Positions 1 to 64,000 of a DNA stretch of 64,000 nt are shown here, piece after piece. Origin of the DNA: a virus. Its lineage: Duplodnaviria > Heunggongvirae > Uroviricota > Caudoviricetes. The DNA lies in IMG/VR virus record IMGVR_UViG_3300042544_003430. One strand, given 5' to 3'. Within the stretch, counting starts at the first letter, position 1. Each line of letters begins with the position of its first letter. A program made the translations under genes and the position numbers. The notes beneath the pieces were generated by a model. The model did no database searches. It was not told the DNA's origin and worked only from the letters and a program-made list of their open reading frames with translations.

Positions 1-48
1 TAGAGAAGATAGAAGGCAGAAACATTTACCTAAAGACAAGAGTTTAAC

Positions 49-282
49 ATGAGCAATAAAAAGCAAACCGCAGTAGACTTCCTGGTCGAACAGCTGCTAA
101 AGAAAAGTGATATCCAGTACATCAATGGTTTTGAAGCTTTAGTCGAACAAGCCAAAGCAATGGAGGAAAATCAGCACCAAATAACTTTTGATATGGGCTA
201 CGAAGAGCATATTGTTGAAACCTGGGGAGAAGAAGACCCTAAAGGATTTAAAGACTATTTTACCGAGACCTATAAGAGCTAA
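49..282 (+). CDS. hypothetical protein (77 aa)
   Basis: ORF with ATG start and A-rich leader; no recognisable domain. Confidence 0.4.
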   Translation: MSNKKQTAVDFLVEQLLKKSDIQYINGFEALVEQAKAMEENQHQITFDMGYEEHIVETWGEEDPKGFKDYFTETYKS

Positions 283-283
283 C

Positions 284-292
284 CCGTATATT
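284..292 (+). promoter_or_regulatory. conserved upstream motif A (CCGTATATT) 6 nt before ATG of 298
   Basis: One of about 15 copies of gACCGTATATT(c/t)(a/t)AT found just upstream of start codons in this window. Confidence 0.5.
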
Positions 293-297
293 CTAAT

Positions 298-615
298 ATG
301 AACAAAGAATTTGTCCCTTACGAAGAAGCATTAGCCTTAAAAGAATTAGGGTTTGATGAACCTTGTTTTGGTTATTATGAACCTAATAAAGAGTTTGAGT
401 ACATAAATTGGGAAACATTCAAAGATTTTCCATATCTTGCAAAAAATAGTGAATGGCAAGATTTATGTGGAGCACCACTCTACCAACAAGCATTCAGATG
501 GTTATACCAAAAATTAGATATTGAAAAGGGGGTAATGCCTTTAGATATTGAAGCTCAACAAATGTTACTAAAAGAATTAATACTAAAAGAATTAATTCAA
601 ACTCTAAAGAAGTAA
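298..615 (+). CDS. hypothetical protein (105 aa)
   Basis: ORF directly downstream of motif A. Confidence 0.45.
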   Translation: MNKEFVPYEEALALKELGFDEPCFGYYEPNKEFEYINWETFKDFPYLAKNSEWQDLCGAPLYQQAFRWLYQKLDIEKGVMPLDIEAQQMLLKELILKELIQTLKK

Positions 616-627
616 CTTCATAATCGA

Positions 628-636
628 CCGTATATT
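628..636 (+). promoter_or_regulatory. motif A (gaCCGTATATTctaat) upstream of 642
   Basis: Same 15-nt sequence as upstream of 298 and 6954. Confidence 0.5.
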
Positions 637-641
637 CTAAT

Positions 642-956
642 ATGAACAACCAAACACCAACTCAAGACACTTACATGGGAAGATCAGTTACCAAGAGAGT
701 AACCATCCCAGCCCAGGAAGGCGACTTCCAAACCTACCGCATGGCGGAGGACATCCTCGAAGGCCAAGGTCATCGCATCGGCAGCATGTGTTCACCTGAG
801 CCAACCGGCTTTGCTCCAGCAGAGGAGTTCGAGTACATCGCAAAGATGAGAAACATCTCTCCATCTGAGAGACAACTACTTCACGGGGTCATAGCCAGAA
901 AAGGCGGGGACTTCAGAAACGGCGACCTTGAAATTATTTACTTCCAAACCAAATAA
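642..956 (+). CDS. hypothetical protein (104 aa)
   Basis: ORF downstream of motif A. Confidence 0.45.
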   Translation: MNNQTPTQDTYMGRSVTKRVTIPAQEGDFQTYRMAEDILEGQGHRIGSMCSPEPTGFAPAEEFEYIAKMRNISPSERQLLHGVIARKGGDFRNGDLEIIYFQTK

Positions 957-965
957 TTTAAGACC

Positions 966-1223
966 ATGAGCAACTCAATTTTAAAAGTCATCTTAGGGGT
1001 AACCATCTTCTTCTTCATCTTAGTCGTCTTCACAGCCTGCGAAAAGCAAGCTCAATCCTCAACCATCAAAGGCCACAACATCGAAGTCGAATTCCTCTTC
1101 GAGCAAGACTCAGTCAAGGTCTACAGATTCTATGATGGTTCATACCACTACTTCACCACCAGAGGCGAGACCATGAGCACAAAGACTACAGGCAAAACCT
1201 CCCACCAGGAGAACATCAAATAA
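966..1223 (+). CDS. small membrane protein (N-terminal TM helix)
   Basis: Hydrophobic stretch ILKVILGVTIFFFILVVFTA near the N-terminus. Confidence 0.4.
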   Translation: MSNSILKVILGVTIFFFILVVFTACEKQAQSSTIKGHNIEVEFLFEQDSVKVYRFYDGSYHYFTTRGETMSTKTTGKTSHQENIK

Positions 1224-1616
1224 AGACATTGTGTGTGTTGTTAAACTTAGGTCCCTCCGGGGACCTTTGTTGTGGAGTAGGGGCTAGTAAAAGGACCCCT
1301 CCAGGGTCTGTGTGTAATAGAGAGGGCCCTCCAGGGAGTGGAGGGGGACCTAATTAGGGGTCCTATTAGGGGGTTAAGGGCCCCTTATATAAGGGGTACC
1401 TTGGAGGGGGTCCTGTAACGCTGAGGGGACCCCTACAGGGGAGATTCAAGGGGGGGCCTCACGTAGGGGGTCTGTTGGTGGCAGGTCCAGACGCTCAGCG
1501 AAGTCCAATTGGATTTCCAGGTAGTCCACTTGGGATTCTTCATAGCTTTCCTAGTCTTTCCTGGTCTTTCCTGGTTCTCCACCCTAATCTCCTTCCACAG
1601 TAGAATATATAGGCAC
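1224..1616. repeat. GC-rich island with clustered GGNCC/GGGNCCC palindromes and hairpins
   Basis: Contains aGGTCCCtccgGGGACCt and CCCCTTATATAAGGGG (perfect palindrome) plus many GGGACC, GGTCCC and GGGCCC copies in an otherwise AT-rich genome. Intergenic, upstream of a family gene. Confidence 0.5.
1603..1613 (+). promoter_or_regulatory. motif B (GAATATATAGG) 4 nt upstream of ATG 1617
   Basis: TATA-like GGATATATA(A/G)G motif immediately before several start codons. Confidence 0.4.
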
Positions 1617-2417
1617 ATGAAGCACATCCTAGCCTTTCCCCTATTTGAATCCGTGTCCTTGACTCAAGACCAGAAAGTCTTTCTGGAAATGTGTATGGAG
1701 AACACCAATCTCAATTCCAAGTTTGTCCAAGACCCTGCAACAGGCAAGGTGACAACTCTGGGCAAATTCGATGCCCAGTACTATTACGAATCAAGACCAA
1801 ACTCCGATAAGCAGAAGATCAGGGATCTGTTTAACTCCATTCCCTTTGGAGTAGCAGAAGGGAACTTCTCAGTCAGAGGGATGTACTTGGACGCTATGGT
1901 CAATTTCCCATCTTCAGTAGAAGGAACTTTGTCCCTCAGCAGGAACTCCCTGCTAACCTTGGAGGGAATACCTAAGATGATCTATAAGGATTTGAGTCTT
2001 GAAGACAATCACCTCATCTCTCTAGAAGGCATGGAAGAGACAGAAGTTAGAGGAACCATCTGGTTTGCAGACAACTGGATCAGAGGTCTCTGGTTGAGAG
2101 AAGATCTGACCAGAGCCAAAGCCATTGGCACTTGGGTTCCAATCTATCTGGACATCCTCTCAGGAGAGACCTCGTTCAGTGGGATTCCAAATCCCAACGA
2201 GCAGGAAGAGGCAAAGGCATTCATCATGGAGAAGAAGACGACAAAGGCTCAGATGGAAGAAGCCATCAGGGTGGCACCAGCAGAGATGACTGTGGCTCTC
2301 AGCAGAAAGCGGACTATGCCTCAGGAGATGCAAGATCTACTTCCGACACTGAATGTTCCTGAAGGATTCTGGGATGCTCCTGATCTCATGGGGGATCTGG
2401 AGGGAGTAGGACTGTAG
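1617..2417 (+). CDS. MKH/VGL family protein with leucine-rich-repeat-like segment, C-terminal DLEGVGL
   Basis: Start moved to in-frame ATG at 1617 (MKHILAFPLFES), which matches the paralog N-termini. Repeats of the form LxxLEGxP. C-terminus is ...MGDLEGVGL. Confidence 0.55.
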   Translation: MKHILAFPLFESVSLTQDQKVFLEMCMENTNLNSKFVQDPATGKVTTLGKFDAQYYYESRPNSDKQKIRDLFNSIPFGVAEGNFSVRGMYLDAMVNFPSSVEGTLSLSRNSLLTLEGIPKMIYKDLSLEDNHLISLEGMEETEVRGTIWFADNWIRGLWLREDLTRAKAIGTWVPIYLDILSGETSFSGIPNPNEQEEAKAFIMEKKTTKAQMEEAIRVAPAEMTVALSRKRTMPQEMQDLLPTLNVPEGFWDAPDLMGDLEGVGL

Positions 2418-2436
2418 ATGTTTCCGTACCAGTGAG

Positions 2437-2446
2437 GGATATATAA
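2437..2446 (+). promoter_or_regulatory. motif B (GGATATATAA) upstream of 2465
   Basis: gggatatataaacc 18 nt before ATG. Confidence 0.4.
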
Positions 2447-2464
2447 ACCAAAATTTAACACCCA

Positions 2465-3076
2465 ATGGCAACACTAAAAGAATTCTTAACTATGAGAGAG
2501 AACATGGAAATCCAAGCAATTGAGGTTCCTGGTCTTGAACTGCCTGCTCAGACTTCCGAGCCTGTAGTAGTAGGATCAGGAGTGCCTAAACCAAAGACTC
2601 TGTCATCAGAGATCATCTCGGCTTTAGAAGCAAGACTCAAAGATGAATACACAGCTCACTACACATACCGTAACGCAGCCAACTGGTGCAAGAACATGAA
2701 CTATAAGGCAGCAGCAGCCTACTTCGAAGGCGAAGCAGCAGAGGAGTTAGAACACGCAGCTGGACTTCAGGATTACATGACCCAGTGGAACTGTTTACCA
2801 CAGATCCCACCTGTAACTGTGCCTAACGAGTTTACCTCTCTTGTGCATATCATAGGACATGCCTACACTATCGAGTATGATCTGCTTCAGAAGTACTCTG
2901 CACTTCAAAGGGCCTTTGATGCTGCTCATCCTGCTACATTCAATTTCATTCAGAAGTATGTAGACATTCAGAATGAGTCTGTTGCTAGCTACTCTGATCT
3001 CCTAAATGCTCTTGAGCTCATTAACATTGATTCCAAGCTAGACATTCTAATCTTCGAAGGAAGATATTTCGGATAA
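2465..3076 (+). CDS. ferritin-like diiron protein
   Basis: YTYRNAANWC...AAYFEGEAAEELEHAAGL and ATFNFIQKYVDIQNES match non-heme ferritin helix B/C signatures (WC...A.EE.EHA..L and ATFNFLQWYV.EQ.EE). Confidence 0.65.
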   Translation: MATLKEFLTMRENMEIQAIEVPGLELPAQTSEPVVVGSGVPKPKTLSSEIISALEARLKDEYTAHYTYRNAANWCKNMNYKAAAAYFEGEAAEELEHAAGLQDYMTQWNCLPQIPPVTVPNEFTSLVHIIGHAYTIEYDLLQKYSALQRAFDAAHPATFNFIQKYVDIQNESVASYSDLLNALELINIDSKLDILIFEGRYFG

Positions 3077-3098
3077 TCTTATAACACAAACACAACAC

Positions 3099-3134
3099 GA
3101 AGGTGTCTCTACTAGGGGCACCTTCTTTGTGTGT
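3099..3134 (+). terminator. intrinsic terminator-like hairpin plus T-run
   Basis: GAAGGTG-tctctactagggg-CACCTTC followed by tttgtgtgt, just after the 2465-3076 stop. Confidence 0.45.
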
Positions 3135-3288
3135 CCTAGTCTTATATGTAGAATGGATTGGGGTGCCGCCGGGAGGGGATGTAAACCCAAAATTTGGGCC
3201 TGAGCTTGGGAGGCCCTAGGGGGATCGGGAGCAAAACTCAGGGGCAGGGCCCAGCGCGCTTTAAAGCACATGATTGACATTGCCTGCA
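3135..3288. repeat. second GC-rich island upstream of a family gene
   Basis: Local G/C runs (ggggtgccgccgggagggg, gggccctaggggg, gggcagggcccagcgcgc), unlike the flanking AT-rich sequence. Confidence 0.4.
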
Positions 3289-3300
3289 GGGATATATAAG
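3289..3300 (+). promoter_or_regulatory. motif B (GGGATATATAAG) 3 nt upstream of ATG 3304
   Basis: Same motif as upstream of 4145, 5041 and 34171. Confidence 0.45.
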
Positions 3301-3303
3301 CGA

Positions 3304-4131
3304 ATGAAGCACTTGCAGACATATAGCATCTTTGAATCCAAGACGGTACTGACTGAAGACCAGGAGACGTTCTTGTCTCTCTTCGTCGAACCTCTTGAGA
3401 ATTCGAAGGGGATGCCTGGGACTTGGTCCGTCAACCCAAAAACCGGCTTGGTTGACGTCAATGGAAACTTTGAGTGCCCACAAAGGGGATTGAAGGACTT
3501 TAAGGGAATCTCCTTTGGCCATGTGAGTGGAGCCTTTGACTGCGATCGAAACGAACTTGTCAGCTTGAAGGGTGCACCTCAGTTGGTGAGAGATTTCTCC
3601 TGCGATCGAAATGACCTTGTCAGTCTCGAGGGAGCACCTCAGTTTGTCAGGGGAGGCTTCTACTGCAACACCAATAGGCTGAAGAACTTAAAAGGTGGCC
3701 CGGTAGAAGTGGGAGGGGATTTCTCCTGCGTTGGCAATGACCTCAAGACCTTGGAGGGAAGTCCAAGAACGGTGGGAGGGGATTTCTACTGCTATTCAAA
3801 TTCAACTTCTCTTATCTCTTTAGCAGGGGCTCCAGAAACAATCGGTGGGACTTTTCACTGCGACTGGTTTGAACTTTCCAACTGGGGGGTTCCTGGCCTG
3901 CTGGAGACCATCAAGAAGGTCAACCCCAAAGCTCAGAAGATGATTTTGGACCTCCTGACTCCTGAGAAAATACAGCAGACGATTGACAGAGAGCCTGAGA
4001 AGATGGCTGTTGAATTAAAGGGGGTTTGGAAGACCCTGAAGGCGGATCCAAAATATGCAGGGCTAAAATTTCCAGAAGGAATCCAAGGGGATGCAGAGAT
4101 GCTGTCAGACCTGGACGACGTTGGTCTTTAA
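3304..4131 (+). CDS. MKH/VGL family protein with about 7 BspA-like leucine-rich repeats, C-terminal DLDDVGL
   Basis: Start set at the MKHLQTYSIFES ATG. Clear 22-aa tandem repeats of the form FxCxxNxLxSLEGAPxxVxGD. Ends ...LSDLDDVGL. Confidence 0.6.
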   Translation: MKHLQTYSIFESKTVLTEDQETFLSLFVEPLENSKGMPGTWSVNPKTGLVDVNGNFECPQRGLKDFKGISFGHVSGAFDCDRNELVSLKGAPQLVRDFSCDRNDLVSLEGAPQFVRGGFYCNTNRLKNLKGGPVEVGGDFSCVGNDLKTLEGSPRTVGGDFYCYSNSTSLISLAGAPETIGGTFHCDWFELSNWGVPGLLETIKKVNPKAQKMILDLLTPEKIQQTIDREPEKMAVELKGVWKTLKADPKYAGLKFPEGIQGDAEMLSDLDDVGL

Positions 4132-4142
4132 GGATATATAAG
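4132..4142 (+). promoter_or_regulatory. motif B (GGATATATAAG) upstream of 4145
   Basis: aaggatatataagacATG. Confidence 0.45.
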
Positions 4143-4144
4143 AC

Positions 4145-5029
4145 ATGAAGCACCTACAAACTTATCGTCGATTTGAATCTCAGCATGCCCTGAATGAAGG
4201 GGATGAATATCGCAAGATGAACATGGACTACCTCTTGAACAAATTTACTCGAGTTCCAAACAACGGGAAGTTGTACAACCCTTCGGAGGAAGACTTTGCA
4301 GATCTGCCTTGGTATCAAGCCTTGAAGGGGGCATTTCCAGATTTCAAACTGGAGAGGGTCAGAAAGAAAGGGAATGGCTACTCTTGGTTCTTCCCTGGGC
4401 CAAAACCCAAACCTCAGGCTTTCTACGAGGTTTTCAGAGAAGGTGACAGAGACTCCCCCTCTGAAGAGCCGGCCAAGATTGTATTCAACAACGATTTAAT
4501 GACTTCATCTCAGACGTTCACAATTTTACTCAACGATAAAGAGTCTTGGAATGAGCTCTTTAAGCTGCTCTATTTTGCCCAGTTTGAAGGAAAAATATCA
4601 GGACCTACTTGGAGGGGATTAAAACACATTATGGAACTCTTCTCTTCGGATTTGGAGTCTTTTTACAAGACCGGAAATCTGGGAATAGTTGGAGTGAAAA
4701 AGGATTGCAACCCTTATGGAGGACACTACGAGTCCTCAGTTGATTTTCTGAAGAACCTTCCTTATGGCATCTTTGATGATCTGAAGGCTGGATTTGTCAA
4801 GAAGATGAAAGAAGATCCTGCGGAGATTCAGTATGCAATTTCTCAGTGTCAACTTCCGAAAGGAACAGCAGAGACCGTATTTGGCACAGCTAGACTCTAC
4901 CCAGAAAATGAGGTGCTGAACTTCTACAATCTGATGAAGCAAGAAGGTTATGTTCCACCGGCCGGATTTGACGAAGAAACTGGGGAAATTTCAGATATAC
5001 ACAAATCTCTAGGGGACATCGGTCTGTAG
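4145..5029 (+). CDS. MKH/VGL family protein (C-terminal ...LGDIGL)
   Basis: N-terminus MKHLQTYRRFES, C-terminus SLGDIGL, paralogous to neighbours. Confidence 0.5.
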   Translation: MKHLQTYRRFESQHALNEGDEYRKMNMDYLLNKFTRVPNNGKLYNPSEEDFADLPWYQALKGAFPDFKLERVRKKGNGYSWFFPGPKPKPQAFYEVFREGDRDSPSEEPAKIVFNNDLMTSSQTFTILLNDKESWNELFKLLYFAQFEGKISGPTWRGLKHIMELFSSDLESFYKTGNLGIVGVKKDCNPYGGHYESSVDFLKNLPYGIFDDLKAGFVKKMKEDPAEIQYAISQCQLPKGTAETVFGTARLYPENEVLNFYNLMKQEGYVPPAGFDEETGEISDIHKSLGDIGL

Positions 5030-5038
5030 CATATAAGG
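5029..5038 (+). promoter_or_regulatory. motif B variant (GCATATAAGG) upstream of 5041
   Basis: agcatataaggacATG. Confidence 0.35.
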
Positions 5039-5040
5039 AC

Positions 5041-5619
5041 ATGAAGCACATAAAACTATTTGAAGACTACTCAGACGAAGATTTAGCAGGACTAATGTCC
5101 GATCTAGATGGGGTTGGTCTTATGAATAAAGTAATTGTTAGCTTCGGGGAAAAAATTCCAATTCCTCAAGAGGTGACCCATCCATCTTGGTGGGCAGAGC
5201 CTTGGGGGAAATTTGCCATCGTGGAGATTTACACTCCAGAGAAAGGTCCAAAGGCAGAACAACTGGCTTTCGAAAAAATTAAAAAGGGAGACTTCACTCA
5301 AGATTTATCGAAATTAGATACTGATGCTTACAAGAACAGAATTTCCAACATTCTGAAGTTTTTTAGTTCGGAGAGAATTCAGAAGGAAGCTCAAGAATCT
5401 CGGGACGTGGTGGAATTCAAAACTCGAATTCACGAAAAGTCGGGACAGATCCTATTTAACGAATGGGAAGGTATAGTCGAGAAATATCTCGAAGGAAAAT
5501 CTGAAGATTATGCGAAAGAATTTTTCAACACGCTTTGGAAATCCACCCCCAAATCAGCCAAGCAAGAGATTGCCGGATCCACAGCAATAAAAGTTTTGCA
5601 AACCGAAGTAAATAAATGA
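5041..5619 (+). CDS. MKH/VGL family protein (N-terminal MKHIKLFEDYSDE + DLDGVGL)
   Basis: First 40 nt identical to the next gene. DLDGVGL motif at residues 21-27. Confidence 0.5.
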   Translation: MKHIKLFEDYSDEDLAGLMSDLDGVGLMNKVIVSFGEKIPIPQEVTHPSWWAEPWGKFAIVEIYTPEKGPKAEQLAFEKIKKGDFTQDLSKLDTDAYKNRISNILKFFSSERIQKEAQESRDVVEFKTRIHEKSGQILFNEWEGIVEKYLEGKSEDYAKEFFNTLWKSTPKSAKQEIAGSTAIKVLQTEVNK

Positions 5620-6188
5620 AGCACATAAAACTATTTGAAGACTACTCAGACGAAGAAATCAAGTCCCTCATGGGGGACCTTGCCGAGGTTGGTCTGGGAA
5701 AGAAATGGAGGGTTGTTGGATCAATATCCACAGTTACCCCAGAAGTCAACTACTATAGAAACTGGGAAGAACAAGTCCATGAGGTTTTCATTGTGGAAGT
5801 TGCTGCAGATTCAGAGAAGACGGCATATTTAGAGGCCTTTGAAAAACTTAAATCTGGAGACTTCACTCAGAAACTTTCAGATGAAATGGAAAAATGGAAT
5901 AACGTTCTGAATAAAATTCCAGAGGTGGGAAAAATTCTTTCCAAAGACAACATCATCAAAGCTGCTAATGGAAAGGCAAATCAGCAGCCAATGGAGAGGA
6001 AGGACATTACAGGAAATCCAATCTATGACGGAAAAATTAGATGGGTCATGACTGTTGATCTTGTGGGTCCGACTGAAGAGGCAATTCTAAATAAGATAAA
6101 GTCCATGACAGGAGGTGTTGTTAGCCCAGAGATGGAGGAATTTGTTAACGAAAATGTGGGTTGGAACTTAAGAGCAGAAGAAATATGA
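5616..6188 (+). CDS. MKH/VGL family protein, tandem paralog of 5041
   Basis: ATGA start/stop overlap. MKHIKLFEDYSDEEIKSLMGDLAEVGL. Shared FEK(I/L)K(K/S)GDFTQ block. Confidence 0.5.
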   Translation: MKHIKLFEDYSDEEIKSLMGDLAEVGLGKKWRVVGSISTVTPEVNYYRNWEEQVHEVFIVEVAADSEKTAYLEAFEKLKSGDFTQKLSDEMEKWNNVLNKIPEVGKILSKDNIIKAANGKANQQPMERKDITGNPIYDGKIRWVMTVDLVGPTEEAILNKIKSMTGGVVSPEMEEFVNENVGWNLRAEEI

Positions 6189-6258
6189 GACGCTTAAAGT
6201 CATATAAAATATTCGAGGCTAATAAGCCTACAAGTCTATAACAATCGAAATTTATTTA

Positions 6259-6267
6259 CCGTATCTT
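6259..6267 (+). promoter_or_regulatory. motif A variant (CCGTATCTT) upstream of 6281
   Basis: accgtatctttctataacataatATG. Confidence 0.3.
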
Positions 6268-6280
6268 TCTATAACATAAT

Positions 6281-6940
6281 ATGGAAGATCAAGAATTGTG
6301 GGATCTCATGGGAGACCTTGAAGACGTTGGGCTTGGAGATAGTATCACCAAGGCTTATTCGATTACGGGATTTTATGAAGATGGGGAAGAGCATCTCGAC
6401 AACGACATTTTGACTGCTAATATCTTGAATGCTTTTATTGAAGTCAATGAATCAGATGGGGCTGATTTATTTCTTGACAAACTAGACGAGCCAAAATCTC
6501 CTCATATGGACCCTTTAGTTTCCTCCTGGTTTGGTGACAACTACCTTATAATCAAAGGAAACTTCACCAGGGTTAGATCAGTCGAAGAAAGGCTAAGAAA
6601 AGAGTTTGTAATCGAAAAAGAGGTTGAGCTTAAAGACTATAAAAAATTAGAGCTTAGTGGAAGTTCCGGATCTTACGGTGCGACTGGAATTTCAGGAACT
6701 CCTGGAATTTCAGGAACGACTGGATATGCTGGAACTACCACGGTTGTATATTCTTCCCCAGGATTGAGCGGGTCTTGGTCCACCTCAGGAGTAACGGTTT
6801 CTGTCTCAACTCCAAAGATGATCCAAACTTCTGTCAAGATCGAAATGCCGATCAGGGAGCTAAAAGATCCACCAGAAGATGAGGTTGAGACCTACGGACA
6901 TCCTCTTTGGGAAAAGATTAAAGGTAAACTAGGATTCTAA
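6281..6940 (+). CDS. VGL-motif family protein with Gly/Ser/Thr-rich low-complexity segment
   Basis: MEDQELWDLMGDLEDVGL N-terminus. SGSSGSYGATGISGTPGISGTTGYAGTTT tract encoded by short DNA repeats. Confidence 0.45.
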   Translation: MEDQELWDLMGDLEDVGLGDSITKAYSITGFYEDGEEHLDNDILTANILNAFIEVNESDGADLFLDKLDEPKSPHMDPLVSSWFGDNYLIIKGNFTRVRSVEERLRKEFVIEKEVELKDYKKLELSGSSGSYGATGISGTPGISGTTGYAGTTTVVYSSPGLSGSWSTSGVTVSVSTPKMIQTSVKIEMPIRELKDPPEDEVETYGHPLWEKIKGKLGF

Positions 6941-6941
6941 A

Positions 6942-6950
6942 CCGTATATT
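6942..6950 (+). promoter_or_regulatory. motif A upstream of 6954
   Basis: aaCCGTATATTctaatgaatATG. Confidence 0.5.
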
Positions 6951-6953
6951 CTA

Positions 6954-7481
6954 ATGAATATGACAACTCAAGAATTTATAAAATTTTGCAAACATCAACA
7001 CGATGTAGAATGCAACCAAAAGTATGGAAAGATCCATCCTTATTCCTTTCACCTTGATCTAGTAGCTACCCAAGCTAAAAAGTTCGAAGAACTCCTAGGT
7101 GATTTTGATCTAGACCTAGATAAAACAATTATGGCATCATGCTACGGTCACGATCTGATCGAAGATGCCAGAGTTACCTACAACGATATCAAAGAAATGG
7201 TGGGAGAGAAGATCGCAGATATTATCTACTGTTGCACCGAAGAGAAAGGTAAAAACAGAGATCAAAGACACAGTGAGAAGTATTTTGCCGAACTGAAAGA
7301 AAACGAACTTGCAATCTTCGTTAAACTTTGCGACATCACTGCCAATGTTAAATATTCTCTTTTAACAGACTCTGGAATGTTTAAAAAATACAGAAAAGAA
7401 TTTCCTAAAGTTAAAGAACATCTTTACGTAGAGAAATTCAAACCCCTGTTTGACCACCTAGAATCAATCCTTTCAATCTAA
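6954..7481 (+). CDS. HD-domain phosphohydrolase-like protein
   Basis: H..H.D / FHLDLV / YGHDLIED residues spaced as in an HD metal-binding site. 175 aa. Confidence 0.45.
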   Translation: MNMTTQEFIKFCKHQHDVECNQKYGKIHPYSFHLDLVATQAKKFEELLGDFDLDLDKTIMASCYGHDLIEDARVTYNDIKEMVGEKIADIIYCCTEEKGKNRDQRHSEKYFAELKENELAIFVKLCDITANVKYSLLTDSGMFKKYRKEFPKVKEHLYVEKFKPLFDHLESILSI

Positions 7482-7485
7482 TCAT

Positions 7486-7857
7486 ATGAACCAAGAATTT
7501 TTATGGCTATTTATTCTGTTGATCCACTTCTTAGGAGACTTTGGACTTCAGACTCACGATCAAGCAACTAATAAATCCTCTAGTGACAAATGGCTATTTT
7601 ACCACGTTGGAGTTTACTCTATCATCTGGTTCCTTGCAACCTGGATTTGGTTCGGAGCTGCAGATAAAGCATTTGCTTTTGCCATCACAACTTTCGTCTT
7701 TCACTTTCTAACAGACTTTGCAACCTCTAGGATAGGTAAGCCTTTCTGGGAGAACAAGGACTTTCACAATGGATTTGTAGTGGTTGGATTCGATCAAATT
7801 CTACACTACATTCAGCTTTATTTAACTTTTTCCCTTATTTCATCTCAAATGATCTAA
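7486..7857 (+). CDS. integral membrane protein
   Basis: Multiple hydrophobic helices (FLWLFILLIHFLG, VGVYSIIWFLATWIWFG, FAFAITTFVFHFL). Confidence 0.4.
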   Translation: MNQEFLWLFILLIHFLGDFGLQTHDQATNKSSSDKWLFYHVGVYSIIWFLATWIWFGAADKAFAFAITTFVFHFLTDFATSRIGKPFWENKDFHNGFVVVGFDQILHYIQLYLTFSLISSQMI

Positions 7858-7863
7858 CTCTGA

Positions 7864-7872
7864 CCGTATATT
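7864..7872 (+). promoter_or_regulatory. motif A upstream of 7900
   Basis: tgaCCGTATATTcaataaaataac. Confidence 0.5.
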
Positions 7873-7899
7873 CAATAAAATAACAATTAAAAAAATCAA

Positions 7900-8457
7900 A
7901 TGGAAACTAAAAAAATCATCAAGTATGCAGTAATGGGCATCATCGGACTTTTTGTATTTGGTATCTTTACCAGCATCATTTCAACCTCAAACCAAGAGGT
8001 GGATTTGAGAAACAGATTCAAACAAAAGATGGACGAGAGAACAGCATTCTACGACAAAATGTGGAAAACTATTTCCCAGAAATCTCAAGTTGCTCTTCGA
8101 AATGACAGCTCATTTGCAAACAACGTGAATGCAATCATGGCAGGAAGAAAGGACGCACAAGGGCTATTTATGAAATGGGTTCAGGAATCAAATCCGAATG
8201 CGAACTATGAAACCGTATCCTCTTTGTATGCCGATCTAAGCCGAACTATTGAAGGCCAGAGAGATGGATTCTTCATGGAAGAAAAAATGATCCAGTCGAT
8301 AGTGCTAGAACATGATAACATCATGGGTAAATTTCCTTCAGGGGTTATTCTTTCAACCTTCATGGGCAGAACTAAGCTAGTCTACAAACCTATAACTTCA
8401 GATGTTACCGACGAGGTCATCAAGACAGGTAAAGACAACAACACGAAAGTGTTCTAA
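7900..8457 (+). CDS. membrane-anchored hypothetical protein
   Basis: N-terminal TM helix YAVMGIIGLFVFGIFTSIIS. Confidence 0.4.
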   Translation: METKKIIKYAVMGIIGLFVFGIFTSIISTSNQEVDLRNRFKQKMDERTAFYDKMWKTISQKSQVALRNDSSFANNVNAIMAGRKDAQGLFMKWVQESNPNANYETVSSLYADLSRTIEGQRDGFFMEEKMIQSIVLEHDNIMGKFPSGVILSTFMGRTKLVYKPITSDVTDEVIKTGKDNNTKVF

Positions 8458-8482
8458 TTCAAGCAAAATTAAAAAAACAGAT

Positions 8483-9310
8483 ATGAAAAAACTATTAGTC
8501 GTTTTAATGGCACTATTCACAGTCTTAACAGCAAGTGCCAAGTGTGATTTTTCTAAAGTTAAAGTTCAACAATGGAATCAAGGAGTCTATTATAAATGGT
8601 ACACTTCAGGATGGGAAGTAGATTCTTGTAAATCGATGACCTTTCTTCTATTTGATTACCAAACCCAAAAAACCGATACACTATTTAGCTTCAGGGGTAT
8701 TGTTGAAATTGCCTTTAATGCACCAGGTTCTTATAAACTTTACATTAAGCTATCTGACAGATGCAATAAATGTGATACCGCGATTTATCGAATTGTAGAA
8801 ATTCAAAGATGGTACCCTAAAGCAATGTATACTGATAAGTTTATTACCTGTGATAGCTTAGTCGGCGAAATGGGAATTATATCTAACATTAAAGACACCT
8901 GCTACAGCTATTATTACACCATATATAGTGGAAATGAGTTAGACGAATTGACTAAGAATGATTGGGGAGCTATGAAAGATCGAGATTTGATCGATTATTA
9001 TTCTTTTTCACTTGATGACATTCGATATTCTTCTTCCAATTCTAGAAGGATTAATTATAAATTCCCCAACGAAGGAAGATTTTTGATGGTAACCCAGTAC
9101 TATAATAAATGTAATAACCAAGATACTTTCTTTCTAAGAAGATATAATATTGACTGCAGTACAACAGGGATTACATCCATCACTAAACAGGAACCTAAAC
9201 TAATAGGTATGTTTGATGTCTTGGGAAGACCGGTTACGTACGTTCGAGAAAATGAACTTGTAATCTACCTCTACAGTGACGGTACATACAAAAAAATAAT
9301 TAGGAACTAA
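8483..9310 (+). CDS. secreted Cys-rich protein
   Basis: Start chosen at the internal ATG giving the signal peptide MKKLLVVLMALFTVLTASA. Several Cys pairs. Confidence 0.45.
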   Translation: MKKLLVVLMALFTVLTASAKCDFSKVKVQQWNQGVYYKWYTSGWEVDSCKSMTFLLFDYQTQKTDTLFSFRGIVEIAFNAPGSYKLYIKLSDRCNKCDTAIYRIVEIQRWYPKAMYTDKFITCDSLVGEMGIISNIKDTCYSYYYTIYSGNELDELTKNDWGAMKDRDLIDYYSFSLDDIRYSSSNSRRINYKFPNEGRFLMVTQYYNKCNNQDTFFLRRYNIDCSTTGITSITKQEPKLIGMFDVLGRPVTYVRENELVIYLYSDGTYKKIIRN

Positions 9311-9327
9311 ATTTAAATTTAAACTTT

Positions 9328-9358
9328 AAAGGTCGCTAAATTTTAGCGACCTTTTTTG
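9328..9358 (+). terminator. rho-independent terminator
   Basis: AAAGGTCGCTA-aatttt-TAGCGACCTTT followed by a T-run, directly after the 9310 stop. Confidence 0.6.
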
Positions 9359-9375
9359 TGTTTATTATTTACTGA

Positions 9376-9384
9376 CCGTATATT
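9376..9384 (+). promoter_or_regulatory. motif A upstream of 9407
   Basis: ctgaCCGTATATTtactaaataataaatc. Confidence 0.5.
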
Positions 9385-9406
9385 TACTAAATAATAAATC
9401 AAAAAT

Positions 9407-10615
9407 ATGTTAATCTGGCTTTGTCTACTAATTCCTCTCATTGGAGCAATCGTTCTTCTTAAATGGTACAAACACACCCTAGTCTGGTGGGAAGTTCTAG
9501 TCCCTCTAGTTTCCTGCTTCTTCTTTATCCTAATCTTCAAATTCACAGTTGAAAAGATTCAAACCAGCGACACCGAGTATAAAGGTGCTCTCATAGTTGA
9601 AGCTAGATACTACGAGTACTGGGAAACTTATGTTAGAAAAACCTGTTATAGAACTCATAAAGTAGGGAAGACAACTATTACAACTTCCTATGATTGTTCT
9701 TATTGCGATCACAATCCGGAACACTGGACGATGATAAATTCTTTGGGACAAGAATTCTCTATTACCAAGGAACACTACGAAAAATTAAGAAAGCTCTGGA
9801 ATTCTACCCCTCAATTTTTAGAATTGAACCGTAGTATAAACCACAGCTTCTTTGGATGCGGTAAGGATGGAGATGCATACGTAATCAAATGGAATTTAAA
9901 TCCTTTGACCTCCAGATCTACCACGGAATCAAACACCTACGACAATAGGGTTCAAGCTGCACATTCTGCTTTTGATTTCTTAGAAGTATCTGAGGAAGAT
10001 GTAAAAAGATATAAACTATTCGAATATCCAGAAATTAAAGGTTACACCCAAGAGAATGTATTAGGTCTAGATTCTATGCCCTATATTCCAAAAAGTAAAA
10101 TTGACACTTTCAAAATTTTAGCTCATTATTTGAATGGAAAGCTAGGTCCAGAAAAACACGCCAGAATTTATTTCCTCTTCTTTGAGGCTAAAGATCAGCT
10201 AACAGCATCCATGCAAGAGGCTTACTGGGACGGAGGTAATGATAACGAATTGGTTATCTGCATAGGAATAGATCCGAAGACTCAGAACCTAAACTGGGTA
10301 AAACCCTTCTCCTGGACTCCTAATCGACAAGTGATACCGGAAATCCGAGAGGAGATTATGGAAGTAGGTAAATTTGATCCGGTAGCAATTTCTAACCGAG
10401 TGGAGGGTGTGGTTAGATCCAAATACAAAAGAAAAGACTTTAGAGAATTCTCTTATCTGACAGTAGATCCTCCAGCTTGGTCTATCTGGGTTACCGCAAT
10501 TCTTACCGCAATTATTACCTTCTTATTATCCAGATGGGCGGCAATCAACGATATAGGTAACGATGGAGATATGTCAGGAGACTTTTTTAGCAGAAAGAGA
10601 ACTTACAGATGGTAA
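9407..10615 (+). CDS. membrane protein (N- and C-terminal TM segments)
   Basis: MLIWLCLLIPLIGAIVLL and VPLVSCFFFILIF at the N-terminus, WSIWVTAILTAIITFLL at the C-terminus. Confidence 0.45.
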   Translation: MLIWLCLLIPLIGAIVLLKWYKHTLVWWEVLVPLVSCFFFILIFKFTVEKIQTSDTEYKGALIVEARYYEYWETYVRKTCYRTHKVGKTTITTSYDCSYCDHNPEHWTMINSLGQEFSITKEHYEKLRKLWNSTPQFLELNRSINHSFFGCGKDGDAYVIKWNLNPLTSRSTTESNTYDNRVQAAHSAFDFLEVSEEDVKRYKLFEYPEIKGYTQENVLGLDSMPYIPKSKIDTFKILAHYLNGKLGPEKHARIYFLFFEAKDQLTASMQEAYWDGGNDNELVICIGIDPKTQNLNWVKPFSWTPNRQVIPEIREEIMEVGKFDPVAISNRVEGVVRSKYKRKDFREFSYLTVDPPAWSIWVTAILTAIITFLLSRWAAINDIGNDGDMSGDFFSRKRTYRW

Positions 10616-10632
10616 TTAGACTATAATAAGAA

Positions 10633-11223
10633 ATGGCAACAATAAAAGATAAGTGGCACTGGAAATTACAAAGATGGGTTAAACACGATTTACCCTATCT
10701 GCATCTAGAATTTGCAAGGGGAATTAAAAACCTATGGAGATGGTTTCCTGTCATTTGGAAAGACAGAGATTGGGACGATCACTACATCTTTGAAATCCTG
10801 AAGACCAAGTTGAAGAACCAAGCAGAGTACATCGGAACTAGAAACATTCACACTAGAGCAAAGAGAGATTCTGAGATAATGCTTCTTTGTGCTAGATTGA
10901 CGGAAAAGGTTCAGGAAGAATTTTATTCAATGGAATACATGGACTACCACGAGTCAAGATACAATTGGATCGACTCTGAAGATTTTCCAGATTCCAAACA
11001 ATTAGAAATAGAGGAAATTTCTGAGAACTATGACGAGTATCTTGCAAAACACAAATTGGCAGTAAAAAGAGTTATCTCTGATCCTAAGCATCAAATTTTC
11101 AAATTGACAGAGGATGACTATAAACAAAGACTAGCGATGAACGTCTCCCATTATAATCACAAAAGAGCAAGAAAAATTCTTTTCGAATTAATGGAAAGAA
11201 ATATTGAGGGCTGGTGGGATTGA
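10633..11223 (+). CDS. hypothetical protein (Trp-rich, 196 aa)
   Basis: ORF only. Confidence 0.4.
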   Translation: MATIKDKWHWKLQRWVKHDLPYLHLEFARGIKNLWRWFPVIWKDRDWDDHYIFEILKTKLKNQAEYIGTRNIHTRAKRDSEIMLLCARLTEKVQEEFYSMEYMDYHESRYNWIDSEDFPDSKQLEIEEISENYDEYLAKHKLAVKRVISDPKHQIFKLTEDDYKQRLAMNVSHYNHKRARKILFELMERNIEGWWD

Positions 11224-11643
11224 GCAGATTTCGTACCCTATATATGATATATAAATTGAATAATATTTACATATCAAGCCAAGAAAAAAACATCTACTCA
11301 TTATATTTAAAAAACAACCTGCACAATTACTAAAAAATTTTATATTGGGATTCTTTCTACATCTATTTTGGATGATGGATATTTAGGATCTGGAGTAAAA
11401 TTAACCAGATCTGTTAAGAAATATGGAAAATACAATCACATTAAAGAAATTCTAGAATACTTGAGTGATAGAGAGTCTTTATTATAATAAAAGAATTATT
11501 AGTAAACGAAGATCTAATAAATGATCCATTTTGTATGAATTTAATAGTAGGAGGAAATTTTTCGGGGCTCAATTATCGTAAAGAACACACCGAAAAAACT
11601 AAAAATAAAATTTCTTCTAAATAAAGGGAAAATAGAAAAAATT

Positions 11644-14600
11644 ATGGCTCAAAAGTATTTGAGCAAAGCTTTGGCTTTCGCTTTAACCTTGTTTGCAACA
11701 CAAGGAAATCTTCATGCAGCATGCGGGAATCTCACACCGAGTTTCAGTAATGCATCCAACAAAACCTGTGGTATACCTCAGGTAATTACACTTACCAATA
11801 CTTCCACTGGAAACAGTCGAAATGTAGCCACCTACAAGTGGTATGTGGGTACCACACTGCTGAGCACACAAGTTGGCAAATCCACCCAAAAATACACCAT
11901 CAACACTGCAGGTAGCTATACCTTCAAGTTGGTGGCGATAGATACGGGTAAGGTGGGCTGTAAAGACAGCACAAGCACTACCATTACCATTTCGGCATCT
12001 GTTCCGAGAATTTTGGATGGCAATAGAGTAAATACCTATTCTCCCATTTGGGAAAATTGTATAAGTTCATTGGGGGTTCCTGACACCTTTGGTATAAATA
12101 TCAAACCTCAGGATTCATTGCGAAATTACACCATAGTTTGGGGGGATGGCACCGGTAATTCTACTGGCACTTTACTGCTTAGCAGCCAATCCCTCTACCA
12201 TAAGTATAATTCACTAGGACAATTTACTTTATTAATCATCGGAACAAAGGGAAGTTGCACTGATACCCTTCGAGGTGTGGTGTCGAATGAAAGAAATCCT
12301 GTGGCTGGAATTGTGGGTCCACCAACAGGAACCAATGCAGGTTGTGTGCCCATTCGCATGCGTTTTATCAATAACTCTTCCTTAAGCTCACCTAGCACCA
12401 CTTTTACCTGGGATTTTGGCAATGGCGAAACCATAGTAAGGGGATTCAATACCCACAAAGACACTTTATTTTATACCTATAAGCGCTTTTTGTGTAATGG
12501 CATCGTGAAACTTACTCAAACCAATAATTGTGGTTCGAGTTTTGCCACCTGGAACCCAATCATGGCTTCCTCTAAGGATACTGCCATTATTGCGCCGACC
12601 AATCCGACCAACTGCGATCTTGCTGTACCTTTTACGTTTAACAATACCTCTCAAAATCGTTTTTGTAGCACGCCAAACAATAAGAAATACCTCTGGGTTT
12701 GGGGCGACGGAACCAATTCTGGTTGGAGTACTTCTTCTGCTTCGCAGTCTAAAACCTACAGCAAGCGCGGTGTGTACCAGGTCTTGCTGATTGATTCAAA
12801 TGGCTGCGGTAAAGATACTGCAAGGTATACCTTGCGTATCGATAGCATGCCTACCATTTCTGCAGGCCCAGCGTCGGCTGCAGGATGCTCACCTTTGGTG
12901 GTAAACTTCAGAGACAACAGCATAAATGCAACTTCTAGAAATTGGGATTTTGGATATGCAACACCAACAAGCAGTGCGCAAAACCCAACCCATACCTATC
13001 AAACAGGTGGTACATATAGAGCAGTGCTGACAGTAGCCAACAATTGTGGATCATTAAAAGATACTGTCCTTATTACTGTCAAACAAAAAGTAAAGGCAAA
13101 CTTCAATACACCGCTTACTGGCTGTGCTCCATTAACACAGAAATGGACCAATACATCTGTCAAAGGATTGGCAGGAACCCCTACATATTTCTGGGATTTT
13201 GGGGACGGAACAACTTCTACCCAGGTGAATCCTCCAGATAAAACTTACTCTACGTTAGGGACATATACCATTACACTCATTGCTACAGACTCATGCGGTA
13301 AGGATACCATTAAAAAGACGTTTACCGTCCGTGGTAAGCCCTCTGCTACAATTACTTTGTTATCTTCAAGCCGGTGTGTGGGCAGCACTTTAGATATTCG
13401 CTTTGTAACCTCACCCGTAAATACAGCTTCAGTTATCTGGGGTGATGGAACCAATGGCAGCAGTTATTTCGGATTGGGTGGTTCAGTTGACCGCACGGTT
13501 TCCAGAAAATACGACAGTCTGCGCACCTACAGATTTGGGGTAGTTATGGTGGATCCAAGCGGTTGCCGAGACACCAATTACCTAAACATTGCAATGGATC
13601 CAAGGCCTACGATGAACTATACCTACACCACAACCAATGGTTGTGGTCCTTTGGATGTTACATTTACCAATACCAGTGCGCACAATGGAGGGGGTAACAT
13701 CAACCAAATGAAGTTCTTATGGAACTTTAGTAATGGTATATTGGCTTACAGCAAAGATACTGCAGCTAGGTTCTTGCCGTTTAAAACAAGAGACTCTATT
13801 TATCCCGTTAAATTAATTGGAACAAACGCCTTTGGCTGCAGAGATTCCATTACCAAAACGGTTCGAGTTTATCCAAAACCATTGAGTAAATTTAGTATTA
13901 GTGAAAAGGATGGTTGTGCACCTTTGGATATTACTACTACGAACAATTCTACTCCATATGACACGGGTTCTATAAACATAATGAAGTTTATATGGGACTT
14001 TGGCAACGGCAGGAAAGCGTTTGGTAAAGATACTGCTGCTCGATTCTTAGCCAGTAAAACAAAAGATACTGTGTATACTGTTAGTCTGATATCTATTTCT
14101 GAACATGGTTGCCGAGATACCAGTTCAACCACAGTGCGTATTTATCCAAAACCTAAAGCCTTATTTACCAGAAGTAAAACTGAAGGTTGCAAACCACTCG
14201 GGGTTACCTATGTCAACCAAAGTGTACCCTACGATACCGGCAATATATCAATAATGAGTTTTGCTTGGGATTTAGGAAATAGAATTACCTCATTCGCTAC
14301 AGAACCTGTGGGTATCTATAATGATGCGATAAACAAAGATACTACTTATAAGGTACGTTTGATTGCCACTAGTGAGCACGGATGCAAGGATACTGCAAAT
14401 TCCACTGTACTGTTACATCCGAATCCGGTGATTAAATTTGATATGAGCCGCACCAATGGCTGCGGTCCATTGCCTGTGAGCTTCTCGAACAAGAGCATCA
14501 ACGGCGATGCATTTACTTGGGAGTTTGGCGTATATGGAACTGATACCGCAAAGAGTCCTAGTAAGGTATTCTATGGCCGCGATATTTTTGACTCAGTAGT

Positions 14601-16737
14601 AGTGGTGAAGCTTAGCGCGATGAGCAAATTTGGCTGCTTGAGTGATACGCTAAAAGACGAAGTGACGGTTTTTGGATTACCTATTGCCAACTATCTAGTT
14701 TCAACAGATACCTTCTGTTTCCCTGACCTGACGCAGTTTTTGAACCAAAGTTTGGCTTCCTACAACTACACTTGGGATTTGGGCGATGGCACTGTAACAG
14801 GAACTACAAACCCCAAACATTTCTTCAAGAAAAGCTCAAGTCCATTTAGTGATACTACCTATTTCATCAAACTTGTTGCTACAAGCCCTTACGGATGTAA
14901 GGACACCGCAAACGGCAGTATGACCGTATTGCCTTACCCTATTCCAAAATTCAGTGTTGACAATCCTGCGGGTTGTGCGTCACACACAGTGAAGTTCAAC
15001 AACCAGTCGGTAAACGTGTTGAATTACCTGTGGGTATTTGGAGATGGATATACATCAACCGATGTGAACCCTACCCATACCTTTATAAATACCGGTGCGA
15101 ATGATACGGCGTATCAGGTTGTTCTTTATACCTACTCTTTGGATTGTGTAGACTCTACTAGTATTTGGATACCAGTTTACAAGCCCTCGTATTCATTCTT
15201 CAGAACGGACCGGGTAAATCCATGTGATGCTGGATATTTTAAATTCCAGAGCTTTGGCGAAAATGCGCCAATTGTGAAGTACAATTTTGGTGATGGTAGC
15301 ACATCAACTTTTCCCAACCTAACGCATTTATTCCCAACCTCACCTTACACCGATACAAGCTTCATCGTTACACTATACACCACAAGCAATCGCGGTTGCA
15401 CAGACAGCTTTAAACGCACAGTTACGCTCCCACAGCGACTTTCTATCGGAATGAAAGACACCAGTTATGCGCTATGTGCTCCGACGGTAATTCAGTTTAC
15501 AAACTACACAAGGGGTGCACGCACATATATTTGGGACTTTGGAGATAATGGAGGAAGTTCTCAGAAGAACCCAATTTATGAATACCAAAAACCGGGCTTA
15601 TACGCATATAAGTTGTTTGCCTTTGACGCAAATGGGTGTATTGACAGTCAGGTTTCAAACGGCACTGTTCGTGTGGATGTGAGTCCTAAAGCGGATTTTG
15701 ACTTTAGTCCTGGTAAAGGCCGCATGCCAAATGACAACCGTATTTTCTTTACTGACAAGAGCCGCAGTGTGATACCACTGACCTATTTCTGGGATTTCTC
15801 GGATCCAGCGGGTATACCTGCAACGAGTACGATTCAAAATGCAACCCACGATTTTAGCGACTCTGGAGACTATAAAATCTGTTTGACGGTAGATAATGGG
15901 GGTTGTAAGAATATATTTTGCAATTTTGTACGCATCGATCCGGCATTTCCAACCCCAGATTTCTCGGTGGGTGGGGATTCGGGTTGCCCACCTCTTACCG
16001 TGCAGTTTACCAACCTTTCTGTGAACTCTGACCGCTATATATGGTTCTTTGGTGACGGTGAAAGAAGCGAGGACAAAGACCCAGTCCATACCTATAAGTA
16101 CAGCGGATATTACGACGTGATTTTGATCGCAAAAGGTCCAGGGGGTGAGGGTAAAACGGAGAAGAAGCAGTTCATAAAAGTATTGAATGCACCATTCACG
16201 TATTTCAATCTCACGCCCTCTATATTGTACCTTCCTGATGCCAAATTCACAACTCGAAACCTGACTACTGGAGCTGTAGGATATCAGTGGAATGTGTACA
16301 ACAGCAGCACTAGAAATCGAGTTGGGAATAGCCTTTTGGTGAATCCCTATTTCCAAGTAAACGATACGGGGCATTATGATGTGGAATTGATTTCAGTAAG
16401 CAGTCAGGTCTGTTATGATACCCTATTGTTGCCCAAGCCCATCTACGTGAATCCACGTGGCATATTGCATGTACCGGATGCCTTCACACCTACCAATGAT
16501 GAACGCAACGATGTGTTTAAACCAAGCGCGATAAACGTGCAAAAGGATTTCTATCTCTTCCAGATCTATAACAGATGGGGTGAAATCGTATTCGAAACCA
16601 AAGACCCCGATGAGGGTTGGGACGGCCGTAAAAAGGGCAAAATATGCCAAAGTGGAGTCTATGTATATAAAATCAATGCAAGACTCTTCAGCGGGGATGA
16701 TATTTCAGCGGATGGTGTGGTTCACTTGATTCGATAG
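11644..16737 (+). CDS. giant secreted PKD-repeat protein with Bacteroidota type-IX secretion (gliding-motility) C-terminal domain
   Basis: Signal peptide. Many repeats of the form W(D/V)FGDG..S....P.H.Y...G.Y.V.L (PKD-like). C-terminus VPDAFTPTNDERNDVFKP...YNRWGEIVF...DPDEGWDGRKKG...GVYVYKI resembles the T9SS type-B CTD. Confidence 0.7.
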   Translation: MAQKYLSKALAFALTLFATQGNLHAACGNLTPSFSNASNKTCGIPQVITLTNTSTGNSRNVATYKWYVGTTLLSTQVGKSTQKYTINTAGSYTFKLVAIDTGKVGCKDSTSTTITISASVPRILDGNRVNTYSPIWENCISSLGVPDTFGINIKPQDSLRNYTIVWGDGTGNSTGTLLLSSQSLYHKYNSLGQFTLLIIGTKGSCTDTLRGVVSNERNPVAGIVGPPTGTNAGCVPIRMRFINNSSLSSPSTTFTWDFGNGETIVRGFNTHKDTLFYTYKRFLCNGIVKLTQTNNCGSSFATWNPIMASSKDTAIIAPTNPTNCDLAVPFTFNNTSQNRFCSTPNNKKYLWVWGDGTNSGWSTSSASQSKTYSKRGVYQVLLIDSNGCGKDTARYTLRIDSMPTISAGPASAAGCSPLVVNFRDNSINATSRNWDFGYATPTSSAQNPTHTYQTGGTYRAVLTVANNCGSLKDTVLITVKQKVKANFNTPLTGCAPLTQKWTNTSVKGLAGTPTYFWDFGDGTTSTQVNPPDKTYSTLGTYTITLIATDSCGKDTIKKTFTVRGKPSATITLLSSSRCVGSTLDIRFVTSPVNTASVIWGDGTNGSSYFGLGGSVDRTVSRKYDSLRTYRFGVVMVDPSGCRDTNYLNIAMDPRPTMNYTYTTTNGCGPLDVTFTNTSAHNGGGNINQMKFLWNFSNGILAYSKDTAARFLPFKTRDSIYPVKLIGTNAFGCRDSITKTVRVYPKPLSKFSISEKDGCAPLDITTTNNSTPYDTGSINIMKFIWDFGNGRKAFGKDTAARFLASKTKDTVYTVSLISISEHGCRDTSSTTVRIYPKPKALFTRSKTEGCKPLGVTYVNQSVPYDTGNISIMSFAWDLGNRITSFATEPVGIYNDAINKDTTYKVRLIATSEHGCKDTANSTVLLHPNPVIKFDMSRTNGCGPLPVSFSNKSINGDAFTWEFGVYGTDTAKSPSKVFYGRDIFDSVVVVKLSAMSKFGCLSDTLKDEVTVFGLPIANYLVSTDTFCFPDLTQFLNQSLASYNYTWDLGDGTVTGTTNPKHFFKKSSSPFSDTTYFIKLVATSPYGCKDTANGSMTVLPYPIPKFSVDNPAGCASHTVKFNNQSVNVLNYLWVFGDGYTSTDVNPTHTFINTGANDTAYQVVLYTYSLDCVDSTSIWIPVYKPSYSFFRTDRVNPCDAGYFKFQSFGENAPIVKYNFGDGSTSTFPNLTHLFPTSPYTDTSFIVTLYTTSNRGCTDSFKRTVTLPQRLSIGMKDTSYALCAPTVIQFTNYTRGARTYIWDFGDNGGSSQKNPIYEYQKPGLYAYKLFAFDANGCIDSQVSNGTVRVDVSPKADFDFSPGKGRMPNDNRIFFTDKSRSVIPLTYFWDFSDPAGIPATSTIQNATHDFSDSGDYKICLTVDNGGCKNIFCNFVRIDPAFPTPDFSVGGDSGCPPLTVQFTNLSVNSDRYIWFFGDGERSEDKDPVHTYKYSGYYDVILIAKGPGGEGKTEKKQFIKVLNAPFTYFNLTPSILYLPDAKFTTRNLTTGAVGYQWNVYNSSTRNRVGNSLLVNPYFQVNDTGHYDVELISVSSQVCYDTLLLPKPIYVNPRGILHVPDAFTPTNDERNDVFKPSAINVQKDFYLFQIYNRWGEIVFETKDPDEGWDGRKKGKICQSGVYVYKINARLFSGDDISADGVVHLIR

Positions 16738-16788
16738 ACTATCTGTGTAACAAGATGGCATAATGAAAATTGTAATAATAAAAATTGA

Positions 16789-16797
16789 CCGTATATT
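16789..16797 (+). promoter_or_regulatory. motif A upstream of 16804
   Basis: ttgaCCGTATATTtataaaATG. Confidence 0.5.
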
Positions 16798-16803
16798 TAT
16801 AAA

Positions 16804-17154
16804 ATGGCAATAAAATACAAAGAGTTTAAAAAGAAATTACAAAACGAACCCCTAACCGAAGAGGAATTAACCATTATTCAGGAGACAGAAGATTATATTG
16901 ACTCTGAAATTCTAAACCAATTTCCGAAGAGCAATTACGGAGAGGTTCTAATTGATTTGACTTATCCGTCTTTTACCTACTCTCATCAAAGAGGTTCTTT
17001 GATGGACTCAAATTCATATAGAAGATCCTTGATGAGATCCGAATTAGAAAAAAGATACAAATCAGCCGGATGGAAGATAGAGGTTAAATTCGACGATGGA
17101 CTGGATGGACCTAATATGTCCGGTCCAGATTATTGGATATTAAAAGGAAAGTAG
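16804..17154 (+). CDS. hypothetical protein (116 aa)
   Basis: ORF downstream of motif A. Confidence 0.4.
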   Translation: MAIKYKEFKKKLQNEPLTEEELTIIQETEDYIDSEILNQFPKSNYGEVLIDLTYPSFTYSHQRGSLMDSNSYRRSLMRSELEKRYKSAGWKIEVKFDDGLDGPNMSGPDYWILKGK

Positions 17155-17156
17155 GA

Positions 17157-17165
17157 CCGTATATT
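17157..17165 (+). promoter_or_regulatory. motif A upstream of 17181
   Basis: ggaCCGTATATTtataaaaataacaatATG. Its position argues that the Prs-like gene starts at 17181, not 17133. Confidence 0.5.
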
Positions 17166-17180
17166 TATAAAAATAACAAT

Positions 17181-18083
17181 ATGTTACAATTAAATTTAGC
17201 AGACTCAGATAAGTCACAGATCAAATTTAAACCATCTGCATTTCCAGACGGCCAGCAATCAATCACTTTAGCTCTGTCCACAATCTCAGATCTAGAAATA
17301 TCTTGCACAATCAAGTCCAGATTAAATTCTTTCAGGGATTTAGAACTCATAGTCTGCGCAGCAGCTGCATTGAGAGAAGCTGGAATGGAAAGAATTCACC
17401 TTTATATTCCATACTGTCTAGGCGGAAGATCTGACATCAAATTTGAAGAAGGTGGCTTAAACTACATCAAGAGTGTAATTGCACCTATCATCAATTTACA
17501 AAAATTTACTTCTGTTACCGTCATGGATGCTCACTCGATAGCTCTAGAAAATTGCATTGATAATTTGAAAAAGCTAGACAATTCTTATCTTGCAAAATGG
17601 GCAATCAAGGATCTATCTTCAGAAGGAGGAGATTTCAAATTGGTCTCTCCTGATGCTGGAGCACTAAAGAAAATATTCTCAACAGCTAAATCTATCGGAT
17701 ATAAAGGAGAAATAATAGTTGCTGAAAAAGTTAGAGATTTATCTACCGGAAAAATTATTCACACCAAGGTACCTATAAACGTTTATGATGCAGATAAAGA
17801 TTTTATCATTATAGATGATATCTGTGACGGTGGGAGAACATTCATAGAAATCGCCAAGGCTATAGAAGAAATGAGATCTTTAAGTTCAGTGGTTCATCCA
17901 GATAAGCACGGAAAAAATTACCTTATCGTAACTCACGGCATCTTCAGCGCAGGATTTGAAGAACTTAGTAAATATTTTGATAGAATTTATACCACCAATT
18001 CTATCTCCGAAATAAACGAGTCTGAAAATTACAAAGGTGCTGAATTTGATAAACAATTTGTTAAACAACTAAACGTATTCTAA
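17181..18083 (+). CDS. ribose-phosphate pyrophosphokinase (PRPP synthetase) family protein
   Basis: PRPP-binding loop IIIDDICDGGRTF, overall Prs-like layout. Start trimmed to the ATG after motif A. Confidence 0.6.
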   Translation: MLQLNLADSDKSQIKFKPSAFPDGQQSITLALSTISDLEISCTIKSRLNSFRDLELIVCAAAALREAGMERIHLYIPYCLGGRSDIKFEEGGLNYIKSVIAPIINLQKFTSVTVMDAHSIALENCIDNLKKLDNSYLAKWAIKDLSSEGGDFKLVSPDAGALKKIFSTAKSIGYKGEIIVAEKVRDLSTGKIIHTKVPINVYDADKDFIIIDDICDGGRTFIEIAKAIEEMRSLSSVVHPDKHGKNYLIVTHGIFSAGFEELSKYFDRIYTTNSISEINESENYKGAEFDKQFVKQLNVF

Positions 18084-18084
18084 A

Positions 18085-18558
18085 ATGAAAGAAACACTAG
18101 AATTGAGAATGTATGGATTAGTTCCATATAACTTAAGCCCCATCCAGCAAGGGATCCAATTTGGACACGCAGTTGTTGAGTATGGGTTAACCCATTTCGG
18201 AGAAAAAAATTACCGGGATTGGGCTAACAATCATAAGACCTTTATCATTCTCAATGGAGGGACTACTAATAATTCCATAGATAAAGAAACAGGAAATCCA
18301 AAAGGAACTTTAAATCAGCATGCGGTAAACCTTAGAGATATGGGGATTCCTTTTTGCACCTTTTATGAGCCTGACTTAGGGGATCAATTAACAGCAGTAG
18401 TTTTTCTAGTAGACGAACATGTCTTCAACAGAGAAAAATATCCGGATCCAAGAGATCCATTTAATCAGGATTGGGCTTGGTCTGAGCATCTTAGCACAGA
18501 AGAACTTTCTAGAGTTTTGCAAATGAGAGACTTTTTAAAACAATTTAGATTAGCATAA
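18085..18558 (+). CDS. PTH2-family (peptidyl-tRNA hydrolase 2-like) protein
   Basis: Q.GIQFGHAVVEYG ... W...K.FIIL ... GIPF..F.EPDLG..TAVVF follows the PTH2 pattern and resembles the 30204 gene. Confidence 0.4.
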   Translation: MKETLELRMYGLVPYNLSPIQQGIQFGHAVVEYGLTHFGEKNYRDWANNHKTFIILNGGTTNNSIDKETGNPKGTLNQHAVNLRDMGIPFCTFYEPDLGDQLTAVVFLVDEHVFNREKYPDPRDPFNQDWAWSEHLSTEELSRVLQMRDFLKQFRLA

Positions 18559-19079
18559 TGGAATCATACTCAGAAATAGAAGGAGATTTAATCTCATTAG
18601 CAAAGCAAGGTAAATTTGAAGTTATCACCCATGGATGTAATTGCAGATCCCAAATGGGAGCAGGGATTGCACCACAAATGGCAAAAGCATTTGGATGCGA
18701 TAAATTCGAAATGGAAACTTGGGGTCCAACTATCGAAAAATTAGGCTGCATAGATTATGAAACTGTAGTTCTAGGAGAAAATGCAATCTGGAGTCTTCTG
18801 GATGCTAAAAATAACCGAAACGAACCTGAATTGGCCGTTGTTAATTCTTACACCCAAAACTACTACGGAAAGAATCACTCAGATGGGGTTTCCAAACCTT
18901 TAGACTACGAGGCTTTAACCCTTTGCATGAGGAAGATCAATTCTACCTTTAGAGGCAAACACATAGGAATGCCAAAAATAGGAGCAGGATTAGCTGGAGG
19001 AGATTGGAACAGAATAAAAAAAATCATACAGACCGAATTAAAAGACTGTAAAGTAACTATAGTAATATACAACAAATAA
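18558..19079 (+). CDS. macro domain protein, Poa1p-like (ADP-ribose-1''-phosphate phosphatase family)
   Basis: ITHGCNCRSQMGAGIAPQMAKAF matches the Poa1p-type motif HSCNC..WGGGIAYQ. Confidence 0.55.
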   Translation: MESYSEIEGDLISLAKQGKFEVITHGCNCRSQMGAGIAPQMAKAFGCDKFEMETWGPTIEKLGCIDYETVVLGENAIWSLLDAKNNRNEPELAVVNSYTQNYYGKNHSDGVSKPLDYEALTLCMRKINSTFRGKHIGMPKIGAGLAGGDWNRIKKIIQTELKDCKVTIVIYNK

Positions 19080-19099
19080 ATTAAATAAAATAAAATATC

Positions 19100-19459
19100 A
19101 TGGACAATCAAATTGATGAAATGACCGGAACCTTGGAAGAAATGAAAGGTGCATTCGTAGGCTCTTTAGTGCGTAACAACAAAAAGATCCGCGAAGACAG
19201 AGCAATCGCAATCGCAGAAGCTGCTCAAATGCTCTACAAAAGAAAAGTTGAGGACACAGAATTAGCTATTAAACAGCTAAAAAGAGAAAGAGAATCTATG
19301 TTAGACCTTAGTCCAACAACAGCAGATTCTTTGGTAATGGCTTCAGATTTTGACGCAGAAGCTTTCATCCAAAAGGATGTAGAGATCGGTCTCAAAATTA
19401 GAAATTTAGAGATCACTCTAGAAATTGCAAGAACTCGTTACAACCACTTATTTGAATAA
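19100..19459 (+). CDS. hypothetical coiled-coil protein
   Basis: Heptad-rich 119-aa ORF. Confidence 0.35.
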   Translation: MDNQIDEMTGTLEEMKGAFVGSLVRNNKKIREDRAIAIAEAAQMLYKRKVEDTELAIKQLKRERESMLDLSPTTADSLVMASDFDAEAFIQKDVEIGLKIRNLEITLEIARTRYNHLFE

Positions 19460-19464
19460 TCCGT

Positions 19465-20346
19465 ATGGGAAATTCAAGTTATTCTACCTATAATAGATCC
19501 ATCAGATCCGAATCTTTTGGCTATCATAGCAAATCAAGAAACGAGATCTTTACCCAAAGTAAAGAGGGTAAAGCTCACGAGCAAATGAGACCTAAAGGAA
19601 TCGTCTACAGAGAATGTAGAGATTCCGAGGCTCACCCGAATGCTACCCCGATTCAGCTTTATTTGGACGTTACCGGAAGCATGGGACATATTCCCCACGA
19701 AATGATTAAAGACGGTTTACCAACTTTAATGGGGAATCTAATTCAAAGAGGTGTAGAGGATGCTTCCCTTATGTTTGGAGCTATCGGTGACCACGAATGT
19801 GACAAATCACCTCTCCAAGTTGGACAGTTTGAATCTGGTGACGAAGAATTGGACATGTGGCTTACCAGAACCTGGCTCGAAGGCGGAGGTGGTGGAAACG
19901 GCGGAGAAAGCTATCCATTAGCTTGGTATTTCGCAGGAAATCACGTTGCAACAGATGCTTGGGAGAAGAGAAACCAAAAAGGATTCGTATTCACTATCGG
20001 TGATGAGCCTTTCCTTAATTCTCTACCAATGTCTGCAGTAAAGGAAATCATGGGGGATTCAGCATCAGGCCAATCTACTTGGGATGCTACAGTTCTTCTA
20101 GAACAAGCTCAAAAGACAAATCACGTTTTCCATATCTTCTTAGAACATGGTTACAGAAAAGTTGATTCGGCTTGGAAAGAATTAATGGGAGATCACCTTA
20201 TAGTTGCAAAAGACTATAAAGATATCCCGAAAATTATCTCAGAAACAATTTTAACTATTCAAGGGGAAAGAAAACCTTCTGAGAATGCGACCGTATATTC
20301 TAGTAATACTACAGATGAAAAAGACTCTGTAGATATTATCCTATAA
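19465..20346 (+). CDS. von Willebrand factor A (vWA) domain protein
   Basis: MIDAS-like LYLDVTGSMG motif. Confidence 0.5.
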   Translation: MGNSSYSTYNRSIRSESFGYHSKSRNEIFTQSKEGKAHEQMRPKGIVYRECRDSEAHPNATPIQLYLDVTGSMGHIPHEMIKDGLPTLMGNLIQRGVEDASLMFGAIGDHECDKSPLQVGQFESGDEELDMWLTRTWLEGGGGGNGGESYPLAWYFAGNHVATDAWEKRNQKGFVFTIGDEPFLNSLPMSAVKEIMGDSASGQSTWDATVLLEQAQKTNHVFHIFLEHGYRKVDSAWKELMGDHLIVAKDYKDIPKIISETILTIQGERKPSENATVYSSNTTDEKDSVDIIL

Positions 20347-21404
20347 TGAATACGAGCAAAATAGTAATTGGACTAAACTACGGAGACGAAGGAAAGGGGT
20401 TAACCACCTCTTTCCTCTGTTCCCAATCTAAAAATCCCATCGTTGTTAGATTCAACGGGGGTCACCAAGCAGGTCACACAGTATCCTTCAAAGGAAAAAG
20501 ACATGTGTTTTCTAGCTTTGGATCAGGAACACTTCAAAAAGTTCCAACGTACTGGAGCAAATATTGCACATTCTCTCCGACAGCATTTCTAAATGAATTA
20601 AAATTTCTACTGGATAAATCTTTAAAATTCCCAGGATTTTATCTTGATCCTTTATGTCCAATCACAACACCTTACGATTTATACAGCAACCGAAAAGATT
20701 CCCAGAATGTGAGTCATGGAACAGTCGGGGTAGGATTTGGATCAACTCTTAAAAGACACGAAAACTTTTATAAGCTTTATGCACAGGATATGTTCTATCC
20801 AGAAGTCTTCAAAGCAAAATTAGAAAACATTGCTAAGTATTACGGAATGGAGGATCTCGAAATCGATAACTTTTTAGAAGACGTAACAATTGTAACTACT
20901 ATAGTTCAATTGACAAATGAAAAAGTTCTTTTAAATTATTCAGATGCTATATTTGAAGGGGCTCAAGGGGTTCTTTTAGATATGGATTTTGGATTTTTTC
21001 CAAACGTTACCAGATCTAATACAACATCTAAAAATGCACTGGAAATTTCTCCTCTGCATTCAAACGAAATCTACTACATCACAAGATCTTATTTAACTAG
21101 ACACGGAGCTGGATTTCTTCCAGGAGAAAAAGAACTTCCCCTAATTAATAATGAATTGGAGACAAACGTCTCTCATGAATACCAAGGAAATTTTAGAACA
21201 GCAGATTTAGATTTGGATCTTCTAAACTATTCTTTAAAATGTGACTCTCATTTTTCTGAGGGTCAAACCAAAAATCTAGTAATTACCTGCATGGATCAAT
21301 ATCCAATAGATGTAGAAAAATTGCTAGAAAAATTAGAAATTAAATTCAATAAAGTGTTCGTCTCTTACGGGGATTCACTTGATAAAATACAACAATTAAA
21401 ATGA
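20346..21404 (+). CDS. adenylosuccinate synthetase family protein, short form (PurA/PurZ-like)
   Basis: GDEGKGL, GGHQAGHT, FEGAQGVLLDMDFGFFPNVTRSNTT and LTRHGAGFLPGE match PurA P-loop and switch motifs. Only 352 aa. Confidence 0.75.
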   Translation: MNTSKIVIGLNYGDEGKGLTTSFLCSQSKNPIVVRFNGGHQAGHTVSFKGKRHVFSSFGSGTLQKVPTYWSKYCTFSPTAFLNELKFLLDKSLKFPGFYLDPLCPITTPYDLYSNRKDSQNVSHGTVGVGFGSTLKRHENFYKLYAQDMFYPEVFKAKLENIAKYYGMEDLEIDNFLEDVTIVTTIVQLTNEKVLLNYSDAIFEGAQGVLLDMDFGFFPNVTRSNTTSKNALEISPLHSNEIYYITRSYLTRHGAGFLPGEKELPLINNELETNVSHEYQGNFRTADLDLDLLNYSLKCDSHFSEGQTKNLVITCMDQYPIDVEKLLEKLEIKFNKVFVSYGDSLDKIQQLK

Positions 21405-21874
21405 AAATAACAGAAAAATATGTCTTCTTTTGGAACGGGATTTATTCTCAGTGGCACAAAGCAAAAATGACAATCGACGGTGTTGAGTATAGCTCTTGTG
21501 AGCAATATATGATGCATCAAAAAGCTATCGTCTTCAGCGACTTTTATATTGCATCTCAGATACTTCTGACAGAGAATCCGAAAGAGCAAAAAGCACTCGG
21601 AAGACAAATTCAAGGGTTTGATAAAAACATTTGGGATTCGGTTTGCTTGAGCATAGTCTATAAAGGAAATCTAGCTAAATTTTCTCAAAATGAGGATCTA
21701 AAATCAGATCTTCTTTCCACCGAGAATAGAATCCTGGTAGAAGCTTCACCCTTGGATCAAATTTGGGGAATTGGAATGGCAGAGGATCATCCAAATATAG
21801 AATCTCCAGAACACTGGAGGGGACTGAACTTGCTTGGATGGGCGTTAAACTTAGTAAAAAAAGAATTAAATTAA
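21401..21874 (+). CDS. NADAR / YbiA (DUF1768) domain protein
   Basis: FFWNG.YSQWH...EYSSCEQYMMHQKA...ALGRQIQGFD...W...VYKGNLAKFSQN..L...LL.T....LVEASPLDQIWGIG is the YbiA/NADAR signature. Confidence 0.75.
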   Translation: MKITEKYVFFWNGIYSQWHKAKMTIDGVEYSSCEQYMMHQKAIVFSDFYIASQILLTENPKEQKALGRQIQGFDKNIWDSVCLSIVYKGNLAKFSQNEDLKSDLLSTENRILVEASPLDQIWGIGMAEDHPNIESPEHWRGLNLLGWALNLVKKELN

Positions 21875-22114
21875 ATGAAAAGTACAGAATTTGCATATTG
21901 GTTACAAGGGTTCTTCGAACTTAGCGAAACTAACACCTTGTCGGAAAGACAGGTCGAAACTATTAAAAATCATTTGAAGCTGGTTTTCTATCATGAGATA
22001 GATCCTTCCTATTCTACAGATCCTGTAGTACAGGAAACCATGCAAAAAATTCACGACGGAGAACCTCAAAAGAGAACTCCGAGAAATTCTAACCCAAGAA
22101 CTATAAAATGTTAA
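21875..22114 (+). CDS. small hypothetical protein, tandem paralog A
   Basis: Shares the YWLQGFFEL...Q...IK..L...F pattern with the next ORF. Confidence 0.35.
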   Translation: MKSTEFAYWLQGFFELSETNTLSERQVETIKNHLKLVFYHEIDPSYSTDPVVQETMQKIHDGEPQKRTPRNSNPRTIKC

Positions 22115-22377
22115 CCATGGAAGAAACAAGAAATTTTGTTATCTGGCTTGATGGATTTCTAGAAGCTTGCGGGCCAACTCCAACTAAGGAGCAGGTCGAA
22201 AAAATAAAATCCAGGCTGAATGGAATTTTTGAGCATGTTGCAGAAATCCCAGCTAAGGAGAACGAAAAACCGTCTCTAGAGGAATTAGGACAAGAACATG
22301 GATTTAATGTATATCCCGGATTTCCTGGATCAGGATTTCCTTTTAGAGATGAAGGTGGTGGTTTATTAAGATGCTAA
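22108..22377 (+). CDS. small hypothetical protein, tandem paralog B
   Basis: VIWLDGFLEAC...EQVEKIKSRLNGIF. Confidence 0.35.
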   Translation: MLTMEETRNFVIWLDGFLEACGPTPTKEQVEKIKSRLNGIFEHVAEIPAKENEKPSLEELGQEHGFNVYPGFPGSGFPFRDEGGGLLRC

Positions 22378-22722
22378 ATGAGTAGAGTAATTTATATAGC
22401 TTCTCCTTATTCTAATCCCGACCCTGATGTTACCGAGGAGAACTTTAAAAAAGTCTCGAGGCTTGCGGCTAAGCTTTGCTCAGAGGGTCAGGTTGCAATT
22501 TCCCCTATTACTTATGGTCACACGCTGGTTGGATTTAAACCAATGCCAATTGACTGGCCATTCTGGGAGAATTTTTGTCTTTCCATTCTCCAGGCTTGTG
22601 ACGAAATCATAGTTTATAAAATGGAAGGTTGGGATAGATCGAGAGGTGTTGCAGAAGAGGTCGAATTTGCCAGAAGAAAAGGAATCCAGATCACGTATAT
22701 GGAATATGATCCTTCTATCTAA
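22378..22722 (+). CDS. nucleoside 2-deoxyribosyltransferase-like (DUF4406/Rcl-fold) protein
   Basis: VIYIASPYS N-terminal motif typical of the family. Confidence 0.4.
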   Translation: MSRVIYIASPYSNPDPDVTEENFKKVSRLAAKLCSEGQVAISPITYGHTLVGFKPMPIDWPFWENFCLSILQACDEIIVYKMEGWDRSRGVAEEVEFARRKGIQITYMEYDPSI

Positions 22723-22731
22723 CCGTATATT
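22723..22731 (+). promoter_or_regulatory. motif A upstream of 22748
   Basis: taaCCGTATATTtaaataaaatacctttATG. Confidence 0.5.
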
Positions 22732-22747
22732 TAAATAAAATACCTTT

Positions 22748-23191
22748 ATGGAATTAAGAGAATATTTCGAAACAAATCCGGACTCTATCCCTTATCTAGA
22801 AAGACTAGAAAGTGAATGGGAACAGTATGGAAAGATAATCATCGGATGTGATTATGACGACACAATTTCCCCATGGAAGATGGAGAATTTTAATCCAGAA
22901 AGGGTTCTAGAAGTTCTAAAGGTTGCTAGAGAAACCGGAGCTTACATCGTAATCTTTACTTCTTGTGACAAAGCAAGATATCCAGAAATCGAAGACTATT
23001 GTAAAAGCATTGGCCTCACAATCGACTCGATCAATAAAAATCCAATCGACTTACCTTACGGTAAAAAAGGTAAAATCTATGCCAACATTTTCCTGGATGA
23101 CAGAGGTGGAATGAATGAATCCCTAAACATTCTAGAAATGGCAACGTATAGAATTAGAGGAAAAAGAAGAGTTTTAGGAATCAACGTATAA
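22748..23191 (+). CDS. HAD-superfamily hydrolase-like protein
   Basis: IIIGCDYDDTIS (DxDxT motif I). Confidence 0.4.
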   Translation: MELREYFETNPDSIPYLERLESEWEQYGKIIIGCDYDDTISPWKMENFNPERVLEVLKVARETGAYIVIFTSCDKARYPEIEDYCKSIGLTIDSINKNPIDLPYGKKGKIYANIFLDDRGGMNESLNILEMATYRIRGKRRVLGINV

Positions 23192-23199
23192 TTAAGAAA

Positions 23200-23364
23200 A
23201 TGAAAATGAACCCAAAAGAAAAAGAATTGGAAAATATCCAATCCCAACAAAACCCTTCAAAAGAGGTTAATCCAACCGAGTCTGTAATAATAAAACAGAT
23301 CGAGGATGATTTTGAATATCAAGAATATTATTCAGAAAATTCTCCTAATTTCGACGTAGATTAA
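23200..23364 (+). CDS. small acidic ORF (54 aa), not in the ORF track
   Basis: ATG at 23200 and TAA at 23362 in a 210-bp gap. Protein-like composition. Confidence 0.25.
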   Translation: MKMNPKEKELENIQSQQNPSKEVNPTESVIIKQIEDDFEYQEYYSENSPNFDVD

Positions 23365-23373
23365 TCAGGAGGA

Positions 23374-23382
23374 CCGTATATT
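23374..23382 (+). promoter_or_regulatory. motif A upstream of 23402
   Basis: ggaCCGTATATTcaataaaataataaatattATG. Confidence 0.5.
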
Positions 23383-23401
23383 CAATAAAATAATAAATAT
23401 T

Positions 23402-24931
23402 ATGTTTAAATGTAATTCACTATTCTACACAGACGGCTACAAAATTGGCCACAAAAGAATGCTAGCACCAGGAACAACTCGTTTATACGGAACCTGGATT
23501 CCACGAAGTATTAAACACGCTCCAAAAGGAGTTAAAAAAATCGTATCGTTTGGCCAGCAACTAGCTGTTAAATGGTTACACGATGAATTCGAAGAAAATT
23601 TCTTCAAGCTTCCTTTAGAAGAAGCAATGGAATTCGGAAATGATATGGCAATGTATCTCGGCCTCGAGTATGATGCTTCTCATTTCGAAGCTCTCCACAA
23701 ATTAGGTTACTTGCCTATCAAAGTTAAATCTTTACCAGAAGGTATCGAAACTCTTCCAAATGTTCCACACATGACCTTCATTAATACCGTGGATGGATTT
23801 GCTTGGTTAACCCTTTATTTGGAAACCATCATCTCTTCATTAGCTTGGAAGCCTTCAACATCAGCTACAATCGCTTTACAGTACAAAAGAAACCTGATCG
23901 AATGGGTAAGAAAAACAGACCCTAAAAACATCTGGTTAGTTCCTTTCCTAGCTCACGACTTCTCGGCTAGAGGTTTGTCTCCTTGGGACATGTTAGCAAG
24001 CGGTTTAGGACACGCTACATCATTCAGAGGTTCAGACACAATAGTTTGTATCCCAGCAGCTCGATACTTCTACAACGAGCCTAAAAACGAGGTCTGCATC
24101 AATTCTGTAAACGCTTCAGAACACTCAGTATCTACCACCAAAATTTTCACAGTCGGCGAACAACAAATGATAGCAGACTGGTTAAGAGAATTCGACAAAG
24201 GTATCCTTTCAATCGTTTCAGACACATTCGATTTATGGACACTAATCACCAAATATTTACCTGCCAACAAAGAGGCTATCATGGCCAGAGACGGTAAATT
24301 GGTTATCAGACCTGACTCAGGAGACCCAGTAGATATTATTTGCGGATTAGAAAATAAAGTTCTTGAGGAAGGAGTGGGATATAAAGAAGAATACAAAGAA
24401 AGCCCAGAATACAAAGGAGTTATCGAATTACTTTGGGACATCTTCGGAGGTACAATCAACGAAGAAGGTTACAAAGTACTTGATCCTCACATCGGAGCAA
24501 TCTACGGGGACTCTATTACCTTGGACAGACAAATCCAAATCTACGAAAGATTAGCAGCTAAAGGATTTGCAACTACCAATATCGTTTTAGGTATCGGTTC
24601 TTACACCTACCAAATGAACACCAGAGACACCTTAGGCTTCGCAGCTAAAGGAGCATGGTTCGAAGTAGAAGAAAACGGTACTAAAGTAGGCTACGACATC
24701 TACAAAGATCCTATCACAGACGATGGAACTAAGAAATCCTTAAAAGGACTTATTAGAGTCGATGAAGTTTCAGTAACTTCCGAGGAAACTGGAATTACTT
24801 ATACTAAGTATGAAGTAAAAACCCAATGTACCCCAGAACAAGAAGAAGGAGGCATCTTACAAACCATCTACGAAAATGGTAAATTCTACAATCAAACTAC
24901 ATTAACTGAAGTTAGATCAAAATTAAACTAA
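23402..24931 (+). CDS. nicotinamide phosphoribosyltransferase (NAMPT/NadV) family protein
   Basis: FYTDGYKIGHKRM, SFRGSDT and VIRPDSGDP match NAMPT signature regions. 509 aa. Confidence 0.85.
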   Translation: MFKCNSLFYTDGYKIGHKRMLAPGTTRLYGTWIPRSIKHAPKGVKKIVSFGQQLAVKWLHDEFEENFFKLPLEEAMEFGNDMAMYLGLEYDASHFEALHKLGYLPIKVKSLPEGIETLPNVPHMTFINTVDGFAWLTLYLETIISSLAWKPSTSATIALQYKRNLIEWVRKTDPKNIWLVPFLAHDFSARGLSPWDMLASGLGHATSFRGSDTIVCIPAARYFYNEPKNEVCINSVNASEHSVSTTKIFTVGEQQMIADWLREFDKGILSIVSDTFDLWTLITKYLPANKEAIMARDGKLVIRPDSGDPVDIICGLENKVLEEGVGYKEEYKESPEYKGVIELLWDIFGGTINEEGYKVLDPHIGAIYGDSITLDRQIQIYERLAAKGFATTNIVLGIGSYTYQMNTRDTLGFAAKGAWFEVEENGTKVGYDIYKDPITDDGTKKSLKGLIRVDEVSVTSEETGITYTKYEVKTQCTPEQEEGGILQTIYENGKFYNQTTLTEVRSKLN

Positions 24932-24942
24932 AAAAATCGGTA

Positions 24943-24965
24943 TCACCGGGGGGTTTCCCCGGTGA
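24943..24965 (+). terminator. GC hairpin (TCACCGGGG-ggttt-CCCCGGTGA) after NAMPT
   Basis: Perfect 9-bp inverted repeat with no T-run. Abuts the next motif A copy (CCGTATATC, 24966-24974). Confidence 0.35.
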
Positions 24966-25006
24966 CCGTATATCACCAAGAACAATTAATCAATAAAAAA
25001 TAAAAA

Positions 25007-26929
25007 ATGACAATCCAATTAGCTTTAAGCTACGCATGGGTATTAATCCCGCTCCTAGCAATTGTGTTTTACAAATTCACATTGCGAGTATTCTTCGGTA
25101 TGATCATCATCCCGGAAGACAAAATCGGTCTAGTTACAAAGAAATTCGTTCTCTTTGGTTCTAATAGATCTCTACCAGACGGTAAAATTATCGCACTTAA
25201 TGGAGAAGCAGGTTTCCAAGCAGATCCATTAGCTCCTGGTTTGTATTGGTTCTACTGGGTATGGCAGTATTCTGTCGATGAAGCTTCATTAACCGTTATC
25301 CCACAAGGAAAAATTGGTCTATTATCAGCTAAAGACGGTAATCCACTTCCAACCGGTTCGATTTTAGCCCGTCACGTAGAATGTGATAATTATCAGGATA
25401 CCAGATCTTTCTTAACACAAGGTGGACAAAGAGGTAAACAGGTAGGTTATCTTAACAACGGTGTATATCGTATTAACACTTTCTTATTTGACATCTCAGT
25501 TACTGAAATCACTTATATCGAAGATGGAATGGTAGGTGTAGTAACAGCTTTAGATGGTATTCCACTAGGTCCAGGTAGCATTGCAGGTAACCAAATCGAA
25601 GGTCACAACAACTTCCAGGACTTTGATAAATTCTTAGGAGCCGGCGGTCAAAGGGGTTTACAGACTCAAGTTATCCAGGCAGGTTCTTACTCACTTAACC
25701 CTTGGGCAGTAGAGATTGAGAAAAAAGAAATGACTCAAATTCCTATCGGTCACGTTGGGGTAGTAATCTCATTCGTTGGAGAAGAAGGAGTAGACACAAG
25801 TGGAGAGACCTTCAAACATGGTAATATCGTTAAGAAGGGTCAAAGAGGGGTATGGGCAACACCATTAGATCCAGGTAAATACGCAATCAACCCTTACACT
25901 CAAAAAATCGAGATCGTACCAACCACTAACTTGGTTCTTAACTGGGCAAATGCTCGTAACGAATCTCACAATCTGGACAAGAACTTAAGTACAATTACAG
26001 TTCGTTCCAAAGACGGTTTTCCATTCAATATCGATGTATCTCAGATCATCCACATACCAGCAAATGAAGCACCCAAGGTAATCGCAAGATTTGGATCAAT
26101 GGCTAACCTAGTATCTCAGGTTCTAGAACCAACGATCGGTAACTACTTCCGTAACTCTGCACAAGACTCAGATGTTATTGCTTTCTTGGCAACTCGTCAG
26201 CAACGTCAAAATGCGGCCAAAGACAATATTTCTAAAGTATTGGATGAATACAACGTTCATGCAGTAGATACACTAATTGGGGATATCGTTCCCCCTGAAT
26301 CTCTAATGAAAACCCTAACCGATCGTAAGATTGCACAGGAAGAAGAGATAACATTCGAAACTCAACGTAAAGCCCAAGACCAACGTAAGACTTTACAGTC
26401 AGCTAAAGCTCTAGCAGATATGCAAGGAGAGATGGTAAAAGCACAACAGTCAGTTGAAATTGCACAACGTGAAGCAGAAGCAGCAGTTAAGAAATCTGAA
26501 GGATCTGCTAAAGCGTTAGAATTAACCGCTGGTGGTAACGCTAAAGCTCTAGAATTAAAAGCTAATGCAGAAGCTAAAGCTAAGAAAGTAATGGCAGAAG
26601 CAGAAGCCCAACAAATCAAATTGACCGGTGAAGCTCAAGCTTTATCTATCGAGGCAATTGGTAAATCAACAGCCGAGTCTTACAGATTACAAGTAGAAGC
26701 AATGGGAGGCGACAACTTTGCTAACTTCAAAATCACTGAAGCAATCGGAGAAAACAAAATCAAAATTATCCCTGAATTCCTAATCGTAGGAGGTAACGGA
26801 GAAGCTAACCCAATGTCAGGACTATTAGGCCTTGAATTACTTAAAAAGTTCCAAGGTAAAGACCAAGACAATTCGGTTAAAACGATCGAGGTTAAATCAG
26901 AGGTTAAAGAAGAACCTAAAAAGAAATAA
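25007..26929 (+). CDS. SPFH/band-7 (flotillin-like) membrane protein
   Basis: N-terminal TM helix and a long Ala/Glu/Lys-rich coiled-coil tail, as in flotillins. Confidence 0.45.
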   Translation: MTIQLALSYAWVLIPLLAIVFYKFTLRVFFGMIIIPEDKIGLVTKKFVLFGSNRSLPDGKIIALNGEAGFQADPLAPGLYWFYWVWQYSVDEASLTVIPQGKIGLLSAKDGNPLPTGSILARHVECDNYQDTRSFLTQGGQRGKQVGYLNNGVYRINTFLFDISVTEITYIEDGMVGVVTALDGIPLGPGSIAGNQIEGHNNFQDFDKFLGAGGQRGLQTQVIQAGSYSLNPWAVEIEKKEMTQIPIGHVGVVISFVGEEGVDTSGETFKHGNIVKKGQRGVWATPLDPGKYAINPYTQKIEIVPTTNLVLNWANARNESHNLDKNLSTITVRSKDGFPFNIDVSQIIHIPANEAPKVIARFGSMANLVSQVLEPTIGNYFRNSAQDSDVIAFLATRQQRQNAAKDNISKVLDEYNVHAVDTLIGDIVPPESLMKTLTDRKIAQEEEITFETQRKAQDQRKTLQSAKALADMQGEMVKAQQSVEIAQREAEAAVKKSEGSAKALELTAGGNAKALELKANAEAKAKKVMAEAEAQQIKLTGEAQALSIEAIGKSTAESYRLQVEAMGGDNFANFKITEAIGENKIKIIPEFLIVGGNGEANPMSGLLGLELLKKFQGKDQDNSVKTIEVKSEVKEEPKKK

Positions 26930-26948
26930 CCAAAGCTAACTAATAAAA

Positions 26949-26976
26949 ATCCCAGTAGCAATGCTGGGATTTTTTG
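26949..26976 (+). terminator. rho-independent terminator
   Basis: ATCCCAG-tagcaatg-CTGGGAT followed by TTTTTTG. Confidence 0.5.
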
Positions 26977-27033
26977 TTGTGAAACATAGGAGGTAAGACA
27001 ATCTATAATACTTAAACATTATAAATAAACATT

Positions 27034-27513
27034 ATGGCAAAAGTAATCAAACCAACAGACTCAGATCAAGAAGTAGAATTTTATCCGGCAGTATTTTTAG
27101 CAGGATCCATCGAAATGGGAAAAGCTGAAGACTGGCAAAAAACAGTTGAGAAAGAATTAGAAAAATTAGACGTTACAATTTTTAATCCTAGAAGAGATGA
27201 CTGGGATAGCTCATGGACTCAAGAGCAATCTAATCCACAATTTAATCATCAGGTTAATTGGGAGTTGAACAAATTGGAAAGATGTGATGCCATCTTCATG
27301 TACTTCTCTCCAGAAACACAATCTCCAATATCTCTACTAGAACTAGGAAGATATTCCACATACGGAAAAATGATTGTTTGTTGTCCTAAAGGATTCTGGA
27401 GAAAAGGAAACGTAGATATCCTTTGCACCAGAGAAAATATTCCAGTATTTGAGGATCTACAATCTGCTATCGGGGCTTTGAAAACTAGAATCAACCAACA
27501 AATAATAGATTAA
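27034..27513 (+). CDS. Rcl/DNPH1-like 2'-deoxynucleoside 5'-phosphate N-hydrolase / nucleoside 2-deoxyribosyltransferase family protein
   Basis: VFLAGSIEMG and LLELGRYS motifs typical of the family. Confidence 0.55.
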   Translation: MAKVIKPTDSDQEVEFYPAVFLAGSIEMGKAEDWQKTVEKELEKLDVTIFNPRRDDWDSSWTQEQSNPQFNHQVNWELNKLERCDAIFMYFSPETQSPISLLELGRYSTYGKMIVCCPKGFWRKGNVDILCTRENIPVFEDLQSAIGALKTRINQQIID

Positions 27514-27556
27514 TAGAATTAAATAATCCTCCTTTGTAAGATCTATTCATTATCGA

Positions 27557-27565
27557 CCGTATATT
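27557..27565 (+). promoter_or_regulatory. motif A upstream of 27583
   Basis: tcgaCCGTATATTtaataaacaagaaataaATG. Confidence 0.5.
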
Positions 27566-27582
27566 TAATAAACAAGAAATAA

Positions 27583-28032
27583 ATGGCAGTAATCGGAATT
27601 AATTACGAGGGGGGAAATTACCACGACGAGGAAGACAATTTAGTTGAAGATGAGATTATTTACGAATTTGTTTATCTTCACACCTCGGAAAAAGAAATGA
27701 TTTTTAACAGTGGAAATTTTCCCAAGGACTGGTATGATGCTAAGAAAGCTTTCATAACTTTACAGGAAGAAAATCCAAATGACCCTAATTATTTTCATTT
27801 ATCTGGATCCTCTACATGCGATCATTTTATCATGGATGGTGCAAAATTTGACTCGGCTTACCTGCACGTGGAGGGAGAAACCCCCGTTCTAAAATACTGT
27901 ATTCCGTATGAGCATCCACCTTCAATCGAGACGATGGTCGAAAACAGATCAATTTATGAAGGAGGTTGGGAATTCTTTGTTCCAGAAGGAACTAAACCAA
28001 CCTGGGAAGAATTAAAAGAATCATTTAAATAA
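27583..28032 (+). CDS. hypothetical protein (149 aa)
   Basis: ORF downstream of motif A. Confidence 0.4.
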   Translation: MAVIGINYEGGNYHDEEDNLVEDEIIYEFVYLHTSEKEMIFNSGNFPKDWYDAKKAFITLQEENPNDPNYFHLSGSSTCDHFIMDGAKFDSAYLHVEGETPVLKYCIPYEHPPSIETMVENRSIYEGGWEFFVPEGTKPTWEELKESFK

Positions 28033-28041
28033 AAAATCAGC

Positions 28042-28773
28042 ATGTTTAAATTTTATGAAGTTGGAGGAAAAATAAGAGACGAAATTTTAGAATTATCTTC
28101 TAAAGATGTTGATTATGTAGCAGTTCCGAAAGAAGAATTACTAGATACAGTTGAGAAGGCAGAAGATATGTTCAGCATGTTAGAATCTTTTCTAAGAGTA
28201 GAAAAATTTGAGATCTTCTTGGTAACCCCAGACTGTTTTACAATTAGAGCAAAATTCCCAGCAGGACACAAATACTCAGGGGTTGCAGACTTTGTAATGG
28301 CCAGAAAGGAAATTGGTTATATTCCAGGAACTAGAACCCCAATTGTTAAGCCGGGAACCCTATTTGACGATCTTCAGAGAAGAGATTTTACCCTAAACGC
28401 TTTAGCAAAAGACGAGGACGGAACCATAATCGATTTCTTTGGAGGAATAGAGGATCTAAAGAAAAACCGTTTAAAAACTCCACTAGACTGCAAAATAACT
28501 TTTGATGACGATCCGCTTAGAATTCTTAGGGCCATCAGATTTTGTATAACTAAAGGGTTTTGGATTGGACCCTATATGGACGGGGTAATTCAGGATTACG
28601 ACTACGAAGGAAAAATGGGGGTAGTTTCTATGGAGAGAATAAGAGAAGAATTGTTCAAATGTTTCAAACACGATACATTAAAAACCCTCAAAACACTTCA
28701 CGAATACCCAGCCCTAAGAAACTACATTTTTGAAAAAAATACACTTTGGTTAAAACCCACAATGGAGCAATAA
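28042..28773 (+). CDS. tRNA nucleotidyltransferase (CCA-adding)/poly(A) polymerase head-domain protein, minimal form
   Basis: YEVGGKIRDEILE...KDVDYVAV (Pol-beta NTase head) and the hallmark RRDFTLNAL motif. Only 243 aa. Confidence 0.65.
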   Translation: MFKFYEVGGKIRDEILELSSKDVDYVAVPKEELLDTVEKAEDMFSMLESFLRVEKFEIFLVTPDCFTIRAKFPAGHKYSGVADFVMARKEIGYIPGTRTPIVKPGTLFDDLQRRDFTLNALAKDEDGTIIDFFGGIEDLKKNRLKTPLDCKITFDDDPLRILRAIRFCITKGFWIGPYMDGVIQDYDYEGKMGVVSMERIREELFKCFKHDTLKTLKTLHEYPALRNYIFEKNTLWLKPTMEQ

Positions 28774-28778
28774 AATAT

Positions 28779-29465
28779 ATGATTTACGTATCAATAGACA
28801 TCGAAACTACAGGACTAAATCCTGAAACTTGCCAAATCCTTTCTATAGGAGCAGTTATAGAGGACACTCAAAAACAATTGGCTTTCGAGGAAATTCCGAA
28901 ATTCCATTGCGCAATACTGAAAAATGAAAGGGATATAATCTCCGGTGAGATTTATGCTTTGAATATGAATAGGGATTTGATAGAAAGCATCACCTACTAT
29001 TCTACAGCTAAAGATCAAGATGAAAAGAATGATCTAGTTCATTTTACAGGAATGCAGTTTGTTAGAGAAGAAGATATTGCAGAACATTTTTTCCAATTCC
29101 TTTATCGGAACGGATTCAAGCCAAACGAGTCTGATCTACCCCTGAATAAAAAAATTAAAATAATAAATGGAATATCTTATCCTGTTTTGGATTCTTCTGT
29201 AAAGCCAATCACCATAAATGTAGCTGGGAAAAATTTCTCTGGATTTGATAGAAAATTTCTAGATTTACTTCCTAGATGGAAGCAACTAATCAGAACAAGA
29301 AGTAGAGTTATAGATCCAGGTGTATTGTTTGTAGACTGGGAAAATGATGACGCAGTTCCTTCTTTAGATTCCTGCAAAAAAAGAGCACTAATAGAAGGAG
29401 TGGTTACCCATAATGCTTTAGAGGATGCTTGGGATGTTATTCAAGTCTTAAGAACAAAATACTAA
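28779..29465 (+). CDS. DEDDh 3'-5' exonuclease (DnaQ/RNase T-like)
   Basis: Exo I motif IDIETTGL and Exo III motif HNALEDA. Start set at MIYVSIDIE, immediately after the upstream stop. Confidence 0.6.
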   Translation: MIYVSIDIETTGLNPETCQILSIGAVIEDTQKQLAFEEIPKFHCAILKNERDIISGEIYALNMNRDLIESITYYSTAKDQDEKNDLVHFTGMQFVREEDIAEHFFQFLYRNGFKPNESDLPLNKKIKIINGISYPVLDSSVKPITINVAGKNFSGFDRKFLDLLPRWKQLIRTRSRVIDPGVLFVDWENDDAVPSLDSCKKRALIEGVVTHNALEDAWDVIQVLRTKY

Positions 29466-30049
29466 TGAAAATAATCTATTTAGACATAGACGGAGTTCTT
29501 AATTGTGAAAAAGCATACCGAGATGGATTTTGCAAATATCAAGAATGGCCAGATACCAAAAGGGAGGATGGTAAAAATTACCACCAGACTTTTTATCCCC
29601 CGGCTAAGGACCTTCTAAATAAGCTTATTCTAGAAACAGGTGCTAAGGTTGTTGTCTCTTCTACCTGGAGACATTCGGGTTTAGAATTTATTAAAAACGT
29701 TTGGACTCAAGAGAAAATGGAAGGAGAAATCATAGGGATAACCCCTTCCTTTAGAGGAGACATTGAAGGGTATACAATTCCTAGAGGATGTGAGATTGAA
29801 TATCACCTTGAAAAAGAATTAGGATTTCATCACATCAATTGGGACAAAGACACTCAGCAAGAATATATTGACAAATCTAACGTCGATAATTACATTATCA
29901 TAGACGACGATTCAGATATGTTGTACACGCAAAGAAATCATTTTGTTCATGTCTTACCTTCTCCTAGGAACAAAGAGGGATTTAACGAAAAATATTTTGA
30001 AGAAGCACTAAAAAAATTATCAAAAACAGTTATAGATTTGAACTACTGA
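29465..30049 (+). CDS. HAD-family phosphatase (polynucleotide 3'-phosphatase PNK3P-like)
   Basis: IIYLDIDGVL (DxDGV motif I) and KVVVSSTW (motif II-like). TAATG overlap with the upstream gene. Confidence 0.45.
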   Translation: MKIIYLDIDGVLNCEKAYRDGFCKYQEWPDTKREDGKNYHQTFYPPAKDLLNKLILETGAKVVVSSTWRHSGLEFIKNVWTQEKMEGEIIGITPSFRGDIEGYTIPRGCEIEYHLEKELGFHHINWDKDTQQEYIDKSNVDNYIIIDDDSDMLYTQRNHFVHVLPSPRNKEGFNEKYFEEALKKLSKTVIDLNY

Positions 30050-30058
30050 CCGTATATT
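30050..30058 (+). promoter_or_regulatory. motif A 21 nt upstream of the tRNA-like gene
   Basis: ctgaCCGTATATTtaaatgtaac, the same motif that precedes protein genes. Confidence 0.5.
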
Positions 30059-30078
30059 TAAATGTAACAAAAACAAAT

Positions 30079-30162
30079 GCTCTGAGAAATTAATTTGACA
30101 TTGGTAGTCAAGCCAGCTTCTAAACCTGGTTTTTAGGGGTTCGATACCTCTTCAGAGCACCA
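30079..30162 (+). tRNA. noncanonical tRNA-like gene, putative amber suppressor (anticodon CUA), with encoded CCA
   Basis: Perfect 7-bp acceptor stem (GCTCTGA/TCAGAGC), discriminator A plus CCA. T-arm AGGGG-TTCGATA-CCTCT. D-arm TGAC-ATTGGTA-GTCA. Anticodon stem GCCAG/CTGGT with loop cttCTAaac (U33-CUA-A37 if a C.C closing pair is allowed). Irregular: 10 nt instead of 2 between acceptor and D stems. Confidence 0.45.
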
Positions 30163-30203
30163 AAGATGAAACTTTTAAAACAAAAAGATATATAATAAAC
30201 AAT

Positions 30204-30566
30204 ATGAAATAGATTAACAAATTTCAAGAAACAAAACTGGTAACTATTACCAGATCCGATATCCATCCAGGATATCAAATTCCTCAAACTGCTCACTCTA
30301 TCGCAGATTTTGCATACGAGCATCCGGAAGCATTTAAAGAATGGAAAGAGACATCAAACTCTGTCATCTGCTTATCCGTACCATCAGAGGAAAAACTACT
30401 CGACCTTTATTCAAAATTATCAGGACAAACTCCGACGACCAAGTTCTTCGAGCCTGACATCAACCAATGGACTTCTATCTGTTTATACGGAAGCCCCGAG
30501 GTTAGGAAAAAACTTTCACATTTACCATTAGCACTTAAAAAAATCGAAGACTATGTTATAGATTAA
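30204..30566 (+). CDS. PTH2-family peptidyl-tRNA hydrolase with in-frame amber (TAG) at codon 3
   Basis: ATG AAA TAG ATT AAC..., then a 117-codon open frame KLVTITRSDIHPGYQIPQTAHSIADF...FKEWKETSNSVICLSVPSEEKLL...FFEPDINQWTSICLYGSP. This matches PTH2 ([25 protein letters not shown]...QWEY...KVVVKA...[21 protein letters not shown]). No other ATG in frame. Confidence 0.55.
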
Positions 30567-30585
30567 TAACAAGAAAGAACTACTT

Positions 30586-31137
30586 GTGGCCATGAAATCT
30601 TGTCCACAAACAGAAACCCAATCTGTTCTAGATCACGGATTTTCTGTTAAGAATTACCTATTCGATCTTCTGGATCATTTAGAAAAAGGAACCCCTTTGA
30701 AGTTCGAATGGAAACTTCCAGAATGGATCTACGAGGAGAAAGAATTTATTCTTAAGACCTTACCCTCAAGACAAACTTTAAAGATATACACGGTGTTTCA
30801 CGACTGTGGTAAGCCTCAGTGTTTAACCATCGACGAGGAGGGCAAAAGACACTTCCCTAATCACGCAGAGGCTTCGTACAATACTTTCATCAATCTCTTT
30901 GATGATAATGCAGCAGCGGACTTAATACGCAGAGATATGGACATTCATTTACTTAAGTCCGAAGGTGTATCTGACTTCTGTAAAAATCCCAATGCAATAG
31001 CATCTTTAATTACTGGACTTGCAGAGATTCACTCTAACGCTGAAATGTTTGGAGGGATCGAGAGCACTAGCTTTAAGATTAAGTGGAAGTGCATCTCCAA
31101 GAGAGGAAAACAAATTATTCAAACCATAAAAAAATAA
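30586..31137 (+). CDS. possible HD-domain phosphohydrolase
   Basis: LDHGF...TVFHDCGKP...NHAE residues resemble an HD motif arrangement. Confidence 0.3.
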   Translation: MAMKSCPQTETQSVLDHGFSVKNYLFDLLDHLEKGTPLKFEWKLPEWIYEEKEFILKTLPSRQTLKIYTVFHDCGKPQCLTIDEEGKRHFPNHAEASYNTFINLFDDNAAADLIRRDMDIHLLKSEGVSDFCKNPNAIASLITGLAEIHSNAEMFGGIESTSFKIKWKCISKRGKQIIQTIKK

Positions 31138-31141
31138 AAAA

Positions 31142-31771
31142 ATGACAACAAAAGAATTTATCAAAATGCTCCAAGATGCAGATCCTACAGGGGAATCACA
31201 CATCAGAATGGAAGGAGGGATCCCGATGTACGCAGAAAGAAAACCAGGTTACTGGGATGGACCTTACAGTTACTTCGACGAGGAGGGAAACTGGGTGTAT
31301 AGCACAGGGGCATCTAAAGTAGACATCTACTGCGTAGACAGATATGACTATGTGTCTGATATGTTCAGCACTTATAATATTCCTACTTGGGAAGAAGTCC
31401 TTTCTAAGTTTAAATTTAGCCTGGGGTATTCTATTGAATCTCAAAGAAAAGAAAGAGAAGAGGGTAGTCTGAAGGATGCCAAAGAATCTTATGAACACTC
31501 GGTTGAGATGCATCAAAGATTTAGAAAAGAAGGAGAAGAACTGGCATTATCTAGATCGGAAAAGGGATGGACTTGGTTTCAGAATAAGTTGGTAGACGAC
31601 ACTTCTCTTAGACCAAACATGCACCACTACTATACCTGGATAGCTCTGGACGAGAATGGAAAGGATCAGGGATCTAATCTTCATAACGTCGAAGCAGTTT
31701 ATAAGTCAGGTCTATTTGAAAAACACGACAATGGAGTCAAAAAAGGCTATTACCAATGGATAAAAAAATAA
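31142..31771 (+). CDS. hypothetical protein (209 aa)
   Basis: ORF only. Confidence 0.4.
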   Translation: MTTKEFIKMLQDADPTGESHIRMEGGIPMYAERKPGYWDGPYSYFDEEGNWVYSTGASKVDIYCVDRYDYVSDMFSTYNIPTWEEVLSKFKFSLGYSIESQRKEREEGSLKDAKESYEHSVEMHQRFRKEGEELALSRSEKGWTWFQNKLVDDTSLRPNMHHYYTWIALDENGKDQGSNLHNVEAVYKSGLFEKHDNGVKKGYYQWIKK

Positions 31772-31798
31772 CAATAAAAAAAATAACAATAAAAAATC

Positions 31799-32128
31799 AT
31801 GAAAACAATCGAACAAAAAAGAGAAGATGCTATAAAGTATCTAAGACAAACTTCAAAACACTTATTTATGGATAAGAAAGAAACCCTAGTAAGAGTAGTT
31901 GAAATCGGACCAGAGGAATTTGAAAGAGTTACCTTGACTAAAGAGGGAAAAGAAGACAAGAGAAAAATTGGACTCGAACATTTCTTTAAGTACTATCCAA
32001 ATGATCCAAAGAACATTTGCAAAGTAAACCTATTTCCAAAGGATCACGGACTAAAATCAGTCAAGATGAAGCTGCTAAAAAAATACCAGCAGATGGAAAC
32101 AATTCCAGATGCTGACCGTATAATTTAA
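31799..32128 (+). CDS. hypothetical protein (109 aa)
   Basis: Preceded by tandem aaaaaaataacaataaaaaa repeats. Confidence 0.4.
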   Translation: MKTIEQKREDAIKYLRQTSKHLFMDKKETLVRVVEIGPEEFERVTLTKEGKEDKRKIGLEHFFKYYPNDPKNICKVNLFPKDHGLKSVKMKLLKKYQQMETIPDADRII

Positions 32129-32144
32129 TAAGAAAAAAAACTTA

Positions 32145-33086
32145 ATGGCAAAAAAATCAGATAGCGTTTACCAAAACGAAATTACCCCAACAGAAATTCT
32201 AACCACAAGATCAGCCATTCCGGCAGACTATCACACGGATGATTTCACAGAAAATTTTCTAGGAGAAATCTTTGATCTAAAGAGTGGAAAGTACTACAGT
32301 CAGAATGCTAGATCTAGATACTACCCAAAGCAAGAGGACAAGCATCTTTGTCCAGGTCACTGGCAAGGCTACAGATGGGCAATTCAGAATTTGACTGAAC
32401 CTGGAGATTGGGTTTTTGATCCAACTTGCGGAACTGGAACCACTCTAGTTGAGGCTTATAATCACGGTAGAAATTCAGCAGGAGTTGAATTAGAATTTCC
32501 TAAAATCGCTAGGGCAAACATAGATCACCAAAGAGCTAGAACAGATGTATCTGCAAATCTAATGCAAGGTGATGCTAGAGAAACTGCTAAGAATTTGGAT
32601 TCATTGGGAATTAAAAAAGGTCAACTAAGTCTGGTTATTAACGGAACACCATATCCAAAAATCAGTGGTAAATCTTCGGATGCTCCGGAAAGAAAGAAAC
32701 TTGTTAAGAAAGTAGAAGGTGAGGAAGAAGCTCCAGAAATGGTTGATAACACTTTTGATTATCAAAATCCTAACAACATCGGTTTAACAAAAGGAACTGA
32801 ATATTGGGGATTGGTTAATTCGATGTATACCCAAGCCATTGAGTATTTAAAACCAGGTGGATATTTCGTTATCTTAATTAAGGACATGATTCAGAACAAG
32901 AAGCCATACCTTTTAAGCAGCATGATTGCCAACGAAGTTCTAGAGAACAATCCTGATGTTGAATACCACGGTTTGTATCTTCACAGACACATTCCAGAAA
33001 CAATGTTTATGAGAACTTACCCTAAAATGTATCCGGGTGTTCCAGTTCCTTCTTACCAAGCAGGAATAGTTCTAAGAAAAAAATAA
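32145..33086 (+). CDS. SAM-dependent DNA (N6-adenine/N4-cytosine) methyltransferase-like protein
   Basis: VFDPTCGTGTTLVEAYNHGRNSAGVELE matches the DPF.GSGTT...G.E motif of the N-4/N-6 DNA methylase family. Confidence 0.5.
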   Translation: MAKKSDSVYQNEITPTEILTTRSAIPADYHTDDFTENFLGEIFDLKSGKYYSQNARSRYYPKQEDKHLCPGHWQGYRWAIQNLTEPGDWVFDPTCGTGTTLVEAYNHGRNSAGVELEFPKIARANIDHQRARTDVSANLMQGDARETAKNLDSLGIKKGQLSLVINGTPYPKISGKSSDAPERKKLVKKVEGEEEAPEMVDNTFDYQNPNNIGLTKGTEYWGLVNSMYTQAIEYLKPGGYFVILIKDMIQNKKPYLLSSMIANEVLENNPDVEYHGLYLHRHIPETMFMRTYPKMYPGVPVPSYQAGIVLRKK

Positions 33087-33107
33087 TTTAAAACTAAAAC
33101 TATGAAG

Positions 33108-33136
33108 CTCTAGATTTTCGGATCTAGAGTTTTTTT
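33108..33136 (+). terminator. rho-independent terminator
   Basis: CTCTAGAT-tttcgg-ATCTAGAG followed by TTTTTTTG. Confidence 0.55.
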
Positions 33137-33172
33137 GTGAAATATAAATTCGGATTTAATCTATAACGGGTA

Positions 33173-34132
33173 GTGAAAATTACCGAGCACATTAAGAAAG
33201 GAAAAGAGAATAAAAAGACCCTGTTCTCTTTTGAAATACTTCCCCCTGTAAAAGGACAAGATATAAATTCAATCTACAATGCAATAGATGGACTTTTGGA
33301 ATTTAACCCATCATTTATAGATGTTACTTATCATAGGGAAGAATATGCTTTCAGAAAGAATCCCGATGGATCTCTAGTTAAATATTCAACCAAGAAGAGA
33401 CCAGGAACAGTTGCTATCTGCTCGGCAATCCAAAACAAATACAATATAGATTCTGTTCCACATTTGATCTGTGGGGGATTTACTAAAGAGGAAACTGAAA
33501 ATGCCCTTATAGATTTAAATTTTTTAGGAATTGATAATATTCTAGCTCTCCGTGGGGATTCTATTAAAGGGGAATCTTCTTACTTGGCAAATCCAGAAGG
33601 AAATAAAAATTCAGTCGAGCTAATGTCTCAGATAAGGGATCTCAATGGAGGAAAATATCTCCTCGATGGATTTGAAGGGGACAAGTCCGATTTCTGCTAC
33701 GGCGGAGCTTGCTACCCGGAAAAATATTCAGAATCTCCAAATATGGAATTTGATATAGAATGGATGAAGAAAAAAGTGGAATTAGGGTCAGAATACTTCG
33801 TTACTCAGATGTTCTTCGATAATAAAGTCTACTGGAAATTTGTTCAAAAGTGCAGAGAGAATGGAATAGACGTTCCAATTATCCCAGGAATAAAACCAAT
33901 CACAGCACAGAGTCAAATTTGGGGTTTACCCAAGATCTTTGGAATTCATCTTCCTTACGAGTTATCAAATGATCTAAGAAAAACCGGAACTAATTCCGAA
34001 GCTGCTGAGATTGGAATCAAATGGGCTGTTGAGCAGTGCAAAGATCTAATTAGAGGGGGAGCTCCAGTTCTTCATTTCTACACGATGTCAAAATCCAAAT
34101 CAACTGCAGCTATCTGCAAGAAGATTTTCTAA
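33173..34132 (+). CDS. metF: 5,10-methylenetetrahydrofolate reductase (MetF-like)
   Basis: FSFEILPP, FIDVTY, PHLICGG, ILALRGD, FFVTQMFFD, IIPGIKPI and VLHFYTMSKS follow the MetF motif order. Confidence 0.75.
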   Translation: MKITEHIKKGKENKKTLFSFEILPPVKGQDINSIYNAIDGLLEFNPSFIDVTYHREEYAFRKNPDGSLVKYSTKKRPGTVAICSAIQNKYNIDSVPHLICGGFTKEETENALIDLNFLGIDNILALRGDSIKGESSYLANPEGNKNSVELMSQIRDLNGGKYLLDGFEGDKSDFCYGGACYPEKYSESPNMEFDIEWMKKKVELGSEYFVTQMFFDNKVYWKFVQKCRENGIDVPIIPGIKPITAQSQIWGLPKIFGIHLPYELSNDLRKTGTNSEAAEIGIKWAVEQCKDLIRGGAPVLHFYTMSKSKSTAAICKKIF

Positions 34133-34138
34133 TTCGTT

Positions 34139-34149
34139 GGATATATAGG
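34139..34149 (+). promoter_or_regulatory. motif B (GGATATATAGG) upstream of 34171
   Basis: gttggatatataggggat. Confidence 0.4.
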
Positions 34150-34170
34150 GGATAAAAATTACTCCCTTAA

Positions 34171-35283
34171 ATGGCTAAAACGTTATTACCCTTTGCTCTC
34201 TATGAAGAGCTTGAAAAGATAGAATCTTTAAATCCAGATGAAATGAGAAATTTCTTGTCTTCTCTTCAGAAGTATTGTGAATCTACAGGAAAAGATTTTA
34301 CTAAAGTTTGTACTGACATTGGACTTGAAGCTCCTTCCTGGGCAGGAAAATTGACCCACAAACAGAATGTATTACTAAACTCCCTTATCTCAAGGGATTA
34401 TTACAGTGAAGAAGATGAAGGAACCTCTTGGTCAATAAATCCCGAAACCGAAAGACTTGATGTAATTGGGAAATTTAAAATATCATCTTACAATAAAGAG
34501 AAATGGGGGGAATTAATAGAAATGGGGATAAAAATTGGTAAGGTAAAAGGTTATTTCGACGTTTCCGATTGTGGCATTGATTCATCAGAGGGATTCCCTA
34601 CTGAAGTAACTGGGGATTTTAATATCAGTGGTAATAAATTAACCAATCTAGTTGGATGTCCCGTAAAAGTAGGGGGTAAATACAAATGTGATAGAAATAA
34701 ATTAACCTCTTTAGAAGGAGCACCAGAACTATCAGACAATTTTGATTGCAGCGACAATAGTGGTCTAAGAAACTTAAAAGGAGGACCTAAGGAAGTAACC
34801 TCTATTTATTATGCTAATAGATGTAATCTGGATTCTCTAGAAGGGTTTCCTAGTATAATAAGTCCTTCTATATCCATTTATGTAGACAGTAATAATCTTT
34901 ATACACTAGAGGGTATTCCTCTAAGCCCTGCAATTTCTCCTTATAGAATCAGATGCAACAAGAACCCATTAAAAAGTTCAGTTTTAACAAATGCTTACAA
35001 AGAAGCAGCTAGAACTGGAAGCTGGGCAGTTGGATATCTAAGTATGTTTACCGATCCTGAATTCATCAAAACCGGAAAAGCTCCAAAGGATCCAATTAGA
35101 GAAAAATTATCTCCTGCGAATTTAAAGAAAGAAATTGAAACCAACGGGGAAGCTTTTGTAGTTGGTCTTAAATCAATCTGGAAGGATTTCAGGGTTCAAA
35201 AAATTCTAAAAGGAATTGAAATCCCAGAGGACACCAAAGCAGACGCAGAATTGCTAGCAGATTTAGATGACGTTGGACTTTAA
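34171..35283 (+). CDS. MKH/VGL family protein with BspA-like leucine-rich repeats, C-terminal DLDDVGL
   Basis: Repeats GDFNISGNKLTNLVGCPVKVGG / KYKCDRNKLTSLEGAPELSDN... Ends LLADLDDVGL. Confidence 0.55.
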   Translation: MAKTLLPFALYEELEKIESLNPDEMRNFLSSLQKYCESTGKDFTKVCTDIGLEAPSWAGKLTHKQNVLLNSLISRDYYSEEDEGTSWSINPETERLDVIGKFKISSYNKEKWGELIEMGIKIGKVKGYFDVSDCGIDSSEGFPTEVTGDFNISGNKLTNLVGCPVKVGGKYKCDRNKLTSLEGAPELSDNFDCSDNSGLRNLKGGPKEVTSIYYANRCNLDSLEGFPSIISPSISIYVDSNNLYTLEGIPLSPAISPYRIRCNKNPLKSSVLTNAYKEAARTGSWAVGYLSMFTDPEFIKTGKAPKDPIREKLSPANLKKEIETNGEAFVVGLKSIWKDFRVQKILKGIEIPEDTKADAELLADLDDVGL

Positions 35284-35290
35284 TTAATAA

Positions 35291-35821
35291 ATGAAGTATC
35301 TAGAACTATTCGAAGCATTTAATCCCTCCGGGGATAAATTGGGATTTGGAAAACAAATTCAATCCCATATACAACAATTAGTTGGGAAGAATTTCGGAAC
35401 CCCTTATGTGGTTACTTCAGCAGAGGTAACAAGAGCTGAAAGTGAAGGGTTTGCAGATCAAAGCGGACAAGGGGATTTAGTTCTAACTTTCAAAAAAGAA
35501 TCTCCGGATGAGCTGGACGAACTTATTTCTGATTTAACCTCTGTAGGATTATCAGAAGAAAGGAAGATAGAATTTGGGTGGGACGTTATTGCTACGATGG
35601 AAACAGAATCTTCTCCAGACGGAGACCCTCTTTGGGATTTAACCTATAACATCTATACAGACTCCCCCGTAGTTTTTCTACAGTTCCCTGAAATATTCAG
35701 GGGTGAAGTAAAACACCTCTACGACATGTCTTATGGAGTTGGCAGCGTAATCAAAGGGTTAATAGAGAAAACAATAAATCGTTTAGTATACGAATCTAAA
35801 ATGGGTAATAAGAACAAGTAA
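35291..35821 (+). CDS. MKH/VGL family protein (internal DLTSVGL)
   Basis: N-terminus MKYLELFEAFNPS. LISDLTSVGL motif. Confidence 0.45.
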   Translation: MKYLELFEAFNPSGDKLGFGKQIQSHIQQLVGKNFGTPYVVTSAEVTRAESEGFADQSGQGDLVLTFKKESPDELDELISDLTSVGLSEERKIEFGWDVIATMETESSPDGDPLWDLTYNIYTDSPVVFLQFPEIFRGEVKHLYDMSYGVGSVIKGLIEKTINRLVYESKMGNKNK

Positions 35822-35826
35822 TACCT

Positions 35827-36162
35827 ATGAATCAAACAGTAAACCTACTTAAGACCGGATCCGAATATATTTTAGCTCTTCCGAGAGGGAAAAGACTAGA
35901 AAAAGGAGATTTTGCAATAGGGGTGTCCAACTCTTATTCAAAGGTTTCTTCTGTTAAAGAAGGGGATTATTTTGATGCTAGAATTTACTATCTTGAAGAT
36001 GGTAGCTGTCTAGTAAACCCAATTAAAATTGTGGGATTTGAATCCGATATAGATCCAGAGGTTCTAACAAAAATAAAGGAACTTAAAGAAGTTCCTTTGT
36101 ATATCGAGATCGTAGAAAACCAGATCGTTCGTGAATCTGGTAAGATTAAAGTTATTTATTAA
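35827..36162 (+). CDS. hypothetical protein (111 aa)
   Basis: ORF only. Confidence 0.35.
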   Translation: MNQTVNLLKTGSEYILALPRGKRLEKGDFAIGVSNSYSKVSSVKEGDYFDARIYYLEDGSCLVNPIKIVGFESDIDPEVLTKIKELKEVPLYIEIVENQIVRESGKIKVIY

Positions 36163-37121
36163 ACAAAGTTTCCTTTGCTGTCCATCGGAACGTGAATGTA
36201 TTTACCAAATGGAGGTACGTTGAAATTCTTTCCTTTTTCGCAAATAAACCAGAAAACTCTCTTTACGTAATTGTTAATTCCATAGGAGGATTTATCAGGA
36301 TATTCGGCAAATGAATCTGTCAAGTAAATTACTACAGATGGATTAATTTTCTGCTTCTGAATCCAAGCAAACGGTGGAATAAATCCTTTAGCATTACCTC
36401 CAGTAGAAGCAATCTTTCCAAAGTCTGGTTTACCACCTTTTTTAACAATATCAATAGAATCTATATCGTCTGAACAGTAGATGATATAGGTTGTGTCTAT
36501 ATCCATCTTTGTGGAAAGATAAAGAACTTCAGAGATAAAGGTTTTGATTTGTTCCTTAGAAATAGATCCCGAGGTATCTACAGGAAGAACTAAAGTTCTA
36601 AGAGTATCTTTACCTGCTCTCTTTCTTCCGTATAAAATATCACCAGATCCTAAAAATCTTCTATTTGGTAGTGTTTCTTCCCATTTATTCAAGGCACTAT
36701 CCATGAACTTTTTAAGTTCTTTTTTCCAGTCAATCTTTGGCTTGGTTGTTCTTAAATCTATCAATAGTCTTCTTCCTTTTTCAGAAAGAGATGCTCCTGC
36801 AGAAGACATAGCTGCTCTTGTTGCATTTTCCCACATCGCGGAAACTTTTGATTTGCTTCCGCCCGATCCCATAGCTTGCTTAGAGGTATAGGACTTGGTA
36901 GATGTTTTGGGTCCCTGTGATGGATTTCTCTCGTAACCTGGACCTGTTTTTGCATTTGGATCTAATTTAGGGGTTTCCACGTCTTCAGGAGCTTTTTCTA
37001 ATTCCTGTGGTGAACTTGTTCCTTCTTTTTTATCCCCAGCTTGAGGTTTCTGTTGCCCTGGTTCTACAGTGTCAACATCTACTATAACGAATTCTCCTTT
37101 TTTAACTTGCATTTTATTCAA
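36159..37121 (-). CDS. vWA-like domain protein (DUF2201-type partner of the metallopeptidase)
   Basis: LVLPVDTSGSIS MIDAS motif. Overlaps the upstream metallopeptidase gene. Confidence 0.5.
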   Translation of the reverse strand: MNKMQVKKGEFVIVDVDTVEPGQQKPQAGDKKEGTSSPQELEKAPEDVETPKLDPNAKTGPGYERNPSQGPKTSTKSYTSKQAMGSGGSKSKVSAMWENATRAAMSSAGASLSEKGRRLLIDLRTTKPKIDWKKELKKFMDSALNKWEETLPNRRFLGSGDILYGRKRAGKDTLRTLVLPVDTSGSISKEQIKTFISEVLYLSTKMDIDTTYIIYCSDDIDSIDIVKKGGKPDFGKIASTGGNAKGFIPPFAWIQKQKINPSVVIYLTDSFAEYPDKSSYGINNYVKRVFWFICEKGKNFNVPPFGKYIHVPMDSKGNFV

Positions 37122-38139
37122 CTATTATATCTCCGTTAGGAAGAACACTTTTTACTACCCCTATTTTACCTGCGTTGGGACCTACCGTAATTCTAACTCT
37201 TTTACCAACTATGCTCTGCTCTCCTTCTCCTGGTTTGTCTCCTTCTCCTGGTTTGTCTCCCGGTTTTCCCTTCCCCTCTTCTTCACCTGGCATATCCCCT
37301 GGTTTATCTCCTGGCATATCCCCTGGTTTATCTCCTGGCATATCCCCCGGTTTATCTCCTGGTTTATCTCCTCCTTCTCCCATTTCTTTTTCTTCTTCTG
37401 CCTGATCGTCTCTAACGTCCTGAACTACAGAATTTTCTGAATCCGGTTCTGATAAATCTTCATCAGAATCAATAACGTGGGTTCCAGATTCCTCGGATTC
37501 ACCAGAATCCTCAGTTGCTTTTTTCTGCTGTTCTCTGTCTTCTTTTAGAAGATCGTAAATATCTTCAGCTCTCATACCGACATATTTCTCTTCGAACAAT
37601 CCCATTCTGCTTCCATCTGGTTGTTTTGGCCACTCGAATTGTCCAGGAACTACTTCTTCATTTAAGATTGGATTGATTGCGTAATCTGCTGCATAGTTCC
37701 AAAGTAAAGGATTTCTATTTCCTCTTCTGGTCATGTGATCACCTACACAATGTAGAATCTCGTGGCATAAAACAAATCTGATAGCTGCGTCCGATTGGCT
37801 TAAAACGAAATCCGGATGATATTGAATGTTTAGACCGTTAGTACACATAGTTGTGTATCTTGGATCAGAACTTCCGTAGATGTTTAATTTTGCTAGTAGC
37901 TGAGCGAAGAATCCTTTCTTAGAATTGATCCATAAAAGATTTCTATTTACTTTTACTCTTGCTTGATTTTCTTTATCAGCATCTCCCTCAAAAAGTTCGT
38001 AACTGTTTTTCTCGACCACATATTGGCCAAATTTTTCAATTACTTTAATTCCTTTAGTAGAATTTCTGTTTGATTCTAGGGTAACATGAAACTTAGCAAA
38101 CGAGTCTATGATATCGGTATGTATTTTCTTAAATTCCAT
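37114..38139 (-). CDS. putative zinc metallopeptidase (HExxH) with C-terminal GDKPG/GDMPG collagen-like repeats
   Basis: LCHEILHCVGDHM motif. Tail GDKPGDKPGDMPGDKPGDMPGDKPGDMPGEEEGKGKPGDKPGEGDKPGEG. Confidence 0.5.
   Translation of the reverse strand: MEFKKIHTDIIDSFAKFHVTLESNRNSTKGIKVIEKFGQYVVEKNSYELFEGDADKENQARVKVNRNLLWINSKKGFFAQLLAKLNIYGSSDPRYTTMCTNGLNIQYHPDFVLSQSDAAIRFVLCHEILHCVGDHMTRRGNRNPLLWNYAADYAINPILNEEVVPGQFEWPKQPDGSRMGLFEEKYVGMRAEDIYDLLKEDREQQKKATEDSGESEESGTHVIDSDEDLSEPDSENSVVQDVRDDQAEEEKEMGEGGDKPGDKPGDMPGDKPGDMPGDKPGDMPGEEEGKGKPGDKPGEGDKPGEGEQSIVGKRVRITVGPNAGKIGVVKSVLPNGDIIVE
37222..37375. repeat. tandem DNA repeats (18-nt and 24-nt units) encoding the GDKPG/GDMPG tract
   Basis: ctccttctcctggtttgt x2, then cctggcatatcccctggtttatct x3, then shorter units. 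Confidence 0.6.
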
Positions 38140-38149
38140 TAGCTAGAAA

Positions 38150-39703
38150 TTATACTAAACCTTTATCTTTCATTCCACCTTTTACCATCATTGCTGCTTC
38201 AATTCTAAGCTTTCCTTCCGGTGTATCTTTAATTTTTAGTGTTTCTTCGTTTACTCCAAATTCAGGATATTTTTCTTTGATTCTAGCATAAACCCATGAT
38301 AGGATTTCAAGATTGCTTAAACCTTGGTAGTATTTCATGATATTGAATAGATCCTGATCTGTTGCTTTTCCTCCTGACATTTCTTCAGCTTTTCTTAAAG
38401 CCATTTCAAATACTCCATAAGCTACTGAAGAGAAATCTGCTCCTTTTGAAAGTGGTTTAGCTTTTTCTGGATTCTTAACAATATCTTCCAAATCTCTATC
38501 TGAAATTCTTCTAATAACATCAAGATAAGCTTTTAATTTACCTGCCGCTGATGGACCGATAGCATCTGAGTAGATGTTGTAGATCGTATCTGTTGGTAGG
38601 TCTCTCCAATTTGTAGCTCCCTCGTCTTCCATTTCATCCTTAAGAGATGCTGCTGCATCTGTCCAAGATCTAGGGGTTGGGAATTTAAGAGTTGCTTTTT
38701 CTGTATCTAAGTAGTGGAATAATTCTGGATTTCTTTCTACGAATCCAACAATTTCTGGTTCGAAATCCCCTGGTTTTGATTTAGCCCATTTAGACCAAGA
38801 TTCAACGTCAGGAACAAAGTTAACGATATTGAATCTGTCTGCCATAGCAAAGTCAAATTCTGCAACTTCTCCAGATCCGCTAACGTCTTCTGGTCTGTTA
38901 CCAGCTGCTACGATAACCCATTTATCAGGTAATTGATAAGTTCCAACTCTACCCATTTGAACGAACTGCATGATAGCATTCAAAATATATTTGTTTGCTC
39001 TGTTCATCTCGTCCATGAATATAAATCCACCTTTACCTTCTGGTCCATTGTCCGTAGGTAAAACGATAGGAGGATTTGATCTTGTTATTCCTTTACCTGC
39101 AGAAATTAATCTTCCTTCTTCTCCATATTTAGGTTCTTCAATATCAACAACTTTAGGTATTCCTAAAAAGTCTTCCGGTGACATAAATTGCAAGTCTAAG
39201 TTAAGCATAGGAACTCCGGCTGCTTGAGCTGCTTGACCAACGATTTGGGTTTTTCCTATACCTGGAGCTCCGTAGATGAAGATAGGTTTTGCTCTACCTC
39301 CTCTTTGTTTAGATCTGTAAAGTTTACCTAACATGCTCTTAAGTTCAGTAGCGTCCACGTTTCTAACTGTTTGATCTTCTCCTGTATATTCCAGAGGAAC
39401 TTGAGCTTCATCTAGGTCAGATATTAAAGACTCATTGACAGGATTCATCTTTGCAAATTCTGTTCCTTTATATAGATTATTAATCTGAGAAACTATATTT
39501 CCGTTTGCTGGGTCAAAATAAGTAACTGAAGGTGTTCCTTTTTTTGGACCTGCAGGAATCATTTTGATAATACCATCTTTGATAGCCTTTGCGATTCTAG
39601 CTATCCATCCACCGGCTTTAGAGAGAAAATCTCCAAATCTTGATTCGTTTGTTGTGCTTCTGTTGTTTACATAATCATCGAAGCTAAATACTCTTTTTCC
39701 CAT
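38150..39703 (-). CDS. MoxR-like AAA+ ATPase
   Basis: Walker A IFIYGAPGIGKTQ and Walker B FIFMDEMNRA. Sits in a gene triad with the vWA and metallopeptidase genes. Confidence 0.6.
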   Translation of the reverse strand: MGKRVFSFDDYVNNRSTTNESRFGDFLSKAGGWIARIAKAIKDGIIKMIPAGPKKGTPSVTYFDPANGNIVSQINNLYKGTEFAKMNPVNESLISDLDEAQVPLEYTGEDQTVRNVDATELKSMLGKLYRSKQRGGRAKPIFIYGAPGIGKTQIVGQAAQAAGVPMLNLDLQFMSPEDFLGIPKVVDIEEPKYGEEGRLISAGKGITRSNPPIVLPTDNGPEGKGGFIFMDEMNRANKYILNAIMQFVQMGRVGTYQLPDKWVIVAAGNRPEDVSGSGEVAEFDFAMADRFNIVNFVPDVESWSKWAKSKPGDFEPEIVGFVERNPELFHYLDTEKATLKFPTPRSWTDAAASLKDEMEDEGATNWRDLPTDTIYNIYSDAIGPSAAGKLKAYLDVIRRISDRDLEDIVKNPEKAKPLSKGADFSSVAYGVFEMALRKAEEMSGGKATDQDLFNIMKYYQGLSNLEILSWVYARIKEKYPEFGVNEETLKIKDTPEGKLRIEAAMMVKGGMKDKGLV

Positions 39704-39736
39704 TTTGGTTTTATTGATTTTTTAATTTTTAATTTG

Positions 39737-39748
39737 GGATATATATCA
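39737..39748 (+). promoter_or_regulatory. motif B variant (GGGATATATATC) upstream of 39766
   Basis: Divergent region between minus and plus blocks. Confidence 0.35.
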
Positions 39749-39765
39749 ACAAACAAAAACGAATT

Positions 39766-40158
39766 ATGAAAAACATTAAATTTTTTGAGGACTTTAATTC
39801 CGAAGTTCCATCCCAAGAAATCCACGAAGGACACGGAGAAATGCAGAACTACATGTTCTTTCAAAATCTTCACACGCTTAAAAATGCAATTGAAGAATTG
39901 ATTGAATTAGATCCTGTTAAAGTCGATGGTATTCTTGCAGACGGTCACGGATGGGCTTTAGATCACATTGCTACATCAGTAGATGACGTTGAGGAGGTTT
40001 ATCACTTCTTATCTAACTCTATTGAAATGGGACATGAAGGGGAAGAACACGGGGAAGACCACGAAGAAGGTCACGAAGAAATGGGGATGGAAATCCAAGT
40101 TTCACCAGACGAGGTAGAAGTTGAAACTGAAGACGAAGACGAAGAAGACGAAGACTAA
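39766..40158 (+). CDS. acidic His/Glu-rich protein
   Basis: N-terminus MKNIKFFEDFNSE. Tail HEGEEHGEDHEEGHEEMG...ETEDEDEEDED. Confidence 0.4.
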   Translation: MKNIKFFEDFNSEVPSQEIHEGHGEMQNYMFFQNLHTLKNAIEELIELDPVKVDGILADGHGWALDHIATSVDDVEEVYHFLSNSIEMGHEGEEHGEDHEEGHEEMGMEIQVSPDEVEVETEDEDEEDED

Positions 40159-40164
40159 TTAAAA

Positions 40165-41049
40165 ATGCCAGATCAGCCAAGCATACTAGGGGATGGAAAC
40201 ATCCAAGTTAAATATGGTCCTGAGATGGAAAATATTTACCCCTTTCTTACCACATTATCTGGTGAGAAAAGGGTTCTCTTTATTACCACTAGCAATCGTG
40301 GTGAATACATTTCAAGCAAGGGAGAAAAACCAAAATCGACTAGACTCGCAGAGCACTTAGCAGATCTTCTAAAAGAAAAAGGAGTAGAGGTAGTAACAAT
40401 GGATGCTGCCAAACTTAAAATCTACAATTGTCTTGGATGTGTTAGTGAGCTGAAGGGGAATATGTGTGGATCTCCTAAATCTAAATTAAAGGATCCTGAA
40501 AAAAATCCCCATGGTCATTTGAAATGCTGGGCCTCTCTGGATCATAAAGACGACGAATTATGGAAAATAGCAAATGAATTGTATAACTCTGATGCTGTTA
40601 TATTCTTTGCTTCCAACAGATGGGGAAATCCAAATGCAATTTATCAAAAATTAATCGAAAGACTTGACTGGATAGAAAGCTCTTATACAACATATAATGG
40701 CCAAAATACAGTTAAAAATAAAAAAGCAGGAATGGTTCTGCTAGGCCAAAATTGGAGAGTTCAAGAATCTTTAGAGGTTCAGTATCACGTTTTGAATTTC
40801 TTCGGATTTGAAACACCCGAAGAACTATTTATGGGATGGCAATTCACTAGAGATACAGACGACGAAGAACAAAGATCGTACCAGGAATCTTCAAGTTCTT
40901 TTGAACAATCTTGGGGGATGGAAATTCCAAACAAAGAAGAAACCATTAAAAAAGAAGGTGGTTTGGTTAAAGAATCCACCGAGAGTAAATTTACTAACGT
41001 CAAGGTTTCAGACTTTAGCAGTTTTATATCTAAATTAAACTGGAAATAA
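40165..41049 (+). CDS. flavodoxin-like fold / NAD(P)H-dependent FMN reductase-like protein
   Basis: KRVLFITTSNRGEYISS ... DAVIFFASNRWGNPNAIYQKLIERLDW resembles the NADPH_FMN_red/Flavodoxin_2 pattern. Confidence 0.4.
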   Translation: MPDQPSILGDGNIQVKYGPEMENIYPFLTTLSGEKRVLFITTSNRGEYISSKGEKPKSTRLAEHLADLLKEKGVEVVTMDAAKLKIYNCLGCVSELKGNMCGSPKSKLKDPEKNPHGHLKCWASLDHKDDELWKIANELYNSDAVIFFASNRWGNPNAIYQKLIERLDWIESSYTTYNGQNTVKNKKAGMVLLGQNWRVQESLEVQYHVLNFFGFETPEELFMGWQFTRDTDDEEQRSYQESSSSFEQSWGMEIPNKEETIKKEGGLVKESTESKFTNVKVSDFSSFISKLNWK

Positions 41050-41250
41050 ATGATCAGAAAAGATACTCATATCTTTAAGGTCAAAGTCGACGGAAGTGAG
41101 GATCCTCACATCATCAAAGACATTTATATTACTGAACCTGGGCATATTCTAGTTTCAGTTTACAACGAAAAAAAGAAGGTGTGTACTAATTACACCGTGT
41201 CTAAAATTCAGGAAGTTCTTCCTGACAAAATCAAAATTATTAAGAATTAA
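41050..41250 (+). CDS. small hypothetical protein (66 aa)
   Basis: ORF only. Confidence 0.3.
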   Translation: MIRKDTHIFKVKVDGSEDPHIIKDIYITEPGHILVSVYNEKKKVCTNYTVSKIQEVLPDKIKIIKN

Positions 41251-42005
41251 AGATCTGGTAAACCACCAATCTTTTTAGCTCTATTCTTATAGAGAGTGTA
41301 GATTTCTTGTTTCTTGTTAGCAGGAACAATTCCTTTAGCTATTCTATCATTTAAGAATTTGATGATCATTTCTTGAAAAGGTCTTTTTCTAGTTTTTGCC
41401 TCTGCATAGATTCCATGTAGATTAGCATCAACCTCATCTTTTAGTTTATAGTACTTATAATAGTTTTCTGGATTTGATTGGATTTTAATCCTCTGAGCAT
41501 AATTTCTCTTCATTGCCTTAGCAGGAATAGTATTCCATCCTCTCTGGGTTAAATGCTCTATCTCATGTCTGATTAAATTTCTCAACTCTGGTGCAAGTTC
41601 TACATAACATTGAGGTTCAGTAGCAGGATTTACAGTAAGTTCAATATAGAGAATTGCTGGGTCCTCGTCTGCATTACCGTCCAGAATAAAAGATTCGGTG
41701 TATGTAGGAGCTTCGTCCCTTACGATAACCAATTTAACAAAGACGTCAAGATTTGTACCCGGATCTAAATAGTTTCCAACGTCCAAGAATTGCATGTCGT
41801 CTATTAGAGTTTCAAAACTTGGAACATCGTCTTTTTCGGTGTACCTAATTTTTACTCCTTCATATTCACCATTTGGTGTATTACTATCTTTTATGAGTTT
41901 CATAGCATCGGCTGAAATTTGACCAACTAATCTGTCATACTTTCCTTCGAAAAGAAAACCCTCAGATTCGGAAATAAAATCAGCAAAAGACTTAGTGAAA
42001 CTCAT
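41247..42005 (-). CDS. hypothetical protein with HExxH motif
   Basis: IRHEIEHLTQRG. Confidence 0.35.
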   Translation of the reverse strand: MSFTKSFADFISESEGFLFEGKYDRLVGQISADAMKLIKDSNTPNGEYEGVKIRYTEKDDVPSFETLIDDMQFLDVGNYLDPGTNLDVFVKLVIVRDEAPTYTESFILDGNADEDPAILYIELTVNPATEPQCYVELAPELRNLIRHEIEHLTQRGWNTIPAKAMKRNYAQRIKIQSNPENYYKYYKLKDEVDANLHGIYAEAKTRKRPFQEMIIKFLNDRIAKGIVPANKKQEIYTLYKNRAKKIGGLPDL

Positions 42006-42417
42006 CCAATTTTTTAATTTTAAAAATTAAAGATTCCATGGCTCCCGGATATTTTCCGTTGTCGCTAGATCTCTCTGGATATTCGGTTAAATAAGGATCT
42101 TCTAATTTCACTTTCTTACCTTTATGATTAGAAACGGTTTTATCCTCGTAGTAAAGAAGATCTAAATCCATTAGGGATCCAAGCATTTTATCAACTTCAA
42201 AATCTTCTTCTTCTAAACCGGTTAGATTTATAAACATTTCTATGGCATATTTCGGATCTATCCAACCCATCCCAGAAGTAACTATATCAATGATATTATC
42301 TGTAGCGGATTTAGGATCCATAGATTCGTTCAAAAACTCACCATATTCTTTAATATTGATTCCCATTTTTATAAAAGTTTTTTTGCTTCTTCGAAATCTT
42401 CTGCAGTTAAATTCCAT
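41992..42417 (-). CDS. hypothetical protein (141 aa)
   Basis: ORF overlapping its neighbours on the minus strand. Confidence 0.35.
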   Translation of the reverse strand: MEFNCRRFRRSKKTFIKMGINIKEYGEFLNESMDPKSATDNIIDIVTSGMGWIDPKYAIEMFINLTGLEEEDFEVDKMLGSLMDLDLLYYEDKTVSNHKGKKVKLEDPYLTEYPERSSDNGKYPGAMESLIFKIKKLDEFH

Positions 42418-43115
42418 CCAGCTATTTTTTCTTTGATGAATTTCTTAGCTTCTGGATATGTTGCGTCAGTGTTATCTTTTAAATATGCTAACAATTTTTC
42501 TCTAATCGCCGGATGAATTCCTTCAGATTCTAAAATTTCTTCCGGAAACTCAAATTCTAAGCTTTCGGTTGTCAATTTAATTTCTGATAAAATCTTTTTC
42601 AATTCCTCCTGGACTTTTATTTTATCTCTTCTAGATGCTCCTCCTTGACCGATGAAAACATTAAATTCTTCGATCATATCATCGGTTAATTCCTCATCCA
42701 GTTCAACTAATGGTTTTTCTGAATTTTCCCAATCGTCTGTTCCAAATCCTATTTCCATCACCGGAACGTCGTTAGCAGCAGCTTCTATTCCCATTGAATC
42801 TGGATCTTGGTATTCTTGAGCATCTTCGTCCCAAATCTTGTAATTTTCCTCGAACTCCGGAGAGGTTGAATCAAAATAGAAAATGTAGTTTTTACCTGTT
42901 TTTTGATCTTTTAATGTTGCAAACTCAAGAAAATCTGTAGATGTTAATTTTAAGTTGTGCTTGGAGGGATTGATTCCTCTAAGATCCTCAACTTCTCTAT
43001 AATCATCTTCTCTGTACCCGGGAGGGAGGTTTCCGGATGGAGAGGTAGTTACACCAAATAAGTCTGCCTCGTTATTTTTTAGATGAAATTCATCGAAAGA
43101 TAAAATTTTTGCCAT
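42369..43115 (-). CDS. acidic hypothetical protein (248 aa)
   Basis: ORF. A motif B copy lies on the minus strand at 43132-43144, upstream of its start. Confidence 0.4.
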   Translation of the reverse strand: MAKILSFDEFHLKNNEADLFGVTTSPSGNLPPGYREDDYREVEDLRGINPSKHNLKLTSTDFLEFATLKDQKTGKNYIFYFDSTSPEFEENYKIWDEDAQEYQDPDSMGIEAAANDVPVMEIGFGTDDWENSEKPLVELDEELTDDMIEEFNVFIGQGGASRRDKIKVQEELKKILSEIKLTTESLEFEFPEEILESEGIHPAIREKLLAYLKDNTDATYPEAKKFIKEKIAGWNLTAEDFEEAKKLL

Positions 43116-43283
43116 TGATTTAAATTAATTTGTTTATATATCCCAGTCACATCAAAATCTTTTGTTTGAAATATTTCAATTATTTTTTAATTTTAAGAAA
43201 CTTTTCTATAAAAACCATCTAAAAGAATTACTTATATTCCCTGGAGAAGTATCTATTATTATCTAGGAGCCGCCGTTAAGGTC

Positions 43284-43317
43284 TCAACAAAAAACCCAAA
43301 CTCGAAAGTCTGGGTTT
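43284..43317 (-). terminator. minus-strand intrinsic terminator
   Basis: On the minus strand: AAACCCA-gactttcgag-TGGGTTT followed by TTTTGTT, downstream of the 43336-43941 gene. Confidence 0.4.
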
Positions 43318-43335
43318 ACATAAGGTCTATTCTTC

Positions 43336-43941
43336 TTATTTTAAACTTAGAAGGTATTTAGTTTGATCTATCAGACTCAAAATTTCCTGAATTATATTAA
43401 AGATTTCCGGATCTTTATTTTCATCGAATGCAGAGATACATTCTTCTCTGTAACAAACATCTAAATGAGCTATGAATCTAGGAAGTCCGTCTGGGGATTC
43501 TGGAGAATCGTAGTTATCTAATTTTAATGTTCTTTCCGAATCATTAAAAACGGGTCTACCATATTTTCCCATGATTGATTCTATCAAAGTATCTGAGATT
43601 TCAATAAACTCTTCAAAGAAATTATCTAAAGCTTTGTGCTCGGAATATGAATTGGTCTGCCAATGCAAAAGTTTTGCTTGAGTCATATTTTGAAGAACCC
43701 TACTTGCAACCTGGCTTGTTTTAGAGCTAGGGGTTTGGGTCTTATCTGGAGCTGCACTAGGAGTTTTGGGAATACTAATAGGTTTTAGAGGGATAATTTC
43801 CGCATCAGTCTCTACCTCCGGACCTTTGGGTTGTTCTGGGTTATATTTTCTTTTACCTGCAGGTTCTATAATTTCACCAAAGGCACTTAGATTTAATACG
43901 TTGTCCGCCATATATTTTTTTTCTTTTTTGTTATATATCAA
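43336..43941 (-). CDS. hypothetical protein (201 aa)
   Basis: ORF. A minus-strand motif B-like sequence (TGATATATAAC) lies at 43930-43944. Confidence 0.4.
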   Translation of the reverse strand: MIYNKKEKKYMADNVLNLSAFGEIIEPAGKRKYNPEQPKGPEVETDAEIIPLKPISIPKTPSAAPDKTQTPSSKTSQVASRVLQNMTQAKLLHWQTNSYSEHKALDNFFEEFIEISDTLIESIMGKYGRPVFNDSERTLKLDNYDSPESPDGLPRFIAHLDVCYREECISAFDENKDPEIFNIIQEILSLIDQTKYLLSLK

Positions 43942-43967
43942 GTACGACCGAAATTTTTTTAAAAATG

Positions 43968-43976
43968 CCGTATATT
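43968..43976 (+). promoter_or_regulatory. motif A upstream of 43985
   Basis: atgCCGTATATTaaatagaaATG. Confidence 0.45.
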
Positions 43977-43984
43977 AAATAGAA

Positions 43985-44452
43985 ATGGAACAGATGTTTG
44001 ACGAATGGAGAAGTCTAGGTGATCGTAAGAAAATTGATCCTATGAAACACCTAGCAGAATGGACTTTAGTAAATCCTGACTACAAGATTTACATTGGTTG
44101 TGACTCAAGTAATATGGGTGACAAGACCACGTATGCTACCGTAATTGTTCTACACAAGGAGAATAAAGGTGGACACGTTATCTACAGCAGAAAGTCGGAG
44201 CCCAGAATTAAATCCAGATATGAGAGATTATGGAAAGAAGTTGAACTCAGTGTTTCTGCTGCTCATCTGTTAGAAATGTGGGGATTCGGAAAACCGGACT
44301 TCATTGATATTGATTTAAACCCAGATCCTAGATACCAATCTAATACTTTACTAGCTTCTGCAGTTGGTATGGTGGAATCACTTGGAATCAAGGCTAGATG
44401 GAAATCTAAATCACCTTGGGCAATTTCTATTGCTGACTCAATTTGCAGATAG
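43985..44452 (+). CDS. hypothetical protein, possibly RNase H-like fold
   Basis: YKIYIGCDSS...TTYATVIVLH pattern resembles YkuK/DUF458-like proteins. Weak. Confidence 0.3.
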   Translation: MEQMFDEWRSLGDRKKIDPMKHLAEWTLVNPDYKIYIGCDSSNMGDKTTYATVIVLHKENKGGHVIYSRKSEPRIKSRYERLWKEVELSVSAAHLLEMWGFGKPDFIDIDLNPDPRYQSNTLLASAVGMVESLGIKARWKSKSPWAISIADSICR

Positions 44453-44484
44453 GGGAATATATAGTTTAAATCCATTAAAAAACT

Positions 44485-44745
44485 ATGGAATTAAACAAAC
44501 CAGATCTTGATTTTTCCAATCCGCAAGAAGTCTTTAATACTACAGATAGAATAATCACAAATATAAAATCTCTAGAAAAGGAATTAGAAGCTATCCAATC
44601 TGCTTGTCCTCATCCAGACTACACGGTTAAAAATTTTAACATCCATGGAAATAATAATTTTTCTGTGAAGAAAGTTTGTGATCTGTGTCAAGCAGATATT
44701 GGATACCCAACCCAAGAGGAAGTAAATTCCTGGATTAGATCCTAA
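44485..44745 (+). CDS. small protein with possible zinc ribbon (CPHP...C.LC)
   Basis: Preceded by motif B-like GGAATATATAG. Confidence 0.3.
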   Translation: MELNKPDLDFSNPQEVFNTTDRIITNIKSLEKELEAIQSACPHPDYTVKNFNIHGNNNFSVKKVCDLCQADIGYPTQEEVNSWIRS

Positions 44746-44794
44746 TAAAATGAATCATTATGGATCATCTGATCTATAATAAAGAAATATAATT

Positions 44795-46924
44795 ATGACT
44801 GAAAACAATATAATTGGAGAGAACTTATTGGGAGATATCTTATACACTCCTCCTAAAATTTCAATGGGACCTATCGATGACGATGATATTGATGATGTTC
44901 CAAGCTACAAATCTAATCCAACCTCTTCAACCACTCCTGCCCTAGATTCTTTTAGCAGGGATTTAACAGCTCTAGCTGCAAAGGGAGAACTTGATCCAAT
45001 TGTAGGAAGAGATTCTGAGATCGAAAGAGTTTCTCAAATTCTAGGTCGTAGGAAAAAGAACAATCCAGTTCTAATAGGGGAACCCGGGGTTGGTAAATCA
45101 GCAATTGCCGAAGGACTAGCACTTAGAATTTTCCAAAGAAAGGTTTCTAGAAATCTACTAAATAAGAGAGTAGTTAGTTTGGATATGGGTCTAATTGTTG
45201 CCGGAACTAAATACAGGGGTCAGTTTGAAGAGAGAATGAAGTCCATTATGGATGAGCTAAGAAAAAATCCAGATGTAATTATTTTCATCGATGAATTGCA
45301 CACTCTAGTTGGTGCCGGTGGTTCATCAGGATCTTTGGATGCTTCTAACATGGTAAAACCTGCACTAGCAAGAGGGGAATTTCAATGTGTTGGAGCAACA
45401 ACTCTAAATGAATATAGACAGTATATCGAGAAAGACGGAGCACTAGAAAGAAGATTTCAAAAAGTTATCATTGAAGCTCCAACTGCAGACGAGACAATTA
45501 TAATTCTAAACAATATCAAGGCTAAGTACGAGGATCATCATAATGTTCAATACACTGACGATGCTATCATCAATTGTGTTAAGTTAACAGAAAGATACAT
45601 TACCGACAGAAACTTCCCAGACAAAGCTCTAGATGCTTTAGACGAAGCGGGTAGCAGATCTCAATTAACCCAAGTTAAGGTTCCTGATGCATTGGTTAAT
45701 TTAGAGAAGAATCTAGAGAAAACTACAGAGGAGAAAAAGAAGTGTGTTACCAAACAGGACTATGAAGGAGCTGCCAAATATAGAGATCTGGAAAGAAAGA
45801 TTAAAGCTGGCATCGAATCGGAAACTAAAGCCTGGGAGCAAAAGCTAAAAGAGAAGAAGAAAATCGTAGACGGTGAAAAAGTTGCTGAAGTAGTTTCTTT
45901 GATGACTGGGATTCCTCTACAAAAGATCAGTCAGGACGAAAACGAAAGACTTGCTAAAATGGCTGAAGCTTTAAGAGATAGAGTTATTGGACAAAATGAA
46001 GCAGTTGAAAAAATATCAAAGGCAATTTTAAGAAATAGAATCGGTTTAAAAGACCCAAATCGTCCAATCGGATCATTTGTTTTTCTAGGACCTACCGGAG
46101 TTGGTAAAACCCAATTGGCTAAGGAATTGGCTAAAATGGTATTCGGTGATGCCGATGCAATGATTAGAGTTGATATGTCCGAGTACATGGAGAAATTCAA
46201 TTCAACCAAATTGATTGGAGCTCCTCCAGGATATGTTGGACACGAAGATGGTGGTCAATTAACAGAGAAAGTTAGAAGAAAGCCATATTCAGTAGTTCTA
46301 TTTGACGAGATTGAAAAGGCCCATCCGGATATTTTCAACTCTCTATTACAAATTCTAGACGAGGGTATGATTACCGATGGATTAGGAAGAAAGATTAATT
46401 TTAAAAATTGTTTAATCATCTTGACTTCTAACGTTGGTCAAAGAAAGGCTGCCGAATTTGGAGGAGGTGTAGGATTCAAATCTTTAGATAAGAGCAATGT
46501 GGAAAAAGAATCAAAGATCACGATCAGAAAAGAATTGGAAAAAACTTTCTCTCCGGAATTTCTAAACAGAATAGATGAAATTATAAACTTTAATTCTCTA
46601 ACTCAAGATGATCTAATTAAGATTATAGACGTTGAAATTAAAAAGATGACTCCGAGATTTGAAGATCTAGGGTTTAAATTAGTCATCTCTAAGGATCTAA
46701 AAGAAAAGATAGCAGAAAGAGGATATGACCCCAAATTTGGAGCAAGACCTCTGAAAAGACTTCTTCAAAAATATATCGAAGACACTATTGCAGAGCTCTT
46801 TATCCAAAAGAAAGTTGAATCAGGTTCTAAGATTACTCTATCCCTAGATTCTTCCAAAGATGCTGAGATCGAACCCCCAGTAAAGGTAAGAATCACAAAT
46901 CCAAAAAAGGGCTCAGAAGAGTAA
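44795..46924 (+). CDS. ClpC/ClpA-like double-AAA+ chaperone ATPase lacking Clp_N repeats
   Basis: D1 IGRDSEIERV...LIGEPGVGKSAIAEGLA. UVR-like KQDYEGAAKYRDLERK. D2 FLGPTGVGKTQLAKELA. C-terminal ClpB_D2-small-like region. Confidence 0.8.
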   Translation: MTENNIIGENLLGDILYTPPKISMGPIDDDDIDDVPSYKSNPTSSTTPALDSFSRDLTALAAKGELDPIVGRDSEIERVSQILGRRKKNNPVLIGEPGVGKSAIAEGLALRIFQRKVSRNLLNKRVVSLDMGLIVAGTKYRGQFEERMKSIMDELRKNPDVIIFIDELHTLVGAGGSSGSLDASNMVKPALARGEFQCVGATTLNEYRQYIEKDGALERRFQKVIIEAPTADETIIILNNIKAKYEDHHNVQYTDDAIINCVKLTERYITDRNFPDKALDALDEAGSRSQLTQVKVPDALVNLEKNLEKTTEEKKKCVTKQDYEGAAKYRDLERKIKAGIESETKAWEQKLKEKKKIVDGEKVAEVVSLMTGIPLQKISQDENERLAKMAEALRDRVIGQNEAVEKISKAILRNRIGLKDPNRPIGSFVFLGPTGVGKTQLAKELAKMVFGDADAMIRVDMSEYMEKFNSTKLIGAPPGYVGHEDGGQLTEKVRRKPYSVVLFDEIEKAHPDIFNSLLQILDEGMITDGLGRKINFKNCLIILTSNVGQRKAAEFGGGVGFKSLDKSNVEKESKITIRKELEKTFSPEFLNRIDEIINFNSLTQDDLIKIIDVEIKKMTPRFEDLGFKLVISKDLKEKIAERGYDPKFGARPLKRLLQKYIEDTIAELFIQKKVESGSKITLSLDSSKDAEIEPPVKVRITNPKKGSEE

Positions 46925-46934
46925 TATATAGAGC

Positions 46935-47129
46935 ATGATTTTTATAGATTTAAAGAAGGAGAAATCTCTGGATTCAGCTTTAAAGAAGCTAAAAAATAAA
47001 TTTTCTGAACGTAAGACAAAAGACGAACTTAACGAGAGAAGAGAATTCACCAAACCATCTGTGAGAAGAAGAAATCAAATAAGAGACGCAAAGTATAGGC
47101 AATCTATCCGTACGTCCGAGATAAATTAA
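46935..47129 (+). CDS. rpsU: ribosomal protein bS21 homolog
   Basis: KSLDSALKKLKNKFSERKTKDELNERREFTKPSVRRRNQ resembles the bS21 pattern (E.ALRRFKR...K.G...E.R.R.EF.KPS..RK). Preceded by motif B-like TAATATATAGAG. Confidence 0.55.
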   Translation: MIFIDLKKEKSLDSALKKLKNKFSERKTKDELNERREFTKPSVRRRNQIRDAKYRQSIRTSEIN

Positions 47130-47131
47130 AT

Positions 47132-47998
47132 TTGAAAAATATAATTCTATATGAGGAATTTTCCGACGGATTGAACCGTTTGAGATCGATTTTCGAATCT
47201 CTAGAATCAAATCCTATTGCTAACATAGAGGTTTATAACCGAAATATGGAAGCATCCTATCCGGATAAATTATTCTTTTTAGATATTATAAATCCGGATG
47301 TTATCGTAGATTTTGGGTGTGCAGACGGAACGATCCTTTCCAAGATGAAGGAGAAAAATCCAGATGTTAAATTGATAGGATACGATCTTAGTAAAGCTAT
47401 GCTTGCTAAAGCAAGAGCTAAACTAGGACCAGACGTTTTATTAACCGATTCTTGGAGTGAGGTTCAATCTGAATTGGAATCTTATGATAAACCAGCTCTT
47501 GTATTATCTTCGGTAATTCACGAAGTTTATTCTTATTCTCATCCTAAAGAAGTTAAAAAATTCTGGGAGGATAGAGTATTTGGTGGAGACTTTAAATGGA
47601 TAGTAATCAGAGACATGATTCCTTCTGTTGAAATGAGTAGAAAAGAAGCATCCGAATTCCAGGACGATGTTGACAAAGTTAAATCTGCGGCAGATCCAAA
47701 ATACTTAAAGTCTTACGAAGAAAAGTGGGATGATATTGGAAGCAGCTATAAATTCTTAGCTCACTTTTTACTAAAATATAAATTCACAGATAACTGGACT
47801 AGAGAAGTAGCAGAAAACTATCTTCCTCTTTCTCTTGAAACTCTATACAAGAAAATACCTCCGGGATATGAAATTATTTTTGAAGATAATTTTGTTCTTC
47901 CCTATCTAAAAAAAGAAGTCAAAAAGGACTTCGATGTAGACATTAAGCACACTACACATGCTAAAATGATTATAGAAAATAAAAATTTTGAAAAATGA
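47132..47998 (+). CDS. class I SAM-dependent methyltransferase
   Basis: VIVDFGCADGTILSKM motif I. N-terminus MKNIILYEEFSDG matches the family-type N-terminal peptide. Confidence 0.5.
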   Translation: MKNIILYEEFSDGLNRLRSIFESLESNPIANIEVYNRNMEASYPDKLFFLDIINPDVIVDFGCADGTILSKMKEKNPDVKLIGYDLSKAMLAKARAKLGPDVLLTDSWSEVQSELESYDKPALVLSSVIHEVYSYSHPKEVKKFWEDRVFGGDFKWIVIRDMIPSVEMSRKEASEFQDDVDKVKSAADPKYLKSYEEKWDDIGSSYKFLAHFLLKYKFTDNWTREVAENYLPLSLETLYKKIPPGYEIIFEDNFVLPYLKKEVKKDFDVDIKHTTHAKMIIENKNFEK

Positions 47999-48294
47999 AA
48001 AATCTAGCACTCTATGAATCTTTCACCGAATCTTTAAACGAATCAAGAACAAGAAAGAATCTAATGCACGAACTTCTTAACATTCCAGAAGATAAAAAAA
48101 TCTCTGACATTTATAAGAGCGGTAAGAAATTAGCAGAAGAATTGGTTGCAGCAATCAAGAAGAGCAACATAGTTCCAGAAAAAGAGGTTCAGAAAAAAGC
48201 TACCTCGATGCTAGCCTTTGTTGGTAACTGGCCTAATGATCCTAAGAATTCCGTTTTTGATGTTGCTCTGAGACACGTCAAATCTCTCTTTTAA
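47995..48294 (+). CDS. hypothetical protein (99 aa)
   Basis: N-terminus MKNLALYESFTES. ATGA overlap with the upstream gene. Confidence 0.35.
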   Translation: MKNLALYESFTESLNESRTRKNLMHELLNIPEDKKISDIYKSGKKLAEELVAAIKKSNIVPEKEVQKKATSMLAFVGNWPNDPKNSVFDVALRHVKSLF

Positions 48295-48329
48295 GAAACT
48301 TATCTTTCTTTTCCTGGTATAAATCAAAT

Positions 48330-49085
48330 ATGATCAAAGATTCAGACATAGTTTTTGTTACCCCTTCTTTATCCACTAAATGGATAAATTATCAACAGAG
48401 TATATTAAAATCAAATTTTCCTGAAAGTTCCTTCATTGTCGTCGACGGAAGAGGGGGATGGCCAAAGTCCTGGTTTCTTTGGATAAATGAGGTTAAGAAA
48501 ACAAATCAAAAATGGTATATCCATATCGATGAAGATTGCTTCATCGAAAATAAATCTGAAGTAATTAAACTCCTTGAAAAAATGGAAATGGAAGATATTG
48601 GGATTTCTGCTATTTCTGAAGCATATTGTCATTTCAGAGGAAACAATCCAGTAGCTTTCAACTCTTTCTTTTTGGCTGGTAGGGTTGAAGATTTGCAGCA
48701 TGTCAATTTAGATATTAAAAATATCGATTTCAAATACGATGGACAAAATTGGAAGAATTCTTTAGGAATTCATTTTAAGAAAGAATATTTGGATGATTTC
48801 ATATATCCTCACGATAAAATCTGGCCTCATGATAATATAGAATCTGAATGCGAACCTTTTTATCTTTTCTGCTGGCTGATGAAGGAGAACAAAATAAAAA
48901 TTCATTATCTTTACCCTTACTTTGATTCCAGATTTAAGTCAACCAATCCAAGGATTGAGAAAGATTCTCCTGACATAGCAATTCACATGTGGTACACTAG
49001 ATTGTGCGACAGTCCTATGGACGTACACGGTCTTCCTAATAATGAAAGATATCGTAGATTGGAAGATTACCTTAATTCTAAATAA
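48330..49085 (+). CDS. hypothetical protein at the start of the glycosylation cluster
   Basis: ORF with no firm domain. Confidence 0.35.
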   Translation: MIKDSDIVFVTPSLSTKWINYQQSILKSNFPESSFIVVDGRGGWPKSWFLWINEVKKTNQKWYIHIDEDCFIENKSEVIKLLEKMEMEDIGISAISEAYCHFRGNNPVAFNSFFLAGRVEDLQHVNLDIKNIDFKYDGQNWKNSLGIHFKKEYLDDFIYPHDKIWPHDNIESECEPFYLFCWLMKENKIKIHYLYPYFDSRFKSTNPRIEKDSPDIAIHMWYTRLCDSPMDVHGLPNNERYRRLEDYLNSK

Positions 49086-49122
49086 ATTCTAAATAAATTT
49101 GGATCTTTGATACATATTTTAT

Positions 49123-49344
49123 ATGCCAAAGAAAAAAATTAAGGAGGGGGAACTTTCTAGAAGAGAGCAAATGCTCATGAAAGAAAATGCTATCATCAAA
49201 GGAAAATTAGGATTTGCCCTTGGTGTATTGGAAACTGTTCAAATCTTAACTAGAAACGTAAGTCCTGAAATACTAGAGAAAAATCTGGAGCATCTGAGAT
49301 TGACAATCCCGAGATCTCTAGAGGACCTTAGATCTGGTCTTTAA
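49123..49344 (+). CDS. small hypothetical protein (73 aa)
   Basis: ORF only. Confidence 0.3.
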   Translation: MPKKKIKEGELSRREQMLMKENAIIKGKLGFALGVLETVQILTRNVSPEILEKNLEHLRLTIPRSLEDLRSGL

Positions 49345-49898
49345 TCAACTTTAATCAGTTTAATTGTAGCACCTTTATATCCCTCTGCTTCTTTAGCAAG
49401 AGTTAAATTTTCTTGGCTATCATCAAAGAAAGTCAAATGCTTAAATCCTAAATCAATTAAATCTTTTATTGCTTCCTTTTTTCTATCTGCAATGGTTCCT
49501 TTATAACCATACTGAGGATCACTTATAGCAATTACAAGTTGTGGATGTATGTCAATCCCATTTTCTAAAAAGAAGTCCCTCACGAGCTTGCTAGAGCTTC
49601 TAGCAGTCACAATAGCAACAGGGATTCCTCTCTTATAGTAGCTTTTGAGCTTGTTAAATATCTCATGGATAAATCTTCCCTGTCTTAGAATTTCAGGGTT
49701 TAGAAAATCCCCAAAATCCAGAACGTGCTTAGATGGTTTAGATTCGAATGTGTTGAATTCCTGAGGGGTTAAGGACTTGATAATTTTCCCGGTTTTTCTG
49801 TCTACAATTTTTATCTTTGCATCAGTTCTGACAATAGTATCATCTAAATCAAAAATAACTAATCTGTTACCGGTATCTATTCCTTTAATTTCTATCAC
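49341..49898 (-). CDS. HAD-superfamily phosphatase
   Basis: LVIFDLDDTIVRT (motif I) and VAIVTARS (motif II). Confidence 0.5.
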   Translation of the reverse strand: MIEIKGIDTGNRLVIFDLDDTIVRTDAKIKIVDRKTGKIIKSLTPQEFNTFESKPSKHVLDFGDFLNPEILRQGRFIHEIFNKLKSYYKRGIPVAIVTARSSSKLVRDFFLENGIDIHPQLVIAISDPQYGYKGTIADRKKEAIKDLIDLGFKHLTFFDDSQENLTLAKEAEGYKGATIKLIKVD

Positions 49899-49926
49899 TC
49901 TTTGGGATAATTTCCCTTATATATTT

Positions 49927-50595
49927 TTAAATTTTAACTTTTACGATTCTAGTTTTATCTGAGATCTTCCTTTCTTCTAAGATTTCATATTTTAGAGTTG
50001 TTAATCCATCCGAATTTATTTTTTCCATCGCATTTTTTTGCCCTTCAGGGGAGCTAAATGAGAAATATTTTTTAAGATTCTCGTCATATAAATCTTTGAC
50101 AATATTTCTTTCGTGAGCTAACGATCTATATCTTCCATTTTTCCTAGATGTTGGGATCCCATTTAAAATGCATCTCAACATAACGTCGTCATCCTCTGCT
50201 CCCCACCCCCAGTAATCGTTAGAATATCCATTTGCCTTGATAAAGGAATGCTTATCGAAAATGGTAACCCCTCCGAAATACTTATGGTAAGGGAGTTTGT
50301 ATCCAAATTGCTCCGCTTCAGCTGCTAAATGGGTTGGATTCGGGGTATAAGTATAATCCGATGTTATTGGTAACATATCAACGTCATGGAAACAATAGTA
50401 ATCTGCAGAAGGTGATTCAAGTGCTCCGACGTTTAATAATTTTCCTCTGTTGAAAGGTTTATCGTCCTGTTCAACAATTACAATCTCGTAATCCAAATCC
50501 CTTAAGAATTCTGAATTCTCCATATGGGGAACAAATTTTTTTAAATGTTCTTCTCTGTCCCTATATGGAACTATGATAGATAATTTTTTAGACAT
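49927..50595 (-). CDS. GT7-family beta-1,4-galactosyltransferase-like glycosyltransferase (eukaryote-type)
   Basis: LSIIVPYRDREEHL, FNRGKLLNVG, CFHDVDMLP, YFGGV, NGYSNDYWGWGAEDDD and DGLTTLKY align along the B4GALT catalytic domain. Confidence 0.8.
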   Translation of the reverse strand: MSKKLSIIVPYRDREEHLKKFVPHMENSEFLRDLDYEIVIVEQDDKPFNRGKLLNVGALESPSADYYCFHDVDMLPITSDYTYTPNPTHLAAEAEQFGYKLPYHKYFGGVTIFDKHSFIKANGYSNDYWGWGAEDDDVMLRCILNGIPTSRKNGRYRSLAHERNIVKDLYDENLKKYFSFSSPEGQKNAMEKINSDGLTTLKYEILEERKISDKTRIVKVKI

Positions 50596-50672
50596 CAGAT
50601 ATTTTAGTTCATACTTTTGTTAAAGTTTCCGAAACATTATTCTTCTTCCCCGGTATAATTTTAAATTATTCT

Positions 50673-51521
50673 ATGATTTATTTTAGAAGCATCGGCTACA
50701 TGGGAAGGCTTGGAAATCAGATGTTCCAGCTTGCTTCAACAGTAGGAATAGCAAAAGAAAGAGGATTTGGTGCCGGAATTCCTATTGAGAATTGCACCAG
50801 AAAAATTGGAAGCGGACCAATTGACGTTAAAACCGGATTACAGACGAATGTTAAGTGCGATCTTTTAGATTGTTTCAATATCCCGTCAAAATATTTAATT
50901 CCGTTCAGTGAGGTAAAACCTCAGTACATTTACTACGAGGGGGATTTTAAATTCAATCCTCAGGTTCTATCTTTGGAACCATATACAGATTTATCTGGAT
51001 ACTTTCAAACCGAGGAATATTTTAAAAAATATAGGGAAGAAATTCTAGAAATCTTTACTTTTAAAAAAGAAGATGAAGAAGAAGCAAGAAATTTTCTATT
51101 AGAGAAGGTTCATTCTCTATCATCAAATAAGAATGTAATTTCTATTCACGTAAGAAGGGGGGATTATACGCTATATCCAAACCATCATCCGGTTTGTTCC
51201 GATGACTATTATAAATCTGCAATTGAAAAATTCGATCTAAAAAATTCTGTGTTTCTAGTTTTTTCTGACGATATCGAATGGTGCAAGAAAAAATTTGAAG
51301 GAGACAGTTTTATATTTTCAGAAACTAACAATCCATATGTGGATCTTGCAATTATGACAATGTGTGACCATCACATTATTGCAAACTCTTCTTTTAGCTG
51401 GTGGGGTGCCTGGTTAAATAGATCTAAGGACAAGAGAGTTATAGCTCCTTCCAGATGGTTTGGTCCTTCTTTACCTAAAGACACGAGTGACATATATTGC
51501 GAGGGATGGGAAATAATATGA
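50673..51521 (+). CDS. GT11-family alpha-1,2-fucosyltransferase-like protein
   Basis: GRLGNQMFQLAS, ISIHVRRGDY and HIIANSSFSWWGAWL motifs. Confidence 0.75.
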   Translation: MIYFRSIGYMGRLGNQMFQLASTVGIAKERGFGAGIPIENCTRKIGSGPIDVKTGLQTNVKCDLLDCFNIPSKYLIPFSEVKPQYIYYEGDFKFNPQVLSLEPYTDLSGYFQTEEYFKKYREEILEIFTFKKEDEEEARNFLLEKVHSLSSNKNVISIHVRRGDYTLYPNHHPVCSDDYYKSAIEKFDLKNSVFLVFSDDIEWCKKKFEGDSFIFSETNNPYVDLAIMTMCDHHIIANSSFSWWGAWLNRSKDKRVIAPSRWFGPSLPKDTSDIYCEGWEII

Positions 51522-52276
51522 GCAACAACTTCTTTTCCATAACGATAAACACCTTTAATCACGAGAATTGGATAGAGGGATGTCTATACAGCTGTTTAAA
51601 CCAGGATTATGATAACTTTGAAGTTATCGTTATAGACGACATTTCAACCGATAAGACTTTTGAGATATGCTCCAGGATACAAAAAGAATTTCCAGGAAAA
51701 TTAAGAGCTATAAGAAATGAGAATAAAATATTCTCGCAGGTCCGAAATATTCTAGAGCTCACTCTTCTTTCTAAGGAAAATTCTATAGTGGTTTCTGTCG
51801 ATGGGGATGATTGTTTAAAAAACAACCAGGTTCTAAAAAAACTAAATGAGGTCTATAATTCCGGAGAAGTCTGGATGACCTATGGAAGATATGAAGAATA
51901 TCCTTATAACGACGTTTCTGGAAGTTATTATGCTTACCCAGATCATATAATACAAGGAAATTTATTTAGGGAATACAGATGGATGGCTTCTCATCTAAGA
52001 ACTTATAGAAGAGAATTGTTTTTGAAAATCAAGGAAGAGGACTTTAAATTACCCGATGGTGAATGGCTTGACGTAACAGGGGATCAGGCATTTATGCTTC
52101 CAATGTTGGAGATGTCAAAAGAGAGAAGCAGATTTATTCCTGATATTCTTTATGTTTATAACGTAGCTAATCCCACAAGGGACGGAGCAACTAAAGTTCA
52201 TAGACAAGAAGAGGTAGCAAGATACATTAGATCAAAAGAAAAATACACCAGATTAGAAACATTAAATGAAAGATAA
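51518..52276 (+). CDS. GT2-family glycosyltransferase
   Basis: FSITINTFNHENWIEGCLYSCLNQDYDNFEVIVIDDISTD. Start set at the ATGA overlap. Confidence 0.6.
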   Translation: MSNNFFSITINTFNHENWIEGCLYSCLNQDYDNFEVIVIDDISTDKTFEICSRIQKEFPGKLRAIRNENKIFSQVRNILELTLLSKENSIVVSVDGDDCLKNNQVLKKLNEVYNSGEVWMTYGRYEEYPYNDVSGSYYAYPDHIIQGNLFREYRWMASHLRTYRRELFLKIKEEDFKLPDGEWLDVTGDQAFMLPMLEMSKERSRFIPDILYVYNVANPTRDGATKVHRQEEVARYIRSKEKYTRLETLNER

Positions 52277-52961
52277 ATTTTTTATGGCTATTCTTTCTCA
52301 TAAGGGAAGTAAGCACAGGGATGAACAAAAAAAACATCTCCTAGAAACAAACAACGGTGATATTATATTCTATTATTTTATAGGAGATTTAAATCTAGAC
52401 TCGGAATATAAAGTAGACGAAGAGAACAAAATAGTCTATCTAAAAGTTCCTGATAACTACGAATCTCTTCCCTTAAAAACACAAGCAGCTGTTTCTTTTG
52501 TGAATGAAAATTATTCCGACTCGATTAAAGGAATGATAAAAACAGACGATGATATAGAACTGGATATCGAAAAGATTTATTCTTGCCTTTCTATTCACGG
52601 AGATAAAGATTATTTTGGAATAGTTACACAGATAACTAACCCTGAAAACGTATCGACCTGGCACATGGGAAAATGTGAATCCGCAGAGATGAATAGAACC
52701 CCAGTAAGAGTTCCTCTTTGTACCTATTGTGGTGGTGGAGGATATTACTTAAGTAAAGAATCTATCTCTAAAATTTCCCAATCAAAGGAAAAATATTCCA
52801 CCATGGTATTTGAAGACGCAGCTACCGGATACGTTTTAAATTCATTTGGAATCTATCCAACGTTTATTCACATGGGACAGAATGGATTCGATTGGCCTAA
52901 TATGGTACCTCCTTCTCCTCCAGAATCTAAGGTTCAAGTCAATCCAATGTTAATAAGATAA
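52266..52961 (+). CDS. possible GT31-like (fringe/galactosyltransferase-like) protein
   Basis: DDDIELD and YCGGGGYYLSKESI resemble GT31 motifs. Weak. Confidence 0.3.
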   Translation: MKDKFFMAILSHKGSKHRDEQKKHLLETNNGDIIFYYFIGDLNLDSEYKVDEENKIVYLKVPDNYESLPLKTQAAVSFVNENYSDSIKGMIKTDDDIELDIEKIYSCLSIHGDKDYFGIVTQITNPENVSTWHMGKCESAEMNRTPVRVPLCTYCGGGGYYLSKESISKISQSKEKYSTMVFEDAATGYVLNSFGIYPTFIHMGQNGFDWPNMVPPSPPESKVQVNPMLIR

Positions 52962-52962
52962 G

Positions 52963-53646
52963 ATGATATCAATTTGTATACCTTGTTACGAGATGCACGG
53001 GAGAGGAAAGGATTTTCTAGACTTTAATTTGGAAAAAATTAAAGAACAGACCTATCAAGACTTTGAAGTTGTAATTTCAGACCACAGCCAAAACGAGGAG
53101 ATTAAATCTGTATGCGAGAAATATTCATCATTGGGTATGGATGTTAAATATTTTAAAAACGAAAATAATAGGGGGAATTCCTCTAGTAATATTAATAATG
53201 CAATTTCTAATTCTACTGGTGAAATAATTAAAATTATTTTCCAGGACGATTTTCTATATCACATTAATTCTCTAAAAGAAATAAGAGATTCTTTTTCTTC
53301 TAATGATATAGACTGGCTGGTAACAGCTTCTTGTCACACTACAGATGGAATTAACTTCGAGAGATTTTATTATCCAAGATATACAGAAGACATTATGACG
53401 GGGAATAATTTAATAAGCTCTCCGAGTGTTTTAAGTTTTAAAAATACCGGAGATGTTTGGTTTGACTCAAATTTAATCTGGCTAATGGACTGCGATATGT
53501 ACAAAAGACTCTATATGAGATATGGGGATCCTTTCTATTTAAATCGAATTAATGTTGTTAACAGAACTTGGGAAGGTCAGTATAATAATCACATCCCTTG
53601 GGAAAGAAAAAAATGGGAAATAGAATACGGGAGACATAAATACTAA
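52963..53646 (+). CDS. GT2-family glycosyltransferase
   Basis: ISICIPCYEMHG...YQDFEVVISDHSQNE. Confidence 0.55.
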   Translation: MISICIPCYEMHGRGKDFLDFNLEKIKEQTYQDFEVVISDHSQNEEIKSVCEKYSSLGMDVKYFKNENNRGNSSSNINNAISNSTGEIIKIIFQDDFLYHINSLKEIRDSFSSNDIDWLVTASCHTTDGINFERFYYPRYTEDIMTGNNLISSPSVLSFKNTGDVWFDSNLIWLMDCDMYKRLYMRYGDPFYLNRINVVNRTWEGQYNNHIPWERKKWEIEYGRHKY

Positions 53647-53662
53647 TAATATATAAAATAAA

Positions 53663-54226
53663 ATGAATAATTTAGAACAAATTTACCTTAATAAATGCGC
53701 TACTGCATTAGACATCAACGAGCATTTACCTACTTTAAGGAGATACACAGAAGAATGCGACGTTGTTATCGAAATGGGGGTTAGAAGCATAGTTTCAACC
53801 TGGGCTTTTTTACTAGGGCAGCCAAAAAAATTAATCTCTGTGGACATCGTTCATCCTAAAACTTATATCAATCATGACCCGTCTGGATGCAATTTAGATT
53901 TGGTTTATGAAATTGCAGAAGAGAGAGAAATTGAATTTGAATTTATAGAGTCAGATACCTTAAAAATGGATCCCATTGAATGTGATTTTTTATTCATCGA
54001 TACCCTTCATGATTACGATCAACTAAAGGAAGAATTAAGAATCCATTCGCCTTCTGTTAAAAAATACATAGGCCTTCACGATACAGAAACTTTTGCAATC
54101 AAAGGAGAAACCCCAGGAAAAGAAGGAATCTGGAGAGCAGTGGAGGAATTCCTATCTGAAGGAGAATGGAGAATTGGAGAAAGGTTTACAAACAATAACG
54201 GACTTACTATTCTATCTAGGATTTAA
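53663..54226 (+). CDS. possible class I SAM-dependent (O-)methyltransferase
   Basis: VIEMGVRSIVST and LFIDTLHDYD resemble motif I and post-I of TylF/CmcI-like methyltransferases. Weak. Confidence 0.3.
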   Translation: MNNLEQIYLNKCATALDINEHLPTLRRYTEECDVVIEMGVRSIVSTWAFLLGQPKKLISVDIVHPKTYINHDPSGCNLDLVYEIAEEREIEFEFIESDTLKMDPIECDFLFIDTLHDYDQLKEELRIHSPSVKKYIGLHDTETFAIKGETPGKEGIWRAVEEFLSEGEWRIGERFTNNNGLTILSRI

Positions 54227-54248
54227 TGAACAACCCCCGAAATAAGAT

Positions 54249-54914
54249 ATGCTTAAACTAGAAAACGTAACTCTCATAGCTTTAACAAGCGTTAGAATCC
54301 CTCAGACAATAAAAGCTCTGGAATATAGTTGCAGGGGAATCCAATTTGGAGATGTTAAATTAGCTTCCGATATAAAACCAGAAAATTTACCTGCTTTCAT
54401 AAAACATGAGTATACCGAAAGAAGTTCAAATATTGATGAGTGGAATTATAATATAATTTATAATCTATCCAAACATATAGAAACAGATTATGCAATTCTC
54501 ATTCACGATGATGGTTTTATAGTAAATCCGGAATCTTGGAGGAATGAATTTTTAGAATATGATTACATAGGAGCTCCTTGGGCTTTACCTTCAGATGATT
54601 ATTCGTACCGTGATATAAATGGAGAAATCGTTCGCCAGGGAAATAGTGTTTCTCTAAGAAGTAAAAAATTAATAGATATTCCAAATAAATTAAATCTGGA
54701 ATGGAAGTCTTTCTATGGATTTACAAATGAAGACGGATTTATATGTGCGCATTATAGGCATAGGTATATAGAAGAAGGATGTAAATTTGCAGACATTGAT
54801 GTTGCCAAATACTTCTCACACGAAACAATGATACCAGAAATAGAAGGAATAAAACCATTTGCATTTCATAGACACTTTGGTACCAATTCGATTTACCCTA
54901 ATTATGGAAGATAA
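54249..54914 (+). CDS. hypothetical protein (glycosylation cluster)
   Basis: ORF only. Confidence 0.3.
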   Translation: MLKLENVTLIALTSVRIPQTIKALEYSCRGIQFGDVKLASDIKPENLPAFIKHEYTERSSNIDEWNYNIIYNLSKHIETDYAILIHDDGFIVNPESWRNEFLEYDYIGAPWALPSDDYSYRDINGEIVRQGNSVSLRSKKLIDIPNKLNLEWKSFYGFTNEDGFICAHYRHRYIEEGCKFADIDVAKYFSHETMIPEIEGIKPFAFHRHFGTNSIYPNYGR

Positions 54915-55593
54915 AGAATTGGTGATATCCGCTTATGATAAACCAATCGATTGGTTGTCGTTAATTGATGATAATGTTAAAAAAACAATTTATCGAAAGG
55001 GAAATGCACTCCCATTGTCTAGTGGTGAAATTTTAATTGAACCAAATATTGGCAGATGCGTACATAGTTTTTTCAATCATATTAAAAATAATTATTACAA
55101 TTTATCCGATTATACATTTTTTGCTCAGGATTACCCATTTGATCATTGGGAAGATTTAATCTATGTTGTTAATGGTAATATTGAAACCTTTATAAATCGT
55201 TCAGCATTGAATATTGGTGGGTATTATGGATATCACTTTAATACTATTAAGGTTCCCTCAGAAAGAGGGGGGGTAATGCACACGATGCATCCGTCACAGC
55301 ATCACGGGAAAGGTAATGTAATCTCCTGTTATAGCAACGGGATGCCTCATGACCACAATCCAAATATCAACGTTGATGTGTACTGGGATTTATTATTTGA
55401 TGAACCCAGGCCAAATATGTATGAATTCATACCAGGGGGTCATTTCGGAATATCCAAAGAACATGTTCATTTAAGATCCCTTGATTTTTATATAAAAGTG
55501 ACTTCTTTATTGGAAGAAAACGAAACAGCCCCGTGGTTAATTGAAAGACTTGAATGCTACATATTTAATTCAAAATACAAGACAAAATTATGA
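54904..55593 (+). CDS. hypothetical protein (glycosylation cluster)
   Basis: Start set at the internal ATG (MEDKELV) to limit overlap. Confidence 0.3.
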   Translation: MEDKELVISAYDKPIDWLSLIDDNVKKTIYRKGNALPLSSGEILIEPNIGRCVHSFFNHIKNNYYNLSDYTFFAQDYPFDHWEDLIYVVNGNIETFINRSALNIGGYYGYHFNTIKVPSERGGVMHTMHPSQHHGKGNVISCYSNGMPHDHNPNINVDVYWDLLFDEPRPNMYEFIPGGHFGISKEHVHLRSLDFYIKVTSLLEENETAPWLIERLECYIFNSKYKTKL

Positions 55594-56450
55594 GTAAAGT
55601 ACAAATAATTTCTATTTTTGATAAACATGAAGATTTTATTAAATTACAATATGAGAGTATTGTAAATCACGTTGAAGGAGATTATGAATACATTATTTTT
55701 AATAATGCTTCTGATGAATTGCAAGCAATTCAAAATAAAAAAATGTGTGAAGAATTAGATATCAAATGTATTAGAATTCAAGTTAACTACAACTTAGACC
55801 CATCAAATATTGCTGGGGCTGCTCTTAACGAAGCTTTTAGTTATTTTTCAGAAGAATCAGTTTTTAAAATTGATTCTGATATGTTTTTTATTTCAAATAT
55901 TAACCTGACTGAACTTTTTGAATCTTCAGACCTGATATACATACCAAATTATGTTCTGGGCTTGGAAATCATGTGGAGTGGTGTTTTTGGGATAAATATG
56001 AAAAAAATTGATATCTCATTAAATTTTAAGCCAAGCGTTATACCACAAACAGACACGTTTGACCAGTCATCATTATTGACAAAAAATAACAAATATATTA
56101 AAAAAATATTTAAACTATATTCTATTCAAAATATAACGGATAATGTTGTTATTTCTTCTTTAAATAATGATTGTGGAATCTATATAAAGGACAATGAAAT
56201 AATATTCAACGAAAAGCCAGAATATTATTCAGATAAAGAAACCTTGGTAAATTTAAATGATAAAATTTTGGGGATTTTAAATATTATGAAATTATATGAA
56301 TTTCCAGTACCATACAATGTAGATATGATTGAAATTAACGGGGTTAATTTCATGTTTCATTTTAAATCCTCTAATTGGTGTCCCTGGTATACAGACCAAT
56401 ATGTTACACTAAAAAAAGACTCCTTAATAAAATACTTAAAAAATAATTAA
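55590..56450 (+). CDS. hypothetical protein (glycosylation cluster)
   Basis: ATGA overlap. Very AT-rich. Confidence 0.3.
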   Translation: MSKVQIISIFDKHEDFIKLQYESIVNHVEGDYEYIIFNNASDELQAIQNKKMCEELDIKCIRIQVNYNLDPSNIAGAALNEAFSYFSEESVFKIDSDMFFISNINLTELFESSDLIYIPNYVLGLEIMWSGVFGINMKKIDISLNFKPSVIPQTDTFDQSSLLTKNNKYIKKIFKLYSIQNITDNVVISSLNNDCGIYIKDNEIIFNEKPEYYSDKETLVNLNDKILGILNIMKLYEFPVPYNVDMIEINGVNFMFHFKSSNWCPWYTDQYVTLKKDSLIKYLKNN

Positions 56451-57266
56451 ATGAAGAAAAAAATAGCATTGGTGACAATGGCAAAAGATGAAGACTTGTA
56501 TATTCAAGAGTGGATCGATTATCATTTGAAATTAGGATTTGATAGTATATTCATCTATCAAAACAATTGGAGATTTAATAGTGAAGACTTGGATGAAAGA
56601 GTTCATCTTTTAGAGTGGGATATAGATTCCCCAGGTGATATGGATAACACCCCATGGTTATCAAATAGAATTGCTATGGCTTACACTCATTTTGGAAAAA
56701 CATATCACGATCAATTTGAATGGGCTGCTTTTATTGATGTCGACGGGTTTCTGGTATTGAAGCAAACGAACGATGTCAAAGAGTTTATTGCTAAATTTGA
56801 CAACGTTCCCCAAAGACAAGTTGTAATCAATCTAGCACAATTTGGTGATAATGGTCATACCGAGTTTGATCCGAACAACGCAAGTGTATTGGAAAGATTT
56901 ACTAAAAGATGGGGTAAACCTTATACTCACACCTACTATCATGTTGGACCAATATGCAAATTACACGAAAACTTTGATAAGCATGGGGTTCATATGGTAC
57001 ACGATGAAGAATGGATTGATGTAGATGGTGTAGTAGGCATAGGTACTTCAACTATTTTGAATTGCTCAAGAAAGGTATCATACGATACAGCACAACTAAA
57101 CCACTATTATACAAAGACTCTACCAGAATGGCTTAATAAATGTAATAGAACTCGTCCAGAGGGTGATCAGTATAGGAGTACGATTGAAGGTTTTTTTGAA
57201 CACAACCACAACGATGTAGAAGACTTTCATGCTTTAAACTTTTTTAGAAATCAACAAACTTTGTAG
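56451..57266 (+). CDS. GT92/DUF23-like glycosyltransferase
   Basis: KIALVTMAKDEDLYIQEWIDYHLKLGFDSIFIYQNN resembles the GT92 N-terminal signature. Confidence 0.4.
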   Translation: MKKKIALVTMAKDEDLYIQEWIDYHLKLGFDSIFIYQNNWRFNSEDLDERVHLLEWDIDSPGDMDNTPWLSNRIAMAYTHFGKTYHDQFEWAAFIDVDGFLVLKQTNDVKEFIAKFDNVPQRQVVINLAQFGDNGHTEFDPNNASVLERFTKRWGKPYTHTYYHVGPICKLHENFDKHGVHMVHDEEWIDVDGVVGIGTSTILNCSRKVSYDTAQLNHYYTKTLPEWLNKCNRTRPEGDQYRSTIEGFFEHNHNDVEDFHALNFFRNQQTL

Positions 57267-57269
57267 ATT

Positions 57270-58010
57270 ATGGATATTATAAATACAAATTTGAATGTGC
57301 AAAAGATTAGTGATCCGTATGATATATGGATTATTGATAATTTTTTAAAAGAACATACTTTGAAAGGTATTAAAGATGCATGGCCATCTTATGAAAATGA
57401 TGCTTGGTATGTTGGACACCCTGAAATAGACGGTAAAAAGAATATATTAGAACAGGGTATGCTAGGAATTAGTAAAGTAGGGGAAATGCCTGAATTCATT
57501 AGCAATGTTATGAGTTATATCCACACAAAAGAGTTTACAGAAAGGATATCTAACCTTTTAAATTTACAAAACCTATTTCCAGATGAGCATATGAGATGGT
57601 CAGGTATGAGAACAATGCTTCCAAATTCATTCCAATTGATTCATAGTGATGCTAGAAAATCACCTAATTCAGGAATGCGTAAAGAGGTAACTTGTTTATT
57701 GTATCTGAATGAGAACTATAATAAAGAAAATGATGGCGGTTGTTTAGAAGTCTGGTCCGATGATATGTCAACTTGTATGCATGAAATTGAACCTATCTCA
57801 AATAGGTTTGTTGCTTTTTTAAACAGCGATACTTCCTACCATGGTGTACCAACTGTAAAATCAGAAAGAAAGTTAATTACATTCTCTATTTTAGCAAATG
57901 ATAGTTCTACCGATCGATATAAAGCTCTATTCGTTGCAAGACCTACCGATTCTGTTGAAGTTGGAATCGAAGGTGTTAAAAGGTCACAAATAAAAGATAT
58001 TAAAAAATAA
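57270..58010 (+). CDS. 2OG-Fe(II) oxygenase-like protein
   Basis: IHSDAR...LLYLNENYNKENDGGCLEVW...YHGVP resembles the HxD...H facial triad with a prolyl-hydroxylase-like core. Confidence 0.4.
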   Translation: MDIINTNLNVQKISDPYDIWIIDNFLKEHTLKGIKDAWPSYENDAWYVGHPEIDGKKNILEQGMLGISKVGEMPEFISNVMSYIHTKEFTERISNLLNLQNLFPDEHMRWSGMRTMLPNSFQLIHSDARKSPNSGMRKEVTCLLYLNENYNKENDGGCLEVWSDDMSTCMHEIEPISNRFVAFLNSDTSYHGVPTVKSERKLITFSILANDSSTDRYKALFVARPTDSVEVGIEGVKRSQIKDIKK

Positions 58011-58014
58011 AAAT

Positions 58015-59160
58015 ATGGAAGTAAAAAATTATCCTATATTCAAGGTTCATGTCGATGTAGATGGAGCTTTAGAAAATTTAAAAACGGTATTAACTAGTGG
58101 TTTTTTGAATGAAGGTGAGTGCGTAACACAATTTACCGATTTTTTAAATAATTATCTAAACCATAAAAATGTAGTTTTATTAAATAGCTGTACATCAGCA
58201 CTTACGTTAGCATTAAAATTGGCTGGGGTTTCTCCTAATGATGAAGTTATTACGACGTCGATGACGTGTGTTGCTACTGTCACCCCAATATCTAATTTAG
58301 CAGCAAAAGTAGTTTGGTGTGATATTGATTACAAAACAGGAAACATAGACCCGTTGAAGATAGAGTCATTAATCACCAAAAAAACCAAAGCTATTCTGTG
58401 TGTGAATTGGGCTGGTATTCCGTGTGATTTGGAAATGCTACAAGCAATCTGCAAAAAACATGGCATCAAACTTATACAAGATGCAGCACATTCCTTTGGC
58501 GCAAAGTATAATGGAGAGTCCATATGCCACTATGCAGACTATACTTGTTTTAGTTTTCAAGCTATTAAGCATATAACTACCGGGGATGGAGGAGCTTTGA
58601 TCTGCAAATCTGAACAGGATTTTGAAAGGGCTAAAAAATTAAAATGGTTTGGTATTGATAGAGATGCTACTAAAAATGAAAAGGGTGAGTGGAAAGGTCA
58701 GAGATGGGAAGTAAATATATTGGAAGCTGGATATAAGTTTCATATGAATAACGTATCGGCTGCTATTGGATTGTCCCAAATTCCCCATATTGATAACATA
58801 ATACAATCTCACATCGATAATGCAAATATTTATGATAATTTATTTAAAGACAATCCACACATAAAACCTTTAAAAATTAATAAAAATACACAACCGACAT
58901 ATTGGGTATACACTGTAATACTGGATGAAAGTATTAATCGTAATGATGTTTTAGAAAAAATGAACAAACAAGGCATAGCTGCAGGGTTAGTACATATTCC
59001 ATGTGATGGATATCAGTGTTTTGAAGATAGTAAAACAGACCTACCACATACAAAGTATTTTTACGAGCATCAGCTATCTCTTCCGTGTGGGTGGTGGTTA
59101 AATTCAGAAGATATTAATTTCATAACCAATACACTAATTAAAATTCTACACAATGAATAA
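58015..59160 (+). CDS. DegT/DnrJ/EryC1/StrS-family PLP-dependent sugar aminotransferase
   Basis: QDAAHSFGAKY and SFQAIKHITTGDGGA (catalytic Lys) motifs. Confidence 0.7.
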   Translation: MEVKNYPIFKVHVDVDGALENLKTVLTSGFLNEGECVTQFTDFLNNYLNHKNVVLLNSCTSALTLALKLAGVSPNDEVITTSMTCVATVTPISNLAAKVVWCDIDYKTGNIDPLKIESLITKKTKAILCVNWAGIPCDLEMLQAICKKHGIKLIQDAAHSFGAKYNGESICHYADYTCFSFQAIKHITTGDGGALICKSEQDFERAKKLKWFGIDRDATKNEKGEWKGQRWEVNILEAGYKFHMNNVSAAIGLSQIPHIDNIIQSHIDNANIYDNLFKDNPHIKPLKINKNTQPTYWVYTVILDESINRNDVLEKMNKQGIAAGLVHIPCDGYQCFEDSKTDLPHTKYFYEHQLSLPCGWWLNSEDINFITNTLIKILHNE

Positions 59161-60022
59161 CATTCACAGTACTTCATTCATAGATCCATATATTCAGCTC
59201 GGAAAATTTAATCACGTTGGGAAAAATGTACAAATCAAGTACCTTGACGAAAATAACAAGCCATCCGTTGTAATCGGAGATAATAACATTATCAACGATA
59301 ATACAAGAATCTTAATAGGGGAAAATCCACTGAGTATAGGAGATTGGAATGTTTTTCATAACGACATGCTAGTTATGGTTGGTAAAAAGATTGACATTGG
59401 TCATAATTGTTGGTTCGGTCAAAATACAATTTTAGATGGATCCGGAGGACTTTCTATAGCTAACGGGGTTAGAGTTGGAATGTATTCTCAAATATGGACA
59501 CACGTTGCTAGCGGTGAATTAATAGAGGGATGCTTATTGTTTGGAGACAGTAAGACAAACATCGAAGACGATGTTTGGTTAGTTGGAAGCTGTACAGTTT
59601 CTCCAGGGGTTTGTTTAAGAAAAAAATCAGTTTTTTTAATAGGATCCATAGTAACAAAGGACTCGGAAATCGAAAAGGTATACTCAGGAACACCAGCCAC
59701 TATTAATGATAAAATAAAAGCTTGGAAAGAGATCTATCCTGTTGATAAATTAAAAATGCTACTTGAATGGAGTGAGATTTTTTGTATCGGTAAAAAATAC
59801 GAAATTGACAATCAAATCGAATCGGGATACTTTACCGTCAAATCTACCGAAGATAAAGAGATGTTAATTTTTTTTATCAATGGGGGATTTTCGATACCAA
59901 ACGAATATGTTGTCAGTTTATTTAATGTATTGGACAAGACACTTACCAAAAAAAATAGTCTCTTAGAAAGAACATTTTATAAATCTATTTATAATAATAA
60001 AGCTAGATTTCGTATCATATAA
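59153..60022 (+). CDS. hexapeptide-repeat (left-handed beta-helix) acyltransferase
   Basis: Repeated [LIV]G..... hexapeptides, e.g. IGDNNIINDNTRILIGENPLSIGDWNV and IDIGHNCWFGQNTIL. Confidence 0.5.
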   Translation: MNNIHSTSFIDPYIQLGKFNHVGKNVQIKYLDENNKPSVVIGDNNIINDNTRILIGENPLSIGDWNVFHNDMLVMVGKKIDIGHNCWFGQNTILDGSGGLSIANGVRVGMYSQIWTHVASGELIEGCLLFGDSKTNIEDDVWLVGSCTVSPGVCLRKKSVFLIGSIVTKDSEIEKVYSGTPATINDKIKAWKEIYPVDKLKMLLEWSEIFCIGKKYEIDNQIESGYFTVKSTEDKEMLIFFINGGFSIPNEYVVSLFNVLDKTLTKKNSLLERTFYKSIYNNKARFRII

Positions 60023-60034
60023 AAATAAAAAATC

Positions 60035-60994
60035 ATGAAAAATAAAAAAATACTCCTAATAGGAGGAAGCGGAGCTCTTGGAAAAACTCTAATAGGGCTC
60101 TATCAAAACGTGAATCAAATCAAAGTATTGAGTAGGGACGAACACAAACAAGTCAATTTAATATCTTCAGATTGGGTAAACAAAGAAAACGTTAGTTTTA
60201 TGATCGGAGACGTTAAGGATAAAGATTGTATCCTAAACGCTATAGAAGATTATAGACCAGATATAATCATAAACGCAGCTGCGTTGAAGCACGTTCCTGT
60301 GTGTGAAATAAACCCATACGAATCGGTTAACGTGAATATAATTGGGCATCAAAACTTGTTAGAGGCTGTGAGACGTAGTAAGCATACTATAGAGACTTTG
60401 ATTTATGTATCATCTGATAAAGCGTGTAAACCGGTAAACATCTACGGAATGTGTAAAGCAATCTCTGAAAGATTGTATATTGAATTTGCAAAAAAACAAA
60501 CGGATATAAAAGTTTGCTTAGTTCGATATGGAAACGTTTTGGAATCTACAGGTTCTGTTATTCCATACTTTAAGCAGCTATTAAAAGATGGAGTAACAGA
60601 ACTACCCATCACAGATTTACGTATGACAAGATTTTTATTAACACTGGAATCAGCAGCTAAGCTAATAGAATGGGCATACTACAGTCCCATATCACACGGT
60701 AAGATAGCAATACCTAAAGTACAATCATTTAAGATAATAGATATCGCAAATGCTTTAATATCAGAATATCATCCAAATTCAGACATTAAATTGAAAGTTG
60801 TAGGAATACGAAAAGGTGAAAAATTACACGAGGAAATGATATCTTCCGAAGAGTGGTTGCGTACTGAAGATCACGAAAACTATCTTATTACAGATGAAAT
60901 AATTAGAGAAGAGGGGATTTCTTATAATTCCTATGACAGTGTGATGCACGAAGAGAAAGTTCATGATTTCTTAAAGCTTTGCGGTGTGATCTAA
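60035..60994 (+). CDS. UDP-GlcNAc 4,6-dehydratase (PseB/CapD/FlaA1-like)
   Basis: ILLIGGSGALGKTL Rossmann motif and YVSSDKACKPVNIYGMCK catalytic region. Confidence 0.65.
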   Translation: MKNKKILLIGGSGALGKTLIGLYQNVNQIKVLSRDEHKQVNLISSDWVNKENVSFMIGDVKDKDCILNAIEDYRPDIIINAAALKHVPVCEINPYESVNVNIIGHQNLLEAVRRSKHTIETLIYVSSDKACKPVNIYGMCKAISERLYIEFAKKQTDIKVCLVRYGNVLESTGSVIPYFKQLLKDGVTELPITDLRMTRFLLTLESAAKLIEWAYYSPISHGKIAIPKVQSFKIIDIANALISEYHPNSDIKLKVVGIRKGEKLHEEMISSEEWLRTEDHENYLITDEIIREEGISYNSYDSVMHEEKVHDFLKLCGVI

Positions 60995-61066
60995 TAATAT
61001 AATGGGAGTAACAGAAATATACAACGGACAAAGATCAAGTAATTTACTAAGGAAAAATAGGATCTT

Positions 61067-61978
61067 ATGATAACAACAAATTTAACAGGTAACTTAGGAA
61101 ATCACATGTGGCAATATGCTGTATGTAGAGCCATATCCGAAAAACTTGGATATGAATGGGGGATAAATCCTTCTCCCTCGCATGACTATCACAATGGGAT
61201 GAACCAAATGTATTTTATGGATGTGGATTTTGGGAAATTTCCAGAAGGTGAATTTGTAGACTTTCATGAAAAATGGACAACATATAGACACATAGATGAT
61301 GTCAATATCACTTTTTTAGATCCTAGAGTTTATCAGATTCCAGATGGGACTCGAATGATAGGAGATAATGGAGCATTGGGAGGAATTTATCAATGTGAAG
61401 ATTATTTGATAGAAAGGAAGGAAGAGATATTAAAATGGTTCAGCATCAGGAACGAATACAAGAATAAGTTTGATTTGGAGATGGAAAAAATGGGAATTGT
61501 TCTTGATGAAAATACCTGTGTTATAAATTTCAGAGGTGGAGAATATAGGGGCCTTAGTAATGTAATTCTAAGAAGAGAATATTGGAGGGACTCTATAAAT
61601 CATATGCTTTCTCTAAATCCTCAAATGAAATTCGTAATTGTCACAGACGATCCGGGATGCGCTTCCTCGTTTATGCCATTTGACATTCCGACTGTACACG
61701 GAGAGATTGGATTAGATTTTTATACAGTTAATCAATCAAAATGGGTAATTTTATCCAACTCTACTTTTGGATGGTGGGCAGGATGGTTAAACACCAGGGC
61801 AGAAAAAATCATAGCTCCAAAATATTGGGCAAGACACAATGTTAGTGATGGGTACTGGGCAACTGGGGAATCTTATACCAGAGGATTCACATATCTTGAT
61901 AGAGAAGGATCTCTATCTGACTACGAAACTTGTAAAAAAGAAGCTTTAGATTACTATAAATTAAAAAATATTATATGA
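61067..61978 (+). CDS. GT11-family fucosyltransferase-like protein (second copy)
   Basis: GNLGNHMWQYAV, VINFRGGEYRG and ILSNSTFGWWAGWL. Confidence 0.7.
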   Translation: MITTNLTGNLGNHMWQYAVCRAISEKLGYEWGINPSPSHDYHNGMNQMYFMDVDFGKFPEGEFVDFHEKWTTYRHIDDVNITFLDPRVYQIPDGTRMIGDNGALGGIYQCEDYLIERKEEILKWFSIRNEYKNKFDLEMEKMGIVLDENTCVINFRGGEYRGLSNVILRREYWRDSINHMLSLNPQMKFVIVTDDPGCASSFMPFDIPTVHGEIGLDFYTVNQSKWVILSNSTFGWWAGWLNTRAEKIIAPKYWARHNVSDGYWATGESYTRGFTYLDREGSLSDYETCKKEALDYYKLKNII

Positions 61979-62838
61979 GAATTTTTGACGGATTTTGTTT
62001 CTTTAACGAGCTTGACATACTAGAAATTAGATTAAATACCCTGGATCCCCATGTTGATTATTTTATAATAGTAGAATCCTCCGTAACACACACTGGAAAT
62101 CCTAAACCCTATTATTTTGAAGAAAATAAAGAAAGATTCAAAAAATTTCTACCAAAAATCATACATTTGAAAATAGAAGATACCCCTAATAATTTCACTG
62201 ATCTGGGAGAAGATTTATTAGGTTCTGATTTTGATTCTCTAGAAGTTAATAGGATAAGTGGATTTATAAAAAATCAAAGTTGTTTTAATATAAACCACGA
62301 GATTCATTATGGGAGGGATTTTTACCAAAAAGAATGTGTCAGAAGAGGATTTGAGTTCTGCGAAGACGATGATATTATAATTTTTTCAGATTGCGACGAA
62401 ATTCCAAATCCTGAAATTCTAAAATCTTTAAAGACCTTTTATAACCCAGATTTGTTCTATGATTTTTTACAGACTACTTATTATTATTATTTAAATGTTC
62501 TCAAGGAAAAAAACTGGAGAGGATCTTCTATGGGGTCTTTTAAAAGATTAAAGGAATTTTCTCTTAATCAATTAAGGGCTCAGAAAAATCAAGAAATTGA
62601 AAATGGAGGATGGCATTTTAGTTTTATGGGAGGTCCAGAAAAAGTAAGAACTAAGATAACATCCTATTCCGCTCAGGAAATGCTAAATGCAAATGTATTA
62701 CAATCTATAGAGAACAATATAAATAATAATATAGATCCTTTCTTTCGAAGTACTCTTTCGACAGTGTGGATAGATTCATCATACCCTTCATATATTACCG
62801 AAAATCTACCTAAATTTAATCACATGATAAAAAAATAA
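61975..62838 (+). CDS. GT17-family (GnT-III-like) glycosyltransferase
   Basis: RIFDGFCFFNELDILEIRLNTLDPHVDYFIIVESSVTHTGNPKPYYF matches the GT17 N-terminal signature. Confidence 0.65.
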   Translation: MRIFDGFCFFNELDILEIRLNTLDPHVDYFIIVESSVTHTGNPKPYYFEENKERFKKFLPKIIHLKIEDTPNNFTDLGEDLLGSDFDSLEVNRISGFIKNQSCFNINHEIHYGRDFYQKECVRRGFEFCEDDDIIIFSDCDEIPNPEILKSLKTFYNPDLFYDFLQTTYYYYLNVLKEKNWRGSSMGSFKRLKEFSLNQLRAQKNQEIENGGWHFSFMGGPEKVRTKITSYSAQEMLNANVLQSIENNINNNIDPFFRSTLSTVWIDSSYPSYITENLPKFNHMIKK

Positions 62839-62897
62839 TAATTTCCTGAAATTATTCCTGAAATTTTATCTAAGATAATCTATACAAATTCAAAAAA

Positions 62898-64000
62898 ATG
62901 ATAAACCAAGAAAGTATTAAAAGTCTGGTGGGAAATCACGTTTCCCCCTACATATACAACTCCAAAGAGTTCAAGCCCGGAAAAACCCCCATCTATTATT
63001 CAGGTCCATATTGGGACAATAGAGAAGCAGAAGCAGCTATAGACTCTTTGCTTAATGGAAGATGGATAACAGCAGGGGAAAAAGTCTTTTTGTTTGAAAG
63101 AAAGTTCAGCAAAAGATTTAATGTACAGCATTCTCACATGGTAAATTCAGGCAGTTCTGCAAATCTTGTTATGATAACTGCTTTGAAGACTAGATTTGGC
63201 TGGGAAGACGATGACGAAATTATAGTTTCCCCAGTTGGATTTCCAACAACCATTTCTGTTTTGCACCAGAATAGATTAAAACCTGTATTTGTTGATATCG
63301 AATGGGAAACCTTAAATTTTGATGTCAGCAGAATCGAGGAAAAAATCACTCCAAAAACAAAGGGAATTTTCGTTTCTCCTGTTCTGGGTAATCCTCCAGA
63401 CATGGATGAAATTCTAAGAATTGCAGAGAAACATAATCTTAAAATTATAGGCGACAATTGTGATTCTTTAGGAAGTAAGTGGGATGGAAAATACCTAAAT
63501 GAATACTATGTTGCTTTCTCAAATTCTTTCTACCCGGCACACCATATTTCTACTGGAGAAGGTGGAATGATCTGCACAAATGACGAGGAAATTAAAAAGC
63601 TTCTTGTTAGTATTTCATGGTGGGGCAGAGACTGCTATTGTGTTGGATCTGCTAATCTACTTTCTTGTGGGACTTGTGGAAAGAGATTTGACAACTGGTT
63701 AGAATCTTATGACGGAATTGTGGATCACAAATATGTCTTTTCTAATATGGGATACAATCTAAAGCCTTTAGATCTTCAAGGTGCTATAGGACAAGTTCAA
63801 CTTGAGAAGATAGACGAAATAGAAGAAAACAGGAAAAAATCTAAGAGCCGAATAGAAGAAATTTTCATCTCCAATATTAAGGGGATAAAACCGGTTCAAA
63901 CTCATGCAAAATCAGATGTTTGTTGGTTCGGTACCCCGTTTATTTGCGAAGAAGAAGGACTAAAACACAGACTTGTTGATTACTTAGAAGCCAATAAAAT
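62898..64000 (+). CDS. DegT-family PLP enzyme, DdhC/RfbH-like (CDP-4-keto-6-deoxyglucose 3-dehydrase-like), 3'-partial
   Basis: Not in the ORF track because it has no stop in the window. PIYYSGPYWD...W.TAGEKVFLFE..F...HSHMVNSGSSANL matches the RfbH/DdhC N-terminal region. Runs off the window end. Confidence 0.55.
   Translation, partial: MINQESIKSLVGNHVSPYIYNSKEFKPGKTPIYYSGPYWDNREAEAAIDSLLNGRWITAGEKVFLFERKFSKRFNVQHSHMVNSGSSANLVMITALKTRFGWEDDDEIIVSPVGFPTTISVLHQNRLKPVFVDIEWETLNFDVSRIEEKITPKTKGIFVSPVLGNPPDMDEILRIAEKHNLKIIGDNCDSLGSKWDGKYLNEYYVAFSNSFYPAHHISTGEGGMICTNDEEIKKLLVSISWWGRDCYCVGSANLLSCGTCGKRFDNWLESYDGIVDHKYVFSNMGYNLKPLDLQGAIGQVQLEKIDEIEENRKKSKSRIEEIFISNIKGIKPVQTHAKSDVCWFGTPFICEEEGLKHRLVDYLEANK

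Follow-up and report, generated by a model that had tools for sequence, protein, structure and literature searches.

Why should genes with no functional relation to one another open with the same short peptide? The question is raised by three plus-strand genes in a 64,000-nucleotide stretch of viral DNA (IMG/VR record IMGVR_UViG_3300042544_003430; the whole stretch is referred to as the window), in which a first-pass annotation had noticed a common N-terminal decapeptide pattern: an acidic, His-rich protein of 130 aa (39766..40158, N-terminus MKNIKFFEDFNSE), a SAM-dependent methyltransferase of 288 aa with a TTG start (47132..47998, Pfam Methyltransf_12/25, N-terminus MKNIILYEEFSDG) and a 99-aa protein without assigned function (47995..48294, N-terminus MKNLALYESFTES). 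All three N-termini were located where they had been placed, the tags being MKNIKFFEDFNS (residues 1–12, 39766-39801), MKNIILYEEF (47132-47161) and MKNLALYESF (47995-48024). Two observations support the TTG start of the methyltransferase: the alignment with its orthologue in the related phage LR756502.1 begins at residue 28, before the first ATG (residue 39), and three clusters of homologues are called from the same start; more than 100 homologues begin M[KRN]ILNWxLFLEE. The orthologue of the 99-aa protein in the syntenic locus L007 begins MQNLDTYNDFVQDLNES. The genes do appear to be unrelated, as had been proposed: once the first 14 residues were removed, BLASTP (E < 0.01) found no similarity among the three proteins or to the paralogue families of the window.

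The pattern extends well beyond these genes. A tag of approximately 10 residues, MK-x-I/L-x-x-F/Y...E, heads at least 13 mostly unrelated window proteins, its consensus being Met and in most cases Lys, with residue 4 aliphatic and residue 7 aromatic, in many cases a further aromatic three positions later, and then Glu, after which a variable linker follows; BLASTP sorts the 15 tagged proteins of the window into 12 groups. The motif [FY][EDSAG][DESA][FY], chosen post hoc with the data already seen, lies at residues 7-10 or 8-11 in 10 of the 80 window genes, where its internal frequency predicts 0.48 (Poisson P ~1e-10), and a stricter form is present in 8 genes against 0.14 expected. Besides the initial three, the core motif is carried by 5041, 5616, 35291, 39703-, 42005-, 42366- and 43115-, with looser versions on 1617, 3304, 4145 and 34171. 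The gene at 39703- encodes a MoxR-like AAA+ ATPase of 517 aa (38150..39703, minus strand; Pfam AAA_5) that starts MGKRVFSFDDYVNN, with the tag at ~39662-39703; more than 100 homologues retain the tag, and nearly all full-length sequences among 120 begin M-x(1-12)-[KR]-[VI]-x-x-F-x-x-[FY]-[VIL]-N-E, with a second conserved motif, [TVI]-N-E-G, following. A minus-strand operon holds three tagged genes: it is headed by a 248-aa protein (42369..43115, MAKILSFDEFHLKNNE; L007 orthologue MKRILSFEDYSNRANE), followed by proteins of 124 aa (41992..42366, MGINIKEYGEFLNES; L007 orthologue MTKNILEYNYFINES; metagenome gene calls use the same start) and 252 aa (41247..42005, MSFTKSFADFISESEG; L007 orthologue MTLIKNFEGFLFEG). 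On the plus strand, one unit (34171..35821) comprises two tagged genes, 34171-35283 (MAKTLLPFALYEELE, loose) and 35291-35821 (MKYLELFEAF), and the paralogue region (1617..6188, plus strand) comprises 1617-2417, 3304-4131 and 4145-5029, all MKH[IL]xx[FY]xxFES, together with 5041-5619 and 5616-6188, both MKHIKLFEDY. BLASTP groups 1617 with 3304 and 34171, and 5041 with 5616, leaving 4145 as a singleton; a ferritin-family gene (2465-3076, Pfam) inside this region has no tag. Tagged genes of the window flank a cluster of MoxR, HExxH peptidase (DUF2201_N) and VWA-like genes and a ClpB-like gene.

The first-pass annotation had allowed that such a start could occur at chance frequency in an AT-rich genome. 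Against this stand the counts above and the distribution of DNA encoding MKHLKx[YF]NE, for which 596 Gb of bacterial and archaeal genomes gave 9 matches whereas more than 120 stretches in IMG/VR viral contigs were found among the matches listed: the tag is thus not a generic AT-rich N-terminus, and it is confined to viral contigs. No published description of this tag was found. In LR756502.1 (642 kb), which has 25 of the 80 window proteins in common with the window, tagged orthologues included, the tag is present on 10-20% of all proteins; MK[HY][LI]xx[YF] starts 104 of 958 ORFs (0.8 expected), and these 104 form 87 BLASTP clusters after the tag is trimmed. In PTm1 and MaF61, cultured relatives with this head type, the 40-50 kb regions read showed no tag, which speaks against a role in the capsid. 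As for the host, the window contains genes for a protein bearing a type IX secretion sorting domain and for ribosomal protein bS21 (46935..47129, plus strand; Pfam Ribosomal_S21 on the L007 orthologue), which together suggest a huge phage infecting Bacteroidota; the best explanation for the window's origin is such a phage belonging to the T4 superfamily.

Conservation of the tag resides in the peptide, in agreement with the initial proposal. Codons differ between copies at synonymous sites: Leu4 is encoded by TTA (42), CTA (22), TTG (6) and CTT (6), GAA/GAG choice follows genome usage, and from codon 4 on synonymous usage is that of the genome while the amino acids are conserved. Since synonymous codons vary freely, selection acts on the peptide. 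In the 39766 protein a variable linker joins the tag to a conserved helical domain (residues 28-90), beyond which lies an acidic tail. Among 120 homologues, 54-90% identical elsewhere, the tag hardly changes, with M1, N3, F7, E8 and F10 invariant in a 35-sequence alignment, and the linker contains indels. The tag is also found on enzymes with untagged relatives: in a tagged RNA ligase, it constitutes ~22 extra residues when compared to T4 RnlA. AlphaFold leaves the tag unstructured, with pLDDT < 50 across residues 1-25 of the 39766 protein and, without secondary structure, across residues 1-13 of the methyltransferase. In these alignments and models the tag behaves as an unstructured, modular add-on, with a variable linker next and then the domain.

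On another reading the tag would be a vestige of cassette shuffling, in which hyperplastic regions repeatedly join a promoter and a 5' coding stub to new genes by recombination, and the peptide as such would do little. Tagged genes are small (median ~150 aa) and often have their own box; in LR756502.1 they are partly arranged in tandem runs and enriched within the first 100 kb (45 of 104). In one ORF a second tag lies internally, as though two cassettes had fused, and in the window 5041 and 5616 are identical over their first 13 codons. However, between orthologues with 40-50% sequence divergence the linker next to the tag changes and acquires indels whereas the tag itself is almost constant, which indicates purifying selection on the peptide, and since synonymous sites differ the tag DNA is a poor substrate for homologous recombination. 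We therefore regard the vestige explanation as highly improbable.

The tag is also linked to a promoter box resembling that of head genes. Between the divergent genes 39703- and 39766+ lies a palindromic GATATATATC box (39738..39747), an example of the class-2 promoter boxes that precede tagged transcription units and are probably late. Further class-2 boxes lie at 1604-1611, 3291-3298, 4133-4140, 5030-5037, 34140-34147 (GATATATA, ahead of the 34171..35821 unit), 43135-43142 (GATATATA, minus strand, ahead of 43115-) and 46923-46930 (AATATATA), the last ahead of the bS21 gene, which heads a unit running into the tagged methyltransferase and 99-aa genes; late expression of phage bS21 has been reported for Bacteroidetes phages (PMC9723584). 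There are 10 occurrences of GATATATA in the window against 3.2 expected, a number reached in 0 of 100 shuffles, and units starting with a tagged gene are found behind an ATATATA-type box in 8 of 14 cases versus 0 of 14 behind a CCGTATATT box (Fisher P 0.002). The AATATATA box, which is similar to GATATATA, lies upstream of the portal, protease, capsid, sheath and terminase genes of LR756502.1, and there it precedes 57% of tagged versus 23% of untagged genes (P 8e-12).

A translation-initiation context had been offered as an alternative to a targeting signal, and the promoter data bear on it directly. In LR756502.1 the box ends no more than 9 nt before the ATG in 88 of 206 tagged genes (43%), and 61% of the genes with an ATATATA box at this distance are tagged (odds ratio 9, P 7e-30), a near-leaderless spacing that counts against a role in the capsid. 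The conserved start might then reflect expression: late cassettes with the box 4-6 nt before the ATG would yield nearly leaderless mRNAs, the first codons of which would be constrained for initiation on Bacteroidota ribosomes, perhaps with the phage bS21 whose gene shares a unit with two tagged genes. Codon 2 is AAA in 83% versus 61%, and codons at position 3 end in C in 56% versus ~28% expected, both above genome usage. This explanation is nonetheless weakened by the conservation of amino acids with genomic codon usage from codon 4 on; moreover, 72 of the 206 tagged genes are operon-internal and without a box, leaders at 39766, 43115- and 34171 in the window are 20-25 nt long, and the core shifts by up to ~10 residues from Met in MoxR homologues, which a mechanism relying on start register would forbid. 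Aromatic residues at fixed spacing with a Glu after them would not be predicted by a constraint at the RNA level, and we consider an expression context improbable as the origin of the tag.

In the T4 capsid targeting sequence, MKTYQEFIAE, targeting requires residues 4 and 7, and processing requires residues 8 and 10 (PMC9026906, PMC8442874). In both systems a peptide of ~10 residues stands at the N-terminus of unrelated proteins with an MK start, a hydrophobic or aromatic residue at 4, an aromatic residue at 7 and a Glu at ~8-11 with a hydrophobic residue two places upstream, and in both the genes are small and variable. A regular expression fixed from the T4 sequence ([FYW]..[FYW][ILVM].E, start allowed at residues 2-11) gave 29 N-terminal matches in LR756502.1 against 3.5 expected (eightfold, P 2e-17) and 2 in the window against 0.22 expected, the latter being 42366- and 42005-, and none in ~174 ORFs sampled from four related phages without the tag. 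A subset of tags, e.g. MKIRKFTEFINEE and MGINIKEYGEFLNES, fits Y-x-x-F-I-x-E exactly. The three initial genes have the aromatic-x-x-aromatic core but no [ILVM]-x-E directly after it, their Glu being at position 8 (L-Y-E or F-F-E). When a position matrix was derived from the 104 strict tags of LR756502.1, IPI ranked 5th among 268 T4 ORFs, with a negative score, and IPII and IPIII fell outside the top 12; by this matrix the dominant consensus, MKHLKxYNES or MKHLKxYKIFES, is not T4-like. The likeness to T4 is one of pattern and not of family. The head is of T4 type in the relative LR756502.1, from which, rather than from the window's own genome, these matches come: Pfam Portal_T4 (196 bits), Gp23 (99.5 bits), a T4-type terminase and a weak gp21-like Peptidase_S77 match (20 bits, below the Pfam threshold). 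Its capsid protein is nearest to those of other huge phages, then to cultured Bacteroidota jumbo phages and cyanophage gp23.

Of the functions first suggested, export finds no support: the tag has no hydrophobic core, tagged proteins are acidic (median pI 5.2 versus 5.9 for the rest) with a D/E-enriched segment after the tag, and ~1% contain a TM-like segment. Packaging into the capsid, by contrast, is the best fit, given the T4-like pattern, the T4-type head of LR756502.1 and the head-gene-like box, and we tentatively propose a capsid-targeting or propeptide tag working like that of T4. Tagged proteins would be made late; through the tag they would attach to the scaffolding core while the prohead is being assembled, and the capsid shell would enclose them. 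A gp21-type prohead protease would probably cut after the conserved Glu, so that trimmed, mature proteins would be carried inside the head and may pass into the host alongside the DNA. In contrast to the handful of genes in T4, there are 100-200 tagged genes per genome here, and loading so many different proteins, a MoxR-like ATPase and an RNA ligase included, would be unprecedented, which counts against this proposal; the tagged cargo is also acidic and includes large enzymes, whereas T4 internal proteins are basic.

The same features would suit a short linear motif for docking to some other partner or process without capsid loading, such as a phage chaperone or ATPase (ClpB-like, DnaJ and MoxR/VWA/DUF2201 peptidase genes are all close by), an intracellular replication or assembly compartment, or timed degradation. 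A peptide-level, modular, unstructured tag is appropriate for any docking motif; capsid cargo amounting to 10-20% of the proteome would be a large share, the MoxR-like ATPase, RNA ligase 1 and methyltransferase are not known as virion cargo, acidity sets tagged proteins apart from T4 internal proteins, and the MoxR/DUF2201_N/VWA-like cluster and ClpB-like gene are flanked by tagged genes. Docking elsewhere nevertheless names no candidate receptor, the MoxR-like ATPase is itself tagged, and the conserved Glu with a small residue after it, the matches to the T4-derived expression and the promoter box in common with head genes are left unexplained. We judge these docking candidates, taken jointly, to be somewhat unlikely.

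Further sorting systems resemble the proposed capsid-targeting tag in part. Encapsulin cargo-loading peptides also direct unrelated enzymes to an HK97-fold shell by a short terminal peptide, but are usually C-terminal, of another consensus and uncleaved, and serve a cellular nanocompartment rather than a virion. Sec, Tat and lipoprotein signals and the type IX C-terminal domain are likewise terminal sorting signals on unrelated proteins; however, the tag lacks a hydrophobic core, twin arginine or lipobox and is followed by an acidic-enriched segment, and the type IX signal takes the form of a folded domain at the C-terminus. In phiKZ-like phages and SPN3US, the reported cleavage motif is [AGS]-x-E, and propeptides are long rather than a common decapeptide. 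According to their abstracts, studies of these giant phages report a T4-related head maturation protease and cleavage of many head proteins (PMC5694885, PMC10052503). The propeptides of their head and ejection proteins are alike in belonging to giant phages with a gp21-related prohead protease, although the abstracts describe no uniform N-terminal tag. The capsid protein propeptides of the LR756502.1 lineage and of T4 have an invariant [IL]-x-E-N in common (QINEN in LR756502.1), an element similar to the FINE[SEN] with which many tags end.

The tag considered here, an N-terminal peptide of about ten residues (MK-x-I/L-x-x-F/Y...E), opens proteins that are mostly unrelated. The three N-termini described in the first-pass annotation were found where it had placed them: MKNIKFFEDFNSE on the acidic His-rich protein starting at 39766, MKNIILYEEFSDG on the SAM methyltransferase at 47132 and MKNLALYESFTES on the 99-residue protein at 47995. 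The methyltransferase starts with TTG, and on some contigs automatic gene calls chose a downstream ATG instead; the TTG start is backed by the alignment with the orthologue from the related 642-kb phage LR756502.1, which begins at residue 28, upstream of that ATG, and by the same start being called in three homologue clusters. The core motif is also carried by the genes starting at 5041, 5616 and 35291 and, on the minus strand, by a MoxR-like ATPase (39703) and the genes at 42005, 42366 and 43115, with looser forms at 1617, 3304, 4145 and 34171. Taking the motif frequency inside the same proteins as expectation, [FY][EDSAG][DESA][FY] begins at residue 7 or 8 in 10 of 80 window proteins vs 0.48 expected (Poisson P ~1e-10), and a stricter form gave 8 vs 0.14; the pattern was chosen post hoc, after the data had been seen, with a large margin and a fixed position. 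After removal of the first 14 residues, 15 tagged window proteins fell into 12 BLASTP groups, with no BLASTP match between proteins 39766, 47132 or 47995 and other tagged window proteins, and the Pfam domains of tagged proteins are unlike one another: AAA_5 (MoxR-like), Methyltransf_12 (methyltransferase) and RNA_lig_T4_1 (RNA ligase). Searches of Pfam and PHROGs returned no match for proteins 39766, 47995, 5041, 3304, 35291, 41247, 41992 and 42369, and a single-protein search of IMG/VR with the MoxR-like ATPase found no close relatives.

Across the whole sequence of LR756502.1, 104 of 958 simple ORF calls start with MK[HNYKRQ][ILVF]xx[FYW], vs 0.8 expected from the internal frequency, typical forms being MKHLKKYNES, MKHLKTYKIFES and MKHLKIFEDF; a broader pattern, which has a background of ~3–5% in related phages without the tag, was found in 206 ORFs. 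With the tag trimmed, the 104 strict proteins formed 87 BLASTP clusters, and among the ten largest tagged proteins a Pfam domain was found in one, T4 RNA ligase 1, the other nine matching no known family. DNA encoding MKHLKx[YF]NE occurs in at least 120 stretches of IMG/VR contigs, which among the matches listed reach 676 kb at 20–42% G+C, and the strict tag stands on 18% of ORFs in the 80 IMG/VR loci read. The same search of bacterial and archaeal genomes, 596 Gb in all, gave 9 matches, approximately the chance level, and thus the tag is no by-product of AT-rich coding: chance occurrence in an AT-rich genome, the condition under which the first-pass annotation would have given up the motif, is ruled out by these counts together with the internal-frequency controls. 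The tag was absent from the capsid-gene regions of LR756504, LR756500 and Lak-A2. Searches of the literature available to us, covering Mahaphage, N-terminal motifs of huge phages, capsid targeting and the propeptides cut by prohead proteases, turned up work on the capsid targeting sequence (CTS) of T4 and on giant-phage propeptides, and no description of the tag itself. Some tagged proteins of LR756502.1 have a second motif in common, IKDILLELxDDGFxV, 20–35 residues past the tag. A 304-residue tagged ORF of the same phage (22663-23577, minus strand; locus L011) holds a second complete tag, MKYLKAYKLFES, near residue 135, and looks as if two tagged cassettes had been fused in frame.

The window is densely coding at 32–48% G+C and contains no tRNA genes. 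The 1,697-residue protein encoded at 11644-16737 opens with a signal-like sequence, carries many PKD repeats and has a CHU_C sorting domain of type IX secretion, a system specific to Bacteroidota; it suggests that the host belongs to Bacteroidota and that the phage encodes a protein for display on the surface of its host. Also encoded are NAD and purine enzymes, a long glycosyltransferase cluster, a trio of MoxR, DUF2201 peptidase and VWA-like proteins and a ClpB-like ATPase, the last with 62% identity to those of LR756502.1 (642 kb) and LR745206.1 (635 kb). Homologues in LR756502.1 were found for 25 of 80 window proteins (26–73% identity), and metagenome contigs with homologues of window proteins reach ~390–400 kb. 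The genomes above 634 kb from the study of LR756502.1 were assigned to the Mahaphage clade, with replication in Bacteroidetes predicted (PMC7162821). We conclude that the window is part of a huge Bacteroidota phage related to this clade.

The claim that conservation acts at the peptide level held: conserved tag positions use synonymous codons according to genome usage (Leu4: TTA 42, CTA 22, TTG 6, CTT 6; the tag Glu: GAA/GAG as in the rest of the genome), with extra nucleotide bias at codons 2–3 only, and this synonymous variation rules out duplicated DNA as the source of the tag. Among 120 homologues of the 39766 protein MKNIKFFE[ED]F[EGN]S is nearly invariant at overall identities down to 54%, and the stretch directly past it is variable, with indels. 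The motif M[KRN]ILNWxLFLEE opens nearly all of more than 100 methyltransferase homologues; nearly all of 120 homologues of the MoxR-like ATPase start with M-x(1-12)-[KR]-[VI]-x-x-F-x-x-[FY]-[VIL]-N-E followed by a second [TVI]-N-E-G, the distance from Met to motif not being constant. The tags are also retained by the orthologues from LR756502.1 and from the syntenic locus L007. A tag that is near-invariant beside diverging linkers speaks against its being a mere vestige of shuffling, which we regard as highly improbable. In AlphaFold2 models, pLDDT lies below 50 for residues 1–13 of the methyltransferase (mean 83) and residues 1–25 of the 39766 protein (mean 53), and the LR756502.1 RNA ligase that bears the tag is ~22 residues longer at its N-terminus than T4 RnlA. 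Together with the variable linker, this indicates an architecture of tag, flexible linker and unrelated domain: it is the peptide that is under selection, and the tag forms a module of its own. An N-terminal structural element of a common fold was rejected, given these pLDDT values, the lack of BLASTP similarity past the tag for most pairs and the differing Pfam domains.

As with the CTS of T4, taken as a class of N-terminal peptides of 10–19 residues, a short N-terminal peptide here precedes otherwise unrelated proteins, which form 87 clusters in LR756502.1 and, within the window, 12 BLASTP groups. T4 IPII and IPIII start with MKTYQEFIAE; mutants link residues 4 and 7 of this sequence to targeting and residues 8 and 10 to processing, and the T4 protease cleaves after Glu (PMC9026906). 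Changing this Glu to Asp in T4 abolishes cleavage and leaves targeting intact. The tag is best conserved at positions 4 (L/I) and 7 (Y/F), then at a Glu, the residue after which is mostly S, G, N or E. A regular expression set from T4 alone ([FYW]..[FYW][ILVM].E, starting at residues 2–11) matched 4 N-termini in T4 (IPII, IPIII, gp61.1 and gp61.4) vs 0.73 expected, 29 in LR756502.1 vs 3.5 (P 2e-17), which is an eightfold enrichment, 2 in the window (42005 and 42366, both minus strand) vs 0.22, and none in ~174 ORFs of PTm1, LR756504, LR756500 and Lak-A2. When a position matrix was derived from the 104 strict tags, neither IPII nor IPIII came among the top N-termini of the T4 proteome, and hence we describe the tag as one that would work like the T4 CTS and not as a member of its family. 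The first-pass annotation had also offered export as a function, and this is not supported: the layout of a Sec, Tat or lipoprotein signal peptide, with a positively charged n-region, a hydrophobic h-region of 7–15 residues and a cleavage site, was not found, D and E are ~1.4-fold enriched in residues 13–32, and TM-like segments occur in ~1% of tagged proteins. A secretion signal was rejected on these grounds.

LR756502.1 appears to have a T4-type head module: a portal at 222545-224260 (Pfam Portal_T4, 196 bits), a capsid protein at 227452-229167 (Pfam Gp23, 99.5 bits), a T4-type terminase at 202525-204663 and, at 225272-227371, a 699-residue putative protease-scaffold whose N-terminus aligns weakly with T4 gp21, with GIF...V.NRN.R.Y in common (Peptidase_S77 20.2 bits, below the cut-off of 27; phmmer vs T4 gp21 E = 0.004). 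The nearest relatives of the capsid protein are from other Mahaphages, then Lak phages, with PTm1, MaF61 and Chryseobacterium phages (cultured Bacteroidota jumbo phages), Sphingomonas phage PAU and cyanophage gp23 farther away; invariant W, E and [IL]-x-E-N (QINEN in LR756502.1) are shared by the propeptides of the capsid proteins from T4 and from four phages of this group. This [IL]-x-E-N and the conserved Glu of the tag, with the residue after it, are indirect signs that the prohead protease may remove the tag. No head genes were found within 10 kb past either end of the window.

Two classes of upstream box separate the genes of the window. The CCGTATAWT box, (GA)CCGTATATT, occurs 14 times, on the plus strand only, vs 0.73 expected (284-292, 628-636, 6942-6950, 7864-7872, 9376-9384, 16789-16797, 17157-17165, 20291-20299, 22723-22731, 23374-23382, 27557-27565, 30050-30058, 32116-32124 and 43968-43976); 13 of these lie directly 5' of gene starts, the exception at 20291 being within a coding region, and the genes behind them are metabolic or otherwise untagged, never tagged. 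The class probably comprises early or middle promoters. Boxes of the GATATATA type number 10 vs 3.2 expected, a count reached by none of the shuffles, and all tagged transcription units of the window bar 5616 lie behind one; units starting with a tagged gene numbered 8/14 behind a GATATATA-type box vs 0/14 behind a CCGTATAWT box (Fisher P 0.002). The equivalent AATATATA box of LR756502.1 stands 5' of the portal, protease, capsid, sheath and terminase genes and upstream of 57% of tagged vs 23% of untagged genes (P 8e-12). In the window, the bS21 gene at 46935-47129 lies behind a AATATATA box and is followed directly by the tagged methyltransferase and then by the tagged 99-residue gene at 47995, as one unit whose box is of the GATATATA type. 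Phage bS21 is reported to be expressed late, alongside structural genes, in other Bacteroidetes phages (PMC9723584). From this, and from the box shared with the head genes of LR756502.1, we infer that the tagged genes are probably late genes. In LR756502.1 (loci L011-L024), genome-wide, the ATATATA box of tagged genes mostly ends 4–6 nt 5' of the ATG (≤9 nt in 52/59), so that their late mRNAs would be nearly leaderless; the leaders of the head genes are 17–25 nt.

Such spacing would suit a tag that serves as an expression-context signal: 88 of 206 tagged LR756502.1 genes have a box ending ≤9 nt 5' of the ATG, and 61% of near-leaderless genes are tagged. However, 72 tagged LR756502.1 genes are operon-internal, several tagged window genes have leaders of 20–25 nt, and the position of the motif relative to Met floats, all of which makes this explanation improbable. 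The best-supported reading, which we put forward tentatively and by analogy with T4, is that of a prohead-targeting propeptide: the tagged proteins would be synthesised late, their tag would bind the scaffold core of the prohead, and they would be enclosed within the capsid and the tag trimmed after Glu. Several observations stand against a CTS-like function. The tagged proteins are very many, with enzymes among them, and are acidic, whereas the internal proteins of T4 are basic; in contrast to the T4 CTS, the Glu of the 39766, 47132 and 47995 proteins stands at position 8, in L-Y-E or F-F-E, and these proteins have no exact [ILVM]-x-E past the second aromatic residue; the protease match is sub-threshold and comes from the relative LR756502.1 rather than from the genome of the window; and no tag was present in the regions read from Tenacibaculum phage PTm1 and Flavobacterium phage MaF61, which are cultured relatives of the same head type. 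The main rival, somewhat unlikely in our estimation, is that the tag is a docking signal of another kind, whose partner could be the MoxR/HExxH peptidase/VWA system next to it, a chaperone, a compartment or degradation.

Huge phages have hundreds of genes whose function is unknown, and a common tag places 10–20% of them in one functional class and gives a testable forecast of where their proteins go; it stands out for its scale and for being directly testable by viral-fraction proteomics. The prohead-targeting reading has a proteome-scale form that we judge unlikely: in widespread uncultivated huge Bacteroidota phages, a decapeptide on 10–20% of proteins would load at least 100 different proteins into the prohead for co-delivery with the DNA. 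Many of these proteins would be orphans, with a MoxR-like ATPase, an RNA ligase and a methyltransferase also in the arsenal. To our knowledge, this number of packaged proteins would be far beyond that of any known phage. If capsid loading were true, the protein cargo delivered would be very large and quick to evolve, affording a new view of host takeover and counter-defence, and the tag could be used to package foreign proteins, as has been done with the T4 CTS. As a docking or expression signal, the tag would still be an undescribed organising principle, present in viral contigs of up to 676 kb from many of the metagenomes that gave the IMG/VR matches listed.

In the minus-strand cluster at 36159-39703, which lies amid tagged genes, the tagged MoxR-like ATPase is accompanied by a VWA-like DUF2201 protein and by a DUF2201_N protein that combines an HExxH motif with a KOW domain and a PGDKPGDM repeat; the HExxH peptidase could be an alternative tag-processing enzyme. 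A 702-residue protein encoded about 2.4 kb outside the window, on its right (locus L030, 9268-11376), has the peptidoglycan-binding domain PG_binding_1 and starts with the tag-like MRKVYDFSTFNFIYEAE, and a tagged wall-binding protein would fit a virion-delivered enzyme. The DUF5856 (Pfam) protein at 43336-43911 (minus strand), whose gene lies behind a GATATATA box, starts with a degenerate tag, MADNVLNLSAFGEIIE, and matches phrog_858, 'starvation-inducible transcriptional regulator', a product name identical to that of gene rI.-1 in the T4 record. A second short motif, [ML]xDL[DEAG][DEG]VGL, to which LR756502.1 has a single, chance-like match, forms the extreme C-terminus of the tagged proteins at 1617-2417, 3304-4131 and 34171-35283 (motif at 2397-2417, 4111-4131 and 35263-35283), and its variant SLGDIGL (5009-5029) ends the tagged protein at 4145-5029. 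The motif appears again near N-termini, ~20 residues into the 5041 and 5616 proteins (5101-5130 and 5676-5705) and 12 residues into that starting at 6281 (6314-6343).

Follow-up and report, generated by a model that had tools for sequence, protein, structure and literature searches.

A hypervariable glycan-biosynthesis island in an uncultured huge phage

Other large phages are known to carry glycan-biosynthesis islands. Viruses that glycosylate their own virions include chloroviruses, mimiviruses and some mycobacteriophages. Large T4-like cyanophages (Synechococcus RN05-S, S-B05, S-B43 and RB11-B; S-SCSM2R / P-SSM2) have genomes of ~200 kb and carry an "LPS-like" (cell wall synthesis/modification) cluster of ~18 kb, in which many soluble transferases (13 reported in S-SCSM2R, PMC12801897) accompany sugar-nucleotide enzymes, methyltransferases and 2OG oxygenases. 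The cyanophage clusters are usually read as host-surface modification, and comparable ones in cyanophages, pelagiphages and jumbo phages as host-surface remodelling (PMC7824862, PMC7029224, PMC12801897). Serotype-conversion modules (gtrABC, O-acetylases) are also phage genes that alter the host surface glycan and block superinfection, using one to three genes for membrane proteins that act in the periplasm. E. coli/Shigella O-antigen clusters with blood-group-like epitopes gather deoxy- and amino-sugar branches in one locus with anchor-less transferases of the cytoplasmic face, among them enzymes that transfer beta-4-Gal onto GlcNAc-PP-lipid and others that transfer alpha-1,2-Fuc onto Gal (PMC4202792). 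In the eukaryotic viruses PBCV-1 and mimivirus, where capsid or fibril glycosylation is demonstrated, the virus encodes its own sugar-nucleotide enzymes and soluble transferases that have neither signal peptide nor anchor; the PBCV-1 glycosylation genes are scattered (PMC5408694), and some chloroviruses have a GT17 gene.

Our analysis of a 64,000-nucleotide stretch of viral DNA (the window) uncovered a hypervariable glycan-biosynthesis island of an uncultured huge phage, which belongs to a lineage with genomes of ~370-435 kb and probably infects Bacteroidota. The island covers ~17 kb, beginning at 47.1 kb and running ~0.9 kb past the window end, and its 23 closely packed genes (counting those past the end) include at least 9-11 glycosyltransferases. 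Those backed by Pfam are GT7, two GT11, two GT2, GT31, GT17 and one GT2_4/GT92-like enzyme. Three nucleotide-sugar branches were found: a PseB-like/PseC-like/hexapeptide acyltransferase set, a 3-dehydrase of E1/RfbH type paired with a reductase, and a group of methyltransferase and 2OG oxygenase genes. None of the 23 proteins has a predicted transmembrane segment, and no initiating phosphoglycosyltransferase (PGT), flippase (Wzx), polymerase (Wzy), ligase or ABC exporter is encoded within the island. The flanks are phage-like, with a UvsX-like recombinase, NAMPT, a tRNA nucleotidyltransferase and many ORFans; elsewhere in the window lie a DNA methylase and folate/purine genes.

A preliminary description had placed a contiguous glycan-biosynthesis cluster at 48330-64000. 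Most of the gene classes that it listed are where it put them, with E-values far past chance, including the PseB/CapD dehydratase, two DegT enzymes, hexapeptide acyltransferase, 2OG oxygenase, two GT11, two GT2 and GT31, and its GT7 and GT17 assignments pass Pfam's own thresholds; the block, however, starts upstream (47132) and continues to ~64879. Of its methyltransferase-like genes, the only one with Pfam support (47132-47998) lies upstream of that start, and the one at 53663-54226 is recognized by motif only. Three further genes of the block had not been listed: one for a DUF5672 protein (54249-54914), one for a DUF3431 protein (54904-55593) and a third, weakly GT2-like one (55590-56450).

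The conserved core consists of three genes, with GT7 and GT11 divergently transcribed (L numbers below are our handles for compared sequences):

49341-49898, minus strand: HAD-superfamily phosphatase-like protein, the conserved partner of GT7 (weak HAD matches below Pfam cutoffs; HAD-IIIC 26 bits; DLDDT motif I)
49927-50595, minus strand: predicted GT7 beta-1,4-galactosyltransferase-like catalytic domain, 222 aa, soluble (Glyco_transf_7N 64.9 bits, 7C 82.4 bits)
50673-51521, plus strand: predicted GT11 alpha-1,2-fucosyltransferase-like enzyme (PF01531 121.7 bits; phrog_2644 268.6 bits; HVRRGDY motif)

As previously proposed, the GT7 match extends over the whole catalytic domain (phmmer against human/bovine B4GALT1, E=3e-40, residues 4-212). 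In the alignment with metazoan beta-1,4-galactosyltransferase 1 (CAZy GT7; 37.6% identity over 221 aligned catalytic-domain residues), the phage FNRGKLLNVG, HDVDM and WGWGAEDDD motifs are present, and the DVD metal site, the WGWG(G/A)EDDD loop and FNR(A/G)KLLNVG correspond, as do the Tyr before FGGV and the C-terminal metal-binding His; DVD, WGWGAEDDD and FNRGKLLN are kept in 19 relatives. Unlike B4GALT1, the phage protein lacks a stem, a membrane anchor and a cytoplasmic tail (no transmembrane segment is predicted) and would be made in the bacterial cytoplasm. The short GT7-like proteins to which it belongs form a very large radiation, known mostly from metagenomes.

This family comprises 6076 clusters at 50% identity, and its genes occur in chromosomes of many bacterial phyla, with a conserved single-gene position in SAR11. 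Human B4GALT1 scores about alike against the phage GT7 (145 bits) and against the Planctomycetota homologues (126-128 bits). GT17 has >7600 metagenomic relatives, and existing annotations place it in cultured Synechococcus phages, uncultured Caudovirales, chloroviruses and prasinoviruses. Because both families have thousands of metagenomic homologues and are present in bacterial chromosomes, and GT17 is also annotated in cyanophages, a eukaryote-type acquisition of GT7 and GT17 is not supported, and on these sequence relationships the eukaryote-type label given earlier is overstated; "predominantly eukaryotic" holds for curated databases but not for sequence space.

Ten related huge-phage loci share the order Clp-HAD-GT7-GT11, with the same GT11 type adjoining GT7; HAD-like homologues (64-82% identity) adjoin GT7 in L007-L010, L043 and L044. 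Outside this core, cassettes are swapped among related islands: GMD/GMER/UGM/FkbM in L008, UGM or Methyltransf_21 in L043 and L044, and GT6 with a C-methyltransferase in megaphage LR756502.1. Among the enzymes of related islands are GMD, a GMER-like one and UDP-galactopyranose mutase. The other transferases, all on the plus strand, are as follows:

48330-49085: previously unannotated GT-A-fold glycosyltransferase, from structure prediction (a family of ~100 clusters, some members on huge-phage-sized contigs of 345-577 kb)
51497-52276: GT2 (PF00535 66.3 bits; 80% identical homologue in L007)
52266-52961: GT31 (Galactosyl_T) beta-1,3-transferase-like (PF01762 57.2 bits; DDD motif at residues 94-96; homologues of 56-74% in L007, L043, L044)
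52963-53646: GT2 (PF00535 58.9 bits; shared with LR756502.1 and RN05-S; tblastn 41% in L105, 33% in L106)
54249-54914: DUF5672 protein (PF18922 44.2 bits), probably a GT-A transferase
55590-56450: weak GT2-like, variable cassette (PF00535 19.4 bits, short of the 23.3 cutoff; 28% homologue in L044)
56451-57266: GT-A of Glyco_tranf_2_4 type, variable cassette (PF13704 38 bits)
61067-61978: divergent GT11-like (PF01531 32.2 bits; degenerate motif, FRGGEY)
61975-62838: soluble GT17-like (PF04724 100.9 bits; AF2 pLDDT 91.0)

The gene at 56451-57266 had been called GT92-like; this is borderline (PF01697 23.4 bits, cutoff 23), and Glyco_tranf_2_4 fits better. The DUF5672 protein, with no sequence match in PDB, is among the best-conserved of the shared module (85% identity in L044, 83% in L007, 73% in LR756502.1 and 42% in RN05-S, whose homologue carries the GenBank note 'glyco_tranf_GTA_type domain'). 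The divergent GT11-like protein belongs to a shared GT11-GT17-RfbH module (81% in L043, 73% in L007, 52% in LR756502.1, 29% in RN05-S). The GT17-like protein is 43% identical to its homologue in LR756502.1 and 32% to those in five Synechococcus phages. In BFVD it matches proteins named 'Glycosyl transferase, family 17' from uncultured Caudovirales phages (E=3e-22 and 1e-20) as well as one from Chrysochromulina ericina virus CeV-01B (E=3.6e-22) that is annotated 'Multiple type acyltransferase domains containing protein'.

The sugar-nucleotide, decorating and remaining genes, listed next, are likewise on the plus strand within the window:

47132-47998: SAM-dependent methyltransferase of class I, bordering the island upstream (Methyltransf_12 34.5 bits, Methyltransf_25 29.7 bits)
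47995-48294: 99-aa protein without Pfam match (kept beside the island at 51-66% identity in L007, L012, L043, L044)
53663-54226: 187-aa protein (no Pfam/NCBIfam match, weak PHROG methyltransferase match only); GxG-like and FIDTLHDY motifs suggest that it is possibly a SAM-dependent O-methyltransferase
54904-55593: DUF3431 protein, 229 aa from the start given by gene callers (PF11913 37.1 bits; also in the L043, L007 and LR756502.1 islands)
57270-58010: prolyl-hydroxylase-like 2OG-Fe(II) oxygenase, variable cassette (PF13640 54.3 bits; HxD...H and Arg in place; weak PDB matches, E 4e-4 to 4e-2, nearly all prolyl hydroxylases)
58015-59160: PseC-like DegT sugar aminotransferase (PF01041 325.7 bits; PseC model 284 bits, cutoff 423.5)
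59153-60022: hexapeptide (left-handed beta-helix) acyltransferase (Hexapep 27.2 bits; matches WcaF and NeuD/PglB/VioB families)
60035-60994: UDP-HexNAc 4,6-dehydratase of PseB/FnlA/CapD type (PF02719 268 bits; PseB model 262 bits, cutoff 407.75)
62898-64000: E1/RfbH-type PMP-dependent NDP-4-keto-6-deoxyhexose 3-dehydrase (RfbH/DdhC-like DegT), a frame-3 ORF cut by the window end
past the window end, to ~64879: SDR reductase, 232 aa, downstream of the RfbH-like gene

The upstream methyltransferase, which we count in the island because it is adjacent, has no homologue in related islands and is specific to this phage's version. The RfbH-like gene, seen in full in L038, encodes 428 aa and ends at ~64184; its protein scores 364 bits against the RfbH model (cutoff 423) and matches PDB 3bcx (E=1e-78), with the YPAHHI His and the Cys cluster aligned. 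The PseB, PseC and RfbH equivalog thresholds are thus not reached, and no E3 reductase or NDP-hexose 4,6-dehydratase was seen for the dideoxy branch.

Six genes have cyanophage homologues at 29-42% identity (GT17, both GT11 types, RfbH-like DegT, DUF5672 GT-A and GT2), with GT17, GT11 and DegT adjacent in both clusters, whereas the cyanophage cluster has GMD, RmlC and GT25 and lacks GT7, GT31 and the PseB/PseC/hexapeptide branch. The 642-kb genome of LR756502.1 (from a freshwater lake, part of the Al-Shayeb et al. set; discussed in PMC9723777) has a previously undescribed island, in an unannotated record, beside a Clp ATPase 62% identical to the one flanking ours. It shares the 48330-49085 GT-A (50%), GT11 50673-51521 and the RfbH-like gene in addition to those named above. 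It lacks GT7 and has, in its place, UDP-glucose dehydrogenase and genes fused as GT2+GT6, as SDR-hexapeptide and with a sugar C-methyltransferase. Related islands lie beside Clp ATPase in phage genomes of 373-642 kb, and the position recurs in IMG/VR contigs of 111-434 kb. The viral location claimed earlier was borne out: 11 contigs from at least 7 samples match the window at 100% identity and span both island borders, and the same four IMG/VR contigs (373-435 kb) hold relatives of GT7 and of an unrelated window gene (9407-10615).

That the island encodes a self-contained cytoplasmic glycan assembly line is well supported; the donor and acceptor specificities proposed below follow from family membership. 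In one branch, the PseB-like, PseC-like and hexapeptide enzymes would convert UDP-GlcNAc, probably, to an N-acylated 4-amino-4,6-dideoxy-HexNAc, and in a second the 3-dehydrase and SDR reductase would turn an NDP-4-keto-6-deoxyhexose into a 3,6-dideoxyhexose, the host supplying GDP-fucose and UDP-galactose. The 9-11 soluble GT-A transferases would then assemble a hetero-oligosaccharide. If GT7 adds beta-1,4-Gal onto GlcNAc and GT11 alpha-1,2-Fuc onto Gal, a fucosylated LacNAc-like (H-antigen-like) motif would result, to which the methyltransferase and 2OG-oxygenase genes may add decorations.

As for the target, we tentatively favor a host lipid-linked envelope glycan, with the chain built on the host undecaprenyl-pyrophosphate-GlcNAc primer at the inner membrane face and exported by a host flippase and a ligase or oligosaccharyltransferase. 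We lean this way because all 23 proteins lack transmembrane segments, like cytoplasmic-face O-antigen transferases, and because the sugar branches are those typical of bacterial O-antigens. The published host-surface reading of comparable phage clusters points the same way (PMC7824862, PMC7029224, PMC12801897). Bacteria are also known to have a beta-4-GalT that uses GlcNAc-PP-lipid as acceptor (PMC4202792), which counts for this target too, although it is a GT26 and not a GT7 enzyme. The universal Und-PP-GlcNAc primer would explain the six genes shared with cyanophages. E. coli/Shigella loci, however, depend on WecA and bring their own Wzx, Wzy or ABC exporters; with none of these in the island, export would be wholly borrowed from the host, which counts against a lipid-linked target. 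Soluble anchor-less transferases with their own sugar-nucleotide enzymes would fit cytoplasmic capsid glycosylation of the chlorovirus kind equally (PMC5408694).

It is nearly as likely that these transferases work in the host cytoplasm on the structural proteins of the phage (capsid, fibres or decoration proteins), giving them a glycan that the phage specifies. No transferase has a signal peptide or transmembrane segment, as in the PBCV-1 capsid-glycosylating enzymes (PMC5408694), and the island supplies its own sugar-nucleotide enzymes. A module common to phages of very different hosts is easily explained if the acceptor is phage-encoded, and mycobacteriophage virion glycosylation is experimentally established, according to work cited in PMC12619734. 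The 48330-49085 protein resembles Fringe and the Fringe-like GT-A A64R of PBCV-1, its best structural neighbors being protein-glycosylating enzymes, and a prolyl-hydroxylase-like oxygenase lies in the cluster. Both are weak observations, which also run against a lipid-linked target, and the oxygenase belongs to a variable cassette outside the conserved core. Against virion glycosylation, no recognizable structural gene adjoins the island in the window, L038 or LR756502.1, no candidate protein-initiating transferase was identified, and our literature search turned up no account of virion glycosylation in the cyanophages that have the related cluster. Unlike the scattered PBCV-1 genes, those of our island are clustered.

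DNA hypermodification, in which sugars are put on a modified phage-DNA base to evade restriction, is the least likely of the three targets (virion proteins, host surface polysaccharide, DNA) and quite improbable. The 2OG oxygenase and methyltransferase in or beside the cluster and the DNA methylase and folate/purine genes of the window might suggest it, but the oxygenase is PF13640, prolyl-hydroxylase-like, and the island methyltransferase is of small-molecule type. GT7, GT11, GT17 and GT31 act on glycan acceptors, and 9-11 transferases with two or three deoxy/amino-sugar branches go far beyond any known DNA glycan. Phage clusters that add mono- to trisaccharides to 5hmC do use transferases related to LPS enzymes, but are defined by a C5-cytosine methyltransferase and a TET-like 5mYOX (bioRxiv 10.1101/2023.12.21.572611).

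The island has 23 soluble proteins and no membrane protein, which excludes serotype conversion of the classical kind by membrane Gtr proteins. That a host O-antigen island was caught by misassembly or binning, as the preliminary description had considered, is hardly credible: its gene content is like bacterial O-antigen loci, its GC (0.332) is slightly below that of the remaining window (0.382) and two close GT7 homologues are filed as bacterial MAGs (L045, L046), but the identical junctions in 11 contigs and the conserved Clp-adjacent position contradict it, and the tetranucleotide correlation with the rest of the window (r=0.93), the phage-like flanks and the lack of all membrane proteins, Wzx, Wzy and PGT included, also argue against it.

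If the target is the host lipid-linked glycan, the LPS or glycoproteins of the infected cell would be re-coated, for example blocking superinfection. If virion proteins are glycosylated instead, cassette swapping would diversify the virion surface.

From ~47.1 kb to the end of the window, genes follow one another almost without gaps on the plus strand, apart from one divergent pair on the minus strand. Nine glycosyltransferases are well supported in this sugar-chain island (up to 11-12 in all, among 23 genes in ~17 kb), together with at least six sugar-modifying enzymes. Most of the gene classes named in the preliminary description were confirmed by Pfam and NCBIfam scans, while GT92 proved borderline only: the GT92 model PF01697 has a cutoff of 23 bits and covered 127 of its 249 profile positions, and Glyco_tranf_2_4 was the better match. 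Among the island genes, a PHROGs v4 family exists for the GT11 gene only. The main genes are as follows.

49927-50595, minus strand: GT7 (Pfam 7N 64.9 bits, 7C 82.4 bits)
50673-51521, plus strand: GT11 (PF01531 121.7 bits, HVRRGDY)
51497-52276 and 52963-53646, plus strand: GT2 (Pfam)
52266-52961, plus strand: GT31 Galactosyl_T (PF01762 57.2 bits)
54249-54914, plus strand: DUF5672 (Pfam scan)
54904-55593, plus strand: DUF3431 (Pfam scan)
56451-57266, plus strand: Glyco_tranf_2_4 (38 bits), borderline GT92 (23.4 bits)
57270-58010, plus strand: 2OG oxygenase, prolyl-hydroxylase-like (PF13640)
58015-59160, plus strand: DegT aminotransferase, PseC-like (Pfam/NCBIfam scans)
59153-60022, plus strand: hexapeptide acyltransferase (Pfam/NCBIfam scans)
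60035-60994, plus strand: 4,6-dehydratase, PseB/CapD-type (Pfam/NCBIfam scans)
61067-61978, plus strand: second, divergent GT11 (PF01531 32.2 bits)
61975-62838, plus strand: GT17 (Pfam 100.9 bits)
62898 to past the window end, plus strand: RfbH/E1-type 3-dehydrase, 428 aa (full length from identical metagenome contigs)
after the RfbH-type gene, beyond the window: SDR reductase, 232 aa, the island's last gene (identical contigs)

The GT7 assignment and its match over the full catalytic domain held up. Both Pfam domains exceeded their gathering cutoffs (27 bits for 7N and 23 bits for 7C), residues 4-212 aligned with 2ae7_A (E=3e-40), and blastp aligned the whole catalytic domain of human/bovine beta-4-GalT1 at 37.6% identity. 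The HDVDM and WGWGAEDDD motifs are kept, as are FNRGKLLNVG, the DVD metal site and a C-terminal His, and these motifs are invariant or nearly so across 19 relatives. The protein has just 222 aa and no counterpart of the tail, anchor and stem found in the Golgi enzymes. It is a predicted beta-1,4-galactosyltransferase-type enzyme that would transfer Gal or GalNAc with inversion. The family assignment of the GT17 protein was likewise sound, its score lying well over the gathering cutoff of Pfam Glyco_transf_17 (100.9 against 26 bits) in a match split into two stretches. Close relatives are named beta-1,4-mannosyl-glycoprotein GlcNAc-transferase by JGI, and the structure model matched annotated viral GT17 proteins in BFVD with TM 0.75-0.82; “Glycosyl transferase, family 17” proteins of uncultured Caudovirales in that database superposed with TM 0.77-0.80. 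A search by sequence for a solved relative of the GT17 protein found none, and an activity is not known for any GT17 of bacteria or phages (PMC4202792).

The GT11 protein at 50673-51521 both exceeds the Pfam cutoff and carries the HxRRGDY GDP-fucose motif; the GT11-like protein at 61067-61978 is over the Pfam cutoff but has FRGGEY at this motif. The GT31 gene scored far above its cutoff of 23 bits and has DDD at residues 94-96; among PDB sequences the protein had no match. Profile searches of PDB sequences with the families of DUF5672 and of the new GT-A protein at 48330-49085 returned nothing even at E<=5, and the fold of the latter was resolved solely by structure prediction.

Several observations place the island in a virus. 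The window is matched at 100% identity by eleven contigs, drawn from at least seven JGI or SRA samples, which jointly cross both island borders, on the Clp ATPase side from 45.4 kb and on the far side up to a UvsX-like recombinase ~8.7 kb past the window end. In tetranucleotide usage the island correlates with the rest of the window (r=0.93). The window holds no cellular housekeeping set, no tRNA genes were found in it, and it carries genes of the large-phage type: NAMPT with PRPP synthetase, tRNA nucleotidyltransferase, HD phosphohydrolase, HNH endonuclease, MoxR/VWA, a ClpA/B-type ATPase and many ORFans. Relatives of the GT7 protein with 45-61% identity sit on IMG/VR viral contigs of up to 373, 430 and 434 kb, and an unrelated window gene (9407-10615) has relatives on the same four contigs as the GT7 relatives. 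The Clp ATPase shares 62% identity with its counterpart in the 642-kb freshwater megaphage LR756502.1 (PMC9723777), where a homologous island lies directly beside it. On the strength of the identical contigs over both borders, the tetranucleotide match, the phage-like genes and the relatives on viral contigs and in LR756502.1, we reject a host O-antigen island in a misassembled contig, the case raised in the preliminary description against a virus-borne cluster.

Auxiliary genes typical of very large phages (17133-18083, 23402-24931, 28042-28773, 33173-34132, 36159-39703 and 44795-46924) encode PRPP synthetase, NAMPT, tRNA nucleotidyltransferase, methylenetetrahydrofolate reductase, HNH, a MoxR-type ATPase with a VWA-like DUF2201 protein, and the ClpA/B-type ATPase. 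PRPP synthetase and NAMPT together serve NAD salvage. The HNH endonuclease (37114-38139, minus strand) lies between the VWA-like DUF2201 gene and the MoxR-type ATPase. The ClpA/B-type double AAA+ ATPase forms the conserved left border of the glycan island; the PHROG name FtsH/Lon for this flanking 709-aa protein was overturned, as the Pfam annotation of its homologues is ClpA/B-type double AAA+. One further gene bears on the host.

11644-16737, plus strand: PKD-repeat protein, 1697 aa (at least eight PKD domains and a C-terminal CHU_C type IX secretion sorting domain)

The domain make-up of this protein points to a Bacteroidota host. It would be phage-encoded cargo for a Bacteroidota-specific secretion system and is the best host clue in the window; its gene has a GC content of 0.43, above its surroundings.

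The viral origin and the reality of the cluster thus stood, whereas the emphasis laid on GT7 and GT17 as eukaryote-type families was overstated. Within the GT7-like family the close relatives form more than 1500 clusters at 90% identity, and the family as a whole forms 6076 at 50% identity (E<=1e-3). Chromosomes from many bacterial phyla carry homologues, examples being a 3.3-Mb Desulfomonilaceae contig and the cultured Rhodoplanes tepidamans. In SAR11 single-cell genomes a lone GT7-like gene with both Pfam domains over threshold is located between hisF and a TRAP transporter. This 259-aa gene of the Pelagibacteraceae genomes L084-L101 (for example L092 7974-8753) sits beside the histidine operon, outside any polysaccharide locus. 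Human B4GALT1 gave 145 bits to the phage protein and 63-128 bits to homologues on clearly bacterial contigs; of the contigs filed under bacterial MAGs, the two with the highest scores (L045 and L046, 149-150 bits to B4GALT1) fall with the phage clade. A rough NJ tree, built with a single metazoan sequence and carrying no support values, placed human B4GALT1 as the sister of the main phage clade and not as a group enclosing it. The top 150 clusters of the GT7 representative search all scored at least 152 bits, and two of the ten high-scoring clusters looked up were EukProt animal proteins with tandem GT7 domains. With such proteins in the same score range, the phage GT7 clade can be called neither clearly separate from eukaryotes nor clearly derived from them. 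These sequence comparisons show a GT7 family that spans all domains and lend no support to a recent capture from a eukaryote.

Ten related loci keep the order Clp, (S21), small ORFs, HAD, GT7 and divergent GT11. The close relatives L007, L043 and L044 additionally retain GT2-GT31-GT2-DUF5672 and, further on, GT11b-GT17-RfbH, GT11b being the divergent GT11. The middle of the island differs from locus to locus: DUF3431, two GT-A genes, the 2OG oxygenase and the PseC-like/hexapeptide/PseB-like trio here, a UDP-galactopyranose mutase and a methyltransferase in L043, and two FkbM-type methyltransferases in L044. On the 373-kb contig L008, GMD, a GMER-like reductase, UGM, FkbM and further transferases come after the core, and the LR756502.1 island has a GT2+GT6 fusion, a sugar C-methyltransferase fusion and UDP-glucose dehydrogenase. 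Such cassette-like variability is expected for a surface-exposed glycan under diversifying selection. In LR756502.1 the GT2+GT6 fusion (18476-20068, GT6 part 151 bits) lies near several GT11 genes. The ABO and alpha-3-Gal transferases belong to GT6. Taken with GT7 and GT11 here, the GT6 and GT11 genes of LR756502.1 suggest that blood-group-like epitopes are recurrent in this phage group. Megablast of the 15.7-kb region against 50,697 GenBank phages gave no match, and tblastn of the GT7 protein against the same phages gave no homologue at E<=1e-5; IMG/VR holds at least 31 GT7 loci.

Two sugar branches are predicted. The PseB and PseC models scored 262 and 284 bits against NCBIfam equivalog cutoffs of 407.75 and 423.5, and no PseG-, PseI- or PseF-like gene was found in the island by Pfam/NCBIfam annotation. 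Since the cutoffs were missed and the later enzymes are absent, synthesis of pseudaminic acid was rejected. It is plausible that only the first two or three steps are run, to a 4-amino-4,6-dideoxy-HexNAc. Going by family knowledge, UDP-GlcNAc would be converted to a 4-keto-6-deoxy intermediate, then to the 4-amino sugar and to the N-acylated 4-amino-4,6-dideoxy-HexNAc. In the second branch, the RfbH-type protein matched PDB 3bcx (Yersinia E1) with E=1e-78, the active-site His of YPAHHI and the Fe-S Cys cluster being aligned, and it scored 364 bits with the RfbH model, under the cutoff of 423. Neither an E3-like flavodoxin/ferredoxin reductase nor a CDP-/GDP-hexose dehydratase is present in the island, just the 232-aa SDR after the RfbH-type gene. 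The E1-like enzyme and the SDR may lead to a 3,6-dideoxyhexose. The conserved GT7/GT11 pair allows a concrete product prediction, as the known family activities would yield Fuc-alpha-1,2-Gal-beta-1,4-GlcNAc. The remaining transferases would lengthen the chain, and methyl and hydroxyl groups would decorate it.

No 19-residue stretch in any of the 23 island proteins reaches a Kyte-Doolittle hydropathy of 1.5, which leaves no transmembrane window. The island therefore encodes neither an initiating phosphoglycosyltransferase nor a flippase, polymerase, ligase or Gtr protein. Nor did the Pfam scans detect in it any family of a Wzx/Wzy- or ABC-type locus (phosphoglycosyltransferase, flippase/exporter, polymerase/ligase). 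Serotype conversion, which had been proposed for the cluster, does not fit as a gtrABC module: there is no membrane protein and the GT2 matches are soluble short proteins. We slightly, and tentatively, prefer a model in which the acceptor is the host Und-PP-GlcNAc primer and export relies on host machinery. Anchor-less O-antigen transferases work that way, a common primer would explain how a module moves between phages of different host phyla, and the model agrees with the usual, hypothetical reading in the literature.

Glycosylation of virion proteins as in chloroviruses is a possibility nearly as likely as the host primer. The prolyl-hydroxylase-like oxygenase and the Fringe/A64R-like GT-A protein are supporting hints, and the soluble transferases and sugar-nucleotide enzymes encoded by the phage are features shared with a chlorovirus-type system, of which a glycosylated capsid protein would be the decisive mark. 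A bolder version of this model is less likely than not. It holds that the megaphage would glycosylate proteins in the cytoplasm independently of its host, as a counterpart of chloroviruses and mimiviruses, with a fucosylated LacNAc-like (histo-blood-group-like) coat on capsid or fibres that is started by the 48330-49085 or DUF5672 GT-A protein; cassette swapping would then be virion antigenic variation, and on the prokaryote side no group would stand closer to the metazoan Golgi beta-4-GalTs than the clade of short, soluble GT7 proteins from huge phages. Glycosylation of DNA is very improbable, since the C5-cytosine methyltransferase and TET-like 5mYOX or hydroxymethylase that define 5hmC-glycan clusters when beside transferases (bioRxiv 10.1101/2023.12.21.572611) are missing from the island, where the oxygenase matches PF13640 and prolyl hydroxylases, not TET/JBP, and the methyltransferase matches Methyltransf_12/25.

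Other genes in and near the window were also noted. At least nine ORFs share the N-terminal motif MK(H/N/Y)(I/L)xx(F/Y)Ex(F/Y), with an internal Met used in three (motif/ORF set: 1509-2417, 3274-4131, 4145-5029, 5041-5619, 5616-6188, 34171-35283, 35291-35821, 39766-40158, 47132-47998 and 47995-48294). Four ORFs end in DL(D/E)xVGL, and two have DLDGVGL or DLAEVGL right after the N-terminal motif, which resembles the capsid-targeting sequence MKTYQEFIAE of T4 internal proteins. By this analogy, these ORFs may encode head-packaged proteins; the motif occurs in none of the transferases. Between the Clp ATPase and the methyltransferase, a 64-aa ORF (~46935-47126, plus strand) looks like ribosomal protein bS21, and its homologues of 66-68 aa in L043 and L044 match Pfam Ribosomal_S21. 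A short adenylosuccinate-synthetase-like gene (20346-21404, plus strand, 352 aa) matched a PurZ-type PHROG family with 190 bits; the best solved relatives of its product are ordinary PurA, and no PurZ entry was matched. An HD phosphohydrolase gene (6954-7481, plus strand) lies elsewhere in the window. Synthesis of 2-aminoadenine (Z-base) DNA by this phage is conceivable. The first 5000 nt have a GC content of 0.42-0.48 against ~0.33-0.38 elsewhere, and hold paralogous ORFs with leucine-rich-repeat-like segments (LxSLEGxP). Directly after the island, ~1.2 kb past the window end, the identical contig L038 encodes (9268-11376) a 702-aa protein with a peptidoglycan-binding domain and a weak endolysin match. 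It holds the only hydrophobic stretch in the neighborhood and is possibly a virion-associated or lysis protein.

Elements of this kind are already known. The cultured Synechococcus myophages RN05-S, S-B05, S-B43, RB11-B and S-H68 encode a GT17 that is 32% identical to the one here and so annotated in GenBank; it adjoins an alpha-1,2-fucosyltransferase and a 431-aa DegT protein within an 18-kb cluster of transferases and sugar-nucleotide enzymes, and the RN05-S cluster shares six homologous genes with the island. Clusters of multiple transferases with NDP-sugar enzymes were described in jumbo phages (Iyer et al. 2021, PMC7824862), and the island agrees with that description in its contiguous, diverse transferases, its NDP-sugar enzymes and its variation between relatives. 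Similar transferase clusters occur in pelagimyophages (Zaragoza-Solas et al., PMC7029224), 13 transferases were reported in S-SCSM2R (PMC12801897), four core transferase families are found in Moraphages, predicted to infect Bacteroidota (PMC12619734), and GT17 is listed for chloroviruses and prasinoviruses (PMC5408694, PMC12906663). The present additions are the island itself, its GT7 member and a new family of GT-A proteins.

The island is a rich, well-delimited example with potentially useful soluble enzymes, and no new principle. The anchor-less 222-aa GT7 protein, which shares 38% identity with human B4GALT1 and is produced in the cytoplasm of a bacterium, is an attractive candidate for a soluble glycan-synthesis enzyme expressible in E. 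coli, as are the neighboring GT11, GT17 and GT31 proteins. A database bias is also corrected, as GT7 and GT17 are not essentially eukaryotic families. Big, fast-changing sugar-chain islands are carried by large phages of cyanobacteria, SAR11 and probable Bacteroidota, this locus being among the richest, and a six-gene module (GT17, two GT11 types, RfbH-like, DUF5672 and GT2) travels between unrelated phage lineages.
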